In this document: positions 1 to 64,000 of the stretch, one piece after another
Layout: every line of letters starts with the position of its first letter
Numbering within the stretch: the first letter of the stretch is position 1
NCBI GenBank assembly: GCA_963663965.2
Contig: CAXXFK010000030.1
Coordinates: forward strand, 128,001-192,000
Length of the DNA: 64,000 nt
Direction: 5' to 3'
Source: Sedimentisphaerales bacterium
GTDB taxonomy: Bacteria > Planctomycetota > Phycisphaerae > Sedimentisphaerales > SM23-30
Notes under the pieces: generated by a model
What the model saw: the letters and a program-made list of their open reading frames with translations, nothing else
Databases searched by the model: none
What the model was told of the DNA's origin: nothing
Position numbers and translations under genes: made by a program

Positions 1-1
1 T

Positions 2-358
2 GTTTTTTGGGGGTATCGATGGTGGAGAGAGCGAATGATAGTTGGTCATCCCGGGGGTGTAAAAAGCCAAATGAAGATGTTTGTAAGTGCGCTTGAAGCT
101 TACCGGATCAGTACGGATGGGTATCCGGATAGCGAGTTGGGGTTGCAGGCATTGTTGGTGGAGCCGCCGGGAGTAAATGGGTGGGCGGGGCCTTATCTGA
201 TAGATCCCTGGATTCCGCGGGATCCGTGGAATAGCGCTTATATTTATGAGTATCCCGGGCGGATTCATCCTGATTCGTTCGATCTGATCTGTATCGGGCG
301 GGATCGAGTGAGGGGGAGCGCTGACGATATTGTGATGTCGGGGTTGAGCCAGAGGTAG
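2..358 (+). CDS. Type II secretion pseudopilin GspG-like protein, C-terminal domain (probably 5'-partial)
   Basis: ALEAYR...GYP...GLQALL.EP...W.GPYL...P.DPW...Y.YEYPG...FDL...G.D...G.ADDI is the T2SSG signature. The frame is open back to the window start. Confidence 0.75.
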   Translation, partial: VFWGYRWWRERMIVGHPGGVKSQMKMFVSALEAYRISTDGYPDSELGLQALLVEPPGVNGWAGPYLIDPWIPRDPWNSAYIYEYPGRIHPDSFDLICIGRDRVRGSADDIVMSGLSQR

Positions 359-840
359 TAGTTGGGTTTGTTGGGGGTGGTTGGCGGGAAGAGGGTCATG
401 CCGGCGCGTTGGAGGAAGGGGTGGAACTGGCCCAGGCGGGTGAGGCATTCGATGGCGGAAACGTTGAGGAGCGGGAGGGTGTTCTGGACGAGGCGGGGGC
501 CGAGGCCCCAGCCGCGGAGGAGCGGGTGGATGACGATGCGGCTGAGGCAGCGCATGTCGGTATTGAGGCGGGTGAGGTGGCGGCCGCGGACTTCGGGCGG
601 GTAGAGGCCGTTGAGGGCCTGGGAGCGGGCGGCGGAGTTGGGGATGCAGTAGCCGTAGACGATGACGCCGGCGAGCCGGTTGGGGATGGCGCGGAGGCGG
701 GGATGGTCGGGGAGCTGGAGGGCGAAGATGCGGGCGATGGGGCCGAGTCTGGGGTTGCAGTAGTGGTATTGGGCGAGGGAGCGCCAGGCGGCGCGGTCGG
801 CGGGGATGACCTGGGATGACTGGATGAGTGAACCGATCAT
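265..840 (-). CDS. GNAT-fold acetyltransferase resembling the acetyltransferase half of COG2401 (ABC ATPase-GNAT)
   Basis: YHY motif, LSRIVIHPLLRGWGLG acetyl-CoA-binding motif A and FLQRAGM. AAGGAGGT RBS precedes ATG 840. Confidence 0.7.
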   Translation of the reverse strand: MIGSLIQSSQVIPADRAAWRSLAQYHYCNPRLGPIARIFALQLPDHPRLRAIPNRLAGVIVYGYCIPNSAARSQALNGLYPPEVRGRHLTRLNTDMRCLSRIVIHPLLRGWGLGPRLVQNTLPLLNVSAIECLTRLGQFHPFLQRAGMTLFPPTTPNKPNYYLWLNPDITISSALPLTRSRPIQIRSNESG

Positions 841-877
841 GATGGGGACCTCCTTTTTCAAGATATTAGAGCGGGTT

Positions 878-1240
878 TCACACGAAGGCACGAAGCCACG
901 AAGATTAACAGCCGAAAAGGCGAACCACGAATTCACACGAATGGACACTAATATTAGATAAAGAATATATATTAAAAATACAATAATACTATATCAGGCT
1001 AGTATTGCACATAGGTGTAAAGCCGTAAAAAAAACAGCTAAACAGCCGATAGAACCACGAAGCGCCTTCGGCTTCACGAAGAGCGCCTGCGGCGCTACAC
1101 GAAGGGCCGGTGGCCTGGTTTAGAGTTAAGGATATCGATAGTTTGTTTTTGGGATGAATCATAAGGGACCGCGTTACTGAAAAAGATAAAAAAGGGTAAC
1201 AGCCGGTAGAACCACGGAATACACGGAACACACGGAAAAA
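878..1240 (+). repeat. Cluster of short triplet direct-repeat units (CACGAAG x3, CACGAAT x2, CACGGAA x3), mostly led by AACAGCC
   Basis: Examples: cacgaaggcacgaagccacgaag, aaccacgaattcacacgaat, accacggaatacacggaacacacggaa. Confidence 0.8.
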
Positions 1241-1409
1241 AATGCAATAGTAATAAAATAGATATATAATATATAATAACGTAATAGCGTGCGAGGCGTT
1301 GGCTGGTTTTGAGGTTAGAGGGCTTAATATTTTGTTTTTGGGATGAATCATTATGATTGACTCGATTAATGGGTATAGGTGTTCACATAGTCATCGCTTT
1401 GGAATTATG

Positions 1410-1557
1410 CTGCCCTTGCAGGGCGATAGCTGTCCCGGCGGGTTCAGACCCAGGGTTGCACTCGCTGCGCTCGTTTTCCCTCTGGGTTATGTTATAATGG
1501 CCCCGCCTGAGGCGGATCTTCGACCTCCGGGCCGTTTAGGTAACCGCCTTCGGCGGA
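1410..1557. repeat. REP-like hairpin elements
   Basis: gcccttgcagggc, cccaggg...ctggg, ccgcctgaggcgg and ccgccttcggcgg palindromes. CCTGAGGCGGATCTTCGAC recurs at about 26088, 30838, 34774 and 58495. Confidence 0.6.
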
Positions 1558-1604
1558 AACTATTTTTGTGTGTTCACTAACTAATGGGTTATGGTTTGTT
1601 GCTT

Positions 1605-2282
1605 TCATGGGTCATTCTTTGGTTGGTGGTGGCTGGTCTGGGACTGGCCGTTGGGGTAGCGGCGGATGAGGGTGTCGGGTTGGAGGTCATCGATGAGGTC
1701 GTCGCGGTGTGAGGCGAGGATGAAGCGGGTGTGGGACCGGCGTGACCATTGTCGGATGCGGTGGCAGAGTCCGGCGGCGGTGATGAGGTCGAGTGAGGCG
1801 GCGAATTCATCGGCGCAGATAACGGCGGGTTTGAAGCTCATGGCGCGGGCCAGTCGGAGGCGATCGAGTTCGCCGACGCTGAGGTTGGGTCGCAGCCAGA
1901 CGGCCGGTTCGCTGAGGCCGGCGAGGGTGAGGAACTGGAGGGCCTGGTCGAGCGGCAGGTGGTTGAAGCAGTCGGCGGGCGCGGCGCCGGAGGGAATGGA
2001 GATGGCGTTGAGGTCAACGAGCTGGCGCGGATCGGGCCAGGCGGTGTGCAGGTGGCGGAGGATGGCCTGGAAGGTGAGTGATTTGCCAGAGCCGCTGGGG
2101 CCGGTGAGGTAGACGATCTGGCCGGGGGACAGGCTGAAGGGTCGGGGCGGGGCCGGCTGGAAGGCGGGTTGGCGTTCTATGGGCAGCCCAAAATGGCGGG
2201 CCAGTTCGAGGCCGCGCGCGCTGAGAAATGGGGTATTTGTGTTATTGAGATCGGCGAGATTTATCGTGCATTGAGTTCCCAT
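1605..2282 (-). CDS. Stand-alone ABC-type ATPase (COG2401 ATPase-like, no permease nearby)
   Basis: Walker A GPSGSGKS, signature LSVGE, Walker B ICADEF, H-switch ASHR. Confidence 0.8.
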   Translation of the reverse strand: MGTQCTINLADLNNTNTPFLSARGLELARHFGLPIERQPAFQPAPPRPFSLSPGQIVYLTGPSGSGKSLTFQAILRHLHTAWPDPRQLVDLNAISIPSGAAPADCFNHLPLDQALQFLTLAGLSEPAVWLRPNLSVGELDRLRLARAMSFKPAVICADEFAASLDLITAAGLCHRIRQWSRRSHTRFILASHRDDLIDDLQPDTLIRRYPNGQSQTSHHQPKNDP

Positions 2283-2301
2283 GGTTTTCCTCCAAATATT
2301 T

Positions 2302-2730
2302 TCATCCGCATTGCTGGCGGGTGAGTGTGTCGAGTCGGTTCTGGATGGTTTCGATGCGGCGTCGGACTTCGTAGCTGCCGAGTTGTCGTTTTTGTGCGAT
2401 TTTGCGGTAGCCGAGGTTGAGCATGAAACTGTCGTAGGCGATCTGGCGGTCGAGGGGGTGGAACTGGTCCCGGTGGCGGATGATATCGATGTAGCGGCCG
2501 TGGATCAGGCGGCGGGAAAGGGATTTGATGCGGGAGGCGATGGTTTTTTCGGAGGCGTGCAGCAGGCCGGCCAGGGACCGGATGGGAATATGGTGGATGA
2601 GATGGGCCTCCATGAGGGTTCGTTCGTGGGGCTCGAGCCATTGCAGTCTGAGGCGGACGGCTTCGGTGAGATTGGGGCAGCGGCCGGGATTTCTGGCGGA
2701 TTCGACCGAGAAATTATCCAGATTTATCAT
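2302..2730 (-). CDS. Sigma-70 region-4-like tandem HTH protein
   Basis: LEPHERTLM...IRSLAGLLHASEKTIASRI and a second GYRKIAQKRQLGSYEVRRRI HTH. AGGAGGT RBS upstream. Confidence 0.6.
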   Translation of the reverse strand: MINLDNFSVESARNPGRCPNLTEAVRLRLQWLEPHERTLMEAHLIHHIPIRSLAGLLHASEKTIASRIKSLSRRLIHGRYIDIIRHRDQFHPLDRQIAYDSFMLNLGYRKIAQKRQLGSYEVRRRIETIQNRLDTLTRQQCG

Positions 2731-2788
2731 ATAACACCTCCTGTTTTATTGTTGCATATACCAATAACATATGATATAATATACTTAA

Positions 2789-2805
2789 CAGGAAACTATT
2801 TCCAG
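2789..2805. promoter_or_regulatory. Candidate operator palindrome in the divergent promoter region
   Basis: CAGGAAA-cta-TTTCCAG, one mismatch from a perfect inverted repeat. Confidence 0.35.
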
Positions 2806-2844
2806 GAAAAAATATTAGAAATGTATAAAATAATCTGTAATTAG

Positions 2845-2872
2845 TTGACAAGAAAACATTTTGGTGCATAAT
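2845..2872 (+). promoter_or_regulatory. Putative sigma-70 promoter for the repressor gene
   Basis: TTGACA-16 nt-CATAAT. Confidence 0.5.
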
Positions 2873-2969
2873 TTTATTTGAATAACTGGATTTTTAGTTC
2901 CTTGGGTTATTAAAATATGAATGAAGACGTTTGATCACTATTAACTGAAAAAAAATTTAACCGGAGGCG

Positions 2970-3764
2970 ATGGCCATGTCATTAGGATCGATGATTCGTA
3001 AGAAGCGTGAAGAAAAAGGTTTAACACTTGACGAGATGAGCCGGCGCACAGGCTACAGCAAGCCCTATATTTCAACTGTGGAGACGGGCCGGGTGAAAAA
3101 TCCGCCAGCGGATGAACTCTTGGTGAAGCTGGAAGAGATTCTGGAGTTTGATGACGGGACATTATTACACATTGCGCATATGGAAAAACTGCCGACGGAT
3201 ATCCGTCAGGCGTTTGAGGACAGTCAGGCGGAGAATGAGCACTGGCGCTCGTTGTTGAATGAGATGATCAGCAAGCAGCCTGAGCTGGGCAAGAAGATGA
3301 AGTCAGACAAGTTTTATGACAAGATTCTGAGACCGGACCAGAACTTTATCAAGATGGCGACGGCTGGCCGGATGGTGCCGGTGATTAACAAGGTCACCGC
3401 GGGTTATCCATTGGATTACGATGATATGGGCTATCCACCGGGCAGCGCGGATGATTATATCCGGTGCACCGACCTGCATGATCCGAACGCGTTTGCGGTG
3501 CGTGTAGTGGGTGATTCGATGGAGCCGAAGTATATAGAGGGAGATATTGTGGTGTTTTCACCGAACAGCCAGGTGGAGAATGGCGATGATTGCTTTATCC
3601 GGCTGACAGATCCTCATGAAACGACGTTTAAGCAGGTGTTTTTTGAGGATTCTGGTTTGATCCGGTTGCAGCCCCGGAACCATATTTATCCGCCGATGAT
3701 TTTGGAAGAGAGTAAAGTGAATGGAATCTGGAAGGCGGTGATCCGACAGGAACGACTGGACTGA
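2970..3764 (+). CDS. XRE-family HTH + S24 peptidase repressor (CI/LexA-like)
   Basis: N-terminal Cro/CI HTH, VTAG cleavage site (Ala-Gly), VVGDSMEP catalytic Ser, TTFKQ catalytic Lys. Confidence 0.9.
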   Translation: MAMSLGSMIRKKREEKGLTLDEMSRRTGYSKPYISTVETGRVKNPPADELLVKLEEILEFDDGTLLHIAHMEKLPTDIRQAFEDSQAENEHWRSLLNEMISKQPELGKKMKSDKFYDKILRPDQNFIKMATAGRMVPVINKVTAGYPLDYDDMGYPPGSADDYIRCTDLHDPNAFAVRVVGDSMEPKYIEGDIVVFSPNSQVENGDDCFIRLTDPHETTFKQVFFEDSGLIRLQPRNHIYPPMILEESKVNGIWKAVIRQERLD

Positions 3765-4104
3765 CCAGCGGGTGTTGTACCTGGGACACGTTGATCCATT
3801 TAAGCCCAATGGGAAAGAAGATTCCCGAACGCACGCCAGATAAATTTTTACGCGTGTAGAAGTTATATCACGGCCCAGCGGGCATATTCCCTGGTAAGCA
3901 GTATATAATTTCAGAGAGGTGGTTATTTATATTGACCGCCTGTAGGATTGACGATAAACTCCCAAGAGATCAGCGAGAGAGCGCCGTCAGGTCCGATAAC
4001 TTGTCGGCGTATTGAGTTGATTGTTATCAGAACAAAGTATATCAACGAGTTATAACTCCCGCCCAGGTTGCCTCAAGGTCAGTACGGCAGGGATAACAAG
4101 CTAT

Positions 4105-4968
4105 ATGAGTAAAAAACCGCATACCTCATTTTCTGAAGATTTCAGGATATTTTTCTTCAGAGGACTTGCTACCCTCCTGCCTACTATTCTTACGATATTC
4201 CTATTAATCAAGTGTTATGACTTTGTCCAAGTGAATATCAGCCGCCATATCACGGACGGATTGATCTGGTGTGTGGTGACGATCTGTGACAAGGCTGTTG
4301 CAGAGTATCCGAATCTGAGCAATGAGGAAATAAAAAAATATATTAACGTCGTCAAACCTCATGATTTCAATCCAAATGACGATAAAGATAAAACAGCCGT
4401 AAGGTTATGGACCTTGCGGCAAAAATGGAACCATGAGCCTCATTCGCTCGTAGGATTCGTACTGGCAATCATGCTGGTATATATTATCGGACGCCTGCTG
4501 GCGAGCTATCTGGGCCATAGTTTATGGTCCTTATTTGAGAAATCCGTGCAACAGGTGCCCGGATTCAAGCAAGTATATCCCTATATCAAGCAAGTAACAG
4601 ATTTTCTTTTTGGAGAAAATAAGATAGAATTTAACCGGGTAGTCGTAGTTCCCTACCCGCGTAAAGGACTGTGGTCGTTGGGCCTGGTGACAGGCGATGG
4701 CTTGAGCCATGTTTCGGAGAGTACTGGAGAGCAATATATAACGGTATTCATTCCGAGTTCCCCGACGCCCGTGACCGGTTATATTATCCAGGTGCCCAAG
4801 CATGAGGCGATCGACCTGCCGATCACGATCGAAGAGGCGATCCGCTTTACGGTAAGTGGCGGGGTGATATCGCCGGATCAGCCGCTGTTGAAGGGGCGTA
4901 GCAAGCCGATCCAGATCGACCCAGTCAAGACGGAACGCAATCCTGTAAATGAAGGAGATGACCCATGA
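4105..4968 (+). CDS. DUF502 membrane protein
   Basis: FFRGLATLLP start, V.YPRKG.W..G.VT and VFIPSSPTPVTGY motifs. Confidence 0.85.
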   Translation: MSKKPHTSFSEDFRIFFFRGLATLLPTILTIFLLIKCYDFVQVNISRHITDGLIWCVVTICDKAVAEYPNLSNEEIKKYINVVKPHDFNPNDDKDKTAVRLWTLRQKWNHEPHSLVGFVLAIMLVYIIGRLLASYLGHSLWSLFEKSVQQVPGFKQVYPYIKQVTDFLFGENKIEFNRVVVVPYPRKGLWSLGLVTGDGLSHVSESTGEQYITVFIPSSPTPVTGYIIQVPKHEAIDLPITIEEAIRFTVSGGVISPDQPLLKGRSKPIQIDPVKTERNPVNEGDDP

Positions 4969-5312
4969 TCGTAAAAATCACCGGCAAACACATGGAATTA
5001 ACGGACGCCATGAAGACCTATGCCGAGAAGAAAGTGGCCAAGATCATAAAATTTCATGATAAGGTTTCGGAAATCGAAGTGATTTTCGATGTGGAGGGTC
5101 AGAAGACCCATGTAGAATTGATCGTTTGTGTGGCGAATCATACCAAGCCGTTTGTGGTCACGACCAGTGACGAAGACGCATATGCCTGTCTGGACCTGGC
5201 GATCGACAAGATGGATCGTCAGATCGTCAAACACAAGGAGAAGGCGCGCAATCATAAGGGCAAAACCGGGGCTGGTGAAGCGGCCGCGGAAGTGCTCGAA
5301 TCGAAGGAATAA
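4965..5312 (+). CDS. hpf: Ribosome hibernation promoting factor (HPF/RaiA)
   Basis: ITGKHMELTDAMKTYAEKK...DAYACLDLAIDKMDRQIVKHKEK. Confidence 0.9.
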   Translation: MIVKITGKHMELTDAMKTYAEKKVAKIIKFHDKVSEIEVIFDVEGQKTHVELIVCVANHTKPFVVTTSDEDAYACLDLAIDKMDRQIVKHKEKARNHKGKTGAGEAAAEVLESKE

Positions 5313-5541
5313 GCCCTGGCGCGCCGGGGCTGTCTCAGGATCCGGCGCGGCAGGTGAGACATTGTCCGAGTCCGGGGTCGTAGAGACCCGGTTTCGGAGG
5401 GCGAGAGGCATCGGCCATGGACTCATGGCGTTGCTGGGCCCGCTGCTATAATAATTATTGTAATGACCTCAAAGGCGCATGCGTCTAACGGGGCGTTGAA
5501 CCTGTTCAATGGGCATTATTGTCCAGTGGAGTAAATGACCG

Positions 5542-6021
5542 ATGAAACTTTGTGATTTCATAGTAGCCGAGGCGATCGTGCCGGATTTGCAAGCGAGCAC
5601 GCGGGACGACGCCATTCGGGAGCTGGTGGGCCACCTGAAAGACGCCGGCAAGATCAGCGAAACAGATTTTGAAGATATCGTGAGCAAGCTCATCGAGCGG
5701 GAACGCCAGGGGAGTACGGGAATCGGCAAGGGAATCGCCGTGCCGCATATCAAGCATCCGGCGGTTACGCAGATCATCGGCACCATCGGCCGGAGCGCCG
5801 AAGGGATGGACTTTAATTCACTGGACAAGGCGCCGGTTTATTCCATCATGCTGCTGGTGAGTCCTCCGAATAATCCGGACAAGCATCTGGAAGCGATGGA
5901 GCGGTTGTTTTCGCATTTGCAGCGTGATATGTTCCGCAAGTTTCTGCGTCAGGCCGAAACCCAGCAGGAAATTGTCGATCTACTGAAGGAAGCTGACGAA
6001 TCGACGGACAGCGCGCTGTAG
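5542..6021 (+). CDS. PTS EIIA (Ntr/fructose-type) protein
   Basis: ERERQGSTGIGKGIAVPH phospho-His motif and DFNSLDKAPV. Confidence 0.9.
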   Translation: MKLCDFIVAEAIVPDLQASTRDDAIRELVGHLKDAGKISETDFEDIVSKLIERERQGSTGIGKGIAVPHIKHPAVTQIIGTIGRSAEGMDFNSLDKAPVYSIMLLVSPPNNPDKHLEAMERLFSHLQRDMFRKFLRQAETQQEIVDLLKEADESTDSAL

Positions 6022-6101
6022 CGGTCTGTCGGACGAGAGTCAGCGTGGCGAGATAAAGAACCCCGTGTCAAGCGGGGCGACCCATTAACCAAGAGGACCA
6101 C

Positions 6102-6377
6102 GTGGCCGCCGATACAAAAAAACTGGAGCGATTTGTCGAAGTAGGCATCGAAGACGGGCTGCATATGCGTCCGGCGATGAAGCTGGTGGACCGCGCGAAT
6201 GGATTTCGCAGCGAGATTACGGTTTCGTACAACGATCTATCGGTAGACGGCAAGAGCATCATGCAGGTGACCATGCTGGCGGCGACGAAGGGGACCCGGT
6301 TGTTAATTGTCGCGGAGGGTCCTGATGCCGCCGAGGCGCTGGAGGCCCTGGCGGCGATCATCGAGCACCCGGAATAG
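6102..6377 (+). CDS. ptsH: Phosphocarrier protein HPr
   Basis: GLHMRPA (His15) and DGKSIM (Ser46). GTG start with GAGGA RBS. Confidence 0.92.
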   Translation: MAADTKKLERFVEVGIEDGLHMRPAMKLVDRANGFRSEITVSYNDLSVDGKSIMQVTMLAATKGTRLLIVAEGPDAAEALEALAAIIEHPE

Positions 6378-6557
6378 CGCGGGAGCGGCGGCCGGGAGGA
6401 GGCATAGAGCAGAAAAGGAAATTCGGCATGGTTCAATCGATATTGAGCCACGAACCGGGACTGTCAGCGGGATTCGAGCCCGCGGCCCGGGGAGCCGTGA
6501 AGGAATCCGATACAGAACTTTTGCGACGCCACGGCGTCCACTGAAAAGCGAACCGCC

Positions 6558-8315
6558 ATGGAGATTATCAAGGGTATAGGCGTATCGCAGGGCGTGGCCA
6601 TCTGCCCGGCCGTGATACTTGAGACGGAAGACTTCAACATTCCGCACCGCACCGTGCCGGCCGCGAACGCGCGGCACGAGATACAATCTCTGCGCAAGGC
6701 GTTTCTGGACGCGACCCAGGAGGTGTCGGATTTACAGGTATCGCAGGCGGGCCTGCTGGACAGTTCGGTGAAGGACATTTTTGCGGTGCATCTGCACTTT
6801 TTGCGGGATCGCACCCTGCGCAAGCGGATGACGGATCTGATCGGTGAGAAGCATTATTCGGCGGAATACGCGGTGAGCGTGGTGATGCGGGATATTGCCA
6901 AGCATTTTGCCTCGGCGCGCGACCGGTATATTTCGGAACGCGCCAGCGATATTTTCGATATCGAGCGGCGTTTGATCCGTCATCTGACGGGTGAGCGTCG
7001 CAGCGACCTGCAGAACCTGACCGAGCAGGTGGTGATTGTGGCGCATGACCTGACGCCGACGCAGACGGCCCAGTTCAACAAGGAGCTGGTGAAGGGGTTT
7101 GCCACGGACGAGGGGGGCCGGACCTCGCATACGGCGATTGTGGCGCGTTCGCTGGGGATCCCGGCGGTGGTGGCGCTGGGCAATGTGACCGCATCGGTGA
7201 ACCTGGGGGACCGGGTGATCGTGGATGGCAATCGCGGGATTGTGATTGTCAATCCGGACCCGGCCACGCTGGACGATTACAAAAAGTATGTACAGACGAT
7301 CCGTCAGCATGAGCATGAGCTGGATGAAGTGGCGAAACTGCCGGCGGTGACGCTGGACGGTCAGTCGATCGAGTTGCTGGGGAATATCGAGTTTCCGAGC
7401 GAGTCGCAGATTGTCTTGAACAAGGGCGGCGCGGGGATCGGATTGTACCGGACGGAGTTTCTTTATCTGGAGGCCAACGAGGATCCAACGGAAGAGGACC
7501 ATTACCGGGCGTATGTGGATGTGCTGGAGGCGTTTGGCAAGCTGCCGGTGACGATCCGGACGATCGACCTGGGCGCGGATAAATTTACGCAGCAGCGGAG
7601 CGGATTGCCGGAGCGGAACCCGTTTCTGGGGTTGCGGTCGATCCGGTACTGTTTACAGAATCTGCCGATTTTCAAAACGCAGATCCGGGCGATATTGCGC
7701 GCGTCGGTCAAGGGTCAGGTAAAGATCATGTTCCCGCTGATCACGAACCTGCTGGAGGTGCGTCAGGCGAAATGGGTGGTGGCGGATGTGATGGAGGATC
7801 TGGAAGAGCAGGGGATCGAATTCGACACGGAGATCCCGATCGGGATCATGATCGAGACCCCGGCGGCGGCGCTGACGGTGGATCATCTGGCCGACGAGGT
7901 GGATTTCTTTTCGATCGGCACCAATGACCTGATTCAGTACACCCTGGCGGTGGACCGGGTGAATGAGAAGGTGGCATCGTTATACAGTCCGCTGCATCCG
8001 GCGATATTGATGCTGCTGGATAAGATCGCCAAGGCGGCGAACCGGGCCCGGATCGGGGTGAGCATCTGCGGGGAGATGGCGTCGGAATCGGAATTGATCC
8101 CGTTATTGATCGGGCTGGGCTTTGACACCTTGTCGGTGGCGCCGCCCATGATTCCCGAGGCGAAAAAGATCGTGCGTTCGGTGAATACCGAGTATTGCCG
8201 GCAGATCGCCCGGCGCGCGTTGACCTTTGATACCGATACACAAACCGTCAGCTATTTGCGCGAAGAGTTGCGCAAGATCCAGAACGGGGAAGTGGGGACC
8301 GAGGATACCTGCTGA
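6558..8315 (+). CDS. ptsI: Phosphoenolpyruvate-protein phosphotransferase (PTS enzyme I)
   Basis: GGRTSHTAI phospho-His, GIGLYRTEFL, ERNPFLGLRSIR, DFFSIGTNDL and ICGEMA. Confidence 0.95.
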   Translation: MEIIKGIGVSQGVAICPAVILETEDFNIPHRTVPAANARHEIQSLRKAFLDATQEVSDLQVSQAGLLDSSVKDIFAVHLHFLRDRTLRKRMTDLIGEKHYSAEYAVSVVMRDIAKHFASARDRYISERASDIFDIERRLIRHLTGERRSDLQNLTEQVVIVAHDLTPTQTAQFNKELVKGFATDEGGRTSHTAIVARSLGIPAVVALGNVTASVNLGDRVIVDGNRGIVIVNPDPATLDDYKKYVQTIRQHEHELDEVAKLPAVTLDGQSIELLGNIEFPSESQIVLNKGGAGIGLYRTEFLYLEANEDPTEEDHYRAYVDVLEAFGKLPVTIRTIDLGADKFTQQRSGLPERNPFLGLRSIRYCLQNLPIFKTQIRAILRASVKGQVKIMFPLITNLLEVRQAKWVVADVMEDLEEQGIEFDTEIPIGIMIETPAAALTVDHLADEVDFFSIGTNDLIQYTLAVDRVNEKVASLYSPLHPAILMLLDKIAKAANRARIGVSICGEMASESELIPLLIGLGFDTLSVAPPMIPEAKKIVRSVNTEYCRQIARRALTFDTDTQTVSYLREELRKIQNGEVGTEDTC

Positions 8316-8339
8316 CCGGCGAAGAACTATTAAAGGCAT

Positions 8340-8387
8340 GAGGAAAGCTCCCGACTGACTGAAAGCAGTCATGCGGGATCTTTCCTC
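8340..8387 (+). other. Long intergenic RNA stem-loop upstream of TIGR03936-rne
   Basis: Nested pairs GAGGAAAG/CTTTCCTC, TCCCG/CGGGA and GACTG/CAGTC. Confidence 0.5.
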
Positions 8388-8403
8388 CTGACCGTCCATT
8401 TTT

Positions 8404-9096
8404 ATGGATCAGAAAAGCGAAACAAAATACAAACTGGCCGTCTGGTTTGCCATTGGCGGCGACAAGCGGTTTCTGTCGCATCGTGACACAATCCGATTCT
8501 GGCATCGCGCCCTGGTGCGCGCGCGGGTGCCGGTCGTCTATTCCAAGGGATTCAATCCACACATTCGGTTTTCGATGCCGCTGCCCCGATCGGTAGGAAC
8601 GGCGGGCGCGTGTGAATTGATGCTGGTGGAGGTTCCGTGGCAGTCAGACCTGACGGGTTGGACCGAAGCGCTGGCCGGGACGCTGCCGGAGGAGATTGCC
8701 CTGCTGGGTCTGCAATGGATCGCGTGTCCGATCGATGTGCAGCCGTTATGGGCGGATTACCGGATCGGGTTCGATCCGGCGGCAGCGGACGAACTGGCGG
8801 TGAAGGTGGCGGCGTTTGAGCAGGCGGAGCGCTGGCCGGTCTCGCGGCCGAAGCGGGGCAAGCATCTGGCGCGGACCATCGATTTGAAAGAGCAGGTGGC
8901 GCGGTTGCGACTGGAAGCGGGCGCGGTCTGCTGCCGGGTATTGCCGGGGTCGAGCGCGACGGTGCGGATCGATGAACTGATGGCGGCGCTGGGTTATGAC
9001 ACGGAGCGTCTGCCGCTGCGAATCGACCGGGTGGGAGTGGGCTGGCGGCCGCCATTGGATCGCGCGCCGGCAGTGGAGGTGATCCGTGACGAGTGA
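8404..9096 (+). CDS. TIGR03936 radical SAM-linked protein (DUF2344)
   Basis: RFLSHRD...RAL.RA.VPV.YSKGFNPH...LP..VG. Typical position upstream of rne/rng. Confidence 0.85.
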   Translation: MDQKSETKYKLAVWFAIGGDKRFLSHRDTIRFWHRALVRARVPVVYSKGFNPHIRFSMPLPRSVGTAGACELMLVEVPWQSDLTGWTEALAGTLPEEIALLGLQWIACPIDVQPLWADYRIGFDPAAADELAVKVAAFEQAERWPVSRPKRGKHLARTIDLKEQVARLRLEAGAVCCRVLPGSSATVRIDELMAALGYDTERLPLRIDRVGVGWRPPLDRAPAVEVIRDE

Positions 9097-9200
9097 GGAT
9101 GGAATGGGCCTGAAGGGCCAGGAAAATTTGAGTATAAGCCGGAATGCCGGCTTTGAACATAACACAAAATAAATGAAACGAAGTAAAGAAGACAACAATC

Positions 9201-11489
9201 ATGAGTGAAAATCAACCCTCGACCGAATCGGCCGAAAAGACGGTGACGGAAACGGTCAAAAAAGATGAAATCCAGGAACCCAGTAACGAAACAACGACAA
9301 AACCCAAGACCAAACGACGTGGCCGCTATAAACGCAAGCCCAAAGCGGAAACGGTCGAAGAGAAAGCTGAAAAGAAACCGGTAGAAGCCGCGCCGGAGGC
9401 GACGGCGGAAAAGGACGCGGTGGCCAAGGAGCCGGAAAAGAAATTCGATCCGGCGGATGAAATTCCATCGTGGGATGATGACGATGAGCCGGCGCCGGTG
9501 GTGAAGGTGAAAGAGCCGGAAGTGGTGAAAGAACCAGTGGTGGAGAAAAAAGAAGCCAAGGCGGAGGAGCCGGTGAAAGCGGAGGAGCCGAAAGTGGCGG
9601 GTAAAGAACAGAACCGGGCCCAGACTAATCCAGCGGGGCGGAAGCATTCCCGGCCGGATTCAAGGGGCCGGTCGCGACGTCCGGAGCGGGGTGAGAAAAA
9701 GCCATCCGGTCCGGATGGGGCTGAGGAGAAAGTCCGCGAAGAAAAAGTCCGCGAAGAAAAAGCCCGCGAAGACAAAACGCGTGAAGATAAATCGCGCGAG
9801 GAGAAGGCTCCGCCGCAACGGCCGGGTGGTTATAATAATCAGCCGCAACGACAAAAAAGCGAGAATGGCCAGGCTCATCGCCGGCCGCAGGGCTCCAGGC
9901 CGGACCGATCGGCCAGGCCGGCAGCGGCGCCGAGTCCGGCGGCGAATAGCGGCGGATCGCTGCAACGGGAGATGCTGATCAATATTTCGCAGGGGGAAGA
10001 GTGCCGGATTGCCATTGTGGCGGATCACAAGCTGGATGAGCTGTATGTCGAGCGGCTGTCGACGGCGAGCGTGGTGGGGAATATCTACAAGGGCAAAGTG
10101 GTGAATATGGAGCCGAGTATCCAGGCGTGTTTTGTGGATTTCGGGATCGGGCAGAACGGATTTCTGCATATCAGCGATGTGATGCCGACCTATTTCAAGA
10201 ACGGCAAGCGGGAGTCGGAGCGGGTGGGCCAGAAGCGCCCGCGCGATCAGCGGCCGCCGATCCAGGATTGTTTCAAACGCGGGGATGAGGTGGTGGTGCA
10301 GGTGATCAAGGCGGGGATCGGGACCAAGGGCCCGACGCTGAGCACGTACCTGTCGATTCCGGGACGGTTTCTGGTGATGATGCCGGGGATGAACCGGACG
10401 GGGATTTCGCGCAAGATCGAAGATGACGAGACGCGGGACAAGATGCGGGAGTTGATCCGGCAGCTGGACCTGCCGCGGGACATGGGTTTTATTCTGCGGA
10501 CGGCGGCGCTGGGCAGCACCAAGCGGGATATCCGGGCGGATTACAGTTACCTGATGCGGCTGTGGAAGCGGATCGAGGAAAAGACGGAGAAGCAGGCGGC
10601 GCCGTGCGAATTGTACCAGGAATCGGATTTGATTTCGCGGACGCTGCGGGATGTGTTTAACAGTTCGATCAACCGGATTGTGTGCGATTCGGAATATTCA
10701 TGGAAGAAGGCGCGGGATTTTCTGGCGATTGCCATGCCGCGTTCGAAGCAGAAGGTGATCCGGCACGAAGGCAAGCAGCCGCTGTTCAGCAAGTACCGGA
10801 TCGAGCAGGAGATCGAGCAGATTCAGTCGCGGCATGTGCCGTTGAAGATCGGCGGGTCGATCGTGATCGATCAGACCGAGGCGATGGTGGCGATTGACGT
10901 GAACAGCGGGAAGTATCGCGTGCATGAGAACGCCGAGGAGACGGCGCTGAAGATCAATATGGAGGCGGCCAGCGAGATCGCGCGCCAGCTGCGGCTGCGC
11001 GACCTGGGCGGGGTGATCGTGATGGACTTTATCGATATGATGCAGGCGCGGAACCGGCGGGCGGTGGAAAAGGCGCTGCGGGACGCGGTGGCGGCGGACC
11101 GGGCCAGCACCAAGATCTTGCGGATGAGTCAGTTTGGTCTGATCGAAATGACGCGGCAGCGGATGAAGCCGTCGCTGAAACGGAGTATTTATATCGACTG
11201 TCCGCACTGCAAAGGGTCGGGGTTGATCAAGTCGCCGGAGAGCATGTCGATCGAGGTGATGCGCCGGCTGCAATTTACCATCGAGATGGAGACTATCCAG
11301 CAGATCGATATTTCGGTGTCGCTGGAGGTGGCGGGGTATTTGCAGAACCGCAAGCGGACCGCGATTGCCGCGCTGGAGAAGAAATATGACAAGGGGATCT
11401 TTATCAACGCCAATCCGGATATCAGCAACGATGAGGTGCGTTTCCACGCGCATGACCGGCGGGGGATCGAGGTGCCGATCGATTTTTGA
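9201..11489 (+). CDS. rne: Ribonuclease E/G family with a ~255-aa N-terminal low-complexity extension
   Basis: GNIYKGKV S1 domain, GFLHISD, AIDVNSG, RLRDLGGVIVMDFIDM and CPHCKGSG zinc link. Confidence 0.93.
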   Translation: MSENQPSTESAEKTVTETVKKDEIQEPSNETTTKPKTKRRGRYKRKPKAETVEEKAEKKPVEAAPEATAEKDAVAKEPEKKFDPADEIPSWDDDDEPAPVVKVKEPEVVKEPVVEKKEAKAEEPVKAEEPKVAGKEQNRAQTNPAGRKHSRPDSRGRSRRPERGEKKPSGPDGAEEKVREEKVREEKAREDKTREDKSREEKAPPQRPGGYNNQPQRQKSENGQAHRRPQGSRPDRSARPAAAPSPAANSGGSLQREMLINISQGEECRIAIVADHKLDELYVERLSTASVVGNIYKGKVVNMEPSIQACFVDFGIGQNGFLHISDVMPTYFKNGKRESERVGQKRPRDQRPPIQDCFKRGDEVVVQVIKAGIGTKGPTLSTYLSIPGRFLVMMPGMNRTGISRKIEDDETRDKMRELIRQLDLPRDMGFILRTAALGSTKRDIRADYSYLMRLWKRIEEKTEKQAAPCELYQESDLISRTLRDVFNSSINRIVCDSEYSWKKARDFLAIAMPRSKQKVIRHEGKQPLFSKYRIEQEIEQIQSRHVPLKIGGSIVIDQTEAMVAIDVNSGKYRVHENAEETALKINMEAASEIARQLRLRDLGGVIVMDFIDMMQARNRRAVEKALRDAVAADRASTKILRMSQFGLIEMTRQRMKPSLKRSIYIDCPHCKGSGLIKSPESMSIEVMRRLQFTIEMETIQQIDISVSLEVAGYLQNRKRTAIAALEKKYDKGIFINANPDISNDEVRFHAHDRRGIEVPIDF

Positions 11490-11529
11490 TATGGGGTAGT
11501 GGACCGGCTGGCTGAGTTGTAATTGGACT

Positions 11530-11775
11530 CAACAGCCGGGTTGGTGCGAAGGCGCGAAACCGCAACCAAAGAAAAGATATTTCACACGAAGGCACGAAGA
11601 AAAACAGCCGAACCACGAATCCCGATGAATCGGGACGAATTAACACCAATAAAATTAATAACGGCCATTTAAGCTATGGAGGTATTCTGCTTGCGGTGCA
11701 CACGAAGGGGCATGAAGATTTAATAAAATATAACAGCCTTTCAAACCACGGAATACACGGAATACACGGAAAAAA
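11530..11775 (+). repeat. Triplet repeat unit cluster
   Basis: cacacgaaggcacgaag, aaccacgaat-cccgatgaatcggg-acgaat, cacgaaggggcatgaag and tataacagcc...accacggaatacacggaatacacggaa. Confidence 0.8.
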
Positions 11776-11885
11776 GAAAATAAGAAGATGATATTGGCAG
11801 GGAAGTTTTACGCCTTAATTGTATGGGGAGAGATGCTGGTGTGAGAGGGTGGTTGTGCCTGTTTTTATGAAAGGGGGAACCGGTT

Positions 11886-12262
11886 ATGAGTGAGATGAAT
11901 TTGAGGAGGAGAGTTTTAAGATTCGGGGCGCTGTTTTTGAAGTGTATCGGGAGATGGGGTGTGGATTTCTGGAGGCGGTCTATCAGGAATGTCTGGGGAT
12001 GGAATTTGACAGCCGGGGAATTCCGGCGCTGGCGAAACGGGAGCTGGTCTTGCATTTTAAAGGGAATCGACTGGAACAACGATATCAGCCGGATTTTGTG
12101 TGTTATGACCGGATTATAGTCGAGTTGAAGGCGGTGAACGAACTGGCGGATGAACACCGGGCACAAGTTCATAATTATCTGAAAGCGGCGAAACTGGAAT
12201 TGGGATTGCTGGTTAACTTTGGACATTATCCCAAGGCTCAGGTGGAAAGGATTGTCCGGTGA
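11886..12262 (+). pseudogene. GxxExxY (PD-(D/E)XK-like) protein with an apparent frameshift just after the start
   Basis: GCGFLEAVYQE...PDFVCYDRIIVELKA...AQVHNYLK...GLLVNFG. The conserved FEEESFKIRGAVFEVY is out of frame with ATG 11886 and is preceded by an in-frame TGA at 11891. Confidence 0.75.
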
Positions 12263-12390
12263 AAGGGTAAACGGCCGGGTTGGCTGCGGAATGCCTGGGG
12301 CGGTCTGGCTGCCACAAAGGGGGAATATCTTACATGAAGGCGCGAGGGAAAACTGCTTTTGACAGGAGATGAGAAAAGGGAAAAGGCATA

Positions 12391-12525
12391 AAATATAACA
12401 GCCGGGTTGACCACGGAATACACGGAATACACGGAAAAAGAAATAAAGGAAGTGGTATTGGCGGGGAGGTTTTGCGCTTTAATTGTATTGGAGGGGGTGA
12501 TAGTGGTTCGAGAGAGTTGGGTGTA
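12391..12525 (+). repeat. Imperfect ~135-bp direct repeat of 11726-11860
   Basis: Shared aaatataacagcc, accacggaatacacggaatacacggaaaaa, tattggc.ggga.gtttt.cgc.ttaattgtat. Confidence 0.8.
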
Positions 12526-12632
12526 AGTTTTTGTCTGGCAGGGGATTAAAAAAAAATTGCATGTTCGATCTTTCCCAAAGGCATCCGCCAGAAAAAAGGA
12601 GTCCGCAGATGACACAGATGCACGCAGATCAT

Positions 12633-12689
12633 ATGAACAGTGACCCGCAAACTTACGCCGTGATCGGTGCGGCTGAATCTGGCAACTAG
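12633..12689 (+). pseudogene. N-terminal stub of a second GxxExxY-type gene
   Basis: MNSDPQTYAVIGAA then divergence and a stop. Preceded by the ccgcagatgacacagatgcacgcagat triplet unit. Confidence 0.55.
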
Positions 12690-12716
12690 CTGTGCGATAA
12701 ATGTAGCATTTATTTA

Positions 12717-14544
12717 GAGCCTGTCCGCAATTCTTGGATTTTGTGAGCCGCGGTTTTGGGAGGACTGATTTTGAATCGTATCATCAGTAGATGACGGCTG
12801 GTGTCCAGGTTATTTTCGTTCAGCGGGTGATTTTCCGATTTCTGCGCATAGTAGCCCCATAAACAGGGCAAGCCGGGGTGGTTTTAAGCCACTTTTTGTC
12901 GTTCTTTTTCCCGTTCTTCCTCTTGAGCCAGCTTAATTCTGGCCAATACCCAGAGGTTGTGCGATAAAATGCTCAGGCCCATATGGACTTGGCGGTGATC
13001 AAAGCCTTTTTGTTTCATGGGCGCCCCGCAAAAACCATGGCTCAGGATGCTGATTCGGGCTTCGGTCTGACTGCGGCGAGTCTGAGCCTGCCGGAACGGC
13101 TCTTCCTGAAGCCTTTCCTTCAGCAAGGCCGGGCTGAGCGGACAAACCGCATTAAAAATATCGTGACTTTCCATGTATTGGCGATTCCCGGCGCTGTCGA
13201 AGCCCCGATCGCCGGCCAACAGCTTGACTTGATTACCAAGCTTCTCTTCCATACGCCGGTGGCTGGCTTTAAGCATTTTTTCATCGCTGGGACCTTGCTG
13301 ACGAAATAACTTCCAGTCCATGATTAAGCCATTGGATTGTTCGGCCAGATAAAGTTGGTTGCCAAATTCCGTCTCCGCGCCGGCCTTGCGGCGCACGATC
13401 ACATGGATATCCGGCTCGTAAAGGCTCAAGATCTTGTCTGGATTGGCAACCTTGCGTTCGCCGATCATGCGTTCGTGAGCCTGCCTGACCACGGCGGCCA
13501 ACTGACAGGTCACGCCGGTAATCTGTTTGACGATTTGCCGGACGGAACCGAGAGCGATATCGGCCTTTTTCCAGTGGTTTTCCAGGTTTTTCAGATGATT
13601 TTCCGCATGATTCAAGACCCGCCGGATCAGTTTTTTCATCTTTCGCAAAACCGCTTTACGCAGTTTTTTCGCGCCCTTTTTGCGGTTAACATAGGTCATC
13701 TCCATGCAGAGCTTATTCATGTTTGAAATAAACTTAGCCGGCTCGCAAGGCATGCGACACAGGATCCCGGCTTTACGAATACGGGCCGTCGCCTTCATCA
13801 AGGTACGGGTCGCATCTCTAAACAGCAGCCAGTCGATCGGATAATGAATGTGGGCGCCAATGCAGGTACAGTCAAAATAAGCCTGACTGAAATCCAGGGG
13901 GGCCTCCAAAACAACCGAACCCTGGGCCACTTGAAAAAACAGTTCTTCCGCCTGAGCGATTAACTGAGGCGAAAGCGCGTTTTCCAACTCGTTGATTCTG
14001 GTTTTGCCGGGGATCCGAGGCAGATCAAAGCGGTTAATGCCGCAAAACCACTGATACAGTTCGCTATGAGACAAGGCCACGGCAAATTTACGCAACGACA
14101 AACCCAGCCGCTTACGCAGGATCGACATCCGTAACGCCCAAACGGCCTGGGCACGAATATTCATGCGATCCGTATGGGTTAATTTAACCGGCGTGTCAGT
14201 GCCAAAGTGCTCGATGGCCATTTCAGCGTAAGCTTTGTCGAGAAAATACTGGAGAAACAACTGCTCCAGATCGCTGTGGCGGATGATCTGGTCCATGGCC
14301 AGCAACTGCTGGCGTTCCTGGCGATACTCCAGACAGCCAAATTCTTCCGGAATACCTTTGTCAAACAACTGCTGAACGGGTAAAATCTCTGGCATAGGTG
14401 TGTTCCCTTTTTTAAGGAAAAATGATTCGCAAAACATTTTATAACACACCTATTTTACGGTTTTGACCCAAAATAGCACGCTATAACTCCGACTCTTTTA
14501 CATAATCTTCTGAAATCTATAGGGTTAAAGCTACGGACAGGCTC
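12717..14544 (-). mobile_element. Insertion sequence, 1828 bp, ISNCY (ISDol1-like)/IS5-like DDE element
   Basis: Terminal inverted repeats GAGCCTGTCCG / CGGACAGGCTC. Direct repeat TATTTA at 12711-12716 and 14545-14550. Confidence 0.9.
12884..14395 (-). CDS. DDE transposase
   Basis: FDCTCIGAHIHYPIDW, KILSLYEPD...EFG, AGDRGF and RRSQTEARIS. Confidence 0.9.
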   Translation of the reverse strand: MPEILPVQQLFDKGIPEEFGCLEYRQERQQLLAMDQIIRHSDLEQLFLQYFLDKAYAEMAIEHFGTDTPVKLTHTDRMNIRAQAVWALRMSILRKRLGLSLRKFAVALSHSELYQWFCGINRFDLPRIPGKTRINELENALSPQLIAQAEELFFQVAQGSVVLEAPLDFSQAYFDCTCIGAHIHYPIDWLLFRDATRTLMKATARIRKAGILCRMPCEPAKFISNMNKLCMEMTYVNRKKGAKKLRKAVLRKMKKLIRRVLNHAENHLKNLENHWKKADIALGSVRQIVKQITGVTCQLAAVVRQAHERMIGERKVANPDKILSLYEPDIHVIVRRKAGAETEFGNQLYLAEQSNGLIMDWKLFRQQGPSDEKMLKASHRRMEEKLGNQVKLLAGDRGFDSAGNRQYMESHDIFNAVCPLSPALLKERLQEEPFRQAQTRRSQTEARISILSHGFCGAPMKQKGFDHRQVHMGLSILSHNLWVLARIKLAQEEEREKERQKVA

Positions 14545-14584
14545 TATTTATGCGCGGCTCCTAACGCTGCATTTCCCATCATAA

Positions 14585-14932
14585 TACAATTTCCGTAAAA
14601 AATTCACAAACCACCCCAGGGTCTTCTATTTCTGCCATACCGACCATCTGGGCTCCTCAGCCATCATGAGCGACCGCGCCGGGGCCCTTGTCAATCAATA
14701 TGGCTACCGGCCCTTCGGCGCCGATTGCTCCCCGGCCTTCTCCGGCCTGACCCTCTCGCAACGCTTCACCGGCCAGACTTACGATGAAGCCATCGGACTC
14801 TACTACTATCAATCCCGCTATTACGATCCGGCCATCGCCCGATTCATCCAGCCTGACTCGATTTTACCTTCCTTCGGTTCTCAGGGACTTAACCGCTACA
14901 GTTATTGCTACAACAATCCGCTTAAATATACA
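14585..14932 (+). pseudogene. Orphan RHS repeat-associated core fragment ending just before DPxG
   Basis: HTDHLGS...YGYRPFG...RFTGQTYD...LYYYQSRYYDP...RFIQPD...LNRYSYCYNNPLKYT. Confidence 0.85.
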
Positions 14933-14990
14933 GGGCGGTCAAGCCACAAGCAAGAAAATATATCTCACACGAAGGCACGAAGATACAAAG
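14930..14990 (+). repeat. Repeat unit nearly identical to 63761-63813
   Basis: acagggcggtcaagcc.caa.caagaaaatatatctcacacgaag.cacgaag in both places. Confidence 0.85.
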
Positions 14991-15020
14991 TGAAACAGTC
15001 AGGAAGGTGAACTGCGAATC

Positions 15021-18000
15021 TTATCTTAATGCAACATTTAAGACAAACATTTTGATATACAAACCGTTTTTAGATAAATCATTTGCTTGCTTTTCAAGAC
15101 CTGCTTTAAGGTCGTTTATCGCCCCCTTCTGACATGGCTTTGTCTTTTTTATATTATTCTTATTTCTACATGTTTGGTTATAACAAATTGAACAACCATA
15201 CCAACCCACTAGATATAAACCATATTGGCAAGAATTATCTTTTAAATAGCGATCGACCAATTGATTTTTCATTGCATTATAAATATCGGTATGCCAACAC
15301 CCCTTACATTCGATAATTACTTTTAAACTTGGTCTGTTATCCGTTGCCGGCAATTCAACAGTAATATCAAGATTCTCCCCGGGTCGATTTCCACGACCTT
15401 TTCGAATTTGAGGCTCTCTTGTTGTTATAATACGCTTTTTCAAATCATCATCCAGATGTCTCTTTATGTAATCTGAAAAAGTATTTTCATCTTTAGGACG
15501 ATATTTTTTCTGATCCATGTGATTCCAGAGATCAATCGCCGCAGGCGTTTCACCTTGAAGTTTTTGCTCTAGTTTTTCAAGCGATTCAAGAATTATATCC
15601 AACAATTCGCTTTCACATCTAATGTTTCTAATATCTGGAGACGACATCATTTGATAGAATTCGTGAATTGTTAGCGGTTCCCAGATATTACGTCTTGTAT
15701 TCTCTTTCGCTATTACTAGAGTTCTATTCAGCCATAAATACTCTGGAAACTCCAATTTGATAATTTCAATAGCTTTACACGCTTCAACAGATCCAATGTT
15801 TTTAAGGTAAGACAAAAGGTTATCTCGAAACTCAACAATACTATCGCGGCGTCCGACAAAATGGCTTTCATTAAGCCTGGGATTTTCGGAGGATGGGAAT
15901 TGTTTAACCATCCATATGTAGAGATTAGCTATTTCTGTTTCATTTAATAGGTGCGAAATATTTGTATTACCGTTACCTGAAACACACGCGTATTCCAGAA
16001 ATAATTCTTGACCAAAATTATTATCTCTATTTATTTCATGCCATAAAATATTCCAAGCGCCATTAACTTCACCGGTCATAAGAGCTATAGACGCCGCAAT
16101 TTTTTTGATCTTATCACTTTCTTCTTCCGATTGTAACACTGCCAGCGCTTTCACATAGTCTATTGCTGGTTGGTATTTTTGAACTAATAATAAAGATAAT
16201 ATATGGCAGATTGAACTACTTTGTTTTGAAGTGAACTTAAGTCGGCTAATACTTTGTAATACGGTCTCACACATATTATTGTCCCAGCAACCATCCAGTT
16301 TATCACACACATCATTATGGCGAGCATGATTAAAATCTACTTCTATTAGCAATTCTACATTTCGCAATAACGTTTTTGGGCATTTATGGTAAGCCATTGA
16401 CAACAATTTCTTTTTAATGTCAAGTTCTTTGTCTGAAAACGATATCCCTATTAAATATGGCACCCACTTTTCCCAAATATCAATATTCAGATCATCAAGA
16501 ATTTCTGGAGCATTTATTAACAGTGTTGCAAAGGCTTTGTTTGAAGAAATGTCTGTTATATGCCATTGATTAGGCTCATTGATCCATTTCATGGCATCAG
16601 GAAATTCTTTAATCAGAAATTGTTTAGCGGATTTAATAATTCTTTTTTTTGTTAAACAGTCTGCTTTAGTCCAGCCTGGCAACTCGGAAATATTTAACAA
16701 TGACCATTTTGCAGCATCATAGTTTTCATCAGTATCTTCAAGCGTTAAATCAAAGCATAGTTCATGCCATTTTTTATAATCACCGTTTTCTATAGCATTT
16801 AACCAATGCTTCACTCTATCTGCTGGAAGCCAATCGAGGGTTTGGGATGCAATATTTTTGTTTTGTTTTTCTTGCCATTTTTTATTTTCGATGAAATCCT
16901 CTCGATATTGTCGAGCTTTTTCAGAATTTAGATCAATCGGCATTAATCCTAAAGTATCACACAATTCACTTGACTCGTTGACTGCCTCTATAATCATATT
17001 ATTATACGATATGTTTTTGCGGTCATATTGAAATAATAATTGTTGTAATACTTTGCCCCATTTCTGTGAAAGCGGCAGATTAGTAGACTCTCGATAATTT
17101 TGTATTAACCATGGTATATCTTCAATTGCTATTAAATTTGGCATTCCATAAACCATCTGACCTGCTACTTGGAAAATTGAATCGATGTCACATAATTCAA
17201 CAATTCTCTTAACTAAAATTCGACTATTGACTCTGTTTTCAAATATTGCTTTATTACTTTCATAAACCTCCTTGCTTTCAATCAGAGATTCACGAATGAT
17301 CAATAGTGTAATGCAGAGATGGGCGAGAGAAGTTATCACATATTCATTGTCAATATTCCCAAAAGCTTTTAGCACTAAAGAGTCTTTGGTTCTGTTTAAT
17401 CTATCAGGAAAACGTTTTTCTATGTGATTTTGAAGCCATTTTATAGCACGTGGTAAATCGTTCGTTTCAAGATTTTCAACAAGCAAATTTTCTAAAAAAC
17501 TAGTATACGCAGAATAACTATAACGTTTACGTGGCAAATCCAAATATTTAAATAATTCTTCTGCTTCAATCAAATTCGGCCATAAAGACTCACATGCATA
17601 TCCTTTTAATGATTCTTCATCATCAGTATTAGTGTTTAGAAAAAGCAAAGGTTTCATTTTAATCTTGATATTGTCTTCTGCAACTTCACATATATAAGCT
17701 GCGGCAGCTATTCGTAATCGAATAGCTTCTTGATGATTAAGGGCAATATCAAGAATGGTTTGCTGTAAGCCTATTGTTCGACTAATGCATGCGATATGAA
17801 TCAGAGATTCTCTTACATAAATATCAAGCTGTTGGTTTTCTATATATGGTTTTAATTGATTGGACAAACCAGGATGGTTTATTTTCTTATAATCGACATA
17901 ATTTTGCCAACCGAATACATTAATTTTTCCACAGGCTAATAAGTCAATAATACCTTGGGCAAGACATTCAAGTTCAGCAATTGAATAATGACAGATATCT

Positions 18001-19262
18001 CCCTTAAGCAACACTTGAGGATCGTGAGTTGCAATATAATGAAAGGCATCTTTTCGATAACTAGCAATCCATGCGGCAACTTCAGTCAATTGAGGTATTA
18101 CTTTTATTTCTGAATCAAATTGAATGCAAAGTAAATTTTCGATTAATTTCAGCTTAATTTTGCTATCGACAATGTGCTTTGATGCCAAGTACTCTGCATA
18201 TCCTTGATGAACAAAACCCAACAAGTCATTACCCCTTAACGAGAATAATCCTGTCTGTAGCGTGTCATTTATCTCAGATCTTGAACAATTAACAACTGAA
18301 ATTAAATCTAAAACAGAAAGTTGATTGTTTTTTAATTGTTTTGCAGGCCCATCATAAAATTCAGATTTATTACATAATAGTGAAATAGCCGCAATTTTTG
18401 AAGCAATCTCCCGCTTTTTATATAAAGATGTTTTAGAATTAAGGCTATTGGATAGGTCTATCCAGCTTGGATTATATTCTTCACAGAGAATTTTACAGCC
18501 TTCTTCAAACAATTCTTTCTTAGTAGATGGAAATTTATTGTGATTTTGATACAAATTGATTAGAAAATTAAGCGTTAAAGGTTTAATTGCAAAAGGCACA
18601 ACCTCTATTTCCTCAATCCCTTTAAGGAACAAATCTGGATTTATATTGTTCGTTTCAGCAGCTTCTCGAACATCCTTTCTTCGTAATGGTGTAAGTTCAT
18701 AGATAGCATATCTATTGGTATCTACTGAATTATTCGTATTATTCCAAATCAAAGGGAGGCGATTATTAAATACAGTTGGCCAATCGGCCGAACGGCATAC
18801 AATTCTAAGTCTAAGACGAGATAGATGACTTTGGATAGCATTCAATTCATCGCAGATAATATTGGCTACTGTTGGAATATGAATTCTACATTCATCAAGG
18901 CTATCTAAAAACAGATCAAGAGTGTGATCGTTATTCAACCAGCTGATAAAATATTCTGAACGAAATATGTCATCGATCAATAATGAACTTTCACAGTATC
19001 GATTCAAATTAAAATTCATTATTTTTGAATTTGTATTTGATTGTGATCGGCATATATCTTCAATTGCTGTTGATTTTCCTATACCAGGTTCGCCGAGAAG
19101 TGCCAGACAGGGCATATTTGCAATCATTTCGTAAGAAACGATATCTGGATTAAAGAGTTTGAGACTGTCATTTTCAGGATCTGACATGAATCCATTATCG
19201 CCTAGATGAATTTGTCCTGTGTGAGGACACCAAAAACGTTTCCACTTATATTTTACCTTCAT
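15021..19262 (-). CDS. Large NACHT/STAND NTPase with a helical repeat region and a putative C-terminal PD-(D/E)XK nuclease
   Basis: Walker A GEPGIGKST, Walker B LFLDSLDE, VCR sensor, PLTL and FVHQGYAEYLA winged helix. C-terminal E...D...IIECKG. Much more AT-rich than the flanks. Confidence 0.8.
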   Translation of the reverse strand: MKVKYKWKRFWCPHTGQIHLGDNGFMSDPENDSLKLFNPDIVSYEMIANMPCLALLGEPGIGKSTAIEDICRSQSNTNSKIMNFNLNRYCESSLLIDDIFRSEYFISWLNNDHTLDLFLDSLDECRIHIPTVANIICDELNAIQSHLSRLRLRIVCRSADWPTVFNNRLPLIWNNTNNSVDTNRYAIYELTPLRRKDVREAAETNNINPDLFLKGIEEIEVVPFAIKPLTLNFLINLYQNHNKFPSTKKELFEEGCKILCEEYNPSWIDLSNSLNSKTSLYKKREIASKIAAISLLCNKSEFYDGPAKQLKNNQLSVLDLISVVNCSRSEINDTLQTGLFSLRGNDLLGFVHQGYAEYLASKHIVDSKIKLKLIENLLCIQFDSEIKVIPQLTEVAAWIASYRKDAFHYIATHDPQVLLKGDICHYSIAELECLAQGIIDLLACGKINVFGWQNYVDYKKINHPGLSNQLKPYIENQQLDIYVRESLIHIACISRTIGLQQTILDIALNHQEAIRLRIAAAAYICEVAEDNIKIKMKPLLFLNTNTDDEESLKGYACESLWPNLIEAEELFKYLDLPRKRYSYSAYTSFLENLLVENLETNDLPRAIKWLQNHIEKRFPDRLNRTKDSLVLKAFGNIDNEYVITSLAHLCITLLIIRESLIESKEVYESNKAIFENRVNSRILVKRIVELCDIDSIFQVAGQMVYGMPNLIAIEDIPWLIQNYRESTNLPLSQKWGKVLQQLLFQYDRKNISYNNMIIEAVNESSELCDTLGLMPIDLNSEKARQYREDFIENKKWQEKQNKNIASQTLDWLPADRVKHWLNAIENGDYKKWHELCFDLTLEDTDENYDAAKWSLLNISELPGWTKADCLTKKRIIKSAKQFLIKEFPDAMKWINEPNQWHITDISSNKAFATLLINAPEILDDLNIDIWEKWVPYLIGISFSDKELDIKKKLLSMAYHKCPKTLLRNVELLIEVDFNHARHNDVCDKLDGCWDNNMCETVLQSISRLKFTSKQSSSICHILSLLLVQKYQPAIDYVKALAVLQSEEESDKIKKIAASIALMTGEVNGAWNILWHEINRDNNFGQELFLEYACVSGNGNTNISHLLNETEIANLYIWMVKQFPSSENPRLNESHFVGRRDSIVEFRDNLLSYLKNIGSVEACKAIEIIKLEFPEYLWLNRTLVIAKENTRRNIWEPLTIHEFYQMMSSPDIRNIRCESELLDIILESLEKLEQKLQGETPAAIDLWNHMDQKKYRPKDENTFSDYIKRHLDDDLKKRIITTREPQIRKGRGNRPGENLDITVELPATDNRPSLKVIIECKGCWHTDIYNAMKNQLVDRYLKDNSCQYGLYLVGWYGCSICYNQTCRNKNNIKKTKPCQKGAINDLKAGLEKQANDLSKNGLYIKMFVLNVALR

Positions 19263-19443
19263 ATTTCTCACAATATCATTAAACTCCTATGTTCCAATTC
19301 AATATTCATCCTTCATAAACTAAGTGCTCGGTGGATGCCATGTTGACGAATGGGCGGAGTATGTTGGGATCAAGATCAATAATGTTTGAAGTATCAATGC
19401 CTTTTTTTACAGAGAAAGTCTTATACTTAGTCTTTTGGCAAAT

Positions 19444-19821
19444 TTAGTACCCTTTGGTTCTTGAAATGACTTTTCCTGATTTAATAACAAAACTATCTGA
19501 TTTACCAGCATGATAGAACAGGAGCAGTTCAACTATATTACCTTCAGGATCAAGTGATTGTGAGGTAAGTTGTGGTTTTCCATAAAGACAAAACAGAATT
19601 AGCCGATTCATGCCTAGTTCAAATTCAGCTGACTCTACTAGCTTCCAGTCAAGTTCTGAGAATAACCTGCGGTGATCGATCTCTTGCTGAGCTTCAGGGG
19701 ACTTGGTTAAACACCATTGGATACATAATGCATCATCACTAAGAGAGGGATATTGAGAGGATGGTACCAACGAACTACACCCAATAAGCAAAAATAGAAT
19801 AGGGCATATAAAAGTACGCAT
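19444..19821 (-). CDS. Hypothetical lipoprotein
   Basis: MRTFICPILFLLIGC lipobox-like signal and AGGAGGT RBS. Confidence 0.6.
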   Translation of the reverse strand: MRTFICPILFLLIGCSSLVPSSQYPSLSDDALCIQWCLTKSPEAQQEIDHRRLFSELDWKLVESAEFELGMNRLILFCLYGKPQLTSQSLDPEGNIVELLLFYHAGKSDSFVIKSGKVISRTKGY

Positions 19822-20138
19822 AAATACCTCCTGCAACTTGAAATAAAATGGCTACTATATATTTTTGTTTAAAATAACAACCTTAAATTTTCTGAACACA
19901 TAAACATAAGTATATATAAATTGTTTTAGCGAGCAAGCATAAATTGAGAGAAGGTGAGATGAAGTGCGAAAAGGTATCAAAAGTGAAATGGTTGGGATAG
20001 GATGGGCACGAACGTTCACAGACCTGTACGGACAGGCACGAAAGAGGTGCGGGGAGGATGTGTGTAGTGCAATGGGGGGATTGGTTCTTTGAATGGGAAT
20101 TTTGGATTTGAAAAAAAGATAAATGGGGGGAAGAAAAA

Positions 20139-20164
20139 GGGCAACCACGGGGGGTTGCCCGTAC
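20139..20164 (-). repeat. REP element (GTAC + hairpin); identical copies at 30987-31012 and 34912-34937
   Basis: Minus strand GTAC-GGGCAACC-cccc gt-GGTTGCCC. Confidence 0.85.
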
Positions 20165-20213
20165 ACGGGGGGGGCGTTGGCGGGGCAGGAATATAATGGA
20201 TGGGTACGGACGT

Positions 20214-22661
20214 TTACTGACCTGTACGGGTGTGGATGAGTTTTTTGTTGGTGAGGTTGTTGACTTTCAGTTGGTATTGGGGGGGGATTTTGGTATTGAG
20301 GGTGATCTGGTTGTTGTCGGTTTGCCAGTGGATGGCGATGGGGCCCTGCGGGGTGGGGATGGCGCCCTGGCAGCTGGTCAGGTCGAGGTCGCGGAGGGTG
20401 AGGGTGATGGTTTTGGCGATGGGGTCGTATTGGAGGCCGAGGATGTCGCGGTAGAGGCAGTGGGCGACGTGGGAGGCGAAGCCGTGGTTGCAGCTGGCGT
20501 TGGCGCTGACGTTTTCCCAGAGGGTGCCGGTCTGTTGGGCCATGTAGGTGAAATAGCCGGAGAGTTCGTCTTTGAGCCGGGGGCAGGCGCCGTAGCGGCT
20601 GAGCAGTTCGAGTCGGAGGTAGTTGCCGATGAAGGCGTTGGCCATGTGGACTTCGGGGAAGGCTTTGGTGGTTTTGCGGTCGGGGCCGAACTGGTCGCGC
20701 AGGGTGGACCAGAGCTGGGGGTGGGTTTCGGGTGAGGCGATATTGAAGAAGAAGGCGAAGTACTGGCAGACCTCGGATCGGTTGGTGGTGGGCTTGAGTT
20801 TGCCATCCTGGCGGAGGGCGTTATCGACGAAAAACCGGCCATCGAACGATTGTTTGGCGATGGTCTGGCGGAGGGTGTTGGCCCGGTCGGTGAGTTGGGG
20901 CTGATGATAGAGGGCTCCGGCGGCCTGGAGGACGCGGGCGTAGAGCATGTTGGAAGGGTAGTTGACATCCTGGACGAAGGAGTTGGCGGCGGACCATTCG
21001 ACGAAGACCCAGCTTTTCAGGTTTTCGAGCAGGCCGGATTCATTTTCGAAGGGCTTGAAATAGTCGAGCAGCTGCATGACACGTGGTTGGAGGGCGTCGA
21101 CCAGGGCGCGGTCGCCACTGCGGGCGAGGTATTCTTCCAATTGGACGACGAACCACATGGCCCAGTTGGGGATAAAGACGCGGTCGTTGTGGTCGGAGGG
21201 GTAGCACATGGGCAGCATGCCGGGGGGCAGGAACTCGAAGGTTTTGGGCAGGAGGTAGCTTTCGAACTGGTTTTTTTCGATGGTGGTGTTGCCGGTGAGG
21301 TCGAGTGCGACGCGGGAGGTGAAGAAGCTGTCGCAGAGCCAGCCGGCCCGTTCGCGGGAGGGGCAGTCCATAAAGACGTCGGTGGCGTTCTGGCGGAAGG
21401 TGGCGACGGCGGCGTTGAAGATGGCGTTGAGTTCGGGATCGCTGCAGGAGAATTGAGCGGTGTCGGTCTGGTCGTTGGCCAGTTCGCGCAGGGTGATGTT
21501 GCTGACGGTGGCGGAGCCGGAGCAGATCATGATTTTGAGGGCTTTGAAGGTGTAGGGTTCGAAGGATTCGAGTTGATAGCGGCCGGGGGCGAGTTCGTAG
21601 CCGATGGCGTTGACGCAGCCGAGCCGCCTGAAGTTGACGTCGTTGCCGGAGAGGATTTCATCGAAGGTGAGGTAGAGGCGGGTGGGTTCGGTGCAGCTGA
21701 TGTGCAGGCCGGGGAATCCGGTCAGGTTGGCGCCGAAGTCCAGGATGGCGAACTCGCTGGTTTTGAGTGGCAGCGGGTTGGACTGCCAGGGTTGGTTGAG
21801 TGGTTCGAGGCGGGTGGTTTTGGTTTTTTGCAGTTCGTTAGAGGGGATGACGACCAGCTGGTCCTGGGGGTAGCCTTTGAAGGCGGGGCCGATATTGACC
21901 AGGGACCGGTCTTTCCAGAGATTGTCGACAGGCAGGTTCTGTTCGAAGGCGCCGCGGGCGTGGAGTTGGCGTGGAGTGAGGATGGTATAGCGATGGTAGC
22001 CGACGCGGCGGGGCAGGAGGTTGGGCGTGGGCTGGATGGCGCAGGCGATGGATTCGATGGAGGCGTCTGGATTGGCGCGCCAGGCGTCGGCGCCGGGAGT
22101 GAGGCGGTAGTATTCGATAAAGGGGCGCTGGAAGCTGTAGCGCTGGACTTTCTGGAGGTGCTGGGGCAGGAGCAGGGCCGCGAAGGGATGGGTGGTGGAG
22201 CCGGTGGCGGCGAGGGTTTGGTTGCCGGCGGTGATTTCGGCCTGGAGGAAGGCGGGCTGATCGAGCAGGTAGTAGCTGTTGACGTTGTAGCCGGCGACTT
22301 CGATGGCGATCAGGTTGGTGGGCTGGAGCCGGGTAGTGGGGAGCTGGTAGCGGTCGACGCGGTAATAGCCGTGCGGCCCGCGCGCGGGGCCTTCGGCGAG
22401 GAATTCGCCGTTGAGGAAGATGCGGTAGCGGGTGGAGCCGCAGAGGGTGAGCCAGGTGTCTTCGGCCGGGCGGTCGAAGGCGGCGCGGAAGCCGACAAAG
22501 AGGTTCATTTCGGTTTCGCGGCCGGCGGGCCAGATGGGCCGGGCGGATTGGAAGGCGGATTCCGCGGAGGCTGGGGCCTGGCTGAACGCGGTGGTGGCGA
22601 GGCAAAGGGTGGTTAATAATATGACGGCCGAAATGCGGACAGGGCGGATCAGGTCTGGCAT
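20214..22661 (-). CDS. Secreted alpha-L-rhamnosidase-like glycoside hydrolase (GH78)
   Basis: Signal peptide, ILDFGAN, MDCPSRERAGWLCD and TGTLWE...SCNHGF. Confidence 0.85.
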   Translation of the reverse strand: MPDLIRPVRISAVILLTTLCLATTAFSQAPASAESAFQSARPIWPAGRETEMNLFVGFRAAFDRPAEDTWLTLCGSTRYRIFLNGEFLAEGPARGPHGYYRVDRYQLPTTRLQPTNLIAIEVAGYNVNSYYLLDQPAFLQAEITAGNQTLAATGSTTHPFAALLLPQHLQKVQRYSFQRPFIEYYRLTPGADAWRANPDASIESIACAIQPTPNLLPRRVGYHRYTILTPRQLHARGAFEQNLPVDNLWKDRSLVNIGPAFKGYPQDQLVVIPSNELQKTKTTRLEPLNQPWQSNPLPLKTSEFAILDFGANLTGFPGLHISCTEPTRLYLTFDEILSGNDVNFRRLGCVNAIGYELAPGRYQLESFEPYTFKALKIMICSGSATVSNITLRELANDQTDTAQFSCSDPELNAIFNAAVATFRQNATDVFMDCPSRERAGWLCDSFFTSRVALDLTGNTTIEKNQFESYLLPKTFEFLPPGMLPMCYPSDHNDRVFIPNWAMWFVVQLEEYLARSGDRALVDALQPRVMQLLDYFKPFENESGLLENLKSWVFVEWSAANSFVQDVNYPSNMLYARVLQAAGALYHQPQLTDRANTLRQTIAKQSFDGRFFVDNALRQDGKLKPTTNRSEVCQYFAFFFNIASPETHPQLWSTLRDQFGPDRKTTKAFPEVHMANAFIGNYLRLELLSRYGACPRLKDELSGYFTYMAQQTGTLWENVSANASCNHGFASHVAHCLYRDILGLQYDPIAKTITLTLRDLDLTSCQGAIPTPQGPIAIHWQTDNNQITLNTKIPPQYQLKVNNLTNKKLIHTRTGQ

Positions 22662-22940
22662 GATGACTCTCCGTTACAATTCGAGTAATGATCGATGAAT
22701 GCAAATTCTGGCGTGACAATTTGCATGTGATTTTTGTTTAACTACGTTTTGGATATAGGTTTAACTAATTTGATGGGGTGCTTATTGCCTGGGAAGTTAA
22801 CTGCAGATTGGGTGGATTGATGATATTAAACGCAGGAAAACAGTTAGTAAAATTTTGAGAAAATGGGGGCAGCAAAGCAAGGGTGATAAGATTGTGTGTA
22901 TTCGATCATGTAGTGGGGTGATGGCATGGGGATTGCTTGT

Positions 22941-22968
22941 GTTATTATGTATTGTCCGATAGAGCGAT
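22941..22968. promoter_or_regulatory. Possible ModE-type operator
   Basis: GTTATTATGTA-N6-GATAGAGCGAT resembles ATCGNTATATA-N6-TATATANCGAT and lies upstream of the mod operon. Confidence 0.35.
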
Positions 22969-23099
22969 ATTTAAGTTGTTGATAATGAATGGATTAGAAT
23001 TTATTTATGAGATGGCAGTTTTGAAAAAAATGTAAAAATCCGGCGCGGAAAGTGAAATAATTGTCACTTATGGCGGCCGGGTGTGAAGGATATCTGTTT

Positions 23100-23516
23100 A
23101 TGATCAGTTCGAGAAATCAGTTGCCTGGTGTGATCAAGAGTGTGTCGCGCGGGGTGGTGAATGCTGAAATTGTGATGGTGACCGGGTCGGGGCTGGAGAT
23201 TACCTCGATTATTACGGTGGGGAGCTGTGTGATGATGGGGTTGCGGCCGGGGATGGCGGTGGTCGCGGTGATCAAGGCGTCTGATGTGATGGTGGCAGTG
23301 GGGCATGGTTTTTCGGTGAGTACGCGGAATCATATTCCCGGGCGGATCAAGAGTATTACTCCGGGTGTGGTCAACAGTGAGATTGTGATCGACGCGGAGG
23401 GGACGGAACTGGTTTCGGTGATTACGGAAGCCAGTGTCGAGCGGCTGAAGCTGACGGAGTCGATGAGTGTTTCGGCACTGGTCAAGGCATCCAATGTGAT
23501 TGTGATGACAGGATGA
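23100..23516 (+). CDS. Di-TOBE molybdate-binding (Mop/ModG-like) protein
   Basis: Two S.RN..PG...GVVN.EI...S.IT...L...A..KAS.V repeats. Confidence 0.88.
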   Translation: MISSRNQLPGVIKSVSRGVVNAEIVMVTGSGLEITSIITVGSCVMMGLRPGMAVVAVIKASDVMVAVGHGFSVSTRNHIPGRIKSITPGVVNSEIVIDAEGTELVSVITEASVERLKLTESMSVSALVKASNVIVMTG

Positions 23517-23573
23517 GTGATCAGTTGCGGGCAGCGGTAAGATATAAACCAAGTAATAGAAAGAGGAATACGA

Positions 23574-24362
23574 TTGAGAAAGGCTGTTGACATTCAGGTG
23601 ATCTTGGTGGGAATGCTCTGTTGGGCGCTGACGCTGTTCTGTGTGGGGTGTGGTCGAGAGCAGGCGGAGGCGGGCGCGGGGACGGTGATAGTTTTTGCGG
23701 CGGCCAGTACGACCAACGCGGTGATGGATATCGCGGCGAAGTTTAAGGAGGAAACGGGGATGGAGGTGGTGACGAATTTCGCATCCGCTTCGACCCTGGC
23801 GCAGCAGATCGAAGCCGGCGCGGATGTGGATGTTTTTATTTCGGCGAATGAAAAGTGGGGTGATTACCTGGAAGAAAGAGAGCTTTGTGTGGTTCGTAAA
23901 ACGATTGTGGGCAACCGGATCGTGATTGTGGCGGCGGCGGACACGGGCCGGACGGTTGAGTCGCCGGAATTTTTGCTGGATGAGGCGGTTCAAACGGTGG
24001 CCATGGGTGATCCGGAGCATGTGCCGGCGGGGATATATGGCAAAGAAGCGCTGGCGCGGCTGGGGTTGTGGGAGTCGGTGGCCGGCAAGGTGACGGCGGC
24101 GAAGGATGTGCGTTCGGCGTTGGCGTATGTGGAGACGGGGGCGGCCGAGGCGGGGATAGTGTATTCGACCGACGCGGCGATCAGTGCGAAGGTTCGTGTG
24201 GTTTATCAGTTTCCGGCGGACGCGACGGCCCGGCCGATAGCGTATCCGGCGCTGATGATTAAAAACGCGGTGAATCCGGAGGGGGCGCGTGAGTTTTTGG
24301 CGTTTCTGGAGAGCGAGACGGCTCGCGCGGTTTTTAGGGAGTATGGATTTCTGATCGATTGA
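23574..24362 (+). CDS. modA: Molybdate ABC transporter substrate-binding protein
   Basis: VFAAAS, ASTLAQQIEAGA.DVFISA, GDP.HVPAG.Y and AGIVYSTDA. Confidence 0.92.
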   Translation: MRKAVDIQVILVGMLCWALTLFCVGCGREQAEAGAGTVIVFAAASTTNAVMDIAAKFKEETGMEVVTNFASASTLAQQIEAGADVDVFISANEKWGDYLEERELCVVRKTIVGNRIVIVAAADTGRTVESPEFLLDEAVQTVAMGDPEHVPAGIYGKEALARLGLWESVAGKVTAAKDVRSALAYVETGAAEAGIVYSTDAAISAKVRVVYQFPADATARPIAYPALMIKNAVNPEGAREFLAFLESETARAVFREYGFLID

Positions 24363-24372
24363 CGAGATCAAG

Positions 24373-25056
24373 ATGATATTAACACCGGAAGAATTCAGCG
24401 CGCTTAAGCTCAGTACGGTTTTTGCCTTGATGGCGGCGACCCTGGGGATTGTTCCGGCGATTGGAGTTGGGTACTGGCTGGCGCGGAGCCGGGCGGGATG
24501 GAAATGGCTGGTGGAGGCGGGGGCGAATCTGCCGCTGGTGCTGCCGCCGGTGGTGACGGGGTATCTGTTGCTGCTGCTGCTGGCGCCGTCGGGGCCGATC
24601 GGGGGGCTGTGCACGCGGCTGGGGTTTAAGGTGATCTTTACGCCGTACGCGGCGATCCTGGCGGCGATGGTGGTGAGTTTTCCGCTGGCGATGCGGACGG
24701 CGCGACTGGCGTTTGAATCGGTGGATCAGAAGCTGGAGCAGACGGCGCGGACGCTGGGGGCGACGCGAATGGAAGTATTTCGGCAGGTCTCTTTGCCGCT
24801 GGCGCGGTATGGGATTATCGGGGGGTGGCTATTGGCCTTCGCTCGGAGCCTGGGCGAGTTTGGGGCGACGATTATGATTGCGGGGAATATTGCCGGGAAG
24901 ACCCAGACGATTCCGCTGGCGATTTTCGCGAAGGCGACGCAGCCGGGCGGGATTCAGCAGTCGTGGCGGCTGGTGATGCTGTCGATTGTGGTGTCGTGTA
25001 TTGCCATCGCGCTGGGTGAGCGGCTGGGCCGCAAGCGGAAGGGGAGGGCCGGTTAG
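24373..25056 (+). CDS. modB: Molybdate ABC transporter permease
   Basis: LPLVLPPVVTGY and FARSLGEFGAT. Confidence 0.92.
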   Translation: MILTPEEFSALKLSTVFALMAATLGIVPAIGVGYWLARSRAGWKWLVEAGANLPLVLPPVVTGYLLLLLLAPSGPIGGLCTRLGFKVIFTPYAAILAAMVVSFPLAMRTARLAFESVDQKLEQTARTLGATRMEVFRQVSLPLARYGIIGGWLLAFARSLGEFGATIMIAGNIAGKTQTIPLAIFAKATQPGGIQQSWRLVMLSIVVSCIAIALGERLGRKRKGRAG

Positions 25057-25083
25057 CGGTGATGGATGTGAGGCAAGCCAAGT

Positions 25084-25824
25084 GTGATTATTATGAGGGC
25101 GATGATGCTGCTTGATCTGCGCTGTCAGCATGAGTTTTCCGACCATTTCGGGATCGATGTGGACCTGTCCTGTGAGGTTCGTGCGCTGGCGCTGTTTGGT
25201 CCATCCGGCAGCGGCAAGACGACGCTACTGTCGGCGATCGCGGGGACTTTTATGCCGCGGCGCGGCCGGGTGGCGCTGGATGGCCAGGTTCTGCTGGATA
25301 CTGAGGGGGGGCGGTGTGTGCCGCCGGAGAGGCGTTCGATCGGGGTGACGCCGCAGCATTCGCTGCTGTTTGAGCATATGGATGTACGGAGGAACCTGGA
25401 ATATGGGATGCCGAAGAACCGGTGGTGGAAGCGGCATTCGTCGCTGGTCTGCCAGCGGGAGATCCGGTTCGATCAGGTGGTGGAGATCCTGGAGCTGGAG
25501 CGGTTGCTGGGGCGTTTTCCGGAGCATCTTTCGGGGGGCGAGCAGCGGCGGGTGGCCATTGGGCGGGCGCTGCTCAGTCAGCCGCGGATGCTGATTCTGG
25601 ATGAGCCGCTGTCGGCGCTGGATGATAACCTGAAGCAGCGGATACTGGATTATCTGAAACGGGTAATCGAGCACTGGCAGATCCCGACGATTATCATTAC
25701 GCACAGCAAGGCGGTGGTGGGCGCGCTGGCGGATAGTGTGATTATGGTGGATGGTGGCCGGATTATCGGGATGGGGGCGCCTGGGCGGATGCTGGGGGTG
25801 GCTGAGGTCAAGACGGCGGGGTGA
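25084..25824 (+). CDS. modC: Molybdate ABC transporter ATP-binding protein (start uncertain)
   Basis: GPSGSGKT, LSGGE and LILDEP. Confidence 0.88.
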   Translation: MIIMRAMMLLDLRCQHEFSDHFGIDVDLSCEVRALALFGPSGSGKTTLLSAIAGTFMPRRGRVALDGQVLLDTEGGRCVPPERRSIGVTPQHSLLFEHMDVRRNLEYGMPKNRWWKRHSSLVCQREIRFDQVVEILELERLLGRFPEHLSGGEQRRVAIGRALLSQPRMLILDEPLSALDDNLKQRILDYLKRVIEHWQIPTIIITHSKAVVGALADSVIMVDGGRIIGMGAPGRMLGVAEVKTAG

Positions 25825-25970
25825 GTTGTAAGTGGTTTTATCTTCGGTGGATATGGGTGATTTTGGTTTGATTGGGTTCGTTTGGATTGGGGTGGGGGGC
25901 GGAGAGGTTGTTCGGAGAATTGGGCGGCCCAGATATCAGGTAGAGGTTGTTGAGGAAGGTGGGAACTGGT

Positions 25971-26346
25971 GAACCACGAATGGATATGAATACACGCTAA
26001 CAAAGAGTTGGAGACTAACAATATGGGTTTAAAATATAACGGCCGATTGAACCACGAAGCGCCTTCCTGGGGCGGATCTTCGGCCCTCCTGAGGCGGATC
26101 TTCGACCTACGGCGCTACATGAAGGTTAACAAAAAATATAACGGCCGGTTTAACCGCAGGTGGACGCAGATAAAATATTGATAAGCTATTGAAATATAAG
26201 AAGATATAACCACGGAAAAACACGGAAAGACACGGAAGAAATCAGGGTTAAGAAGTTAAAATCAAAGAAGATGGAACTATAGAAAGGGGCGAAAATAAAG
26301 AGTGGCTGCGCCACGAGTTAAATTTTTAAAGGCAGGGTTTTACCAT
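25971..26346 (+). repeat. Array of triplet repeat units with nested hairpins; continues at 27993-28100 after the IS110
   Basis: aaccacgaatggatatgaat, tataacggcc..aaccacgaag, aaccgcaggtggacgcagat and aaccacggaaaaacacggaaagacacggaa. Confidence 0.8.
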
Positions 26347-26470
26347 GAAGATATCATGAAAGCCAGAATGTCCCGTTGCGGTGGTTCGTGCTATAATGCA
26401 CATTTGTTGTATATGAACACGAGCTGCCCGGGGGGCGCTCATGACACCTTTTTACAGGAGCATTCTGGCT

Positions 26471-27526
26471 ATGAAGACTATTATGGCAATTGATTTAGGA
26501 AAATTCAAGAGTGTAGCGTGTCGTTATCAAATTGGCAGCGGCGCCCAGGAATATTGGACGATTCCCACCCGTCCGCAGGCGATTCACGATCTGGTGGTGA
26601 CTCATTCGGCCGATTGTGTGGTTTTCGAGGCCTGTGGTATCATTGGTTGGATCTGCGATTTATTGGATGATTTGGAGATTGATTATCGAGTGGCCAATAC
26701 CAATAGTGAGGAGTGGCGGGGTAAACGCCTGAAAAAGAAGACGGATCGCAAGGATGCGCTGTGGCTGGCCCGTCGGACGGCACTGGGCGATCTGCCGACC
26801 GTCTATGTGCCGGGTAAGGCGGTGCGCGAGAAACGGGCCTTGATTAATGAACGGAAAAGTATCGTCGAACGAATAACACAATGCAAAAACACCATCCGGG
26901 CGCTGCTGGATCGTCAGGCCCTGCCGATGCCTTCCGGCAAAAACGGCTGGTCGCAAAAACAGATCGCCCATTTGCGGAGTCTGGCCTGTCCCATGGCCGA
27001 GGTGCCGGTGGAGGCGCTCTGGCGTGGCAGCTTGTGGGTGGAATTGGAGTTATTGCACACTCTGGGCGAATTGTTGTTGGTGATCGACAACAAACTGCAT
27101 GCCCTGAACCAAACGGACCGGCACGTGCAATTGCTCACGACCATTCCGGGCGTGGGCGAACGGACGGCCGAAGCGGTGGCCGCTTTAATCGATAATCCCC
27201 ACCGGTTTCAGAACTGCAAGCAGGTGGGCTGCTATATCGGTATGACCCCGCGCCAGTATCAATCGGGAACGATCGACCGGCAGGGCCGCATCAGTAAGGA
27301 TGGCAATCGTTTGCTGCGAAGTCTGCTGGTGGAGATCTGCTGGCTGGGCCAGCGAACCAATCCGTGGATACGAGAAACGTATCAGCGGATCCGGCGCGAC
27401 AGCAAGACACGCTCCAAGATAGCGATTATCGCGGTGGCGCGGCGGTTGTTTGTGCGGATGTGGGCGATGTTGCGCGATGGGACGCCCTGGCAGATGCCGC
27501 CGCTGAAGGCTGCCGTATCCGGATAA
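26471..27526 (+). CDS. IS110 DEDD recombinase/transposase
   Basis: AIDLGK, VFEACG, KTDRKDA, TIPGVG, GMTP..YQSG (catalytic Ser) and AVARRL. Confidence 0.95.
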   Translation: MKTIMAIDLGKFKSVACRYQIGSGAQEYWTIPTRPQAIHDLVVTHSADCVVFEACGIIGWICDLLDDLEIDYRVANTNSEEWRGKRLKKKTDRKDALWLARRTALGDLPTVYVPGKAVREKRALINERKSIVERITQCKNTIRALLDRQALPMPSGKNGWSQKQIAHLRSLACPMAEVPVEALWRGSLWVELELLHTLGELLLVIDNKLHALNQTDRHVQLLTTIPGVGERTAEAVAALIDNPHRFQNCKQVGCYIGMTPRQYQSGTIDRQGRISKDGNRLLRSLLVEICWLGQRTNPWIRETYQRIRRDSKTRSKIAIIAVARRLFVRMWAMLRDGTPWQMPPLKAAVSG

Positions 27527-27968
27527 AAAATACGTTTTGATCGCGTACCGTTCTTTGACTGATTTTAACGAATGCTTAGATTTTGCTTGATTGACATCGA
27601 TATGGAACCTTGTTTCACTTGATGGGTCTAGAGCCTGACGTGAAGATTAAGCCGTATCGTAAACGATGGAATGGGACCATGGTAAAAAAAGAAGACCTGG
27701 ACACCCCGGATAGAAGGCTGAAACAATCGAGCATTTTATCGAATAAAAATAAGGATTCGCTGCGCGAAAATTTGTTTGATCAGGTTTATCGCTTATCGTC
27801 CAAAAAGGCAGGAGGGGCGGCGTAGGTACGCCGCCTGCCTTCCCGGACCCCTTGACGGCGCTCAGGTCGCTCCTCAGCGTTGCCTTATCCTCCGCAAGGG
27901 CAAGGACAGGATAACATGTTTTGAAATAAGGAAATACAATAAAATGCCATATAAACCACTTTTCCCTC
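27527..27968 (+). ncRNA. Candidate bridge/seek RNA region (exact bounds unknown)
   Basis: About 440-nt non-coding right end of an IS1111-like element, with short matches to the target and element-end sequences. Confidence 0.5.
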
Positions 27969-28216
27969 TTGACCTCTGGCTTCATAGAAGATTGTGAAGG
28001 GCATGAAGTTAAGAGGAAGAATTAACAGCCGGTTTAACCGCAGATGGACGCAGATGAAACAGCCGGGGTTTACCATCTGGGGCGGTCAAGCCGCAAGCTT
28101 AAATGAGTTTGTGGGGTTAAGATTAACGAATTGCTCGAATGTAGCAACACGAATCAATATCAAGATGGTCAAAAGGCTGGTATAATTCCTGGCAGACGTC
28201 GGCGACCTATTTCAAT

Positions 28217-29086
28217 ATGTATGACCGGCTGGGCAGTATCCGGATTGTTTTTGACTGGAATGGCGATGTGGTCAATCAGTTTAATTACAATGTTTATGGC
28301 GAGCCTACGCAGGAATTGTTTGTTGAAAATGGTTCGCTTTACAGCAGCTGCTATAACAGCTATCACCGGTTCGCCAATTATAAATGGGATGCCGCCGTCG
28401 GTATGTACGACTGCAACGCGCGGTGGTATGATCCGGTAATCATGCGGTTTACGGGGCGGGATCCGGTTCGGGGTGATTTTAATGAGCCGTTGAGTCTGCA
28501 CCGGTATTTGTATTGTGTGAATGAGCCGGTAAACATTATCGATCCAGCAGGTTTAGAGGGGAATTTATCTGAGTTAAATTTTACACAAGGCGTACAAAAT
28601 GGTATGCGCGCATATGGTGCTGCCGATCAAGCTCACCAAGTATATGGTTATGTTGAAATGTTTACCAGTGGATTATCATTAGGCAATATAATGCTAACTG
28701 TTGCAATTGATGTGGGTATGGATTATGCTGGTGGCAAAGTATTTCAAGCGTTAGCAGATGTTCGTGGCGGAGTGATGAGTTGGATTCGAGCTAAAGGACT
28801 ATATGGTGAAGTTGCATCAGGTATAGCTAAGAATTCTAAACATATAGATTCTATTACAGGAAGTGCGCATTATCGTATCCCTGATGAATTAACTAAGACA
28901 TCATTGACTGAAGTAAAAAACGTAAAAAAATTGAATTATACAAAGCAAATCGAGGATTTTATTTTATATGCTAACGAAGAAAATTTAACGTTTACTATTA
29001 GGTTAAATAGTGGTTGTAAAAAAATTGCTAAGCGAATAAAAGAATTAGAAAAGGTTGGTGGGATAATTATTGACTATTATGACTAA
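28217..29086 (+). CDS. Orphan RHS core + C-terminal restriction-endonuclease-fold toxin (Tox-REase-7-like)
   Basis: DRLGS, ARWYDP...RF...DP, Y.YCVNEPVNIIDPAG, then RIPD...EVKNV..L.YT.QI.D. Confidence 0.85.
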   Translation: MYDRLGSIRIVFDWNGDVVNQFNYNVYGEPTQELFVENGSLYSSCYNSYHRFANYKWDAAVGMYDCNARWYDPVIMRFTGRDPVRGDFNEPLSLHRYLYCVNEPVNIIDPAGLEGNLSELNFTQGVQNGMRAYGAADQAHQVYGYVEMFTSGLSLGNIMLTVAIDVGMDYAGGKVFQALADVRGGVMSWIRAKGLYGEVASGIAKNSKHIDSITGSAHYRIPDELTKTSLTEVKNVKKLNYTKQIEDFILYANEENLTFTIRLNSGCKKIAKRIKELEKVGGIIIDYYD

Positions 29087-29164
29087 GTACACTTCTAAAA
29101 ATATAAAATCAACCCAGTAGGTAAAAACATCTTAAACTAAAGAATTGATTAGGTATGCAAAATA

Positions 29165-29914
29165 ATGGAGAATGAAAAAAAAAGTAGAGAAGAATATTTA
29201 GAAGATATTGAAGAAGCTGAACGACCTGTCCTTGAAAGTTTAAAACTGATAGGGATTGAAATAGATGATATTTCTGATTTGATTAACAAATATACAGATT
29301 TGCCTGAGGATGTCGTTTGTGTATTATTAAAATGGTTGCCGGCAATCAAACAGCACAATATTCAGAATATGGTAATACGGGCTATTGGTAATACCAAATG
29401 TAAATATGATGGCATGCCTTTGGCAACACTGTTTGAAAAATCGGATGGGATTCGTAATAACCGCTGGGCCATTGCTAATACGATAGCTATCTCTAAACCA
29501 ATGCATATTAACGAGTGGGTAACAACTGCAGTAAAAAATAAAAAATATGGCAAATCTCGTGAAATGCTTTGTGATGCAATCGCAAAAATGCTGTCGTACG
29601 GTGAGGCTGTTGCTGTGTTACAGGCGGTGTTTGATGATTTGCCGGCTCATAGCGCTATTGCGTTAGGCAGAATTGGAAAAGAATCTTCTGTGAATGAATT
29701 TCTGGAACGGAAGAAAGCGGAAATTGAAAACGAAATTAGCCTTGAGCGATTTGGTAATGACTGCAAGTTTATACCGCAAGAAAATGTGTCTTATGCCTCG
29801 AGCCTGCCAATATCGATCAGTGAGGAGGAACTGAGGAGAAACTATCTGAAGTTGAGTTTGAAAACGATAGGAAAGGCGATCCGAAAAATTGAGAAACGGA
29901 TTGAAAAAAAATAG
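29165..29914 (+). CDS. Putative cognate immunity protein (HEAT-like helical)
   Basis: Directly downstream of the toxin and AT-rich. Helical motifs RWAIANTI and AIALGRIG. Confidence 0.6.
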   Translation: MENEKKSREEYLEDIEEAERPVLESLKLIGIEIDDISDLINKYTDLPEDVVCVLLKWLPAIKQHNIQNMVIRAIGNTKCKYDGMPLATLFEKSDGIRNNRWAIANTIAISKPMHINEWVTTAVKNKKYGKSREMLCDAIAKMLSYGEAVAVLQAVFDDLPAHSAIALGRIGKESSVNEFLERKKAEIENEISLERFGNDCKFIPQENVSYASSLPISISEEELRRNYLKLSLKTIGKAIRKIEKRIEKK

Positions 29915-29941
29915 TTTAAGCTTATTAAGTGCCATTGGGAT

Positions 29942-30409
29942 CAGGGACCATTTAGGTTGACATGGCGCTGATATGGTGCCAGAATAGGGTGATCATGCCA
30001 CGAGCTAGACGCAAAAGTTATGGCGGTTATCTTTACTATATGTTTAACCGGGCGAATGGCCGGCTGTGGATTTTTCGCAAGGCCGGCGATTTTGCGGCGT
30101 TTGAGGCTATACCCGGCCAGGGCCAGGAGCGGACGGGGAGAGGATGAGGCGTATTTGAATTGCCGAGGGGGTTGGGGAAAGGCGGGAGATAAGGGTTGAG
30201 CATATAACGGCCGGTTTATCCGCAGATGATGCAGATAAAAATTAGTTAAGATATTGAAATATAAGAAGATATAACCACGGAAAAACGCGGAAAGACACGG
30301 AAGAAAAGCAGGTGGCTGCGCCACGATTTAAATGGGTTATTACCACAGAGGTCAGGAGGGCACAGAGGATGAGGAGCAGGGAAGAGTAAAAGCTTTTTAG
30401 ACAGGATCA
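29942..30409 (+). repeat. Duplicated block A (REP motif, RAYT promoter, RAYT 5' fragment, triplet repeats); second copy 33750-34217
   Basis: Near-identical by eye, including the same RAYT truncation point gagcggacgggga|gaggatgagg. Confidence 0.9.
29995..30147 (+). pseudogene. RAYT transposase 5' fragment
   Basis: MPRARRKSYGGYLYYMFNRANGR... matches the N-terminus of the 31519 gene. Confidence 0.85.
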
Positions 30410-30683
30410 CAGGATTGACAGGATTTAAGAAAAGAGGGTTGGGAAAATATAATGGCAGGGTTAACCGCAGATGGACTTAGGGCGGTCAAGCCGCAACGCC
30501 AAAAACAGCTCACACCAAGCCCCAGAAAAACAGCCGGTTTAACGCAAAGACGCTAAGGTGCAAAGGGTGGGCAACGGCTGGGAGAGTCAATAGTTGACGG
30601 AAGGCGCAAAGTGATATAAGTTTTTGTTTTAAAAGATCAGCTATTCTCCAACACAACAAACTTCGCTAAAATAACAAAGAATT

Positions 30684-31016
30684 GAAGGATTGTAGTACGG
30701 AAGGAAATATCATACATTTTCACCGTATAGTAAGTGAAGGGAGTCCCGATGAATATCGGGATAAATTCCGGAACGGCCGAAGAGATGAAAAAAGCACGCT
30801 GAAGCGAACTCCGAACGGGCCGGGAACTGGCAGCCCGCCTGAGGCGGATCTTCGACCCTTCGGGCTTCACTGATGTGAATGTGGGTTTATTGATATTGTG
30901 AGATTGATGGGATTGCAGGCCGAGGAAAAGGGAGGAGATGAGAATTGAAAAAAAGATAACTGGGGGTGATGGGCGATTGCGGGGGAGGGCAACCACGGGG
31001 GGTTGCCCGTACGTGG
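30684..31016 (+). repeat. Duplicated block B (hairpin-rich MITE-like element plus REP); second copy 34617-34942
   Basis: gaaggattgtagtacggaag...cttcgggcttcactgatgtgaatgtggg...gggcaaccacggggggttgcccgtacgtgg in both copies. Confidence 0.88.
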
Positions 31017-31036
31017 GGGATAAAGATACGGTATAG

Positions 31037-31441
31037 GGCATATTTATCAGGGGCGATTTAAGAGCTTTCCGATTCAGGGGCAGATATCGGGAACCTCTAA
31101 AAATTCATTCAGGGCTGCAAGCGGTCTGGTTCTCCTCTGGACGGCGTCACAAAAAAACCGTGAATATTGTCAAATAGGCCCGGTTCTTTGTTCCTTGCCA
31201 GAGAAAGACCATCCTCGCTTTCGCCTCTAAAGCAATTTTTAGAGATACCCTATATTATGTGACGGCGATGCGATATGTCGAAGGCAATCCGTTGCGGGCC
31301 GGACTTGGTGAAGGATGCGGCGGATTGGCCCTGGAGCCGCTATGGCCGGCATGCGGGCGACGCCGGCCGGGATACGCCGATTACCCTGAGCGAGTATAGC
31401 ACGCCTCTGCCGGAAAACTGGGTTAGACTGGTTCATGCTAA
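31037..31441 (+). pseudogene. Internal RAYT fragment interrupted by a MITE
   Basis: 31037-31085 matches about 31810-31858, and 31253-31441 matches about 31861-32048. Confidence 0.85.
31089..31250. mobile_element. 162-bp MITE
   Basis: TIRs GGGAACCTCTAAAAATT / AATTTTTAGAGATACCC. Splits an otherwise contiguous RAYT sequence. Confidence 0.85.
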
Positions 31442-31459
31442 ACTCGACGGGTTGGGTTG

Positions 31460-31511
31460 AAAGGGGTCAGGAACCATTTAGGTTGACTTGGCGCTGATAC
31501 GGTGCCAGAAT
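31460..31511 (+). promoter_or_regulatory. Left REP motif plus sigma-70 promoter of RAYT
   Basis: AAAGGGGTCAGGAACC followed by TTGACT-17 nt-CAGAAT. The copy at 29957 reads TTGACA-17-CAGAAT. Confidence 0.65.
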
Positions 31512-31518
31512 GGGATAT

Positions 31519-32193
31519 ATGCCACGAGCGAAACGCAAAAGTTATGGTGGTTATCTTTACCATGTGCTCAACCGGGCGAATGGCCGGCTGCGTATTTTTC
31601 GCAAGGCCGCTGATTTTGCGGCGTTTGAGGCCATACTCGGCCAGGGCCAGGAGCGGACGGGGATGCGGATCTGTGGGTATTGCCTGATGGGCAATCACTG
31701 GCATCTTCTGTTGTGGCCGCGGCATGACGGGGAGCTGTCGGAGTATATGCGATGGGTGACGGTCACGCACACGCAGCGGTATCATGCCGCCCACCGCAGC
31801 GCCGGTACGGGCCATATTTATCAGGGGCGATTCAAGAGCTTTCCGATTCAGGGGCAGATTTATTATGTGACGGCGATGCGATATGTCGAAGGCAATCCGT
31901 TGCGGGCCGGACTGGTGACGGATGCGGCGGATTGGCCCTGGAGCAGCTATGGCCAGCATGTGGGCGGCGCGGGCAGGGAGACCCCGATTACCCTGAGTGA
32001 ATATAGCACGCCGCTGCCGGAAAACTGGGACAGAGTGGTTCATGCTAATCTCAGTGAGAAGGATTGTGAGCGTTTTCAAAACGCGATCCGGCGGGGCTGT
32101 CCGTTGGGAGATGCGGGCTGGACAGAAAAGATTGCCGCCCAATTCGAGTTAGAGTCGACTCTGCGGCCCAGAGGAAGGCCGAGATCGACTTAA
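31519..32193 (+). CDS. REP-associated tyrosine transposase (RAYT/TnpA-REP, Y1 HUH)
   Basis: YHVLNR, CLMGNHWHLLL (HUH), GHIYQGRFKS, RYVEGNPLRAG (catalytic Tyr), WPWSS and RPRGRP tail. Confidence 0.93.
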   Translation: MPRAKRKSYGGYLYHVLNRANGRLRIFRKAADFAAFEAILGQGQERTGMRICGYCLMGNHWHLLLWPRHDGELSEYMRWVTVTHTQRYHAAHRSAGTGHIYQGRFKSFPIQGQIYYVTAMRYVEGNPLRAGLVTDAADWPWSSYGQHVGGAGRETPITLSEYSTPLPENWDRVVHANLSEKDCERFQNAIRRGCPLGDAGWTEKIAAQFELESTLRPRGRPRST

Positions 32194-32242
32194 AAGGTTC
32201 CTGACCCTTTTACTCTCTGACCCTTTTACTCTTTTACTGACC
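32192..32242 (+). repeat. Right REP motif, inverted relative to 31460, with tandem CTGACCCTTTTACTC echoes
   Basis: aaaaggttcctgacccttttactctctgacccttttactcttttactgacc. Confidence 0.8.
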
Positions 32243-32441
32243 TAGTGGAAAAATTGGATTGCTTGGCAATAGTATATTAGGTTATCATATGGATACTAAT
32301 GCAACCTATGCTATGGGAATATCTCAGATAGGAGTGTCAATGACCTTATTAGAAGCTGCTTCAGGTTTGTCAGGGGGCAATTTGGGTTCGGGTGCTGAAG
32401 CAGCGGCTACAGCTTGGGTAGATTATTGGGCTAATCTTTAG
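32241..32441 (+). pseudogene. Probable orphan RHS C-terminal tip beginning at (D)PSG
   Basis: actga-cct-agt-gga-aaa reads PSGKIGLL...; one extra C would give TDPSG. Short Gly/Ala-rich hydrophobic peptide. Confidence 0.5.
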
Positions 32442-32495
32442 GCATGAAACATTTGTCTCCGCAATATTTTCATTCGTCCAATAAGGGAAATATGT

Positions 32496-32951
32496 ATGAT
32501 TAAAAGAAAACACAAAAAGAGTTTAATTTGGGATGGGATTTTTTGGGTTATGATTTTATATATATTTTTATATTTTATGGAAAATCTGTTTGAAAATTAT
32601 TTCTGTGTCACTATTCCAGATTTTGTTACAGTAATTTTGTGCCATGCATTCATGCTGGTTTATTTATTGGTATCAATTCGTAATATTCAAAATAGAAATA
32701 CCAATACCAGCCTAACCGAGAAGGTAGAATCATCACCAAAACTTAAAATCCTGAATGTAATATTAATATATATTTGTATTGTTATATTTTGTATTTTAGG
32801 AAATTATTTTTTCTCCATTTTTATTGATGTTCCCAGGCTTGACCAACTTAGCATGGTGTCTTTTCCGCTGGTATTTGTTTGCTTATTATTTTCAAAGTAC
32901 TTATCAGTAGATAGCCTAAACAACGATTTACACGTTAGCAATAAAAAATGA
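32496..32951 (+). CDS. Four-TM membrane protein, candidate immunity
   Basis: Four hydrophobic segments, very AT-rich, follows the putative tip. Confidence 0.55.
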   Translation: MIKRKHKKSLIWDGIFWVMILYIFLYFMENLFENYFCVTIPDFVTVILCHAFMLVYLLVSIRNIQNRNTNTSLTEKVESSPKLKILNVILIYICIVIFCILGNYFFSIFIDVPRLDQLSMVSFPLVFVCLLFSKYLSVDSLNNDLHVSNKK

Positions 32952-33059
32952 GATTAAGTAATAAACTTCCAATTGGGTTTAAGTATTATTTGTTTCACCA
33001 GCCTTTCTCCTCAACCAATCTTATTGGGCTCTTTGAGTTCCAAGAATTCAAGAATTAAA

Positions 33060-33122
33060 GAAGTCAGGAACCCTTAAGCTACCGCCATTTGTTCCTGACC
33101 TCTTTAAAATCGACCCCTTTAA
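33060..33122. repeat. Inverted REP pair between cassettes
   Basis: gtcaggaac...gttcctgac followed by gacccctttaa. Confidence 0.7.
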
Positions 33123-33205
33123 ATTCTCCCCGATTCAATTCGTGAAGAATACCGAGTATTGAGTTATAATGAAATAAAAGCACTTGCAAAAGAAATGTTT
33201 AATAA

Positions 33206-33718
33206 ATGACTATAAATAGCCTTACAGTTGAAGAGTGTAAAAGTCAGATAAATAAGTTGATTGGACTACCGATGAGTCGTGCAATTGCAGGCATCAATAC
33301 GGGTTCAGTTGTATCGTTTGATTTCGGAAAAATAACAAAAATGCCTTTTGAATTTCAGAAGAATAAAGCTCATTTCCGTGGTGAGATTTGCATGATGGTG
33401 TGCTGCCCTTGGCGGATTGAAAGCGATACAAATATTGTGTGTGGTTCAGGAGATTCGAACGAAAAAAAAGGACCGATGATTAAAGGATTAGATGACCTTA
33501 AAGGAAAATATGTTCAGGAAATAATGTTTAATACATTTCTTGATATTTCAATAGTATTTGAAGGTGGTTATGTGTTAAAGGTATTTTGCGATAATATTTC
33601 GGATGATGATTATGAAAGTTGTTACTTTTTCCTTTTCGAGGAGGATCTTCTTTGTGTTTCGGTAAGAGGAAATGGTAATATTTGGTCCGATGAAATTGTA
33701 AGAGACAACAGAAAATGA
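33206..33718 (+). CDS. Hypothetical protein, candidate orphan immunity
   Basis: AT-rich, with GSVVSFDFG...CPWRIE motifs. Its ATG overlaps (ATGA) the stop of a start-less 28-codon remnant at 33123-33209. Confidence 0.6.
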   Translation: MTINSLTVEECKSQINKLIGLPMSRAIAGINTGSVVSFDFGKITKMPFEFQKNKAHFRGEICMMVCCPWRIESDTNIVCGSGDSNEKKGPMIKGLDDLKGKYVQEIMFNTFLDISIVFEGGYVLKVFCDNISDDDYESCYFFLFEEDLLCVSVRGNGNIWSDEIVRDNRK

Positions 33719-33802
33719 GGGGAATTAAATGGAGAGGAATTAAAGTAGGCAGGAACCTTTTAGGTTGACAGGGTGCTGAGATGGTACCTGGATAGGGTGA
33801 TC

Positions 33803-33955
33803 ATGCCACGAGCAAAGCGCAAAAGTTATGGCGGTTATCTTTACCCTGTACTCAACCGGGCGAATGGCCGGCTGCGGATTTTTCGCAAGGCCGGCGATTT
33901 TGCGGCGTTTGAGGCCGTTCTCGGCGAGGGCCAGGAGCGGACGGGGAGAGGATGA
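33803..33955 (+). pseudogene. RAYT transposase 5' fragment
   Basis: MPRAKRKSYGGYLYPVLNRANGR..., with the same truncation as the 29995 copy. Confidence 0.85.
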
Positions 33956-35127
33956 GGCGTATTTGAATTGCCGAGGGGGTTGGGGTAAGGCGGGAGATAA
34001 GGGTTGAGCATATAACGGCCGGTTTATCCGCAGATGATGCAGATAAAAATTAGTTAAGATATTGAAATATAAGAAGATATAACCACGGAAAAACGCGGAA
34101 AGGCACGGAAGAAAAGCGGGTGGCTGCGCCACGATTTAAATGGGTTATTACCACAGAGGTCAGGAGGGCACAGAGGATGAGGAGCAGGGAAGAATAAAAG
34201 CTTTTTAGACAGGATCATCCCGATCCCGATGGCTCGGGATTTCGCTTTGCTCAATATCCGGGACTTTCAGCCGATTGACAGGATTAAATGGGAATCCATA
34301 TAAAATATAACAGCCTTATGAACCGCAGATAAACGCAGATGGACGCAGATAAAAACTGGTTTATGTTATTATAATAAAAGAAGTTAGAATCACGGAATAT
34401 GCGGAATACCTGGGGCGGGCAAGCCGCAACCCAATTAAACAGCTGAACCACGAATCCCGATGAATCGGGACGAATGGACGCGAATAAGAGCCAGAGGCCT
34501 GATCAGGATATCGTTTAAAACTGAAACTTCGATTCAACCAGGAAAGCAATAACTTGTTTTTCAATAAATGGTTATCAGTTCAAAGACAAATAAACACGCA
34601 TAAAAAACAAGAATATGAAGGATTGTAGTACGGAAGAAGAAAATATCATACATTTTCACCGTATAGTAAGTGAAGGGAGTCCTGATGAATATCGGGATAA
34701 ATTCCGGAACGGCCGAAGAGATGAAAAAAGCACTGAAGCGTGAACTCCGAACGGGCCGGGAACTGGCGGTCCGCCTGAGGCGGATCTTCGACTCTTCGGG
34801 CTTCACTGATGTGAATGTGGGCTGATTGATATTGTTAAATTGATGGGATTGCAGGCCGAGGAAAAGGGGGGAGATGAGATTTGAAATAAAGATAAATAGG
34901 GGGAAGGAAAAGGGCAACCACGGGGGGTTGCCCGTACGTGGAGGATGGGATTTGGGGGATTGCGTGGCGGCACGGACGGGCACGGACGGAACACGGACAA
35001 ACACAGGATGGGGATGGAGGGGGGGATGGATTTTGGGGATTGCGTGGGGGTGGGGGTTGTGGTACAACTGGGGGGTGTTTTTTTGTGTGGTAGACATTAT
35101 GGATAGGCGAATTTATGCATAGACAGG

Positions 35128-36772
35128 ATGGCTGTTATGAAGATGATTGGATTGAACAGGCGGATGGCGGCGGTCTGTGGGCTGATGATGGTGATGATTG
35201 GATCGGTGTGGGCGGAACGGGTGCGGGTTGGGGGTGGTGAGTTGGAAGGAACGATTAATCAGGATAGCGGGATATTTGAATTTAAGGGGGTGCCGTTTGC
35301 TCAGCCGCCGGTGGGCGAGTTGCGCTGGCGGGAGCCGCAGCCGGTGACCGGCTGGGAGGGTGTGCGGCGGGCGGACCAGTTCGGGCCGCGGGCGATGCAG
35401 TTATCGGTGTTTGGCGATATGAAGTTCCGGTCGGATGGTATGAGTGAGGATTGTCTGTATCTGAATATCTGGACGCCGAAGCTGGGCGCAGGCGCGAAGC
35501 TGCCGGTGCTGGTGTATTTTTATGGCGGGGGTTTCATTGCCGGTGCTGGATCGGAAGGGCGGTATGATGGGCATAGTATGGCGACGAAGGGGATGGTGGC
35601 GGTGACGGTGAATTACCGGCTGGGAGTGTTTGGTTTTTTCGCGCATCCGGAGCTGTCGAAAGAGTCGGCGCAGGGAGCGTCGGGGAATTATGGATTGCTG
35701 GATCAGGCAGCGGCGTTGAAATGGGTGTATGAGAATATCGCAGCGCTGGGTGGGGATCCCAAACGGATTACGATCGCGGGTGAATCGGCCGGCTCGATTT
35801 CGGTGAGCGCGCAGCTGGTGTCGCCGCTGTCGAAGGGGATGATCGCCGGGGCGATTGGGGAAAGCGGTTCGATCCTGGGGGCGTTGCCGGCGATCCCGCT
35901 GGCGGAGGCGGAGGTGAAGGGTTTGGAACTGGCCAAGAAGCTGGGCCAGGATGGGGCGTTGTCATTGGCGGCGCTACGGGCGATGGATGGCGAGACCTTA
36001 TTGGGGAGGTGACGAAGGCGGGCTTCATGTGGTTTAATCCGACGGTGGATGGTTATCTGCTGCCGGAGGATCCGTTTGCGTTGTACGCGGCCGGTCAGCA
36101 GGCGCAGGCGCCGCTACTGGCGGGAGTGAATTCGCAGGAGTCGGATTATAAGGCGGTGTTGGGTAACGCGGAACCGACGGTGGCGAATTATCGCGCGGCG
36201 CTGGAGCGGCTGTACCCGGGTCAGGGCGAGCGGTTGTTTGAGGTGTATGGCGCGGCGACGGAGGATGAGGTGATGGACGCGGCGATGGCCCTGGCGGGGG
36301 ACCGGTTTATCAGTCAGAGCACCTGGCGGTGGATCGACCGGGTGACGAAGACGGGCGCTCAGAAGACGTTTTATTACCTGTATGCCCGGCCGCGGCCGGT
36401 GATGCGGGCGGAGATGGGCAATCTGATCGCGGGTCTGGCCGGGGGTGTGATGAAGAATCCGGATCCGCAGGCCAAGCCGCAGCCCCAGTCGCGCGGCGCA
36501 GTGCATTCGGCGGAGATCGAATACGCGCTGGGGAACCTGGGTTATAATGAGCGTGTATGCCTGGACGGAGGAAGATCATGAGATTTCGCGGCAAATGCAG
36601 GCGTACTTTGTGAACTTTATCAAGACGGGGAATCCGAACGGGGCGGGATTGCCGGAGTGGCCGGTGTTCAAGAAGGGACAACGGCTGGTGATCGATGTGA
36701 AGACGCCGCGCGGAGAGCGTTGAACGGTTGCGGAAGCGGTATGATCTGCTGGAGGAGCTGGCCAAGCCATAA
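35128..36772 (+). pseudogene. Type-B carboxylesterase split by three frameshifts (pseudogene or sequence error)
   Basis: FKGVPFA.PP, SEDCLYLNIW, GESAG and GAVHSAEIEY. Continuations VYAWTEED...NFIKTGNPNG and RLRKRYDLLEEL lie in shifted frames near 36005, 36550 and 36710. Confidence 0.85.
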
Positions 36773-36814
36773 GGGCGGATTGAAGAGACAACAACGCCGG
36801 GTGATACCCGTCGA

Positions 36815-39184
36815 TTAGAAGCGGTAGGCCAGGCTCAGGCCGATGGCGGTGGCGTGGCTGCGAAAGGCGCCGCTGGAGAGGTAGTTGCGTTTGTTGAAAT
36901 CATCGTTGAACAGGCCGAGCAGGTTGTAGCCATCGATGCGGCAGGTGAGGTTTTCGATGGGTTGATATTGCAGGCCCAGGTTGAGATAGTAGTTGCCGCG
37001 ATAGCCGCGCTGCCAGTCCGGTTCGACCGGGGCCAGGCCGCCTGTGGAGGCGTAGCGGTATTCGTTGTAGTCTTTGAGGCCGGGGAAGCCCCAGTAGACG
37101 CGCATGGAGCCATCCAGGGTCCACTGGTCATTAAGTTGCTGATGGGCGGTCAGTTTGGTGATATGGTTGGACCAGAGGGTCAGGTCTTTGCCGTAGCCAT
37201 AGGGGTAGGCAGAAATTAAGGTATCGGCATTATCGCCCAGGTTGAAATCATAGAGTTTGGTAAAGCCGTGCGAGAGACCCAGCCGGGTTCGTTGCGTATG
37301 ATAATACGCTTCGAGGTCCAGGCCGTAATCGCGTTGCGTGCCGACATTGACCACGCTGGCGCTGGCATCGCTGTAGCCCATCAATTCCAGGTTGTAATGG
37401 ACAAAGGGATTGACGGCCACGTCGAAGCGATCGTTGCACTTTCGTTCGTAGCGGAATTCGAGGCTGTCGAGTTTTTCGGGGGCGCTGTCCGTGGCGCCAT
37501 CCAGCATGTTGGCGACTTTCATTTCCTCTTCGAAGTTGGAGCGGACGGAGCGGGCCCAGATCCATTTGAGGGTATCTTTTTCGGTGGGGGTATATATCAA
37601 CGCGCCGCGCGGTGAGAACATCGGATCGGTGTAGGTGTGTTTATCGATCCGGGCGCTGATGAAGGTGGTCCATTGATCGGAGAGGGTCCACTGGTGTTCG
37701 CCCATGGCGGAAACCAAATTGGTGGACCATTGGGGCATATCCAGCTGGTTACCGGAGAACCGTTCGGTCGTCGAATCGCCATTCTGCGGCCAGGCGAGGC
37801 TGTCCAGGCCCAGTTCATTGTGGGCGAGTTCGCCACCCAACGCGATTTTATGATGGTCGTTAATCTCCCGGCGATAGATGGCCTTGAGCTGATAGCGGTC
37901 TTCGCGGTAACAGTGGGCCAGGGCGTCCTGTGTCCAGATTTCGGTATCGGTGAGGGTGTAGCTGAACGAGGTGTCGAGGGTGGCGTTGTCTGACAGTTCC
38001 GTATTTTTTCCGGCGAACAGGGTGGCCTGCTGATACCCGTATCCCTGTTGCTGCAGCGGCTGAACCCAGTCGGCCCAGCCGTAGGGGTCGCGAGCCAGGA
38101 CCCCGTTTTCCCAGACCATCTGTTTACCGCCGAGGGTGTAACGGCCCCAGAAGGTCCAGTCCTCGCGTTTGATTTCGGTATAGAGTTTCATGGGCGGGAC
38201 GCCGCGATGCGATTCGCCGTCGTTGTTCAGGCCAATGCCGAGCATGGGATCGCCGGCCCGGGTTCCATCACCGGGCAGGTGGGCCGGTCCGGTATTGACG
38301 CCCCAATCCGGATTCCACCAGGAGTAGTTGGATTCGGTGGGGAAATCAAAGCCGTAGATCTGCGGCGCGTCGTGGGTGGTGGCGCCGTTATATTTGCCGA
38401 TCCCGAGATAAAGGAACAGACCGCCGCCGCCATCGTTAAACTGGCGGCCGTGGCGGATTTCGGTGGAATAGAATTCTTCGATGATGCCGGCGCGCGTGGT
38501 GATATCGGTGCCCTGGAAGGTATCGGAGTTGAAGGTGGTAATATTGATGACCATCGAGACGGCGCCGGGTCCGTAGAGCGAGGAACCGGGCCCGCGGACG
38601 ATGTCGATATGATGGATGTCTTTCAGGTGAACAAGATCTTTTTCGGTCAGGGCGCCATAATGGGTTCGTTCATTCATCATCACCCCATTGACCAGGAGCA
38701 GGTATTTATCATCCCGGTCGCCCATAATACCGCGCAGGCCCATGACATCGGCTTCCCAGTTATGCCGTCGCCATTGCAGGTTGGGGACGTAGATGTCGAG
38801 CAGTTCGAACAGGCTGCGGGCGCCGGCGGCCTGGATATCCTCGGCGGTGATGGTGGTGACGGCGGCGGGGGCCAGGCGGGGGCTGACCGAGGTGAGTGAG
38901 GCTGACGATCCGACTTCCACCTGCATCAATTCCTCCAGGGACATATCCAATAAATCGGCGCTGGCGGCATCATCCCGGGTTGGACGGTTTTGTTCGGAAT
39001 CGATCGTATCGGACGATGTGGTTTGTGCAGATGCCATTGAAGTGATGGATAGTAATTGTGGCACTGAACCGAAAGTGAACAAGATCCAGCTGATCAGCAG
39101 GGCGAACCCGCAAAGGATTCGGTGGGGATTCTGTGACAGCAAGCAGTGTTTTTTGCCGGTAATCCGGTTGACTGGGTGGCTCAT
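36815..39184 (-). CDS. TonB-dependent receptor
   Basis: LLDMSLEELMQVEV, plug motif IDIVRGPGSSLYGPGA..VINI and C-terminal LAYRF. Confidence 0.9.
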   Translation of the reverse strand: MSHPVNRITGKKHCLLSQNPHRILCGFALLISWILFTFGSVPQLLSITSMASAQTTSSDTIDSEQNRPTRDDAASADLLDMSLEELMQVEVGSSASLTSVSPRLAPAAVTTITAEDIQAAGARSLFELLDIYVPNLQWRRHNWEADVMGLRGIMGDRDDKYLLLVNGVMMNERTHYGALTEKDLVHLKDIHHIDIVRGPGSSLYGPGAVSMVINITTFNSDTFQGTDITTRAGIIEEFYSTEIRHGRQFNDGGGGLFLYLGIGKYNGATTHDAPQIYGFDFPTESNYSWWNPDWGVNTGPAHLPGDGTRAGDPMLGIGLNNDGESHRGVPPMKLYTEIKREDWTFWGRYTLGGKQMVWENGVLARDPYGWADWVQPLQQQGYGYQQATLFAGKNTELSDNATLDTSFSYTLTDTEIWTQDALAHCYREDRYQLKAIYRREINDHHKIALGGELAHNELGLDSLAWPQNGDSTTERFSGNQLDMPQWSTNLVSAMGEHQWTLSDQWTTFISARIDKHTYTDPMFSPRGALIYTPTEKDTLKWIWARSVRSNFEEEMKVANMLDGATDSAPEKLDSLEFRYERKCNDRFDVAVNPFVHYNLELMGYSDASASVVNVGTQRDYGLDLEAYYHTQRTRLGLSHGFTKLYDFNLGDNADTLISAYPYGYGKDLTLWSNHITKLTAHQQLNDQWTLDGSMRVYWGFPGLKDYNEYRYASTGGLAPVEPDWQRGYRGNYYLNLGLQYQPIENLTCRIDGYNLLGLFNDDFNKRNYLSSGAFRSHATAIGLSLAYRF

Positions 39185-39479
39185 CTTAACATCTCTCTAT
39201 TTGACTTTTCATCCTAACAGGGGAAATGGGTACACAGATTATATCGAGTTAATTTTCAGGCCGGTTAAATGGTGGTTGAATTTCTGGTCACTTTGAACCG
39301 GTCCGAATGAGGTGGCCGATAATAACCGGTGGTATCGGGTAGAGAGCGGGTCTTGCCGGGTTGGCGGGAAGGTCATGATTGGAAAAAATAGCCGGACAAG
39401 AAAGGTATCGGACGTAAATAGCGAAGCGGGATTTTTATTGTGTTTCGGAAAGGGGGCGGCGGTCCGGGATTTTCGTTTT

Positions 39480-41033
39480 TTAATTGCGTAAATACTGGAG
39501 TCGCGGCGGGAGGGGGATGTTGTTGCCGAAGTTGTCTTCGCCGTAGCCGTTTTCGGCGAGGAGGCGGATATCGTTCAGGACGCGTTTATCGCCGATGAAG
39601 GTGACGGTCAGTTCGGTCTGGATATCGATTTTGCCGAGCGCCTGCATGCGGGCCAGTTCTTCGGTGATGCGCTGGAGCGGGGCGGCGTCGGCGATATCGT
39701 TTAATTTTTCGGGGAAGACCAGGGGCTGTTCGTAGAGGACCATTTTGCCCATTTCGGCCAGGGTAAGAATGATGCCGCGCAGGATGTCTTCGAGCGGGCG
39801 TTGGACGCGGTCTTCGGGCACCAGATGGAGTCTGACAATTTCACTGCTGAGCCATTTACGTTTGCGGGCGTTGATCTTTTCGTTGACGCGGAAGATATCC
39901 ATGGGCGAGCCGGCGTTGTAGGACTGGCCTTCAAGTTCCATGCAGACATCGCTGCCATAGTGCATGACGATGCGCGCCACCAGGGTAGAGGGCCGGACAT
40001 GAAAGCCGCGATAGCGCGGCACGGACACTTCGATATTGTCGACCTCGGTATAGCGTTTGAGCATATTCTGGCAGAGTTGCTGGGCGGCGGTCTGGTAGCG
40101 TTCGGCGTAATGGATGGCGTATTCGATCAGCAGGGTGAGCAGTTGATCGGGATCGACCAGGAGTTTTTTGATGTCTTCGCGCGTACCGCTGTGGAGGTGG
40201 ATATGCCGTTCGAAGTAATGGGCGAACTGGGTGGCCACCTGGAGCAGGTGGAAGATCACGCTGACATGGCCGCGCAGGACGGGCAGATCGACGTCGTAGA
40301 TTTCGGTGCGGGTTTCGGAGACATAGGTGTCGTAGAGCGATTGCAGGTTGTGGAATTTATGCTGAAGATCGCGCAGGTTTTTTTCGCTGATGGGATCGGG
40401 GATAAAGGCATGATAATCGACAACATCTTTTTTGGAGGTTTTGACCAGTTTGCTTTCGGCGGCCAGATTGAGGAAGGCGGTGGCGAGCAGGGTAACGGTT
40501 TTTTCCACGGAGTTGGCCTGGCGGGATTGGCGGTCCTGGGGGAGTTGTCCGGTGGGGAGTTGTTCGACGTAGTAGGTATCGTGCTGCATGGGCAGGGGGG
40601 CGGGCAGGCCGAGAGTATCGCCCAGGTGCAGGAGGCTATCGCAAATGGCGTAGAGCGTGCTCCAGCAGAACCCAAGGGTGCGTGAGGTGGCCAGGACAAA
40701 ATCTTCATCGATATCCATCAGGCGATAGTTCGGGATCCGGTGAAAGATATGCTTGAGTTCGTAGGTGACATCGGCGAAGAGTTTGATGGCGGCGATACAG
40801 GAGCGCAGGGGATACCAGCGAAGGTTGTTTTTGGCGCCGTAGCTGTCCAGAAGTTCTTCGATCTGCATGGCCTGGGAGAGCATTTCGCCCAGCAGCGGCC
40901 GGGTCAGGCGGCCGGGATCGGTGCAGAAATCGAGGTAGTATCGACTGACTCGCAACAGCCGGGTGGTTCGACTGGAAATGACTTCCAGGAAATCTTCTTC
41001 CTGAAGCGTTTTGGTGACAAACATTTTAGGCAT
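39480..41033 (-). CDS. Large helical protein with a C-terminal interrupted HPr-like domain
   Basis: YRGFHVRPSTLVARIV (His15-like), YNAGSPMDI (Ser46-like) and a late VTFIGD strand. Confidence 0.7.
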   Translation of the reverse strand: MPKMFVTKTLQEEDFLEVISSRTTRLLRVSRYYLDFCTDPGRLTRPLLGEMLSQAMQIEELLDSYGAKNNLRWYPLRSCIAAIKLFADVTYELKHIFHRIPNYRLMDIDEDFVLATSRTLGFCWSTLYAICDSLLHLGDTLGLPAPLPMQHDTYYVEQLPTGQLPQDRQSRQANSVEKTVTLLATAFLNLAAESKLVKTSKKDVVDYHAFIPDPISEKNLRDLQHKFHNLQSLYDTYVSETRTEIYDVDLPVLRGHVSVIFHLLQVATQFAHYFERHIHLHSGTREDIKKLLVDPDQLLTLLIEYAIHYAERYQTAAQQLCQNMLKRYTEVDNIEVSVPRYRGFHVRPSTLVARIVMHYGSDVCMELEGQSYNAGSPMDIFRVNEKINARKRKWLSSEIVRLHLVPEDRVQRPLEDILRGIILTLAEMGKMVLYEQPLVFPEKLNDIADAAPLQRITEELARMQALGKIDIQTELTVTFIGDKRVLNDIRLLAENGYGEDNFGNNIPLPPRLQYLRN

Positions 41034-41540
41034 AAGGCGTTGACTCTCAACCAGGCTTATTCAATTAAAGTATCCCATTTCTCAAGAATACCATATATCA
41101 TAATCATTCGGTAAGATTTATAATCGACATTATTTTTAATCGACAATTATACCGCGGGCTTTATGTCAATTAGTTACTGGTAATAAAGGAATTAGCAAAA
41201 TTAACCCTTTAAATTGGCCTAAATCCAGGATGATTGGGGCAATCTCACCCCAAGGATTCCCCGGGTTTGAAATTAATTGAATGCCAGCCGGGATCCGCGG
41301 AATCCGCCTGATTTGTAAATACTGGAATAAGGCATATTGTTTATATTGTGGGATTAAATATTTGATATTGTTTATGTCATATTAGAATTATGGGCTATGC
41401 AAACAGGTCTGATTTCATCAGGAGATTCACCGGAATTTTGCTGGTCTGGTCTGGCGATTGAGCCTATAATACCGCCACGAAACTGGAATGGCCGCCAGAG
41501 CAGAGCGGCCTTAACCTTACAAGACAGATTGGAGAGACAG

Positions 41541-42011
41541 ATGTTTGAACGGTACACGGAGAACGCGCGCAATGTTTTGAATCGGGCCAGCCAGGAGGCC
41601 CAGAAAATGCATCATGATCATATCGGCACGGAACACATCCTGCTGGGATTGATCGAAGTCAAAGCGGGCGTGGCGGCCAAGGTCTTTGAACACCGCAACC
41701 TGGATCTGCCTCACGCTATCGAACAAGTGGCCCTGCTGGCCCAGAACGGTCCGGAGGCCGAAGGTCACGATTGTGAAGTCCTGCCGCGGACGGTGCATGC
41801 CCAGAGCCTGCTGGATGACGCGGTTCAGGAAGCGCGCGCGTTGAAGCACAATTATATCGGTACGGAACATATCCTGCTGGGGTTGCTGCATGAGAATGAA
41901 GGCACCGGCGCGCAGGTGATCCGCAATCTTGGTTTCAAGCTGGACGATATCCGTCAGGATGTCCTGCATCTGTTTGACCGGGACGATACGCTGAAGGCGG
42001 AACATAGCTGA
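41541..42011 (+). CDS. Stand-alone Clp N-terminal (Clp_N repeat) protein
   Basis: MFERYTENAR and two IGTEHILLGL repeats, with no AAA domain. Confidence 0.88.
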   Translation: MFERYTENARNVLNRASQEAQKMHHDHIGTEHILLGLIEVKAGVAAKVFEHRNLDLPHAIEQVALLAQNGPEAEGHDCEVLPRTVHAQSLLDDAVQEARALKHNYIGTEHILLGLLHENEGTGAQVIRNLGFKLDDIRQDVLHLFDRDDTLKAEHS

Positions 42012-42582
42012 TCGTTGATGATCTATCCAATCACCTAGTTTGCTAAGTTAAACAGAACGATTTCATTTTATTTCGTCTTTTTCAGATAAAGGCTATATCC
42101 TTCCGGGACAGCATTCGTCTAAAAGATTGAATTGGCCGAGATAGCCGTTTTCTGTCAATTTTCATTACAAGCCAGGTAGTCGTGTTCCGATAAGCTGAGT
42201 TTTCCAGTCATCGGTGGGATAGTCCTCCTGGGATCGGGATTATTGTAATATGCCCCCTTAACTCATTGGGGTCAAAGCGGATACCTTGATAACACCGACC
42301 GCCATTCGGGAAGACGCCTGCGGCTTTGCTTCAGATACCGGGGTTGACCTGTTTTGAACCTGGGTTACCGGATGGGGTCTGTTGGCGGCTTGAATGTGAC
42401 CCGGGTCTTCATCATACGGGATAATTGGCTAGAATTCGAGACTAAATCCTGCTATACTTACAGGTAGATAGCAGACATGGCGGGTAAGTCTTACCGGTCG
42501 TGCCATCGTGATCTGGCGTATCGAATTACCGGCACAATAAAACCAGGGAATCCCAAGGTATTTTTTGCAAAGGATAAGAAAA

Positions 42583-45500
42583 ATGAAACAGATATTCGCC
42601 ATAGTAATAACGATCCTGGTATTGGGTACGGGAGTCTGGGCTGCCGGCGGGAATTTCGGGGGTGGTGACGGCACTTATCAGAATCCATTTCTGATTGAAG
42701 ATGGCGCTGATTTGCAGGCGGTGAACGGCGATCTGAAGCGGTGCTATAAACTGGTTCATGATATCGATCTGGCGGGTCAGGTGTTTACCCATTCAGTCAT
42801 TGCACCCACATTGATTGACAAACCAACTTTGAAGTTTCAGGGGATACTGGATGGTAACGGCCACACCATAAACAATTTAACCATAAAGAGCCATGATGAG
42901 CTCGGCGAGACCGGCCTTATCGGGTCTGCTAGAAATCTGTCTTTCTGGCCCTGTGAGATCAAAAATCTGACTTTGGCCAATGTTCACATAGAGGGCGGAC
43001 AAGCCTGGGCGACAGGGGCCCTGGTGGGAGATGGCACTTCGTTTGTGATGACTAATTGCCATGTCATCGGGGGCAGTGTTGTGGGGCAGTCTTCTAGTTA
43101 TTACTATTTAAGCCAGCATCTTGTTGGCGGCCTGGTTGGCAATATAGCCATGTGTGAGATCGATCGATGTTCCACTCGTGGCGTTACCGTTTCTGCCACA
43201 AGCCAGGAAAATAATTGCGGCGGTTTGCTGGGCGGCATGTGGTGGAGCGGGGGTTTAATTAAGCAGTGTTATACGGTGGATGGCAGCGTCAGCGGAGGCA
43301 TTAACAATGGCGGATTGGTGGGCCTGGTGCAGGGATCGGATGCCCATTCAGCCAATATTTATGACTGTTACAGTACCTCAACGGTTAATGGAAACATTAG
43401 TGGCGGATTGATTGGCACTCGTTACCATTCCACTAAGGATGATGAGGCCGGACCTTATTTAAGACGCTCCTACAGTACCGGGTCGGTTAGCGGTACCGGT
43501 CATGTGGGAGGTTTAATCGGTTACAATACCTGGCTTTCCGGGCGTGTTTCAAATTGTTTCTGGAATGTCACGACAAGCGGCGTTGCGATAGGATGCGGTA
43601 TTAATCCGGACATTAATATCGTTGGCATTGACAATGCCCAGATGGAAAAACAGAGTACGTATAGTGGGTGGGATTTTACCAATGTCTGGAAGATGGATAA
43701 CAGCGGTTATTATGCCCGGCCCATGCTGCGGAACAATGCCGAACCGGATTATTTTGAGGTCCGTGTTTCTTCGGGCGAAAATGGCAGCGTCAGTCCCGCG
43801 GGGGTGAACTGGTATATCACGGGATCTGAGCTGATATTGGTAGCGAGTGAATATTATGGATTTTGCGTGGATAAATGGTATGTGAATGGGACGGTCGCGC
43901 AGGTAGGCGGAATAACTTACGATGCCGGGCCCGTGTTAGCTGACATGGCCATTGAGGTAACATTTAAAGCGGTGGGGCCAAGCTGTACGGTGACGATCAC
44001 ACAAGGCGCCCATGGCAATGTTGTGCCCTGGCCCGAGGTCAGGGTGATTCAGCAGGGAGATGAATTGACCATCTATGCCCAGCCGCATAACGGCTATCAG
44101 GTGGATTCCTGGCAGCTCAACGGGTCGGTATACCAGTATGGATCCAATTCGTTCACCCTGTACGACACGCGAACCCATGTCAGCAGTTTAAGCGTGCATG
44201 TGACCTTTAAGCCGGTCCTGTTTACGGTCCATGTCGAGCCCGGCATCCCGACGGGCAATGGAGATATGCGGATTGGTCATCATGGTACAACCAGCCACGA
44301 TGGCTATCAACAGATTCAAGCGGGCTCTTCATTAACCATAACGGCTTATCCCGATCCGGGATATCAGGTGAGCGCCTGGCAGGTCAACGGCGTTCTGTGC
44401 GGCCAGGGATTGGCAAGCTATGAGATCGATGCCGTGACAGATCATCTGGCTATTGGCGTTCTGTTTACCCATCTGGCTTTTGCTCAGGGAACCGGCACGG
44501 CTTATGATCCCTATCGGGTTTATGATGTGGCCACGCTCAATGCGGTGGATGATGATCGGGCGGCGCACTATATCCTGATAAACGATATCGATCTGTCCGG
44601 CCAGCCGGACTATGAAGATGCCGTTATCGGCAAGGGTCCGGCCACTCCGTTCCTGGGGGTTTTTGATGGGAATCACCGGGAAATCACCGGACTTGCCATC
44701 AACGGCCACAACGATTATCTGGGCCTGTTTGGTTGTCTCTCGGCCGGTAACGGCTTGCAGGGCCAGATTAAACATCTTACCCTGGCCGGTGTGACCGTTT
44801 GTGGCGATGGCACGACGATAGGCGGGTTGTGCGGACTCAATCAATCCGGGCTCATCGAGAAATGCCGGGTGACGGATGCGGATATTCATGGCGATCAGCG
44901 CGTCGGGGGTTTATGCGGATACAATACCGGGACCATTCGATACGCTTGCGCGGAAGGAACGGTCGCAGGCCGCTACCGGGTGGGGCTGCTGACGGGCAAT
45001 TGCTATTTGGGGACCATTGTCGACTGCTATGCCATCGGCGCAATCAGCATGGAGGGTGAGGCTTCCTCCGGTGGCGGGGTCTCCGGGGATAATAACCAGG
45101 CGACGATCTCCAACTGCTACGCCAGTTGTACTATTTTTGGGTCCGGCCAGAAACTGGGCAGTTTTGTCGGCTGGAGCCAGAACAGCGGCTATACCGGCTG
45201 CGTGACCAACCGGCAGACCTATGACACTGCGATTGGCGGTTCTGGCGGCGGCGATACGGGCACGATTGCGGGTTGGGGTCAGTCTCAGATGCAGACCCTG
45301 GAGACCTGGGCGACTATCAACTGGGATTTTGTGGGCAACCCTGCCGATGGCGCCGAAGATATCTGGCGGCTGTGCCGGGATGGTGTGGATTTTCCACGGT
45401 TGTGGTGGCAGTTTGGACCGGGAGATATTGTCTGCAAGGATGGGGTGGATTTGGCGGATTTTGCCGAACTGAGCCGAAACTGGCTGACCATTCAAACGGT

Positions 45501-45591
45501 CTCCGGTTTTTACGATAATGCAGATATTAATTACGACGGGATTATCGATAGTTCTGATCTATTGATTATGTCCGATTTCTGGTTGAAATGA
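42583..45591 (+). CDS. Secreted GLUG-motif protein with InlB-B-like repeats and a C-terminal dockerin-like motif
   Basis: Signal peptide, two G.GT..P..I modules with many GGLVG repeats, three GY.V..W.VNG repeats and DINYDGIIDSSDL. Confidence 0.8.
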   Translation: MKQIFAIVITILVLGTGVWAAGGNFGGGDGTYQNPFLIEDGADLQAVNGDLKRCYKLVHDIDLAGQVFTHSVIAPTLIDKPTLKFQGILDGNGHTINNLTIKSHDELGETGLIGSARNLSFWPCEIKNLTLANVHIEGGQAWATGALVGDGTSFVMTNCHVIGGSVVGQSSSYYYLSQHLVGGLVGNIAMCEIDRCSTRGVTVSATSQENNCGGLLGGMWWSGGLIKQCYTVDGSVSGGINNGGLVGLVQGSDAHSANIYDCYSTSTVNGNISGGLIGTRYHSTKDDEAGPYLRRSYSTGSVSGTGHVGGLIGYNTWLSGRVSNCFWNVTTSGVAIGCGINPDINIVGIDNAQMEKQSTYSGWDFTNVWKMDNSGYYARPMLRNNAEPDYFEVRVSSGENGSVSPAGVNWYITGSELILVASEYYGFCVDKWYVNGTVAQVGGITYDAGPVLADMAIEVTFKAVGPSCTVTITQGAHGNVVPWPEVRVIQQGDELTIYAQPHNGYQVDSWQLNGSVYQYGSNSFTLYDTRTHVSSLSVHVTFKPVLFTVHVEPGIPTGNGDMRIGHHGTTSHDGYQQIQAGSSLTITAYPDPGYQVSAWQVNGVLCGQGLASYEIDAVTDHLAIGVLFTHLAFAQGTGTAYDPYRVYDVATLNAVDDDRAAHYILINDIDLSGQPDYEDAVIGKGPATPFLGVFDGNHREITGLAINGHNDYLGLFGCLSAGNGLQGQIKHLTLAGVTVCGDGTTIGGLCGLNQSGLIEKCRVTDADIHGDQRVGGLCGYNTGTIRYACAEGTVAGRYRVGLLTGNCYLGTIVDCYAIGAISMEGEASSGGGVSGDNNQATISNCYASCTIFGSGQKLGSFVGWSQNSGYTGCVTNRQTYDTAIGGSGGGDTGTIAGWGQSQMQTLETWATINWDFVGNPADGAEDIWRLCRDGVDFPRLWWQFGPGDIVCKDGVDLADFAELSRNWLTIQTVSGFYDNADINYDGIIDSSDLLIMSDFWLK

Positions 45592-45646
45592 TCAGTGGAA
45601 TATCGCTGCAACAGCGACTAACACCGTTGTTGGCAAATTATCTGCA

Positions 45647-46759
45647 TTAAATTTCTTCAACATGCAGTGTCTCGCTAAAATCCGCTTTAATCCATTGTAA
45701 CATTCCCAGATTCCGGATGGCAGAAGCGATGGCCTGTTTTTTTTCGGGCTGGTCCCAATGCTTCTTCCATTGCAGGATCTTATCATAGATTTCGTTTTCC
45801 GAGACCATAGGTTTTTCTTTTTTCAGTTTACGGATTACATAAAAAACTGTCGTAACTTCTTCGGCTTGTTCACTGTTTTTAATTCGCATGAACAGATCGG
45901 TTACTTTGTCAATTTTCGTTTTGTGCCGTTCAATAAAATTCAGGTGTTCATTATGAAAAATTTCATATGCCGGTCCTGTTTTTAACGCAGTCATTTTTCC
46001 CAACTGCTGTTCAAATACGATATTGTTGTTCGACAGAATTTTCAAAGCGGTTTTGATCTCCGCAGCGTAAGGGCCATAATTGCCTTGTTTGAAGTGAAAA
46101 CCAAGGTCAATATCTGTTTCATGTAAGACATAGCATATTTTTTGAAATGTCGTTCGGCCGACGGGCGCGGCGTAAGGTTGCCGTTCGAGATTATGCAATA
46201 CTTCAAGCGGGGCCGCCCATTCCGGTCTGATTTTTTCTAATTTTTTACCGACGATATTTTGTTTACTGGTTACATGCGATGTATCAAGAAAGGTTTCATT
46301 CAGAAATTTTTGAGGAGTCCCGTATGGCGCATAAATTTCAACCGGGATATCCAGTGGCGATAACGTTTGATACATGATTGGTCCAACAATTTCCCATTCC
46401 AATCCACCGTTTCCACATCCCAGAGGGGGAAAGGCAACCGATTCGATTTTCCAATTCTGATAATTTTTGACGAAAAATTCCAGCCCCTTTCTGATATCGT
46501 CCAGACGCGACATTGCCCGCCAATGGTCTTTGGTGGGGAAATTGATAATTGACGTCCCAAACATGTCCTGATAATGATAGGGCATGCCGGGCTTGACCTG
46601 GTGAGACTGACATCGTTTTGTGTAGTCGCCATACATTTCGGGATATTTTTTTTTGAATTCCTGCGCAATCCCTTTGCCCATAACACCGACGCAATTGACA
46701 GTATTTACCAGGGTTTGTGCCTTGCTTTCAAAAAGGTTTCCAATTAAAACTCTTATCAT
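45647..46759 (-). CDS. darG: Macrodomain antitoxin DarG
   Basis: LVNTVNCVGVMGKGIA, IINFPTK.HWR, PPLGCGNGGL and C-terminal YGPYA. Confidence 0.88.
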   Translation of the reverse strand: MIRVLIGNLFESKAQTLVNTVNCVGVMGKGIAQEFKKKYPEMYGDYTKRCQSHQVKPGMPYHYQDMFGTSIINFPTKDHWRAMSRLDDIRKGLEFFVKNYQNWKIESVAFPPLGCGNGGLEWEIVGPIMYQTLSPLDIPVEIYAPYGTPQKFLNETFLDTSHVTSKQNIVGKKLEKIRPEWAAPLEVLHNLERQPYAAPVGRTTFQKICYVLHETDIDLGFHFKQGNYGPYAAEIKTALKILSNNNIVFEQQLGKMTALKTGPAYEIFHNEHLNFIERHKTKIDKVTDLFMRIKNSEQAEEVTTVFYVIRKLKKEKPMVSENEIYDKILQWKKHWDQPEKKQAIASAIRNLGMLQWIKADFSETLHVEEI

Positions 46760-46774
46760 CGTTACACCAATAAG

Positions 46775-47365
46775 TTAAGCAAAAAACATCTTTGCGTTAA
46801 TTGTCACTGTTGGGCGGAATTCTGTTGCTTTCATTCTTTCCAGCGCAATTGAATTCGCGACATATGCCCCATCAATATACTCGACATCGATACTATTGGG
46901 AACAAGAACTTCTGCACATTTTATTGAGGCGTGACGCCAATGAGCAATTTGATCTTCAGGATGGTTCCAGTTTTCTGCAAAAACATCATCAAAATTAATA
47001 TGATGCAGTCCCTGGGGAGATTTATAAAAACGAACATAATTACTGGCGGCATTCTGGTCCGTTAATACAACATCCGGGAGAAGCAGTATCTGTCGATTGA
47101 CTCGCAAAACACAGAGTTGATCCTGACAGGCCTGTCTTTTGTACATCATGGGATTTCTGGCGCAAAAATAGAGATTGGCATATTGATGTAAAGCCAATCC
47201 CCCTGGAACTCTTTTGTTTTTTCGCCGGTCCTGCACATCTGGCAATGAAATATCGGTATGCGCAAGCGTTGATGCTTTTTCGTGTGACAGGATTCCGTAT
47301 TGCATAACCGAAGGAATGTTGCCTATGGGCATAATACAATATAATTCGGTTACCCTATGACTCAT
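46775..47365 (-). CDS. darT: DNA ADP-ribosyltransferase toxin DarT (DUF4433)
   Basis: NIPSV..GILS, LHQYANLYF..RNPMMY, TDQNAAS and AEVLV catalytic Glu. Directly upstream of darG. Confidence 0.88.
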   Translation of the reverse strand: MSHRVTELYCIMPIGNIPSVMQYGILSHEKASTLAHTDISLPDVQDRRKNKRVPGGLALHQYANLYFCARNPMMYKRQACQDQLCVLRVNRQILLLPDVVLTDQNAASNYVRFYKSPQGLHHINFDDVFAENWNHPEDQIAHWRHASIKCAEVLVPNSIDVEYIDGAYVANSIALERMKATEFRPTVTINAKMFFA

Positions 47366-47739
47366 CGTTTTGCCCTATTACAATATTTGGTCCCGGAGGT
47401 TCATAAAATCCTGACAGATTGCTGTCCAAATAAAATTTTACTGATGCTGTAGTTGGAGTCAATTATTATTTTGTATAAACGTAACGTTTTTGATAACAAG
47501 TGGTTATAGGCAATAGGGCGAACGGTTTGAAATCTATTTGCCTGGGTAAGGAATTTGGTTCATACTTGATATAGCCCTGTTTTGGTTCAAACGATAGAGG
47601 TATTATGAAACATACGCATCATATATCGGTCAATGAGGTGGTGGAAGCGTTACTGATGCTGCTGGCGTTGATTTTTGTGATCTGGTTGCATTTTAAAGTA
47701 CAATAATGCGGTTTAGGGAACAGGCGTAAGCCAGCCGGT

Positions 47740-48342
47740 TCAGGTTGAGGGCGGCAGCAGCACGTTACGTACTCCGTCCATGACGATCTGGGCGGCCATG
47801 GCGCTGAGGATGAGTCCGAAGAGCTTGTTAATCACCTGCATACCGCGGCGCCCGAGGATTCGTTCGACCCAATCGCAGAAAAAGAGCAGGAAGAACATAA
47901 GGGTGATGACGCAAAAGAGCGCCGCGAGGGTGGAGATGCGCAGGGACCAATCCTGGACGTCGGCGCTGATCACCATGAGGTAACCGATGGTGCCGGGGCC
48001 GACGGTGATGGGGATGGCGAAGGGAACAATGGCAAAGTCATCGCCCGGTTTGGGTTTTTGAAAGAAATCGATGCCGCGAATAATAGAAATGGCGGTTAGG
48101 AACAGTACGACCCCGGTACCGATCCGGAAGGCGTCGAGGGTGATTCCCAGACCGCGTAACAGATGGCGGCCGGTGAGGTAGATCATCAGGGTGATGGCGA
48201 TAATCGCAATGGTGGCGCGGACGGCGGCTTTGCGGCGTTCGGCGGCAGTTAATTCACTGGTGCTGGCCAGGAAGACCGAGGCGCTGCCAAAGGGTGATAA
48301 CAGGGCAAACAACTGAATGAGGGTATTGATGAAAAATGCCAT
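47740..48342 (-). CDS. MarC family membrane protein
   Basis: GITLDAFRIGTG and AIVPFAIPITVGPG. Confidence 0.9.
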   Translation of the reverse strand: MAFFINTLIQLFALLSPFGSASVFLASTSELTAAERRKAAVRATIAIIAITLMIYLTGRHLLRGLGITLDAFRIGTGVVLFLTAISIIRGIDFFQKPKPGDDFAIVPFAIPITVGPGTIGYLMVISADVQDWSLRISTLAALFCVITLMFFLLFFCDWVERILGRRGMQVINKLFGLILSAMAAQIVMDGVRNVLLPPST

Positions 48343-48409
48343 CGGGATTCTCGGTTTTTCAATAGACTATATTTCAGGGAGGTCTTCCGCGTGATTTTCG
48401 GGAGTCCCT

Positions 48410-51052
48410 TTAACGGTTTTCCAATTCTTTTTTGATTTCATGCAGGAGGTTGATTGCCTGCATGGGGGTCAGATTGTTCAGGTCGACGGTTCTGAGTTTG
48501 TCCAGAATGGGATCGGGCGGGCTCAGATCGAAGAGCAGCATCTGGCCGTCTTCGTTGCGGTGTTTTTCGAGTTTGCCGCCGATGCGCCGGGTGTGGGCTT
48601 CACGGGAGAAGTTACTTTCCAGTTCGTCGAGGATTTCGTTGGCGCGCCGGATGACCTCGCGCGGGATACCGGCCAGGCGGGCGACGTGGATGCCGTAGCT
48701 TTTGTCGGTGCGGCCTTCGATGATTTTGTGCAGAAAGACGACTTCATCTTTCCATTCCCGCACGGAGACGTTGTAGTTTTTGACGTTATCGAGCAGGTCG
48801 GCCAGTTCGGTGATTTCGTGGTAATGGGTGGCGAACAGGGTGCGGCAGCGGATGCGGGTGGCGATGTGTTCGGTGATGGCCCAGGCCAGCGAGAGGCCGT
48901 CGTAGGTGCTGGTACCGCGGCCGACCTCATCCAGAATCACGAGCGAGCGGTCGGTGGCGTTGTTGACAATATTGGCGGTTTCGATCATTTCGACCATGAA
49001 GGTGGACTGGCCGCGGGTCAGTTCGTCACTGGCGCCCACCCGGGTGAAGATGCGGTCCACCAGGCCGATATGAGCACTCCTGGCGGGGATATAGCTGCCC
49101 ATGTGGGCCATGAGCGCCAGGAGCGCGGTCTGGCGGATATAGGTGCTTTTGCCGGCCATGTTGGGGCCGGTGATCACAGCGAGATCGCCGGAGGTCCGGC
49201 CCAGCGCGACATCGTTGGGAACAAACTGACTGCCCAGGCTGACATCCAGAACGGGATGGCGGCCTTCGCGGATATCCATATCGCGTTCGTGATGGATTTC
49301 GGGCCGGCAGTAATTGCGATGGCGGGCGATATGGGCCAGTCCGGCCAGGACGTCAACGGTGGCGACGGCTTCGGCGACCTGCTGGAGGCGGAGGGTATGG
49401 CCGGCCGCTTCGCGCCGGACTTCATTGAAAAGCTGTTCTTCCAGATCTTTGCAACGTTGTTCGGCGGTGAGGGCTTCGCTTTCGTAGCGTTTGAGTTCGT
49501 CGGTGATGTAGCGTTCGGCGTTTTTGAGGGTTTGTTTGCGGACGAAGCCGGGCGGGAGTTTTTCGCTGTGCAGATGGGAGACTTCGACATAGTAGCCAAA
49601 CACACGGTTGAAGCCCACCTTGAGCATGTTGATGCCGGTCTCTTCAATGAGTTTTTTCTGATAGGAGGCCAACCAGGCCTGGCCATCCTGTGACAGGTTG
49701 CGCAGGCGATCGATTTCGGCGTGATAGCCGGTGCGGATAATGCCGCCATCACGGATCGACAGTCCGGCTTCGGGCGAGATGGCCGAATCGATCAGTTGGG
49801 TCAGTTTTTCCATGGGGTCGCAACGCTCGGTTAATTGCGTCAGCATGGGGGAGGCGCATTCTTTGAGGATGTCGCGGAGGCGGGGAATCTGCGAGAGCGC
49901 CTGATGCAGTCCGAGCAGGTCGCGCGGGACGGCGCGGCCGGTGCTGATCCGGGTGGCGATGCGTTCGATATCGGTGATCTCTTTCAGGGCGTCGCGCAAC
50001 TGGTCACGCAGGGCGTCCATCTGCACCAGTTCGGCGACGGCATCCTGACGTTTCTGGATGGGTTCCAACTGGCAGAGAGGATAGCACACCCACAGGCGGA
50101 GCTTGCGCGCGCCCATGGAGGTGCGGGTCTGATCCAGCGCGCCCAGCAGGGAGCCGTGGATGGAGCCATCGCGGATGGTGCGTTCGACTTCGAGGCTGCG
50201 CAGGGTGGCCTGATCGAGCTGAAGGAAGGTTTCGCGGCCGACTTTGCGGAGGGTTCCGATATGGTCCAGGGCGACTTTTTGAGTTTCGGTGAGGTAGTCT
50301 AAAATGACACCGGCAGCCGCCAGGGAGAGGTCGGGTTTGGTGAAACCGAATCCTTCGAGGCTGGCAACGCCGAAATGTTTTTTCAGGGTTTCGTGGCCCT
50401 GGTGGGTGTCGAAGCCCCAGCCGGGGCGGTGGGTCAGCACACAACCGGCGAGATCTCGTATTTCGTGCGTGAATTTGCGCTGGTCCGCGTCCAGGTCATC
50501 GCTGACCAGGCATTCGGCCGGCCGGACGCGGGCCAGTTCATCGAGGACAAAACGGCGTTCCATGACCTGGGCATAAAACGCGCCGGTGGATAATTCGATC
50601 CAGGCCAGTCCGGCGGGAGCGTTCAGATCGGTTTTGTTGCCGAGGCAGAGCGCGGCCAGGTAGTTGCCTTTGGATTCTTCCAGCAGTGAATCTTCGGTGA
50701 GAGTACCGGGGGTGATCAGACGCACCACATCGCGTTTGACGATGCCTTTGGCCTGGGCGGGGTCTTCCACCTGTTCGCAGATCGCGACTTTATGGCCGGC
50801 GCGCACCAGTTTGCCCAGATAGTTATCGAGCGCGTGGTAGGGGATACCGGCCAGCGGGATGGGATTGTCGCTTTTGCTGTTGCGGCTGGTGAGCGCGATG
50901 CCCAGCACCCGGGCGCAGACCTGGGCGTCGTCGTAGAAGGTTTCGTAGAAATCGCCCATGCGAAATAACAGGACCGCCTCGGGATACTGCGACTTGAAGT
51001 GCATGTACTGCCGCATGGCGGGAGTCAGGTTTTGCGTGTCGATGTCTGTCAT
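48410..51052 (-). CDS. mutS: DNA mismatch repair protein MutS
   Basis: LFRMGDFYE, TGPNMAGKST and DEVGRGTST. Confidence 0.97.
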   Translation of the reverse strand: MTDIDTQNLTPAMRQYMHFKSQYPEAVLLFRMGDFYETFYDDAQVCARVLGIALTSRNSKSDNPIPLAGIPYHALDNYLGKLVRAGHKVAICEQVEDPAQAKGIVKRDVVRLITPGTLTEDSLLEESKGNYLAALCLGNKTDLNAPAGLAWIELSTGAFYAQVMERRFVLDELARVRPAECLVSDDLDADQRKFTHEIRDLAGCVLTHRPGWGFDTHQGHETLKKHFGVASLEGFGFTKPDLSLAAAGVILDYLTETQKVALDHIGTLRKVGRETFLQLDQATLRSLEVERTIRDGSIHGSLLGALDQTRTSMGARKLRLWVCYPLCQLEPIQKRQDAVAELVQMDALRDQLRDALKEITDIERIATRISTGRAVPRDLLGLHQALSQIPRLRDILKECASPMLTQLTERCDPMEKLTQLIDSAISPEAGLSIRDGGIIRTGYHAEIDRLRNLSQDGQAWLASYQKKLIEETGINMLKVGFNRVFGYYVEVSHLHSEKLPPGFVRKQTLKNAERYITDELKRYESEALTAEQRCKDLEEQLFNEVRREAAGHTLRLQQVAEAVATVDVLAGLAHIARHRNYCRPEIHHERDMDIREGRHPVLDVSLGSQFVPNDVALGRTSGDLAVITGPNMAGKSTYIRQTALLALMAHMGSYIPARSAHIGLVDRIFTRVGASDELTRGQSTFMVEMIETANIVNNATDRSLVILDEVGRGTSTYDGLSLAWAITEHIATRIRCRTLFATHYHEITELADLLDNVKNYNVSVREWKDEVVFLHKIIEGRTDKSYGIHVARLAGIPREVIRRANEILDELESNFSREAHTRRIGGKLEKHRNEDGQMLLFDLSPPDPILDKLRTVDLNNLTPMQAINLLHEIKKELENR

Positions 51053-51127
51053 ATTGATCGCGTGAATTCAGGTTATTTATTGACGAAAGCCCTAGTGTCC
51101 CGGATATGGCGCGGGATGTCAAGGGTA

Positions 51128-52267
51128 TCAACCGCCCAGGGTGCCGAGCATTTTATAGAGGATAATAATGGCGGTATAGGCATCGCGGGCTTCCAGGGCG
51201 GCGGTCAGGATATTCTGCTGGCGCTCAGTAAAGACCAGGGGGGCGGCCGGATCAAAGTGGTCGAAGCCCAGACGGGTTCGGATGGTCTTTTTCAAAGTGT
51301 CGATACCGGCGGTGGTATGAACCGAGAGCGCCAGGTGACGGAAGTCATTTTTTGATGGATCGATTAAATCCGATTTGGTGACCAGTTGGATTACGGGTTT
51401 ATCCTGGGGGATCCATTGTAATTGATAATCGAAGGTGGATTCATCATAGTCGTTGGCCGGCGCCATGAGCAAGATCAATTGGGCCTGCTGTAATTGCTGA
51501 CCGGCATGGCGGAGCGCCTGGGTTTCCAGGTCATCGCCGGTTTCACGCCGACCGGCGGTATCGACCAGAATGGCCGGTATGCCTTCGATATCTGCGTGAT
51601 GTTCGGTCCAGTCGCGGGTAGTGCCGGCCAGGTCGGAAACCAGGCTTTGCGGCCGGCCGCAGAGGTAATTGGCCAGAGTACTTTTGCCGGCGTTGGGCGG
51701 ACCGGCTAATGCGATCCGGGGAGGGGTCAGCAGGCGATGGCCCAAGGGCCGGGTGGTCAGGACCTTTCTGATCTGATCGTGGAGTTGCTCTATGGTCCAG
51801 CTGTCATTTTGAATGTGTTCGATGGCTTGCGAGCACCAGCGGGTGAGGCCATCGGGATATTGCGCGGCCAGCGCCAGGGCGGCCAGGGCCGTACGGGTTT
51901 CGGGCAGGTGGCGCTGGATCTCCTGTTCGATGGTCTTGCCTTCGATCAGGTCGCGCCAGTGGCAGATTTCGGCTTCGTGGCGTTGCAGCAGCATAAAGAC
52001 GCGCTGAACGATGCGGGTTCCGCCGTGGCAATTGATATCCACCCAGGGGCCGGAGGGATTATGCGCGATTACGACCTGATCGATATGGTCCGGGCCGTCG
52101 TGTATGATTCCGAACCGAAGCCGGTTGTCTTGAATAGTGTTGGCGTCCAGGGGGTGGCGGGTTTGAAAGACACGGTTGATCAGGCCGGGCAGGTTGTCAC
52201 CGGTGACCCTTACGACGGCGATCCCGCCCGTTCCCGCAGGGGTAATAAGCGCCGCACGCCGTTTCAC
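51128..52267 (-). CDS. MnmE/TrmE-like GTPase (short form)
   Basis: GGIAVVRVTG, NCHGG, GPPNAGKS, GTTRD, DTAG and TKSD. Confidence 0.8.
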   Translation of the reverse strand: MKRRAALITPAGTGGIAVVRVTGDNLPGLINRVFQTRHPLDANTIQDNRLRFGIIHDGPDHIDQVVIAHNPSGPWVDINCHGGTRIVQRVFMLLQRHEAEICHWRDLIEGKTIEQEIQRHLPETRTALAALALAAQYPDGLTRWCSQAIEHIQNDSWTIEQLHDQIRKVLTTRPLGHRLLTPPRIALAGPPNAGKSTLANYLCGRPQSLVSDLAGTTRDWTEHHADIEGIPAILVDTAGRRETGDDLETQALRHAGQQLQQAQLILLMAPANDYDESTFDYQLQWIPQDKPVIQLVTKSDLIDPSKNDFRHLALSVHTTAGIDTLKKTIRTRLGFDHFDPAAPLVFTERQQNILTAALEARDAYTAIIILYKMLGTLGG

Positions 52268-52269
52268 GA

Positions 52270-54145
<1,876 letters not shown>

Positions 54146-54174
54146 TTATTTCGTTCGTGTGAAACCAGGAAAGA

Positions 54175-54411
54175 TCAGGCCTGGACACTCACCTTTCGGC
54201 CCTGGAAAATAACCCGGCCATCGGTCATGGCATAGATGGTGAAATCACGGCCCATACCGACGTTTTTGCCGGGATGGAATTTGGTGCCGCATTGACGCAC
54301 GATGATCGAGCCGGTTGTGACGGCCTGGCCGCCGTAAGCTTTAACGCCGCGATACTGCGGATTACTGTCGCGTCCGTTACGAGAAGAACCTTGTCCTTTT
54401 TTATGTGCCAT
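54175..54411 (-). CDS. rpmA: 50S ribosomal protein L27
   Basis: [16 protein letters not shown]. Confidence 0.97.
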
Positions 54412-54461
54412 AGCTGAATCCTGATAGTCTTATGTTATTTAATTTCTTGTTAATACTAAGG

Positions 54462-55097
54462 TTAACGCATGATCCATTCCCGGTCGCGATACAACAAGAC
54501 CCGCTTGTCGGGATTGAAGCGGTCGCCGGGGATCTGGTATTGTAGCATTAAAGTGCGGTGAAGCAAGAACTTTTTGGATTTTCCGATAGAATTGATGGTG
54601 ATTTCTTCGGATTCGTTGCTGAGTCCGGCAAAGAAGATTTTGAGACTGGTGGCTTCGGGATCGAAATCTTCGAAGATGATCACGGAATCACGGGCGTTGT
54701 CCTGTCCCTGGAGCAGTTTTCCGGAGACGAAATCACGCGGTTCCATCAGGGGGATGGTGTTATTATAGCGGTCCCGGATGGCTTCAAAGACCTCGCGTCG
54801 GTTTTTGACGCCGGTTTCGTAGAGTTTGAAGGTATTGGTAAAGGCTTCGACCCGGGGATAGAAATCGATATCTTCGCCGGTATTGTTGGTGACGGTATAG
54901 GTCAGGTACCAGAAGCGTCTGGGTTGATCTTCGCCGGCGAGTTTAACCATGATTGGCTGAGGAGCGCTGTGGAACTGGACATCCACCAGCCATTCGCCCG
55001 GGGCGAGGATCAAAGAGGGTTCTGGAACGGCCATCGCGGCTGAAACCAGCAACGCCATCACACCGGCAACCAATGGGAGATTTCTGTGAAAAATCAT
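54462..55097 (-). CDS. Hypothetical exported protein
   Basis: Signal peptide and WYLTYTVTNNTG Ig-like strand pattern. Confidence 0.7.
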   Translation of the reverse strand: MIFHRNLPLVAGVMALLVSAAMAVPEPSLILAPGEWLVDVQFHSAPQPIMVKLAGEDQPRRFWYLTYTVTNNTGEDIDFYPRVEAFTNTFKLYETGVKNRREVFEAIRDRYNNTIPLMEPRDFVSGKLLQGQDNARDSVIIFEDFDPEATSLKIFFAGLSNESEEITINSIGKSKKFLLHRTLMLQYQIPGDRFNPDKRVLLYRDREWIMR

Positions 55098-55416
55098 CTT
55101 AAGTTCCTGTGATTGAGTTAGTTAATGACAAAAAGGCTTGCACTGGGACATATGAGTATATCTCAATTTGTGCTTTCTGTCAATCTATAAGATCGGCAAA
55201 ACCAGGATAGGATTTTATATGGGGGATTGGAATTTGGGTCGGTGATCCACTTCGGACAGGGAATGCGGGGTCAAAGCTGTTTATGATTATTTCTGATACT
55301 GCGAATTGTGTAAGTGAATATGGCGATCAATATAATACGGGAATTTAGTAAATAAACTAATGCAAACAAAGGGTTTGGTATGTAAAATGATGTGGCTCAT
55401 AATTACTGGAGGCGTT

Positions 55417-55842
55417 ATGTCAACACTGGAAAAAGCTATTGAAATTGCGGCGTCAGCTCATCAGGGCCAGAAACAAAAGGATGGGATGCCTTATATTATT
55501 CATCCATTGACAGTCATGATGAAGGTGGAGACGCTTGAGGAAAAGATAGTGGCGGTATTGCACGATGTGATCGAGGATACCGAAGTGACCCTGGCCGATC
55601 TGCAAGAGGCGGGATTTGCTGATGAGGTTCTGGCGGGGGTTGAACTGATGACCCGGACAGAGGGTCAGGATTATGAGGAGTATATTGAAGCGATCAGCCG
55701 GAACGCGATTGCCCGCAAGGTGAAACTGGCGGATATGCGGAATAATATCGATTTATTGCGGATTCCGGTTGTGAAGGATAAGGATCTGGAACGGTGCCGG
55801 AAATATCATCGCTCTATACGGTATCTGGAGGAAATTGACTAG
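55417..55842 (+). CDS. Small HD-domain protein of the RelA/SpoT hydrolase-like family
   Basis: AH.GQ..KDG.PYI.HP, AVLHDVIEDT and VKLAD..N. GGAGG RBS. Confidence 0.85.
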   Translation: MSTLEKAIEIAASAHQGQKQKDGMPYIIHPLTVMMKVETLEEKIVAVLHDVIEDTEVTLADLQEAGFADEVLAGVELMTRTEGQDYEEYIEAISRNAIARKVKLADMRNNIDLLRIPVVKDKDLERCRKYHRSIRYLEEID

Positions 55843-56567
55843 TGCGGGTCTATGTATGCAGTGATTTGCATGTGGAGTTTCATCCTGACGGTGGAGCAGA
55901 ACTTATAGGCTGCCGGTTACCCGAGGCTGACCTGATCCTGGTCGCGGGGGATCTGGCGAACGCCCGGTTGTTGCCGGAGGCATTGAAATTGCTGGCCAGG
56001 CGCTATCCCCAAGTGGTTTATGTTGCCGGGAACCATGAGTATTATGGATCGAACCGGGAAGAGGTCGCCTTGTTGCGGGAAGGTCTGCCGGGCAATATCG
56101 CCTGGCTGGAGAACGAGGTTATCGAGCTGAATGGTCTGTGTATCGCGGGTTGTACAATGTGGTTTGGACCGCAACCCCTGGAAGCCCGGTGCCTGGTAAA
56201 CGATTTTTACCGGATCGGTGGTCTGGGAGACTGGTATGTCGAGGCCAATCGTCGTTCGCTGGAATTTCTGGATCAGGTTGTGACGTCAAATACGATGGTG
56301 ATGACCCATCACGCGCCGAGTATTCAGAGTGTGGATCCGCTTTATCGCCATAAGCAGAGCACCGGTTTTTTTGTCTGCCCGGAGGCGGAGATGCTCATTG
56401 CCCGCTGTCAGCCGCCACTCTGGATTCACGGTCATACGCATCGGAGCGCCGACTATATGATCGGGGGTACGCGGATTTACTGTAATCCATATGGGTATCA
56501 TCACCGTGAGATGAATTCTCTGTTCCAATGGCAGGAAGGGGTGTTTGACTGGCAGGAATTAATATAA
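55842..56567 (+). CDS. Calcineurin-like metallophosphoesterase
   Basis: SDLH, AGD, GNHE, THHAP, HGHTH and NPYGY. Confidence 0.9.
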   Translation: MRVYVCSDLHVEFHPDGGAELIGCRLPEADLILVAGDLANARLLPEALKLLARRYPQVVYVAGNHEYYGSNREEVALLREGLPGNIAWLENEVIELNGLCIAGCTMWFGPQPLEARCLVNDFYRIGGLGDWYVEANRRSLEFLDQVVTSNTMVMTHHAPSIQSVDPLYRHKQSTGFFVCPEAEMLIARCQPPLWIHGHTHRSADYMIGGTRIYCNPYGYHHREMNSLFQWQEGVFDWQELI

Positions 56568-56677
56568 TATTTCGATGAAATGGGGTTGTAATATAAAACA
56601 ATTTATGGTATATCTAAGTTTTGAGTTGATAATCAAGTTAATAATCGAGGCGAAATAAAATATATCAGGGGATATTC

Positions 56678-58369
56678 ATGCGATCGGAAGCCTTACCCAC
56701 CCAGACTGAGATGATTGCCTATCTGGATCGTTATGTTCGAGGCCAGAAAACCACCAAGCAGGCTATTGCAACGGCTATTTATGAACACTACCTGGGCCAT
56801 GCCCTGAGCGAATCGGAGTCCGGCGGTTGTCGCGATTTCGGTCCTCAGCACATATTGGTTATCGGACCAACAGGCAGCGGAAAAACATATCTGATCCGCA
56901 AGTTGTCCGAGTATCTGAATGTGCCGATCGTTTTTGCCAGCGCCGCCAGTATGTCGGGAACCGGCTATGTGGGGTCCAAGCCGCAAACGTTTGTCCAGCG
57001 GCTGCTGCATATGCGCGGGATGGATCCCCGGGAGGCGGAGAAAGGGATCATTTTTCTGGATGAATTCGATAAAGTGCGTAAAGTGTCGGGCGAGTGGCGG
57101 GATGTGTCGGGTGAGGATGTTCAGAACAGTCTTTTGACGTTTCTGGATGGCGGGAAAACGCCCATTCCCACCGACCGGGAGGAGCGGGAGTTTGTGACGG
57201 TGGATGTCTCGAAAATACTGTTTATCTGTTCGGGTGCGTTTGTCGGTCTGACCGATATCGTCAGGCAGCGGTGCAACATCGCGGAACCGTTTGGATTCAA
57301 CCAGGATTCGGGGGCTGAAGGCAACGCTTCGGCGACGGATGATGAGATTCTGGCCAGGGTTGAGGATCAGGATGTGATTGATTTTGGATTCATTCCCGAG
57401 CTGATCGGCCGGTTTGGCGCAATAACCCGGTTACATCATCTGTCTGAAGAGGACCTGATTGCGATTCTGACCACGACGGAAGGTTCGATACTTCGCAAAC
57501 GCCAGGCGTTATTTGGGGTGCACGGCATCGAGCTGACCTATACGCCGGCCGCGTTGACGGCGATCGCCCGGAAGTCCATTGGCATGAATATCGGCGCGCG
57601 CGGGCTGAACCAGATCGTCTTGAAGTCGACTGACGCGGTGGAATGGCGTTTGCATGAATTGTATCAAGAGGGGGTGAGGCGGATCGAGATCGATGCGGAT
57701 GTGATCGACGGGACGGGCGAACCGCGTTTGTCAAACGACACCAGTGATCCGTCGGTCAGGCTGGAGCCAGTGGCGAACGAATTACGCGCCCGGGCGCTGG
57801 GCAAAGCGATACCCGCCGAGAAGTATATCGCGACGGATAAAGGTTTTATTACCAATACGTCCGGTTGGAGCAGGGCCAAGCTGTCTGAGGAACTGGAGAA
57901 GATAAAAGAAGAGCATCTGGACTGGCCCAATACGACGGGCAGCGCGAAAAAATGGTGGGAGGCGTTTGAAAAAGAAAACCAGCACCGGTTAGAACTGATC
58001 TATCGTCTGGCGGAGGAATTGCGGAACCGCAAGGCCACGATAACGGAATTCTTCCTGGCGTATGTCTATTCCAATACGGACAATATTCAGGGTAATTTGT
58101 ATTATCTGGATTATACCCGGCTGAAAAAGGAAGAAGAGCGGAAGAGGAAAGAGGCCTTAAACAATAAGCAGCGTTTTCATACCGGCGAAACGGTGCCTGG
58201 GGGGGAGGCCGGCAGTTATTGCTTTGGCGGTTATTGCGACAGCGATCAGGCGGTCGATCCGGGAGATGAAGAGCAGGGGATTACGCTTGATGAGGGTGAC
58301 GAGTTTCCTGCGAGTTCGTCCGGATTGGATTGCTGGTGGGAGAAGGTGGCTGATGATGTCCCATTTTAG
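56678..58369 (+). CDS. ClpX-like AAA+ ATPase lacking the N-terminal zinc domain, with extra C-terminal domains
   Basis: LDRYVRGQ, GPTGSGKT, GYVG, IFLDEFDK, DVSGEDVQ, PFGF, FIPELIGR and GARGL. Confidence 0.85.
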   Translation: MRSEALPTQTEMIAYLDRYVRGQKTTKQAIATAIYEHYLGHALSESESGGCRDFGPQHILVIGPTGSGKTYLIRKLSEYLNVPIVFASAASMSGTGYVGSKPQTFVQRLLHMRGMDPREAEKGIIFLDEFDKVRKVSGEWRDVSGEDVQNSLLTFLDGGKTPIPTDREEREFVTVDVSKILFICSGAFVGLTDIVRQRCNIAEPFGFNQDSGAEGNASATDDEILARVEDQDVIDFGFIPELIGRFGAITRLHHLSEEDLIAILTTTEGSILRKRQALFGVHGIELTYTPAALTAIARKSIGMNIGARGLNQIVLKSTDAVEWRLHELYQEGVRRIEIDADVIDGTGEPRLSNDTSDPSVRLEPVANELRARALGKAIPAEKYIATDKGFITNTSGWSRAKLSEELEKIKEEHLDWPNTTGSAKKWWEAFEKENQHRLELIYRLAEELRNRKATITEFFLAYVYSNTDNIQGNLYYLDYTRLKKEEERKRKEALNNKQRFHTGETVPGGEAGSYCFGGYCDSDQAVDPGDEEQGITLDEGDEFPASSSGLDCWWEKVADDVPF

Positions 58370-58569
58370 CGCCCCTAAAAAATGAGTTTTCTACTACGAC
58401 CGGCTGCCAAAGTCGCCCGCTGCGTTCTCGGGGCCCAACATCCTCGACACCCCATAGAAAAGTTGCCTGCGGGAGTTTGATCCCTGCGGCCCTCCTGAGG
58501 CGGATCTTCGACCTTGCTGACTCCATTTTCGCCCGGTCTCACTACAGAAATCATTTTGTCAGGCACTCT
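58368..58569. mobile_element. MITE-like element with imperfect ~37-bp terminal inverted repeats
   Basis: Left agcgcccctaaaaaatgagttttctactacgaccgg versus reverse complement of the right end agagtgcctgacaaaatgatttctgtagtgagaccgg. Confidence 0.55.
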
Positions 58570-58787
58570 TAGAAAAAAAATGATGACTTATGCTGTCAGA
58601 AGCATTAAACTGCCTTAAGTGCCTGATCCGGCAATGCCGGTTTCCGAAAAGGGCACAGATGCCATTGGCTCACTATAAGATAAGGTGGCCATTTTGCGAA
58701 AAAGTTTTTTTGTAAGAGATTGGCAAGACAGGGTTTTTCAACGACTTGTCAGGTCCTCTTAGAAAAATTCAATACAGGAGTATTCCT

Positions 58788-59579
58788 ATGACCGATTCCT
58801 ATATTTATCCCGATGCCTCCGACGCAATTACATTGAAGATGATAGATACCCATGAGCCCAGGCCCGGTTACTGGGCGCAAAGCGAATCTGTTATCATAGA
58901 CAAATTAAGAGACTATTGTAATCAGCATATGGGTGACAGGCGGGATTTGACGTTGCTGGACATCGGCGGGGGCATGGGTCGTTTGTCGGTGGTATTGCAG
59001 GATCTGTTTTCTCGAATCGTTTTGCTGGAGCCGGATATTACCCGATTGCAGCAAGCCGAAGCGGAGATCGCGTCAAAGGGGTTGGGGGAGAAATTTGAGT
59101 TTGTGAATTTACTGGCGGAAAATTATCATCCTGGGATTCAATTCGATGTTATCTTGAACAGTCATGTTCTTCAACATATTCCGGTTGATTGTAGTTCGAA
59201 GCTGCTGGACACCATGTGTCAGTTGCTGAAGCCGGGCGGAGTGGGAGCGGTATTAACGACACATGCCAAATGCACCTATTTTGTTCGTCAGTCGATAATC
59301 GATAACCAGGTCATCGAGCAACCGATCGAGCAGGCGTTGTTCGATTCGCTGTGTTATCACACGAAAGATGAATTACCCATACGCTTTTTTGGCCAGGATG
59401 ACCTGCTTGCCCTGTTGTCGCGGCATGGATTTAACGTTTCAACGTTTTGGGTTTATCATTGTCTGGAAAATTTTGGCGACGCGGAAACTTATATAGCAAG
59501 AGACGAGCTGGTTAATGCCATTCCAGTTTTGCAGACGAATCTGGGGCGTGACTGTTTTGCGATCGTAACAAAAGCCTAG
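58788..59579 (+). CDS. Class I SAM-dependent methyltransferase
   Basis: LLDIGGGMGR, FDVILNSHVLQH and LLKPGG. AGGAG RBS. Confidence 0.88.
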   Translation: MTDSYIYPDASDAITLKMIDTHEPRPGYWAQSESVIIDKLRDYCNQHMGDRRDLTLLDIGGGMGRLSVVLQDLFSRIVLLEPDITRLQQAEAEIASKGLGEKFEFVNLLAENYHPGIQFDVILNSHVLQHIPVDCSSKLLDTMCQLLKPGGVGAVLTTHAKCTYFVRQSIIDNQVIEQPIEQALFDSLCYHTKDELPIRFFGQDDLLALLSRHGFNVSTFWVYHCLENFGDAETYIARDELVNAIPVLQTNLGRDCFAIVTKA

Positions 59580-59806
59580 AGGGTGGTTTGGTTCAATGAT
59601 CATATTGAATGACGTTCGAAATGATTAAGGGGTGTCGCTGACGATGGTTGGCGGGCATCGTGAGTATGGTTTCGGGTGTGGCCCGTCGCCCGGCCAGTAG
59701 CCGGTTCGGGCGCAAGGAAATGATTCCGGAGGGTTTCTGTTGCTCGTTGGTGTTGATTGTTCCGAAGTTTAAGGTTTTGTCTCAAGTTCATTAAGGAGTT
59801 GGCTCA

Positions 59807-61333
59807 ATGGAATCGATCATTGAATTTGATGCTATTTTTACATTTGGCATTTGTTTTGCCATCGAGGATGATACGTTAATCCATAATTTCATGACCCGGA
59901 ATAATGACCGAGCGAAACAAAGCGCACAAAACGAGGCCATTAAACAGATCCGAGATACATTCAACTTTACCTTTCCGGCCTATCATCATTTATTCGGCAA
60001 AGAGGTCTTGCAGATATTTAAATATGAATCGGACCTTTCGCTTGAGTTACCTGAATCAGGCGAGAGCGAGAATCCAAGAATTCTTAAAGGCAGTATATAT
60101 TTTCTGAGTGTTAAGAATCCCAATGTGATCTGTATCTTATTGACATTGGGTTCTCCGGAAACTGGTAAAATGTATTTATCAACCGATGAGATCATAAAAG
60201 TATATAAAAACGTGCGATCTTCTGTCGATGGTTATCGTTATTCCATAATCCATGAGGGTCAGGTTCTGGATACCTATGATACCCTGTATAAGTTATTGGA
60301 AAAACTCAAAACCGAACCATCGGATAATAATTCTCAAGGCGAAACAGAAGCCTGGAAGATTCCATCAGAAGAAATTCTTTGCGAACGAAACGCGCATCAG
60401 CAGGATATCATAGATTTTCATTGTCTGGAGATCCGAAAAATACGAAAATCCAAGACTGAGACCGCCTCTGCAATTGAGGCGCAGGATTATCCCCAGCAAT
60501 TATATGGTCTGTTATCGGGAGACGAAGGATGGCGTTTTGTTCCAATCGAAACCGCCCAAAAAAGAACCGAACCCGAATGGCAGGTCCGGGATTTTTGTAT
60601 CATCATTCCTTTCGGACGGGCCTTGTTGAGCCTGAATGACAAACCCGATGCCTATATCGATTTTCAGCGGGCGAATAATGTGGGTCATCAAACGTATTTT
60701 GGGATGAGAAGCGAGATAGCCTGTCTCGATCATTGCGCATTACCATTGCTGTTGAACGCGTTGTTTCGATTGTCGCCGATTATTCGTTCTTACGATGAAA
60801 TTAGAAATATGCGATTATTCGAAATCGATGGATTTAAAGATCCGGTAAAAGGCAAGAAAAAGAAAGCTAAATTGAAGGTGTTAAAACGTCGCCAGGCGGA
60901 CATCTACCGGTTATTGCAGATTCTGGAGATCGATAATATCCGTGAGCTGGATTTGCTGGAAGAAATTATTGTCGAAAATGTCGGATTACAATCTTACGCG
61001 GATGCTTTAAATCGGGACATTGAGAATCTACATGCGGCGATAAAACAGGAGGAAGATAAGCGAACTAATTTAATTATGATGGCATTGACAGTCATTATGT
61101 TATTTTCTACATTGATAATGCTGGTTCCGATTCTCATTCAAGTGTATAGTCTGTTGACCGAAAAACCAAGCCAAACCAATTCTGAGTCATCGTCCAATAC
61201 GCCATGTGTCGCCCCCATAGACGAGCGCGAAAATGATTCCGGGTTAAGAGTAGATGAAAATGGTCAGCCGGAAATCGGTCTTCCCATAAAAGCTGCCGAT
61301 CCAGGCACTGTCGAACCAGCCGGCGGGGATTGA
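59807..61333 (+). CDS. Hypothetical protein with a coiled coil and a C-terminal TM helix (loosely CorA-like layout)
   Basis: Soluble N-terminal region, helical stalk, then RTNLIMMALTVIMLFSTLIMLVPILI. AAGGAG RBS. Confidence 0.6.
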   Translation: MESIIEFDAIFTFGICFAIEDDTLIHNFMTRNNDRAKQSAQNEAIKQIRDTFNFTFPAYHHLFGKEVLQIFKYESDLSLELPESGESENPRILKGSIYFLSVKNPNVICILLTLGSPETGKMYLSTDEIIKVYKNVRSSVDGYRYSIIHEGQVLDTYDTLYKLLEKLKTEPSDNNSQGETEAWKIPSEEILCERNAHQQDIIDFHCLEIRKIRKSKTETASAIEAQDYPQQLYGLLSGDEGWRFVPIETAQKRTEPEWQVRDFCIIIPFGRALLSLNDKPDAYIDFQRANNVGHQTYFGMRSEIACLDHCALPLLLNALFRLSPIIRSYDEIRNMRLFEIDGFKDPVKGKKKKAKLKVLKRRQADIYRLLQILEIDNIRELDLLEEIIVENVGLQSYADALNRDIENLHAAIKQEEDKRTNLIMMALTVIMLFSTLIMLVPILIQVYSLLTEKPSQTNSESSSNTPCVAPIDERENDSGLRVDENGQPEIGLPIKAADPGTVEPAGGD

Positions 61334-61399
61334 CTTTGTGTCTGTGAAATAATCGGTTCAGGAATTTTCTGTCGAGAGTTATCTTGATTTTTTATTCGT

Positions 61400-63637
61400 T
61401 TATTTCGATTCGGTCCAGGGGGCGTTTTGGAAATGGGTGACGATCATTTGCTGGACGGGGATGAGGTAGCGGACCATGCCGTAGTGGTCGGTTTTGAACC
61501 AGCGGATCTCGGCGGCGGCGGTGTCGGCCAGTCGGCGGGCGCATTGGGCGGGGATGATGGGGTCCTGGGAGCCGTTGACCATGAGCAGGCGGGTGTGGGT
61601 GAGGCGATCGGCGAAGTTGACCGGTTCGATAGTGGCCAGCAGGCGGCGCAGATCGGACAGGGAGATGTTGTTCTGTTGCAAGAGTAATTTGAACTGTTTG
61701 ACTTCATTGCTGTCGGAATTCAGGATGGAGACCAGATCGCCGCCGGCCAGCAGGGTAAAGACACGTGGGAACCGGCCATCGACCCCGGCGGCCAGGGCCG
61801 CGATACAGCCGCCCAGGCTGGTACCGCAGAGTCCGATGCGATCGGCGTCGACGTGAGGCAGGGCGGCCAGCACCTGAGCGGTGCGCTGGACATCCATAAC
61901 AGCCTGCCGGACGGCGGAAACCAGGGTGTTGGGGTCGTCGGTCATTCTTTTGAGCTCGACGGTATTGGTGGCGGAACGCTGGCCGTAACAGGGCAAGACC
62001 ATGATGCAGGCGTTGACCCCGGAATGGGCCAGGGTGTTGGCGATGATTCTGGAGGCGGTCATGGAGCCATCGAGGATATCCAACAGGATCACCGCCGGGC
62101 GGGATTCGGCGCCCTGGCAGTCGTAATATTCGCAATAGACGGTGTTGTGCTGCGGGACGGCGCTGTGCCAGGATGAAGGGAAAGAGAGCTGATGGACCTG
62201 ATAGGCGCCCAGGTCGTGGGTGGGTTTGATCTGGTATTCGAAGGGGGCGGGCTGGACGCGATAGACACTGAGCAGCCGGTCCTGTTGGGGATTGGCGGCG
62301 GGGGGCAGGGCGCGGAAGCCGGCTGGTGAGACGGAACCGGTGATAGTTTGGGCATCTTCCAGGCGGGTAGGCTGGGAGGCGTTGCCTGTTTCCTGCCGGG
62401 GTCTGGGGGGGACTGCAGTCACACCCTCGGGAGTTTGAGCGGGGATCATTTTCAGCAGGGTGGGTAACTCGTAGGCGTAATAGGGTTGATAACAGGCGGC
62501 GAAGTTGTCGTTTTCGGGAGCGATCGCGTTGGCGACCCAGAGCCGCAGGGTCTGGGGGGCGAATAACACCCGATGCAGGCAACTGGTCATGGCGATGGGG
62601 CGGTTCATCAGGTCGAGGGCGTGGTCCAGGTCGATCTTGCCGTATTGGGCCTGCACCCGGGCGGCGAGGTGTTCATAACGATCGCCGGCGCTGAGCAGGA
62701 CGGCGTCTTTGACGGGATGGGGCAGTTGGGGATGGGATTGGCCTGGGGCGACGACTTCGAAGCGGTCGGGGGCACAGGCCAGGCCGCGGGCGTCGGGCAG
62801 TTTGCCATCGCTGATGACGTAATAATATTCGCAGGTGCGCGGGGTGGAACGAAAGATCTCGACGGCCTGGTTGAGTGAATCGGCCTCTTCGAGCGCCTTG
62901 CGCACCAGGAAAGACATGGGCATGCCATCCCAGTTGCCTTCGCCGCGGCCGCCCATTTCGCCGATGGCGACCTGGCGGGCGTTCATGCCGGTGACCGAGC
63001 CGATAAAGCCGGCGTAACCGATGGTGATAAACGGGGTCTGGCCGTCCGGCTGGGCGACGGTGATGAGGGCGTGCTGCTGGAGGCCGACTTCGGTCATGTA
63101 ATCGAGGATGCGGCCGTGATAGAGTGTGCCGTCGCTGGTGGCGGAGGCAGAGAGGGCAAATCCGCTGCAATGGAACAGTTCGGGGAAAATATTGCCCCAC
63201 TGGATTTCGTTGAGCGGGATGCCGGAGCCTGCGGCCAGTCCGGCCATTTCATCCAGATAGCGCTGGGGAATAAACGGGCGGGTGCGCTGCCAGGCCTGTT
63301 CGATGGAGCCGTTGAAATAGTCATCGTAGCGGTTGGAATCGGCGGCGCGGGCGACGGTGAGGACCGTTTTCATCATGGCCTGGATGGGGCCGGAGAGTAA
63401 TTTGCCCTGTTGATAGCCCATTTCCCAGGGACTGCCGGCGATGAGCAGGACACGCTGGCCTTCGATTTCGAGCAGGGCGCCGCGGCCGCAACGGTCCAGG
63501 ACTTTGGGCTGTCCGGTTGGGATGATGGTGGCGGCCGGAAGCGGCCGGTTCGCCAGGGCGATCAGGCATCCGGCGATCAGGATGGTCAGGATGCGCAGGG
63601 TCCGGGGGATAGCTACCGATGGGGTGTTCGTAGTCAT
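61400..63637 (-). CDS. Secreted C45 (Ntn-hydrolase) peptidase fused to an alpha/beta hydrolase
   Basis: FHCSGF nucleophile, HGRILDY and TGMN, then GTSLGG, DPIIP and TDHY. Confidence 0.78.
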   Translation of the reverse strand: MTTNTPSVAIPRTLRILTILIAGCLIALANRPLPAATIIPTGQPKVLDRCGRGALLEIEGQRVLLIAGSPWEMGYQQGKLLSGPIQAMMKTVLTVARAADSNRYDDYFNGSIEQAWQRTRPFIPQRYLDEMAGLAAGSGIPLNEIQWGNIFPELFHCSGFALSASATSDGTLYHGRILDYMTEVGLQQHALITVAQPDGQTPFITIGYAGFIGSVTGMNARQVAIGEMGGRGEGNWDGMPMSFLVRKALEEADSLNQAVEIFRSTPRTCEYYYVISDGKLPDARGLACAPDRFEVVAPGQSHPQLPHPVKDAVLLSAGDRYEHLAARVQAQYGKIDLDHALDLMNRPIAMTSCLHRVLFAPQTLRLWVANAIAPENDNFAACYQPYYAYELPTLLKMIPAQTPEGVTAVPPRPRQETGNASQPTRLEDAQTITGSVSPAGFRALPPAANPQQDRLLSVYRVQPAPFEYQIKPTHDLGAYQVHQLSFPSSWHSAVPQHNTVYCEYYDCQGAESRPAVILLDILDGSMTASRIIANTLAHSGVNACIMVLPCYGQRSATNTVELKRMTDDPNTLVSAVRQAVMDVQRTAQVLAALPHVDADRIGLCGTSLGGCIAALAAGVDGRFPRVFTLLAGGDLVSILNSDSNEVKQFKLLLQQNNISLSDLRRLLATIEPVNFADRLTHTRLLMVNGSQDPIIPAQCARRLADTAAAEIRWFKTDHYGMVRYLIPVQQMIVTHFQNAPWTESK

Positions 63638-63757
63638 AAGCACTCCTTTGATCTGGGAGTTATGTCAGGTTGACAGGGCGCTTGCCGGGTTGATAAATTG
63701 TTATTAATAAGTAATACCATCTGGCGGGATGGATGTTACAGAGTATGTTGAGCGCTA

Positions 63758-63862
63758 AACACAGGGCGGTCAAGCCGCAATCAAGAAAATATATCTCACA
63801 CGAAGTCACGAAGCCACTAAGGTTAACAGCCATTTAGACAAGATCACAGGATTGACAGGATA
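63758..63862 (+). repeat. Triplet repeat unit cluster
   Basis: gggcggtcaagccgc hairpin, cacgaagtcacgaagccactaag and ttaacagcc...acaagatcacaggattgacaggat. Confidence 0.8.
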
Positions 63863-64000
63863 AAAAGTTCGGGGTAACAATTTTGATTTATAAGGAATTC
63901 AATTTAAAATACTTATGGAATATCAGATAAAAATTCTTGTTAAGAAAACAAAGAGACGATGGATTGTAGTACGTAGGCCTGGATCGTTGTCATGGATTTC

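What the first reader, a model, noticed from the sequence alone, without database searches (positions are those of the whole stretch)
878..63862. Strand-biased arrays of heterogeneous triplet repeats sharing a (TAT)AAC(A/G)GCC leader
Seen: clusters at 878-1240, 11530-11775, 12390-12630, 14930-14990, 25971-26346, 27993-28100, 30200-30570, 34010-34490 and 63758-63862. Units are 2-3 imperfect 7-10-nt direct repeats of several distinct types: CACGAAG, CACGAAT, CACGGAA, CGCAGAT, ACAGGAT, CACAGAG and CGCAAAG. Many are preceded by AACAGCC/AACGGCC (about 907, 1041, 1198, 11531, 11603, 11732, 12397, 26038, 26140, 28024, 30206, 34309, 63825). All read on the + strand even between minus-strand genes. Different types are strung together with A-rich linkers. 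They are neither CRISPR nor palindromic REPs. They sit at the borders of accessory DNA and directly upstream of both GxxExxY genes. Inference: a dispersed element family, possibly binding or cutting sites or RNAs for the GxxExxY nuclease-fold protein, acting as landing pads for gene gain. I know of no functional description.
Basis: partly seen in the sequence, partly recalled or inferred. Interest (0 to 1): 0.78.

Follow-up and report, generated by a model that had tools for sequence, protein, structure and literature searches.

The report
Strand-polarised orphan GxxExxY repeat chains
The repeats are left-over end pieces of a widespread small-nuclease gene cassette that have been strung into chains and copied around the genome. 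They nearly all point along a saw-tooth DNA strand bias which, in this bacterium and a relative, looks like the footprint of several replication start sites on one chromosome, something not yet shown for a natural bacterium.

Summary
The repeats are real: 16 arrays on + and 0 on − in the window's intergenic DNA, against 0.03 expected. They are the 'arms' that normally bracket GxxExxY genes as inverted pairs. Among 70 close relatives of the window gene, 35 have both arms, all 35 with matching words. This scan found that cassette before on other DNA. New here: the arms are orphaned (3 of 173 have an inverted partner), chained into copied mosaics and targeted by an IS110. They read on the locally G-rich strand in 78 of 84 gaps. 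That skew is a saw-tooth. In single-contig relative G004, nine copies of a ~190-bp element sit at nine abrupt C-to-G flips, skew declines steadily between them, and arms point away (42 of 43 within 50 kb). In G000 the up-steps fall at a 26-copy orphan ORF (18 of 21). Best reading: fork-coupled spreading of orphan arms in chromosomes with several origin-like sites. The origins are inferred from skew only. Relative G019 is a counter-example. The leader is lineage-specific, accessory-border enrichment failed, and the second 'GxxExxY gene' is a 14-codon stub.

The parts
878..1240 (+). Chain of orphan arms: CACGAAG x3, leader, CACGAAT x3, hairpin-interrupted CACGAAG arm, leader, CACGGAA x3
11530..11775 (+). 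Chain: CACGAAG arm, CACGAAT arm with nested hairpin, CATGAAG-type arm, leader, CACGGAA x3 (upstream arm of the GxxExxY gene)
11886..12262 (+). GxxExxY gene (TIGR04256 122 bits, PF13366); natural ATG at 11,886 out of frame, in-frame GTG at 11,942; no inverted downstream arm
12390..12630 (+). Leader plus CACGGAA x3, then CGCAGAT x3, both forward where an inverted arm would normally stand
12633..12674 (+). 14-codon stub resembling the start of another GxxExxY subfamily (compare L024, L030)
12711..14550 (-). ISNCY/IS5-like insertion sequence, seven further near-identical copies in G000
14930..14990 (+). Hairpin-plus-arm unit (short hairpin, CACGAAG arm) joined directly to the end of an Rhs-core remnant
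25971..26355 (+). Chain ending in the first word of a CATGAAG arm
26350..27990 (+). IS110 element (ORF 26,441-27,526) inserted inside a CATGAAG arm; ends approximate
27993..28100 (+). Rest of the split CATGAAG arm, leader, CGCAGAT arm, hairpin module
29937..30600 (+). 5' part of a RAYT-like Y1 gene (codons 4-51) followed by a five-arm chain; the rest of the broken gene lies at 31,030-31,448
31463..32207 (+). Intact RAYT-like Y1 gene (31,510-32,193) between short inverted ends; NF047646 63 bits, below the cut-off of 80
33748..34490 (+). Second copy of the RAYT 5' part plus chain (94% identical over 468 bp to the first), with nested hairpins
63758..63862 (+). Commonest mosaic unit: hairpin, CACRAAG arm, leader, ACAGGAT arm
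1..64000 (+). G-rich top strand regardless of gene direction (fourfold-site GC skew +0.42 on 28 + genes, +0.48 on 14 - genes); skew then falls steadily to zero about 90 kb beyond the window

Best explanation
Step 1 (shown): each array is one arm of the inverted pair that brackets GxxExxY genes; different words belong to different subfamilies. Step 2 (shown): in this lineage the arms lost gene and partner and were joined into mosaics. The mosaics were copied as multi-module units, landed in pre-existing genes and were themselves invaded by hairpin modules and an IS110. Step 3 (shown): chains read on the locally G-rich strand, largely whichever way neighbouring genes run. Step 4 (inferred): the G-rich strand is the leading strand, and new copies enter with fixed polarity because copying is coupled to the fork, most likely through single-stranded DNA on the lagging-strand template, as IS200/IS605 elements do. 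The candidate enzymes are the resident RAYT-like Y1 protein or the GxxExxY nuclease; neither is shown. Step 5 (skew shape shown, cause inferred): the skew is a saw-tooth with abrupt C-to-G flips at dispersed repeated elements and steady decline between them, the pattern expected when several sites start forks in both directions. The arms are passive polarity markers that pile up near those sites.
For: Arms: 48 of 70 relatives have a forward upstream arm, 46 of 70 an inverted downstream arm, 35 both, 35 of 35 with matching words. Solo: 3 of 173 paired within 1.5 kb. Copying: 68 of 93 chains share >=100 bp at >=80% with another chain, and 1,379 of 1,379 such matches are in the same orientation; insertion into Rhs and RAYT genes. 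Polarity: 78 of 84 gaps, 46 of 51 50-kb blocks, 24 of 26 convergent or divergent gaps, 18 of 20 young copies. All 16 RAYT-like tblastn hits, on 6 contigs, are co-oriented with the G-rich strand, the direction reported for IS200 (PMC3971601, passages; PMC5027513, passages). The 16S rRNA and L2 genes lie on the G-rich strand in G000 (2 of 2) and G004 (3 of 3). Saw-tooth in G004: nine element copies at nine flips, two of them not used to find the element; residual skew falls from +0.075 to -0.082 between copies, rho -0.73 on 378 tiles, negative in all 9 intervals, 1 of 2,000 shifts as strong. It has the same sign on + and - genes, and gene strand follows the global halves (58-60%) not the teeth (51%). 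G000: steps above 0.1 are 9 up and 0 down among 1,061 overlapping positions; up-steps at 18 of 21 copies of the orphan ORF, 0 of 20,000 random draws as large.
Against: No coverage or replication data; origins rest on base composition alone. G019 (same genus as G004) has an ordinary two-half skew in 18 windows, 37 of 85 arrays paired, and solo arms 8 G-rich vs 14 C-rich, so polarity is not universal. Where both flanking genes face against the inferred fork the bias is only 6 vs 3 in G000, though 11 vs 1 in G004. Across phyla solo arms follow a gene-independent skew estimate in only 11 of 17. The element at the flips differs between genomes and no initiator or DnaA-box cluster was found there (0.15 vs 0.11 boxes per kb; dnaA genes lie elsewhere). 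In G000, 11 ORF copies sit in same-sign skew, and on the ORF-downstream side the skew points away in only 11 of 23. One weak G004 flip near 3.65 Mb has no element and one core motif at 2.841 Mb is not at a flip. In G004 the G-rich strand is also relatively A-rich, not the classic G+T pattern. Y1 genes occur in unpolarised G019 too, and in the window a chain broke a RAYT gene. No filled-versus-empty site comparison was possible.
Confidence: 0.55

Rival explanations
1. Orientation is filtered afterwards by selection: arms in one orientation relative to the fork are harmful (for example nicked by the cognate nuclease on the leading-strand template) or useful as polar signals like Chi or KOPS.
For: In the cassette at C30:34,062 the arm on the G-rich strand is intact and its partner is degenerate, while the cassette in near-zero skew (C42) keeps both arms. 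Arrays are densest where skew is strongest: 5, 15, 11, 30, 43 loci by quintile.
Against: Unrelated repeats are polarised too, some in the opposite sense (375 of 653 repeated intergenic 14-mers are >=90% polarised), which points to a general insertion process. G019 tolerates both orientations.
Confidence: 0.17
2. The saw-tooth is real but does not come from chromosome origins. A local two-sided mutational process (in-situ replication of integrated elements, repair or transfer tracts) or old nested inversions made it, and the arms follow it.
For: The flip-site elements are lineage-specific repeats without an initiator; a two-half gene-orientation pattern persists in G004; aberrant skews can have other causes (PMC3269012 and 10.1101/808410, passages).
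Against: Inversions or mis-joins give equal numbers of up and down steps and carry genes along; observed are abrupt up-steps, gradual declines over 170-900 kb, and gene strands that ignore the teeth. Resection from breaks would give the opposite sign under a deamination model (inference).
Confidence: 0.3
3. Mutational erosion: arms arrive in both orientations, but the pyrimidine-rich orientation decays faster under the strong purine-favouring strand bias.
For: Chains are purine-rich on the G-rich strand (A 33%, G 26%); the skew is very strong (fourfold GC skew 0.3-0.6 near the elements); one partner arm is degenerate.
Against: Young copies (>=93% identical over >=150 bp) are already polarised 18 of 20; inverted partners are missing even at 60% score (3 of 173); a 4.2-kb duplicate at 98% keeps the same relation to skew.
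Confidence: 0.08
4. Transcription sets the direction: an unpaired pyrimidine-rich arm in the transcript would act as a terminator-loading signal and is purged.
For: 54 of 62 gaps between same-direction genes have the array in sense; 3 of the 6 C-rich-strand exceptions are in sense between genes facing against the fork; 12 of 18 in sense across phyla.
Against: Arrays antisense to both neighbours still follow the skew: 6 vs 3 in G000 and 11 vs 1 in G004; 24 of 26 in convergent or divergent gaps.
Confidence: 0.08
5. The arms themselves launch one-way synthesis (nick and extend) and so create the skew.
For: Skew peaks within about 10 kb of arrays, 0.06-0.08 vs 0.04 farther off; the G004 element heads a chain.
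Against: The peak is symmetric, with no step at the array; long strongly skewed stretches have no arrays; one G004 element in either orientation gives a two-sided flip.
Confidence: 0.05

Closest known systems
REP/BIME/REPIN elements with RAYT (TnpA-REP) (10.1101/279083, passages; PMC3333891, search listing only)
   Same: Dispersed intergenic mosaics of short modules, tied to a small nuclease gene and used as IS110 targets (REP targeting stated in PMC3971601). One module here is a short hairpin with a conserved 5' foot, and a RAYT-like gene is nearby.
   Different: The arms are phased direct repeats, not palindromes, lack GT[AG]G, are not in inverted doublets here, and belong to a PD-(D/E)XK-family gene, not an HUH enzyme.
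IS200/IS605 single-strand transposons (PMC5027513, PMC3971601; passages)
   Same: [quoted passage not shown]
   Different: Chains carry no transposase and no paired end hairpins; the 3' ends are variable; mobility was not shown.
Inverted-arm GxxExxY cassettes
   Same: Same words, same gene family, subfamily-specific words; confirmed here.
   Different: Here the arms are orphaned, chained across word types, linked by a lineage-specific leader and polarised.
Multi-origin skew patterns: archaeal chromosomes, proposed bacterial cases (PMC3269012, passages; PMC4403523, search listing), human skew N-domains (recalled, not read)
   Same: Abrupt upward skew jumps with decline between them.
   Different: A bacterium; about nine sites in one 4.6-Mb contig, each with one copy of a conserved element; no adjacent initiator gene. 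PMC7174701 (passages) states that all bacterial chromosomes studied so far use a single origin.
23S rRNA intervening sequences carrying a four-helix-bundle ORF (recalled; named in earlier scan notes)
   Same: The intact cassette is an ORF inside a long stem.
   Different: Not in rRNA; orphan arms cannot form the stem.

Membership tests
REP/REPIN-RAYT | Palindromic hairpin unit | tested here: not met
   Four arrays/units fold no better than shuffles; only the small nested modules are hairpins.
REP/REPIN-RAYT | 5' GT[AG]G tetranucleotide at the hairpin foot | tested here: not met
   The hairpin module has a CAG-type foot in 34 distinct contexts, not GTAG or GTGG; canonical foot from 10.1101/279083.
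REP/REPIN-RAYT | Units in inverted doublets | tested here: not met
   3 of 173 arrays have an inverted partner.
REP/REPIN-RAYT | Cognate RAYT gene flanked by the repeats | tested here: inconclusive
   A RAYT-like gene (63 bits, cut-off 80) has chains within 2.5 kb at 3 of its 5 full-length loci, but has its own inverted ends, and chains broke other copies.
IS200/IS605 | Orientation along the replication fork | tested here: met
   78 of 84 gaps on the G-rich strand; leading strand inferred from skew.
IS200/IS605 | TnpA gene and left and right end hairpins with a fixed target tetranucleotide | tested here: not met
   Chains have no ORF; the 5' junction is sharp but 3' ends vary.
IS200/IS605 | Single-stranded circular intermediate | not testable with these tools
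   Only assembled contigs of one study were available.
CRISPR array | Identical 23-55 nt repeats with unique spacers of regular length | tested here: not met
   7-nt words at 8-11 nt period, 2-3 copies, recurring linkers; no Rfam hit.
GxxExxY inverted-arm cassette | Phased 7-nt words matched to the gene subfamily | tested here: met
   Relatives of the window gene use CRCG[AG]A[AT] words in 44 of 48 upstream arms; the set from the order uses mostly CACAGAG, CACAGAT, ACAGGAT. No tree was built.
GxxExxY inverted-arm cassette | Two inverted arms around an intact gene | tested here: not met
   The window gene has the upstream arm only and an out-of-frame start.
Bacterial oriC (for the flip-site elements) | C-to-G skew switch | tested here: met
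   9 of 9 G004 copies; up-step at 18 of 21 G000 ORF copies.
Bacterial oriC (for the flip-site elements) | DnaA-box cluster, often beside dnaA | tested here: not met
   7 boxes in 47 kb near vs 207 in 1,839 kb far (box consensus recalled); dnaA genes more than 100 kb from the G004 elements.
Bacterial oriC (for the flip-site elements) | Initiates replication | not testable with these tools
   No genome-wide depth or nascent-strand data.

The most novel reading that the evidence does not exclude
Some members of this bacterial family replicate one chromosome from about ten dispersed, DnaA-box-poor start sites marked by lineage-specific repeated elements. The orphan GxxExxY arm chains spread by a fork-coupled route and record the local fork direction. 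This would be a natural multi-origin bacterial chromosome with named candidate origin sequences.
Probability: 0.45. Interest if true: 0.95.

Novelty: categorically new. Interest (0 to 1): 0.82.

Why it matters
GxxExxY (PF13366) is listed as of unknown function (PMC3424549, passage). Its arms give it a concrete substrate, here with an orientation to test. More important, the polarity exposes a saw-tooth strand skew with a conserved element at each flip. Single-origin replication is the stated rule for bacterial chromosomes (PMC7174701), and earlier claims of exceptions rested on irregular skew plots (PMC3269012). Nine defined ~190-bp sites make that open question directly testable. Even if they are not origins, a two-sided mutational gradient over hundreds of kb from a short repeat needs an explanation. 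It also matters wherever GC skew is used to judge assemblies or growth rates.

Tried and rejected
Rfam: no hit. Accessory-border enrichment: not significant. Leader as family signature: rejected. Co-occurrence across genomes could not discriminate: arrays in 41 of 41 genomes, PF13366 in 33 of 41. A step in skew at arrays: none. One origin element shared across genomes: the G004 core was found in 1 of 25 family genomes; the G000 ORF family has 27 matches in G000, 1-3 in 8 of 40 relatives and none in G004, G019 or G023; a G023 GC-rich repeat has 29 matches in G023 and one marginal match elsewhere. The apparent flip in G023 locus L196 overlaps two IS genes and was not counted. Function of the orphan ORF P0001: no Pfam, HGGxSTG at E 0.45, Atlas neighbours all hypothetical, 1,062 unnamed homologues; model pLDDT 74 matched only generic helical hairpins (best Z 7.4; no viral match at E<=0.001). 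No RNA holder listed; contigs of two runs of one sample cover the stretch laid but give no strand or level. ProPhylo (PMC3226654), recalled as a possible description of the repeats, has none of the four terms in its main text. Literature searches for a description of the arms or of this skew pattern in the lineage found none; subscription journals and preprint supplements were not searchable. No GxxExxY tree was built. G004 was sampled at 1.89 of 4.59 Mb; further gap-filling could not be fetched, so three flips (1.62, 1.93, 4.29 Mb) are placed only to within about 5-40 kb by skew.
Full report
Setting. The window is G000:C30:128,001-192,000, a 7.24-Mb assembly in 42 contigs, 94.6% complete, 5.4% contaminated. 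I infer a Planctomycetota (Phycisphaerae-like) host; no call names it. Genes were called with my own codon-model script, which misses some AT-rich genes.

Observation. All nine clusters and all 13 leaders are as described; the intergenic window DNA has 16 arrays on +, none on -, against 0.03 by chance. An unbiased count of tandem 7-mer pairs puts ACAGGAT, CACGGAA, CGCAGAT and CACGAAG at 65-310 times expectation. I dropped 8 arrays of four chance-like word types and kept 173 in 93 gaps. Only one GxxExxY gene lies in the window, with an out-of-frame natural start; the second is a 14-codon stub. Enrichment at low-GC borders was not significant.

What the arrays are. In relatives, GxxExxY genes sit between inverted copies of these arrays (output cut, about 20 of 30 loci seen). 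Counted: in 25 of 30 loci from the order (5 too short or not located), 16 have a forward upstream arm, 16 an inverted downstream arm, 13 both. In 70 of 80 metagenomic loci 63-74% identical to the window gene, the numbers are 48, 46 and 35, with matching words in 35 of 35. The window subfamily uses CRCG[AG]A[AT] words, as the window gene does. One exact CACGGAA triplet occurs in many phyla and in archaea; of 77 matches away from contig edges (67 dropped), 38 are paired, 39 solo and 6 lie beside a GxxExxY gene. Earlier notes of this scan describe the same cassette; I had seen the inverted arms before reading them. The leader precedes 0 of 64 gene-adjacent arms elsewhere and is a local linker.

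What is different here. Only 3 of 173 arrays have an inverted partner within 1.5 kb. Arms of different types are chained with a recurring order: hairpin-CACRAAG 29 times, CACRAAG-ACAGGAT 22, CGCAGAT-CACGGAA 20. Of 93 chains, 68 share at least 100 bp with another. The hairpin unit has a sharp 5' junction and variable 3' ends. It follows a truncated arm word in 8 of 34 contexts against 109 of 15,649 controls, and at 14,930 it abuts an Rhs-core remnant. A chain interrupts a RAYT-like gene after codon 51. Both G000 copies of an IS110 lie inside a CATGAAG-type arm after its first word. A 66%-identical IS110 in G023 lies inside a CACGAAA arm at 6 of 6 left and 5 of 5 right junctions found. So 'landing pad' holds for these elements.

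Polarity. With skew measured on coding positions only and corrected for gene direction, 78 of 84 gaps have the array on the G-rich strand (8 in weak skew and 1 mixed set aside). By 50-kb block it is 46 of 51 (4 against, 1 tied); with both neighbours along the skew 47 of 48, convergent or divergent 24 of 26, both against 6 of 9; young copies 18 of 20. Other repeats are polarised as well, some in the opposite sense, while IS ends are not. In G004 solo arms follow the skew in 51 of 53 gaps by fourfold-site skew, 11 of 12 where both genes face the other way. G023 gives 32 of 35 with 0 of 57 arrays paired, in windows centred on arrays. G019 is the counter-example: 37 of 85 paired, solo 8 vs 14. Across phyla the signal is weak: 15 of 16 by raw skew, 11 of 17 by a gene-independent estimate.

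The skew is a saw-tooth. In G004 (one contig, 98% complete) I read 100 windows, the first 20 chosen at arrays, 9 at suspected flips, the rest spread out; 41% of the contig. Skew flips abruptly from C-rich to G-rich at about ten places and declines gradually between. Comparing the flip windows revealed a shared ~190-bp gene-less element with TGTACA palindromes. A genome search found nine copies, all at flips noted beforehand, two of them not used in the discovery; a weak flip near 3.65 Mb has none. Between copies the residual skew falls from +0.075 to -0.082, with negative slope in all nine intervals. The flip has the same sign on + and - genes, and gene strand does not follow the teeth (51%) but weakly follows the two global halves (58-60%); this argues against transcription and against inversions. 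Of 73 array clusters (first 100 of 108 matches listed), 47 lie within 50 kb of an element (21% expected), and 58 of 68 point away from the nearest, 42 of 43 within 50 kb. G000 shows the same shape in pieces: 12 up-flips and 6 weaker down-flips, and a steady decline along the window's contig, rho -0.92. Seven of the 12 up-flips have within 6 kb a copy of a 26-copy, 279-aa orphan ORF; 18 of 21 measurable copies show an up-step, and 22 of 24 array gaps within 60 kb point away from it. The ORF faces against the local skew in 11 of 11 same-sign cases, so it may mark rather than make these sites. Its function stayed unknown.

Mechanism. Shown: arm identity, orphaning, copying, nesting, polarity, saw-tooth. 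Inferred: the G-rich strand is the leading strand (consistent with 5 of 5 rRNA and L2 genes); copies enter through the fork, as IS200/IS605 elements do on the lagging-strand template (PMC5027513; PMC3971601); the flips are replication start sites. All 16 RAYT-like hits lie along the skew, which makes that enzyme a candidate, but Y1 genes also occur in G019. I put the whole chain of inference at 0.55 and true multi-origin replication at 0.45. The main rivals are a non-origin cause of the saw-tooth and selection on orientation.

Comparison with what is known. The chains work like BIME/REPIN mosaics and orient like IS200/IS605, but fail the defining tests of both, and of CRISPR. 'GxxExxY' occurs in 3 papers of the library, once each in the 2 listed, neither of which I opened; family accessions gave only a table row 'Unknown'. 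Papers: passages read of PMC3424549, PMC3226654 (no term found), PMC3269012, PMC5027513, 10.1101/279083, 10.1101/808410, PMC7174701, PMC3971601; all others were seen as search listings only; no supplements were read. Human N-domains, rRNA intervening sequences and the DnaA-box consensus are recalled. Multiple bacterial origins have been proposed from skew plots, with cautions, and a 2020 review still gives one origin as the rule.

Verdict. The repeats are real and belong to an undescribed cassette family already seen by this scan. Their orphaned, polarised state and the saw-tooth skew it follows are new, surprising and testable. The strongest saw-tooth evidence comes from a relative, not from the window, and no direct replication data exist.

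Noticed in passing
G004:C1, nine sites (209.7k, 713.7k, 1617.1k, 1928.1k, 2270.2k, 2881.6k, 3818.3k, 4119.9k, 4293.6k); loci L303-L312: Gene-less ~190-bp element with TGTACA palindromes, one copy at each abrupt skew flip; candidate replication start sites. The palindrome recalls antitoxin operators (from memory, untested).
   Followed up: partly
G000, 26 copies, e.g. L302:1501-2340 (P0001): 279-aa orphan ORF with a repeated AT-rich upstream region, enriched at skew up-steps and facing against the local skew; large unnamed family (1,062 homologues).
   Followed up: partly
G000, 15 copies, one at C30:123,967-124,527 just left of the window: A second multi-copy orphan ORF family, lying on the C-rich strand in most copies.
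   Followed up: no
window 26,350-27,990; G000 C23; G023 loci L187, L188, L194, L196: An IS110 lineage that inserts inside GxxExxY arms after the first word, with a different word in each genome.
   Followed up: partly
window 27,983-32,216: 4.2-kb segment (Rhs C-terminal Tox-REase-7 gene, downstream ORF, chain, RAYT-like gene) duplicated at 98% on contig C11 in the same relation to skew.
   Followed up: partly
window 45,647-47,365: DarT-like gene with an adjacent macrodomain gene, a DarTG-type toxin-antitoxin pair.
   Followed up: no
window 15,021-19,271: 1,416-aa AT-rich ORF with only a weak nSTAND3 hit (E 7e-4); possibly a defence NTPase.
   Followed up: no
window 35,128-36,581: Carboxylesterase split into two ORFs.
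   Followed up: no
window about 25,860-25,900: A different dispersed module (TTGGGTTCGTT type), on the G-rich strand in 95 of 122 intergenic sites genome-wide.
   Followed up: partly
G023, e.g. L196:8,828-9,375 and 12,499-13,021: GC-rich ~500-bp repeat heading arm chains, several times as divergent pairs 4-5 kb apart.
   Followed up: partly
G000 C22:56,564 and C17:23,591; also G004, G019, G023, G031: Two dnaA paralogues in each of the five genomes searched.
   Followed up: no

Follow-up and report, generated by a model that had tools for sequence, protein, structure and literature searches.

An IS1111-group insertion sequence at heptamer triplets of a Sedimentisphaerales genome: predicted guides change with their targets among relatives

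An IS1111-group element in the genome of a Sedimentisphaerales bacterium sits twice at the same point of a heptamer triplet and likely finds this site by an RNA from its 3' non-coding region, a reading to which we give a probability of roughly 0.88. The reading builds on the anatomy of the element, its two insertions, an empty allele and the covariation of guides and targets in related elements. The window analysed here is a stretch of 64,000 nucleotides (GenBank assembly GCA_963663965.2, contig CAXXFK010000030.1, positions 128,001 to 192,000), and coordinates given without a contig name refer to it.

Results

Anatomy of the element

Judged from its sequence, the window element is a complete IS1111-group IS110 insertion sequence with ordinary recombination machinery (Table 1). 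The transposase matched NF033542 with 206.6 bits (cut-off 140), and the residues D8, E53, D92, D95 and S265 are unchanged across 20 homologues; domain matches and invariant residues thus bear out its membership of the IS110 family. An AGGAG ribosome site of the gene is located at 26456. Non-coding DNA extends over 122 bp 5' and 462 bp 3' of the gene, the latter being a long downstream region like that of IS1111 elements. A search of the window against Rfam revealed no match at gathering thresholds.

Inverted repeats of 12 and 11 bp with a 7-bp extension on the left and a 3-bp extension on the right are as in the IS1111 group, and the 7/3 rule regenerates the natural empty allele described below. 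A first-pass annotation of the window had described the sub-terminal repeats as one base apart, which is correct, the difference being a one-base indel without substitution. It had also noted GAAGAT at both ends. The hexamer is present at 26347 and 27987, but the core is shorter than this shared end sequence. The junctions of four relatives (L032, L033, L034 and L036) have only AG, or GAAG, in common; we therefore assign AG as the core and 26349 and 27988 as the ends. AT as the core was ruled out, since it is absent from the junction overlap in these four relatives.

Table 1. Features of the element, its target and a GxxExxY gene in the window
Feature	Position	Strand	Basis
IS1111-group element, 1,640 bp	26349..27988	+	ends by 7-bp/3-bp extension convention (PMC11187229, in part); first two bases AG = core
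DEDD transposase, 351 aa	26471..27526	+	PF01548 and PF02371; D8, E53, D92, D95, S265
Left sub-terminal inverted repeat, 12 bp	26356..26367	+	read from sequence
Right sub-terminal inverted repeat, 11 bp	27975..27985	+	read from sequence
Left target half: first five bases of heptamer unit 1 (CATGA), AC before	26344..26348	+	C11 empty allele
Right target half: AG core, 2-bp spacer, unit 2 (27993-27999), spacer, unit 3 (28002-28008)	27989..28008	+	
Predicted target-binding stem-loop of seek/bridge RNA	27596..27659	+	RNAalifold on 7 elements, outer stem conserved
Guide 1, TTTCACT	27613..27619	+	predicted pairing with top strand of heptamer unit 2
Guide 2, CGTGAAG	27639..27645	+	sense of heptamer unit 1 including AG core; predicted pairing with bottom strand
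Predicted donor guide ATAGAAG, for element right end and core	27710..27716	+	cognate sequence match
Predicted junction-promoter -35 hexamer TTGACC	27969..27974	+	sequence
Predicted junction-promoter -10 hexamer TATCAT	26352..26357	+	sequence
Internal extended -10 match TGnTATAAT, candidate circle-independent promoter	26389..26397	+	sequence
GxxExxY gene between two CACGGAA triplets	11744..12436 (match 11906-12253)	+	PF13366; same repeat class

Insertion sites and empty allele

The genome contains two matches to the transposase protein, one in the window and one on contig C23; two further, more distant IS110 genes match PF02371. The first-pass annotation had suggested aligning all genomic copies. 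Both copies (2/2) have the same ends, and each interrupts the first unit of a heptamer triplet with 9-bp period at the AG core, its triplet being of the form C-R-TGAAG-AT-N-GTGAAG. Between their ends the two copies are identical, and a 1,661-bp alignment showed two differences, both in the target. The expectation that every insertion would lie in CAYGAAGAT failed with the C23 copy, which splits CGTGAAG instead. Targeting of a CAYGAAG family holds at the level of the family, but this consensus is too narrow for the C23 unit, CGTGAAG, and for the second unit, which reads N-GTGAAG at both sites.

Removal of the element had been said to leave an empty site, and such a site does exist: an allele of the window site without the element lies at C11:22144-21934, with one base different across the three heptamers, in a segment that is 98% identical to the right flank of the window copy over 4.2 kb. 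A single target position, a single orientation and no added bases were found for the two copies (2/2, with the C11 empty allele) and for 9/9 copies of a relative in genome G023.

The DNA just upstream of the insertion (25970-26260) contains four or more further heptamer repeats whose words differ, resembling a BIME mosaic; one of them is broken by a GCGGATCTTCG doublet. To the right, the segment 27994-32216 includes a truncated RHS C-terminus (Tox-REase-7), a candidate immunity gene and a RAYT-like gene, and a second copy of it lies at C11:22040-17833 (98%). This segment is partly repeated on C22 and C28 and is punctuated by triplet clusters.

The heptamer triplets and GxxExxY genes

Scanned strictly for three heptamers of 9-bp period led by ACC, the genome yielded 54 sites, and one locally shuffled genome yielded 0. 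We kept 42/54 sites by word; 8 of the 12 left out were proline/methionine/histidine-like CCCAT or CCATG runs. The 42 triplets form 32 clusters, and the motif AACRGCC[GT] lies near 23/42 of them compared with 1% of random sites.

A link between triplets and GxxExxY genes was tested on the PF13366 genes of this genome. Four of its five PF13366 genes have a triplet upstream and three have triplets on both sides (400-bp flanks, by reading). One of the five lies in the window, downstream of the unit at 11701 that the first-pass annotation had compared with the target; this unit exists, but its spacing is 10 bp and it falls outside the sites matching the guide pattern given below. Four PF13366 genes fetched from genomes G017 and G062 adjoin heptamer arrays by eye, the words of these arrays being other than those targeted by the G062 element. 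No PF13366 match was detected in G023 (97% complete) or G061, nor in the DNA flanking the 190 fetched IS loci (up to 1.2-1.5 kb), and on these grounds we rejected a strict physical link of insertions to GxxExxY genes. PF13366 is entered as of unknown function in PMC3424549 (seen in part, as were all sources cited here).

The RAYT-like gene at 31510-32193 matched NF047646 with 63 bits, below the cut-off of 80, and has four near-equal matches on C11, C22, C28 and C30. It carries its own short inverted flanking repeats; as these differ from the triplets, we did not attribute the triplets to this gene.

Predicted guides in the 3' non-coding region

An alignment of the seven closest elements revealed a conserved stem with two variable segments, which we predict to be guides 1 and 2. 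Their order, a match to the top strand followed by a match to the bottom strand, is that given for IS1111 seekRNAs (PMC11187229). The predicted donor guide has an exact cognate match in 30/39 distinct elements (see below), compared with 22/1112 non-cognate pairs; a second donor guide, for the left end, was not evident by eye. Folded as a whole, the 466-nt non-coding region did not surpass shuffles (z -0.98).

In this sub-clade, bases 8-11 of the guide-1 loop have no pairing to the spacer and core, whereas guide 1 does pair with both in the more distant relatives L045, L075 and L041. As guide 1 appears to skip the variable 2-bp spacer and the core, one RNA could read copies with different spacers.

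The target derived from the guides, C-R-TGAAG-N3-GTGAAG, has 13 empty matches in the genome against 0.29 expected, and 11/13 are ACC-led triplets. Counting the two occupied sites, the element is present in 2/13 ACC-led triplets with the guide pattern. Triplets with CATGAAG as the second unit fall outside this pattern.

Covariation of guides and targets in relatives

A query of the genome collection with the single protein gave no relative; a query with an alignment revealed relatives, those with a name being mainly Planctomycetota. Among the 190 loci fetched, 63 have both ends recognisable and represent 39 distinct elements. Anchoring on constant positions, with the target left unused, placed 33/39 elements and dropped six for low score; about 6/33 anchors seem misplaced by eye and were kept in. 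This procedure replaced a first anchoring rule with unique anchors in 16/39 elements only. An unanchored bipartite score, also set aside, separated own from foreign targets weakly (21/39 at 14 or more vs 9% of foreign pairs).

Over the 33 elements, guide 2 and its own left flank agreed at 4.03 of 5 bases compared with 2.18 (sd 0.18) after permutation, with at least 4 of 5 bases in 25/33. Guide 1 showed runs of 6.0 compared with 4.18 (sd 0.18). The observed value of either guide was equalled by 0/10,000 permutations, a significance that is overstated because kin are non-independent in the permutation.

Close relatives exchange guide and target jointly, with the words CACGAAG, CACAGAG, CACGAAA and CGTGAAG. 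The G023 element, with guide CACGAAA, follows ACCACGA in 9/9 copies. The elements of G061 and G062 escaped the end pattern and were examined separately: 9/9 fetched copies in G061 lie in CGCCAAG triplets with a 9-base guide-1 match, and 4/4 in G062 lie in CGCCAAG triplets, with an altered guide 1 and use of a later junction with a matching spacer. Reverse insertion of the G017 and G038 relatives was considered and dropped once both guides had been located. Programming of the element against the triplet family, as proposed, is thus sustained by identical ends, the same split position and matching guides that change with the target in relatives.

One G023 copy (L013, G023:C1:3247826-3251893) lies inside a 29-nt CRISPR spacer whose own sequence is a CACGAAA triplet, which indicates that flanking context is not needed. 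The array has 36-bp repeats and is presumably type V-A-like; since the spacer is a triplet, it may derive from repeat-bearing DNA.

A heptamer of the form C-R-Y-N-R-R-R, a pattern chosen after inspection of the data, is split by 18/39 distinct elements, and a downstream repeat of the unit at 6 of 7 bases or better was found for 12/18 of these compared with 2/21 others. On a tree of the relatives, the heptamer label changes three times, compared with 13 times when shuffled; heptamer targeting may have had one origin with losses, or may have been gained repeatedly.

Further elements were seen alongside. G023 carries a second IS1111 (L027-L030; 37% identical) with 4/4 copies after ACCAC in CACGAAT-type heptamer repeats. 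A 47%-identical relative in G017 (L004, L011, L014, L016, L018, L022, L024 and L026) has a different target repeat containing GGTGTCCGG, and its copy L011 adjoins a RAYT-like gene. A high-depth contig of 1,581 bases in run X1 (record 5) shares sequence with the beginning of the transposase gene and with the guide region; its loose ends read like those of a G023-type relative, and a related element occurs in high abundance in that sample.

Predicted pairing between the two guides

With a direct repeat as target, the two guides are complementary to each other and are predicted to pair. Energies predicted for the local RNA are -17.8 kcal/mol for the fold with paired guides and -12.9 kcal/mol when the guides are kept open, and 5.7 guide-guide pairs are expected in the predicted ensemble. 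In a hand-read set, 16/17 heptamer-type elements and 3/16 others have a guide-guide duplex of -3.2 kcal/mol or better, an excess that follows from target geometry and is thus no independent evidence. Guide pairing in the free RNA is a predicted obstacle that the targeting model must overcome.

Predicted junction and internal promoters

Joining of the element ends in a circle would, as the first-pass annotation had pointed out, create TTGACC-17 nt-TATCAT, a predicted promoter of the circle only, which agrees with the sigma-70 consensus at 10/12 positions. By sequence alone, such a junction promoter is predicted at 9/12 or better in 36/39 distinct elements, so it is an ordinary feature of the clade. 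The internal extended -10 match inside the left end is found in 5/39 elements. No circle joint was found in the contigs of four runs; contigs show presence, not absence. For IS621, excision is sustained by low-level transcription without the junction promoter (PMC13626964).

Discussion

Proposed mechanism and alternatives

By analogy with ISEc11 and IS621, we infer expression of the RNA, a circle, promoter activity, pairing and chemistry as follows. Read-through or the internal extended -10 would give a low-level transcript, and from it transposase and RNA. The element would circularise, and the junction would create the promoter. Guide 2 would pair with the bottom strand of heptamer 1 and the AG core, and guide 1 with the top strand of heptamer 2, seemingly skipping spacer and core; a third segment would pair with the element's own right end. 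Strand exchange at AG would then lead to insertion in one orientation with no bases added. Related elements may have been retuned to other words of the heptamer repeat class.

An RNA-guided element could also use a short site set mostly by heptamer 1 and the core, with the repeats being the commonest such sites and guide 1 having a minor role. L032 and L036 lie after CACGA and have CACGAAG-type guides 1 to which their right flanks match poorly (runs of 4), guide 1 leaves the core uncovered in this sub-clade, and 6/18 heptamer-type elements lack a 6-of-7 unit repeat downstream. We nevertheless consider this unlikely: C-R-TGAAG by itself has 1,500 occurrences in the genome, but the two insertions lie in sites that match guide 1 as well, a class with 13 empty members, and guide 1 covaries with the right flank.

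Selection of the site by DNA structure, such as a hairpin, or by a host or GxxExxY protein that binds the repeats, with incidental matches in the non-coding region, is very improbable. Hairpins could form in G061 and G062, where 10/13 insertion sites have an inverted arm just upstream, but there the guides read one arm. The target repeat in the present genome is not palindromic (0/32 triplet clusters with arms on both strands, strict scan), the CRISPR-spacer insertion has neither hairpin nor GxxExxY context, no GxxExxY gene was found in G023 or G061, and the guides covary with the targets.

That both placements reflect a single event or an artefact of assembly, through duplication of a segment or mis-joining of repeats, is hardly credible: the flank of the window copy does lie in DNA duplicated on C11, and the assembly has 42 contigs and 5.4% contamination, but the C23 and C30 flanks differ outside the target, a unitig of run X1 spans 26346-27992 and terminates at the element ends, and a C23-type left junction was found in a different sample, X4.

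Relation to known systems

Among the systems nearest to the window element are ISEc11, ISKpn4 and ISPa11 (IS1111, seekRNA; PMC11187229). It resembles them in its DEDD transposase, sub-terminal inverted repeats with 7/3-bp extensions, long 3' non-coding region, predicted junction promoter, top-strand guide first, lack of duplicated bases and natural reprogramming among relatives. They target a linear site, attC sites and REPs, whereas the target of the window element is a tandem direct repeat; in contrast to theirs, its two guides complement each other, and its guide 1 appears to pass over spacer and core. With the IS621 bridge RNA (IS110 group; PMC11208160, PMC13626964) it has in common a two-base core, target and donor guides, a junction promoter and insertion in dispersed repeats, in the case of IS621 of the REP family; IS621 differs in having the RNA encoded in the left end, short inverted repeats and palindromic REP targets. 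ISPpu9 of Pseudomonas putida (PMC12288879, PMC8450116) is likewise an IS110-family element resident in dispersed intergenic repeats, but targets REPs, a comparison made by description. REP/BIME repeats with their RAYT genes (PMC2817692) are similar as clustered intergenic repeats by a small enzyme gene and as landing sites of IS110-family elements. The triplets, however, are purine-rich direct heptamer repeats beside GxxExxY (PF13366) genes and mostly single arms in this genome.

IS110-family targeting of REPs, attC sites and Tn21 inverted repeats is established (PMC11208160, PMC11187229), and IS110 targets have been reconstructed at scale (preprint 10.64898/2026.10.21.760802). The main text of that preprint, as far as available, has no mention of GxxExxY, and its supplements may contain this clade. 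In the accessible part of another preprint (10.1101/2025.10.25.684509), 'tandem repeat' is applied to cargo by-products only, and matches to the heptamer words in the supplements of PMC11208160 are incidental in the places displayed. Titles and the beginnings of abstracts in the literature gave no description of heptamer triplets or of an IS aimed at them, and a link of triplets to GxxExxY nucleases was not found in print. The heptamer-triplet class as an IS1111 target is thus new relative to the literature found; the RNA-guided mechanism is known, and the element is very likely RNA-programmed. The first-pass annotation's phrase 'an unusual target class' is fair for a class with no description found in print, but repeat targeting as such is established for IS1111.

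Implications

We can only speculate, with considerable doubt, that a broad IS1111 lineage is a standing parasite of GxxExxY-associated heptamer repeats that retunes its guides to the word of each genome, and that the self-paired loop, opened by transposase or target, is a built-in brake with no description for seek/bridge RNAs. For programmable recombinases, a guide loop with complementary guides, one of them skipping a variable spacer, poses a design question. The relatives provide a natural series of guide-target swaps. Tandem direct repeats join the target classes of IS1111 elements, and the landing of an IS at a fixed point of the triplets marks these as an old and abundant repeat family.

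Follow-up and report, generated by a model that had tools for sequence, protein, structure and literature searches.

The window, that is, the whole 64,000-nt stretch of DNA that was analyzed (on contig C30), contained three AT-rich toxin/immunity cassettes, whose GC contents of 0.26–0.36 contrasted with 0.55–0.60 in the transposase gene. A sequence-only reading had described three such cassettes together with repeated sites of one motif; this was confirmed, and six sites were located. An ABC transporter ATPase gene ended at 25821, left of the island, and a carboxylesterase gene started at 35128, right of the array. The features were as follows:

25830–26352 (no strand): short-period repeat modules (J-type), left edge of the island, continuing at 27987–28144
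26353–27986 (+): IS110-family element (ORF 26441–27526 with Transposase_20 and DEDD_Tnp_IS110)
28145–29086 (+): cassette 1, orphan RHS core tail (TIGR03696, 56.6 bits) and Tox-REase-7 nuclease tip (PF15649, 5e-15)
29165–29914 (+): cassette 1, predicted immunity protein, 249 aa, with a 99.6% identical copy on contig C11
29934–31460 (+): broken copy psi-1 (tblastn pieces; window repeats and inverted pair), in the order left end, codons 1–51 (29995–30141), J-repeat insert (30142–31029), codons 99–117, 163-nt MITE (31087–31252), codons 116–182
31455–32218 (+): intact TIRtron (inverted pair around the gene, 27 nt, 85%)
31460–31475: its left inverted repeat, with the GGGGTCAG box at 31463–31470
31483–31511: its promoter-like site (promoter scan)
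31510/31519–32193 (+): its TIRYT gene (PF01797 at 4e-11)
32196–32216: its right inverted repeat (end alignments)
32201–32242 (+): tandem echo in which the right end's outer half is repeated, a 16-nt unit present twice (32201–32216, 32217–32232)
32241–32441 (+): cassette 2, Gly/Ala-rich peptide frame of 66 codons without a core tail
32496–32951 (+): cassette 2 partner, 151-aa ORF, predicted immunity protein with four hydrophobic stretches (read by eye)
33052–33120 (no strand): gene-less end pair, left-like at 33057–33078 and right-like at 33091–33120
33123–33209 (+): cassette 3, 28-codon start-less frame (stop to stop), probable C-terminal remnant of a toxin gene
33206–33718 (+): cassette 3 partner, predicted immunity protein, 170 aa
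33738–34946 (+): broken copy psi-2 (repeat alignment, 92%) at the right edge of the array, in the order left end (33742–33763), codons 1–51 (33803–33949), J-repeat insert as in psi-1

The core tail of cassette 1 ended with DPAGL at 28541–28555 and was followed by Tox-REase-7. No full-length RHS gene was found nearby, and the flanking large ORFs carried no RHS family. The position of the 249-aa ORF suggested that its product is an immunity protein; it matched no Pfam or NCBIfam family, and Atlas feature matches to HEAT_2 clusters at 0.96 gave a lead only. The frame of cassette 2 was bounded by a TGA at 32238–32240. The peptide had homologues in a 66-aa protein (49% identity, E 3.4e-6) and at the start of a Gimesia MAG contig (53%), and no match was obtained in 400 genomes of the class and 400 of the phylum. 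It was predicted to be a small membrane-active toxin or toxin tip. Its 151-aa partner was without a match in the family search. In the Gimesia MAG, the homologue was followed, at an equal distance, by a 153-aa membrane ORF that weakly resembled the 151-aa ORF (32% over 38 aa, pairwise E 0.001). The frame of cassette 3 began immediately 3′ of the gene-less end pair and overlapped the next gene by ATGA. The 170-aa protein matched only itself among 5.8 billion clusters and no Pfam or NCBIfam family, and Atlas returned unnamed clusters only (0.93).

The left cassette edge had been read as abutting short repeats, which was borne out by modules such as CGCAGATGGACGCAGAT; the J-type modules had tens of copies across the genome. 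In the paralogous locus on C11, the segments 26232–26352 and 27987 onward were contiguous. The IS110-family element was missing there, and a 100% identical copy of its protein was found on C23. This element is a recent insertion into the repeat modules.

The transposase element between the cassettes is a TIRtron (Di Nocera et al., 2013; PMC3733652), 760 bp long, whose RAYT-like Y1/HUH gene belongs to the TIRYT type; the window contained it once intact, twice broken, and once as a gene-less end pair. The TIRYT protein had a Y1_Tnp domain, with the motifs HWH and Y---NP (YVEGNP) read from the translation. It scored 63.4 bits against NF047646, under the cut-off of 80, and aligned with E. coli TnpArep 4ER8 (E 3.8e-5). 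The left-end GGGGTCAG fitted the published TIRYT box GGGGWSAS, and orthologous elements in other genera had like ends (AATTAAAGG[TG]GTC...). The gene-less pair folded into one long hairpin (DNA fold −12.1 kcal/mol, z −5.07; equalled by none of 200 shuffles), and a related right-end remnant was located at C11:14481–14519.

Matches to GGTCAGGAACC were found at 31465 (+) and 32196 (−) without mismatch, at 33062 (+) and 33090 (−) with one mismatch, and at 29939 (+) and 33747 (+) with two. The positions 29939, 31465, and 33747 are the upstream ends of the three transposase gene copies, the intact copy has its downstream end at 32196, and 33062/33090 form the gene-less pair. At up to two mismatches, the whole window gave 19 matches, near chance (13.4 ± 3.6), and the two weaker sites count only because 52–300 nt of their flanks align with the intact copy. 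A profile search of the genome (7.2 Mb) returned 16 ends, all of them members of the training set or their C11 duplicates, and 14 of these lay within four toxin loci: six in the window, five on C11, one on C22, and two in the toxin locus of C28. The remaining two were at C1:76933 and C28:242111. The eight exact 12-mers in the genome were all ends of the four intact copies. Single ends folded no better than shuffled sequences (z −0.7 to −2.1). The motif had been taken for a REP; this was rejected, since single ends form no hairpin and the copies, which number 16 in 7.2 Mb with 14 confined to four loci, are inverted ends of a gene. The motif is the terminal inverted repeat (16–24 nt) of the TIRYT-type gene element.

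The string at 32236–32249 was as the sequence-only reading gave it. After the second echo unit came a partial CTGACC (32237–32242); its TGA terminates the reading frame that precedes cassette 2. The proposal that CTGACC(C), as a REP core, mimics the (T)-D-P codons at the junction of RHS core and toxin did not hold. The string is a tandem half-end echo, and orthologous elements beside housekeeping genes in other genera carried right-end echoes of the same kind (L034, L037, L039, and L041) or a left-end echo (L033). Moreover, the DPAGL codons of cassette 1 were GAT CCA, not GAC CC, and only one tip in the genome abutted the echo in this manner.

Every intact copy of the element, four in all, was situated 1.5–3.4 kb downstream from an RHS core tail and came after cassettes of REase-7, AHH/Imm11 plus PT-HINT, or Ntox46. 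By comparison, 2 of 30 other IS genes (IS110 1/4, DDE_Tnp_1 0/15, rve 1/11) and none of the seven other Y1 genes were within 5 kb of an RHS tail. The hypergeometric probability, calculated by hand, was 1.5e-4, or about 1e-3 with the C30/C11 duplicate collapsed; C30, C11, and C22 have one core tail in common, and the independent associations are therefore two or three, not four. Conversely, the element was near only 4 of the 28 RHS tails in this genome, and the long C22 array (>10 ORFs) had one element and, in the genome profile search, no ends besides those of that element. Among 20 loci from 11 relatives, 2–3 were toxin-associated, and the element was mostly placed tightly between housekeeping genes, with gyrA (in two genera), groES/EL, or EF-G genes among its neighbors, in the manner of an ordinary TIRtron. 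RAYT-like genes of a second subfamily occurred inside RHS orphan arrays of relatives G027 and G031. The toxin association is real in this genome and is not general. The idea that RAYT genes and REPs punctuate the cassettes was thus retained in one part: copies of an HUH gene and inverted ends do so in the window, and every intact copy is in a polymorphic-toxin array. It was given up in the other, as the motif is not a REP and the ends are no general cassette punctuation.

Comparison with the paralogous loci indicated how cassettes have changed places. The window and C11 had no differences from 29400 to 32216; beyond the element's right end the identity was lost and the cargo differed (275-aa and 124-aa ORFs). 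Within the core tail, a mosaic patch at 28200–28400 had 62 differences. The window and C22 were homologous over 27987–28555, up to the L codon of DPAGL, and again inside the element, and between these arms the tips and immunity genes were unrelated. Breakpoints had been expected at DPxG codons, and the swaps between paralogues indeed broke at DPAGL on the left and at the element on the right. The C30 and C22 element copies shared about 420 aligned nt without a difference between flanks diverged by 7–12%, and the 5′ part of the C22 copy was nearer to psi-1 (1/60 differences) than to the intact window copy (7/58). This mosaic shows gene conversion between contigs, and homologous recombination thus suffices. 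The earlier suggestion that RAYT/REP recombination captures or shuffles tips was not sustained: HUH catalysis was required by no finding, and gene conversion was visible between the copies.

The TIRYT element copies sit between orphan cassettes, and we propose, with moderate confidence, that the cassettes were exchanged between paralogous loci by homologous recombination. The RHS core tail up to DPxGL would provide the left homology arm and an element copy the right one. The host recombination system, rather than the HUH enzyme, would have made the swaps, and the element copies would likely be shared homology rather than a dedicated cassette-capturing enzyme system. The persistence of extra copies in the arrays may reflect that array DNA can be dispensed with and is copied between arrays. 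Several observations speak against this explanation. The dN/dS of 0.12–0.18 between gene copies (at dS 0.11–0.35) indicates purifying selection and, given the divergence, is a hint that the gene does more than reside there passively. The enrichment of 4/4 vs. 2/30 exceeds what a plain junkyard predicts, and the second-subfamily genes are likewise in RHS orphan arrays. Element ends lay ~10–45 nt from cassette edges in the window, C22, and C11, and three 5′-truncated toxin frames started at a right end (window 32241, window 33123, and L003:12106); homologous recombination alone leaves both unaccounted for.

An alternative makes TIRYT itself the active agent. The enzyme would cut at inverted ends and half-end echoes and join or transpose the DNA between two ends. 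In this way it would capture, truncate, and move tips and immunity genes as cassettes bounded by ends, and it would be the single-strand HUH counterpart of an integron or of rAID-1, arrays of orphan immunity genes in Bacteroidales that are associated with a recombinase (bioRxiv 10.1101/471110). Each window cassette has a right end on its left side and a left end on its right side, right ends are the exact start of truncated toxin frames, and the very recent window/C11 identity ends ~2 nt or less from the right end. Purifying selection covers all three diverged copies, including that on C22 with its damaged left end. The gene runs in the same direction as the cassettes in each of the four loci here and in L026, L050, and L051, and an association with RHS arrays is seen again in G019, G027, and G031. 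However, the sparse occurrence at RHS tails, the single element of the C22 array, and the housekeeping sites with the same echo in most relatives all run counter to it, and the codon-mimicry argument concerns one junction. An exchange inside two identical element copies also mimics an end-precise boundary, and the parts of the TIRYT literature available to us report no activity for any TIRYT. We regard such an enzyme-driven system as unlikely.

Equally doubtful is that the TIRtron is a site-preferring selfish element with no part in cassette exchange, transposing into short spacers 3′ of co-oriented genes, so that cassette edges are tolerated insertion points and extra copies survive only in dispensable toxin arrays. 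In G019, an RHS array (L026) and a site 10 kb away, with a sigma-70/FecR pair on one side and a GFA gene on the other (L027), carried near-identical copies; movement of the element thus does not depend on toxin DNA. Its siting was tight in housekeeping contexts too, the right end in L027 lying ~10 nt from the ribosome site of the next gene. Toxin association occurred only where the element was multicopy (G000, and G019 with 9 matches), and the island in the window had also received IS110 and MITE insertions. Against this, selfish transposition leaves unexplained the 100% identical 2.8-kb block in common with C11, the C22 arms around unrelated cargo, and the mosaic between element copies. No empty site, target motif, or target-site duplication was found for the TIRtron in the end and ortholog alignments.

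The closest known systems include the TIRtron itself, whose TIRYT corresponds to TnpA-Y1 subclass 2.1 (Quentin et al., 2018; PMC6006769). As far as the available portions of both papers describe it, the likeness covers the RAYT-like Y1 gene with its HUH and Y---NP motifs, the protein length (about 230 aa here, subclass median 238; PMC6006769), terminal inverted repeats instead of palindromic REPs, the GGGGWSAS box (PMC3733652), ends that are now and then dimers, and a small end family. Class 2 genes are described there as low-copy, whereas this genome had four intact copies (91–100% nt identity) plus broken ones; the C-terminal HTH-like domain of subclass 2.1 was not detected here by Pfam. Other differences are that all intact copies were in polymorphic-toxin arrays and that the right end had tandem half-end echoes.

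The REPtron, a RAYT/TnpA-REP gene with REP/BIME/REPIN (PMC6006769), is similar in its homologous enzyme (TnpArep 4ER8) and in having the cognate sequence on either side of the gene in inverted orientation, and the gene-less pair here folds as a REPIN-like hairpin. Unlike in the REPtron, the ends were neither palindromic hairpins nor genome-dispersed (16 copies), and the NCBIfam equivalog score was 63.4 vs. the cut-off of 80.

With rAID-1 and integrons, as far as the available account goes, the locus shares co-oriented arrays in which orphan immunity genes lie alongside toxin fragments and GC is skewed, together with a gene of recombinase type and an intergenic sequence that is repeated. However, the rAID-1 enzyme is a tyrosine recombinase of the XerD family, with repeats lying between the rAID-1 genes, and the protein here is of the HUH/Y1 kind. 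Any acquisition by the TIRYT system here is putative. The repeats are the ends of the transposase gene, separating cassettes only in the window locus and partly on C11.

Orphan rhs-CT/immunity arrays arise by C-terminal displacement in E. coli, Salmonella, and Serratia. Cassette 1 resembles them in its core tail up to DPxGL, nuclease tip, and downstream immunity gene, and the exchange with the C22 paralogue broke at the L codon of DPAGL. The window differs from them in that no parent full-length rhs gene was among the flanking large ORFs, cassettes 2 and 3 lack a core tail and begin at an element end, and the right boundary of the exchange is the transposase element.

All three AT-rich toxin/immunity gene sets (cassettes 1–3) and all six motif sites described in the sequence-only reading were present on a motif search of the window, which confirmed that observation. 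The features of the island containing them were as follows.

Features of the island (window positions)
~25830–35100: island, flanked by an ABC-transporter ATPase gene (ends at 25821) and a carboxylesterase gene (starts at 35128)
28541–28555: DPAGL, where the orphan RHS core tail (TIGR03696) of cassette 1 ends and its fused Tox-REase-7 tip follows
After the REase-7 tip: cassette 1 partner, a 249-aa ORF without family (HEAT-like lead only)
29939, 31465, 33747: left ends of three copies of a transposase gene; one copy is intact, and an identical type of repeat insert interrupts the other two at codon 51
32196: right end of the intact copy
32241–32441: cassette 2, a 66-codon frame, followed by an ORF of 151 aa that contains four hydrophobic stretches
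33062 and 33090: gene-less end pair, within 33052–33120
Cassette 3: start-less 28-codon frame with an ATGA overlap with a 170-aa ORF

The complete orphan RHS plan (core tail to DPxGL, toxin domain, downstream immunity gene) was found in cassette 1 only. The listing of RHS tails in this genome contained no core tail in cassettes 2 and 3, for which we infer toxin and immunity roles. The GC contents of the cassettes varied from 0.26 to 0.36, versus 0.55–0.60 for the transposase gene. The scanned flanking ORFs included neither a full-length RHS gene nor an integrase, and an Rfam search of 25800–35200 (E up to 1) gave no match. Upstream of the island, at a distance of 13 kb, a further RHS core tail stood by itself at 14705–14932 (+ strand), with an open frame of 141 aa. 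The carboxylesterase gene comprised two ORFs (35128–36012 and 36009–36581) matching successive parts of the COesterase profile, which may be a frameshift.

Purine-rich short-period repeat modules (25950–26352, 27987–28144, 30142–31029, and 33950–35100; for example CGCAGATGGACGCAGAT, CACGGAAAGACACGGAAG, and GAGGCGGATCTTCGAC) frame the island. Their cores occurred 4–41 times in the genome, and the modules interrupted both broken transposase copies at an identical codon. An IS110-family element (26353–27986) was inserted in those modules that lie to the left of the RHS tail; on contig C11, the paralogous locus was uninterrupted at this point, and an identical copy of the IS110 transposase was found on contig C23. 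One broken transposase copy contained a MITE-like 163-nt insert (31087–31252) with 40-nt imperfect inverted ends, for which blastn returned 50 rows genome-wide; ~20 of these spanned nearly the whole insert, with identities of ~90%. Just upstream of the RHS tails of contigs C22 (L002:7128–7913) and C11 (C11:22673–23456) was a ~1-kb multicopy element with a low-complexity Pro/Asn-rich tail and an ORF of 261 aa, detected at ~15 places in the genome by tblastn.

The intact transposase gene is a 227-aa ORF (31510–32193) with a Y1_Tnp domain, and NHWHLL (HUH) and RYVEGNP (Y---NP) were found in its translation. It aligned with TnpArep of E. coli (4ER8; E 3.8e-5), including the HUH/Y---NP stretch, and scored 63.4 bits with the NCBIfam RAYT equivalog NF047646, below the cut-off of 80. 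According to Quentin et al. (PMC6006769), class 2 TnpA-Y1 proteins have an HUH motif and a Y---NP tyrosine motif, both of which occurred here. An inverted pair of 27 nt (85%) enclosed the gene, and its left arm held GGGGTCAG at 31463–31470; at the right end, the window had AGGGTCAG, and the copy on contig C28 had GGGGTCAG. RAYT-like genes with GGGGWSAS terminal inverted repeats were named TIRYT, and their loci TIRtrons, by Di Nocera et al. (PMC3733652), and Quentin et al. equate TIRYT with subclass 2.1 of TnpA-Y1, which has a median length of 238 aa and Y---NP. With a Y1 gene and GGGGWSAS-bearing terminal inverted repeats, the window element fits the TIRtron/TIRYT description. The C-terminal HTH-like domain of subclass 2.1 (Bac_DnaA_C, HTH_23, HTH_28) gave no Pfam match in residues 141–227 at E up to 10. 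A promoter-like TTGACT-17-CAGAAT was located just inside the left end.

Assignment to IS200/IS605 (subclass 1.1) was rejected. That group has a TnpA of ~150 aa, Y---Q, subterminal hairpins, and many near-identical copies, whereas the window element had 227 aa, Y---NP, terminal inverted repeats without significant hairpins, and copies differing by up to 9% in nucleotide sequence.

The motif had been taken for a REP, a reading that was contradicted by both the folding and the distribution of the ends. Single left or right ends on either strand folded no better than shuffles, with 7–46 of 200 shuffles as good (z −0.7 to −2.1; −3.1 to −6.3 kcal/mol); only the gene-less end pair at 33052–33120 folded well above shuffles (z −5.07). 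The ends were not dispersed: a profile search identified 16 in the 7.24-Mb genome, 14 of which were within four toxin loci. The eight exact 12-mers were all ends of the four intact copies, and an exact 11-mer occurred 12 times versus ~3.5 expected (hand arithmetic). At E up to 1, the profile search revealed no end outside the training set. One end match (C28:242111), probably a chance occurrence, fell within an ORF of 439 aa; another (C1:76933) was intergenic, beside small membrane ORFs. Aligned flanks yielded neither a target motif nor a target-site duplication.

The right end was followed by a 16-nt unit present twice (32201–32216 and 32217–32232) and a partial CTGACC (32237–32242), whose internal TGA is the stop preceding the 66-codon frame. 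A tandem half-end echo of this kind was also found in orthologous elements of other genera, at the right end in loci L034, L037, L039, and L041 and at the left end in L033, and the neighbors of these elements were housekeeping genes. This indicated that the echo is a trait of the element family and not of toxin junctions. The earlier proposal that CTGACCC mimics the (T)DP codons was therefore not supported, since orthologues in housekeeping contexts share the echo and the single true DPxGL junction in the window reads GAT CCA.

Four intact copies were detected in the genome by tblastn, in the window and on contigs C11 (100% amino acid identity), C22 (97%), and C28 (95%). In every case, an RHS core tail preceded the copy by 1.5–3.4 kb. 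The cassettes preceding the copies carried REase-7; AHH with Imm11 and a PT-HINT tip; and Ntox46. For comparison, an RHS tail at 5 kb or less accompanied one of four IS110, none of 15 DDE_Tnp_1, one of 11 rve, and none of seven other Y1 genes. The hypergeometric probability of four out of four, calculated by hand, was 1.5e-4, or ~1e-3 with the duplicate of the window and C11 counted once; the independent cases in the genome amount to two or three, because the window, C11, and C22 loci have one core tail in common. From the array side, only four of the 28 RHS tails had an element nearby, and 24 had none. The C22 array (more than 10 ORFs) contained one element and no other ends. The coding strand was the G-rich strand in all four copies and in a distant gene on contig C13. 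Nothing was drawn from this orientation, because most genes here are also coded on the G-rich strand; an unusually strong GC skew (0.12–0.23) extended across tens of kb at 24000–38000 of the window and on contigs C11, C22, and C28.

Homologues (42–64% amino acid identity, E up to 1e-20) were found in 23 of 40 relatives. Context was analyzed in 20 loci of 11 genomes whose contigs were long enough, with greedy ORF sets compared with Pfam; the short-contig relatives G010, G018, G016, G008, G040, G024, and G020 lie outside this count. Two loci had a recognizable toxin context: L026 (RHS tail, Imm40, second RHS tail) and L029 (RHS tail, TNT-domain tip). L030 is a possible third based on a match to DUF2247 alone, which we take to be an immunity-type family. 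All three belonged to G019, the other multicopy genome (nine matches). The remaining 17 loci were in housekeeping or IS contexts. In two of these, from different genera, the orthologous element was within 2 kb of gyrA (L032 in G035 and L036 in G005), which suggests that its position in single-copy genomes is inherited and domesticated-like. In G019 (L025:8576–11596), a unit comprising a 185-aa family-less ORF and a TIRtron copy was duplicated in tandem, and the left flanks were identical. In two further genomes of the order, a second RAYT-like subfamily (~30% identity) was embedded in, and co-oriented with, RHS orphan arrays (L051, G027:C375:1–6000; L050, G031:C1:3356000–3370000). These two genomes are picked cases, chosen on coordinates suggesting adjacency among 150 of the 271 RHS matches, and not a sample.

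The sole close relative of the 66-aa peptide of cassette 2 was a 66-aa protein beginning one residue earlier, so the peptide boundary may belong to the peptide module. The genome scan gave three loci, of which only that in a Gimesia MAG, cut at the contig start, was convincing; no relative was confirmed in the metagenome scan, and no match was found in 400 genomes of the class or 400 of the phylum. Three of four matches in the representative library were set aside as repetitive proteins matched in several stretches. The 170-aa partner in cassette 3 had no homologue, and the Atlas gave unnamed clusters only.

Here, three explanations were considered for how the cassettes change. We favor recombination in which the core tail and the element act as homology arms, and consider it fairly probable, because the mosaics and shared arms seen among the window, C11, and C22 are the marks that homologous recombination and gene conversion leave. 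The window and C11 were identical over 29400–32216; this identity was lost at the element's right end, beyond which the two loci carried different ORFs, and a patch of 62 differences at 28200–28400 formed a mosaic in the core tail. The window and C22 had two stretches in common, namely 27987–28555, which stops at the L codon of DPAGL, and the element; the cargo between these stretches was unrelated. Their element copies showed no differences over ~420 aligned nt, while the flanks diverged by 7–12%; the 5′ part of the C22 copy resembled psi-1, one of the broken copies in the window. A crossover within two identical element copies would appear end-precise.

Active HUH-mediated capture is the second explanation, and we judge it unlikely. 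Several observations are in its favor: dN/dS was 0.12–0.18 between copies (dS up to 0.35), including the C22 copy with its damaged left end; the element is packed tightly against the cassette edges; a right end marks the start of each of three 5′-truncated toxin frames; and its enrichment at toxin arrays exceeds that of other IS families. In the fullest form of this idea, RAYT-like HUH enzymes would be a recruited recombination module of orphan toxin/immunity slots, cutting their own ends and half-end echoes in single-stranded DNA, joining foreign tips and immunity genes, and truncating the toxin while keeping the immunity gene; this is doubtful and, if anything, a little less credible than capture as such. 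Two public runs of one sample (X1 and X2), which may be the source sample, gave fragmentary contigs over 25800–35300 that break at repeats; the joints listed fit other repeat-module copies or a C22-type locus, and neither an alternative cassette order nor an excision junction was readable in them. A site-preferring selfish element with no part in exchange is just as improbable as capture.

The locus also carries a caution, as a motif repeated at every cassette edge can be merely the ends of one interleaved gene element. The orphan cassettes here are away from any parent rhs gene, and a mobile-element copy forms the right-hand limit of their exchange, a simple route by which toxin arrays could seed new loci. 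A multicopy family under purifying selection and confined to toxin/immunity arrays in one genome provides a concrete test case for the activity and host role of RAYT and TIRYT genes. In three other genomes, RHS arrays again contain members of the TIRYT family or the second subfamily. Supplements aside, the literature searches returned no paper that connects Rhs or polymorphic toxins with RAYT or TIRYT.

Integrons and rAID-1 have a dedicated tyrosine recombinase (IntI or XerD family). None was found at the window array: Phage_integrase had no match in the 11 island and left-edge frames and 14 flanking ORFs scanned (ORFs of at least 40 aa). The same repeat between most cassettes, also a trait of these systems, was observed in the window, but not in C22 or at 24 of the 28 RHS tails. 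If HUH capture were true, it would be the first cellular role for a RAYT/TIRYT gene and, in Phycisphaerae, an HUH-based equivalent of integrons and rAID-1.
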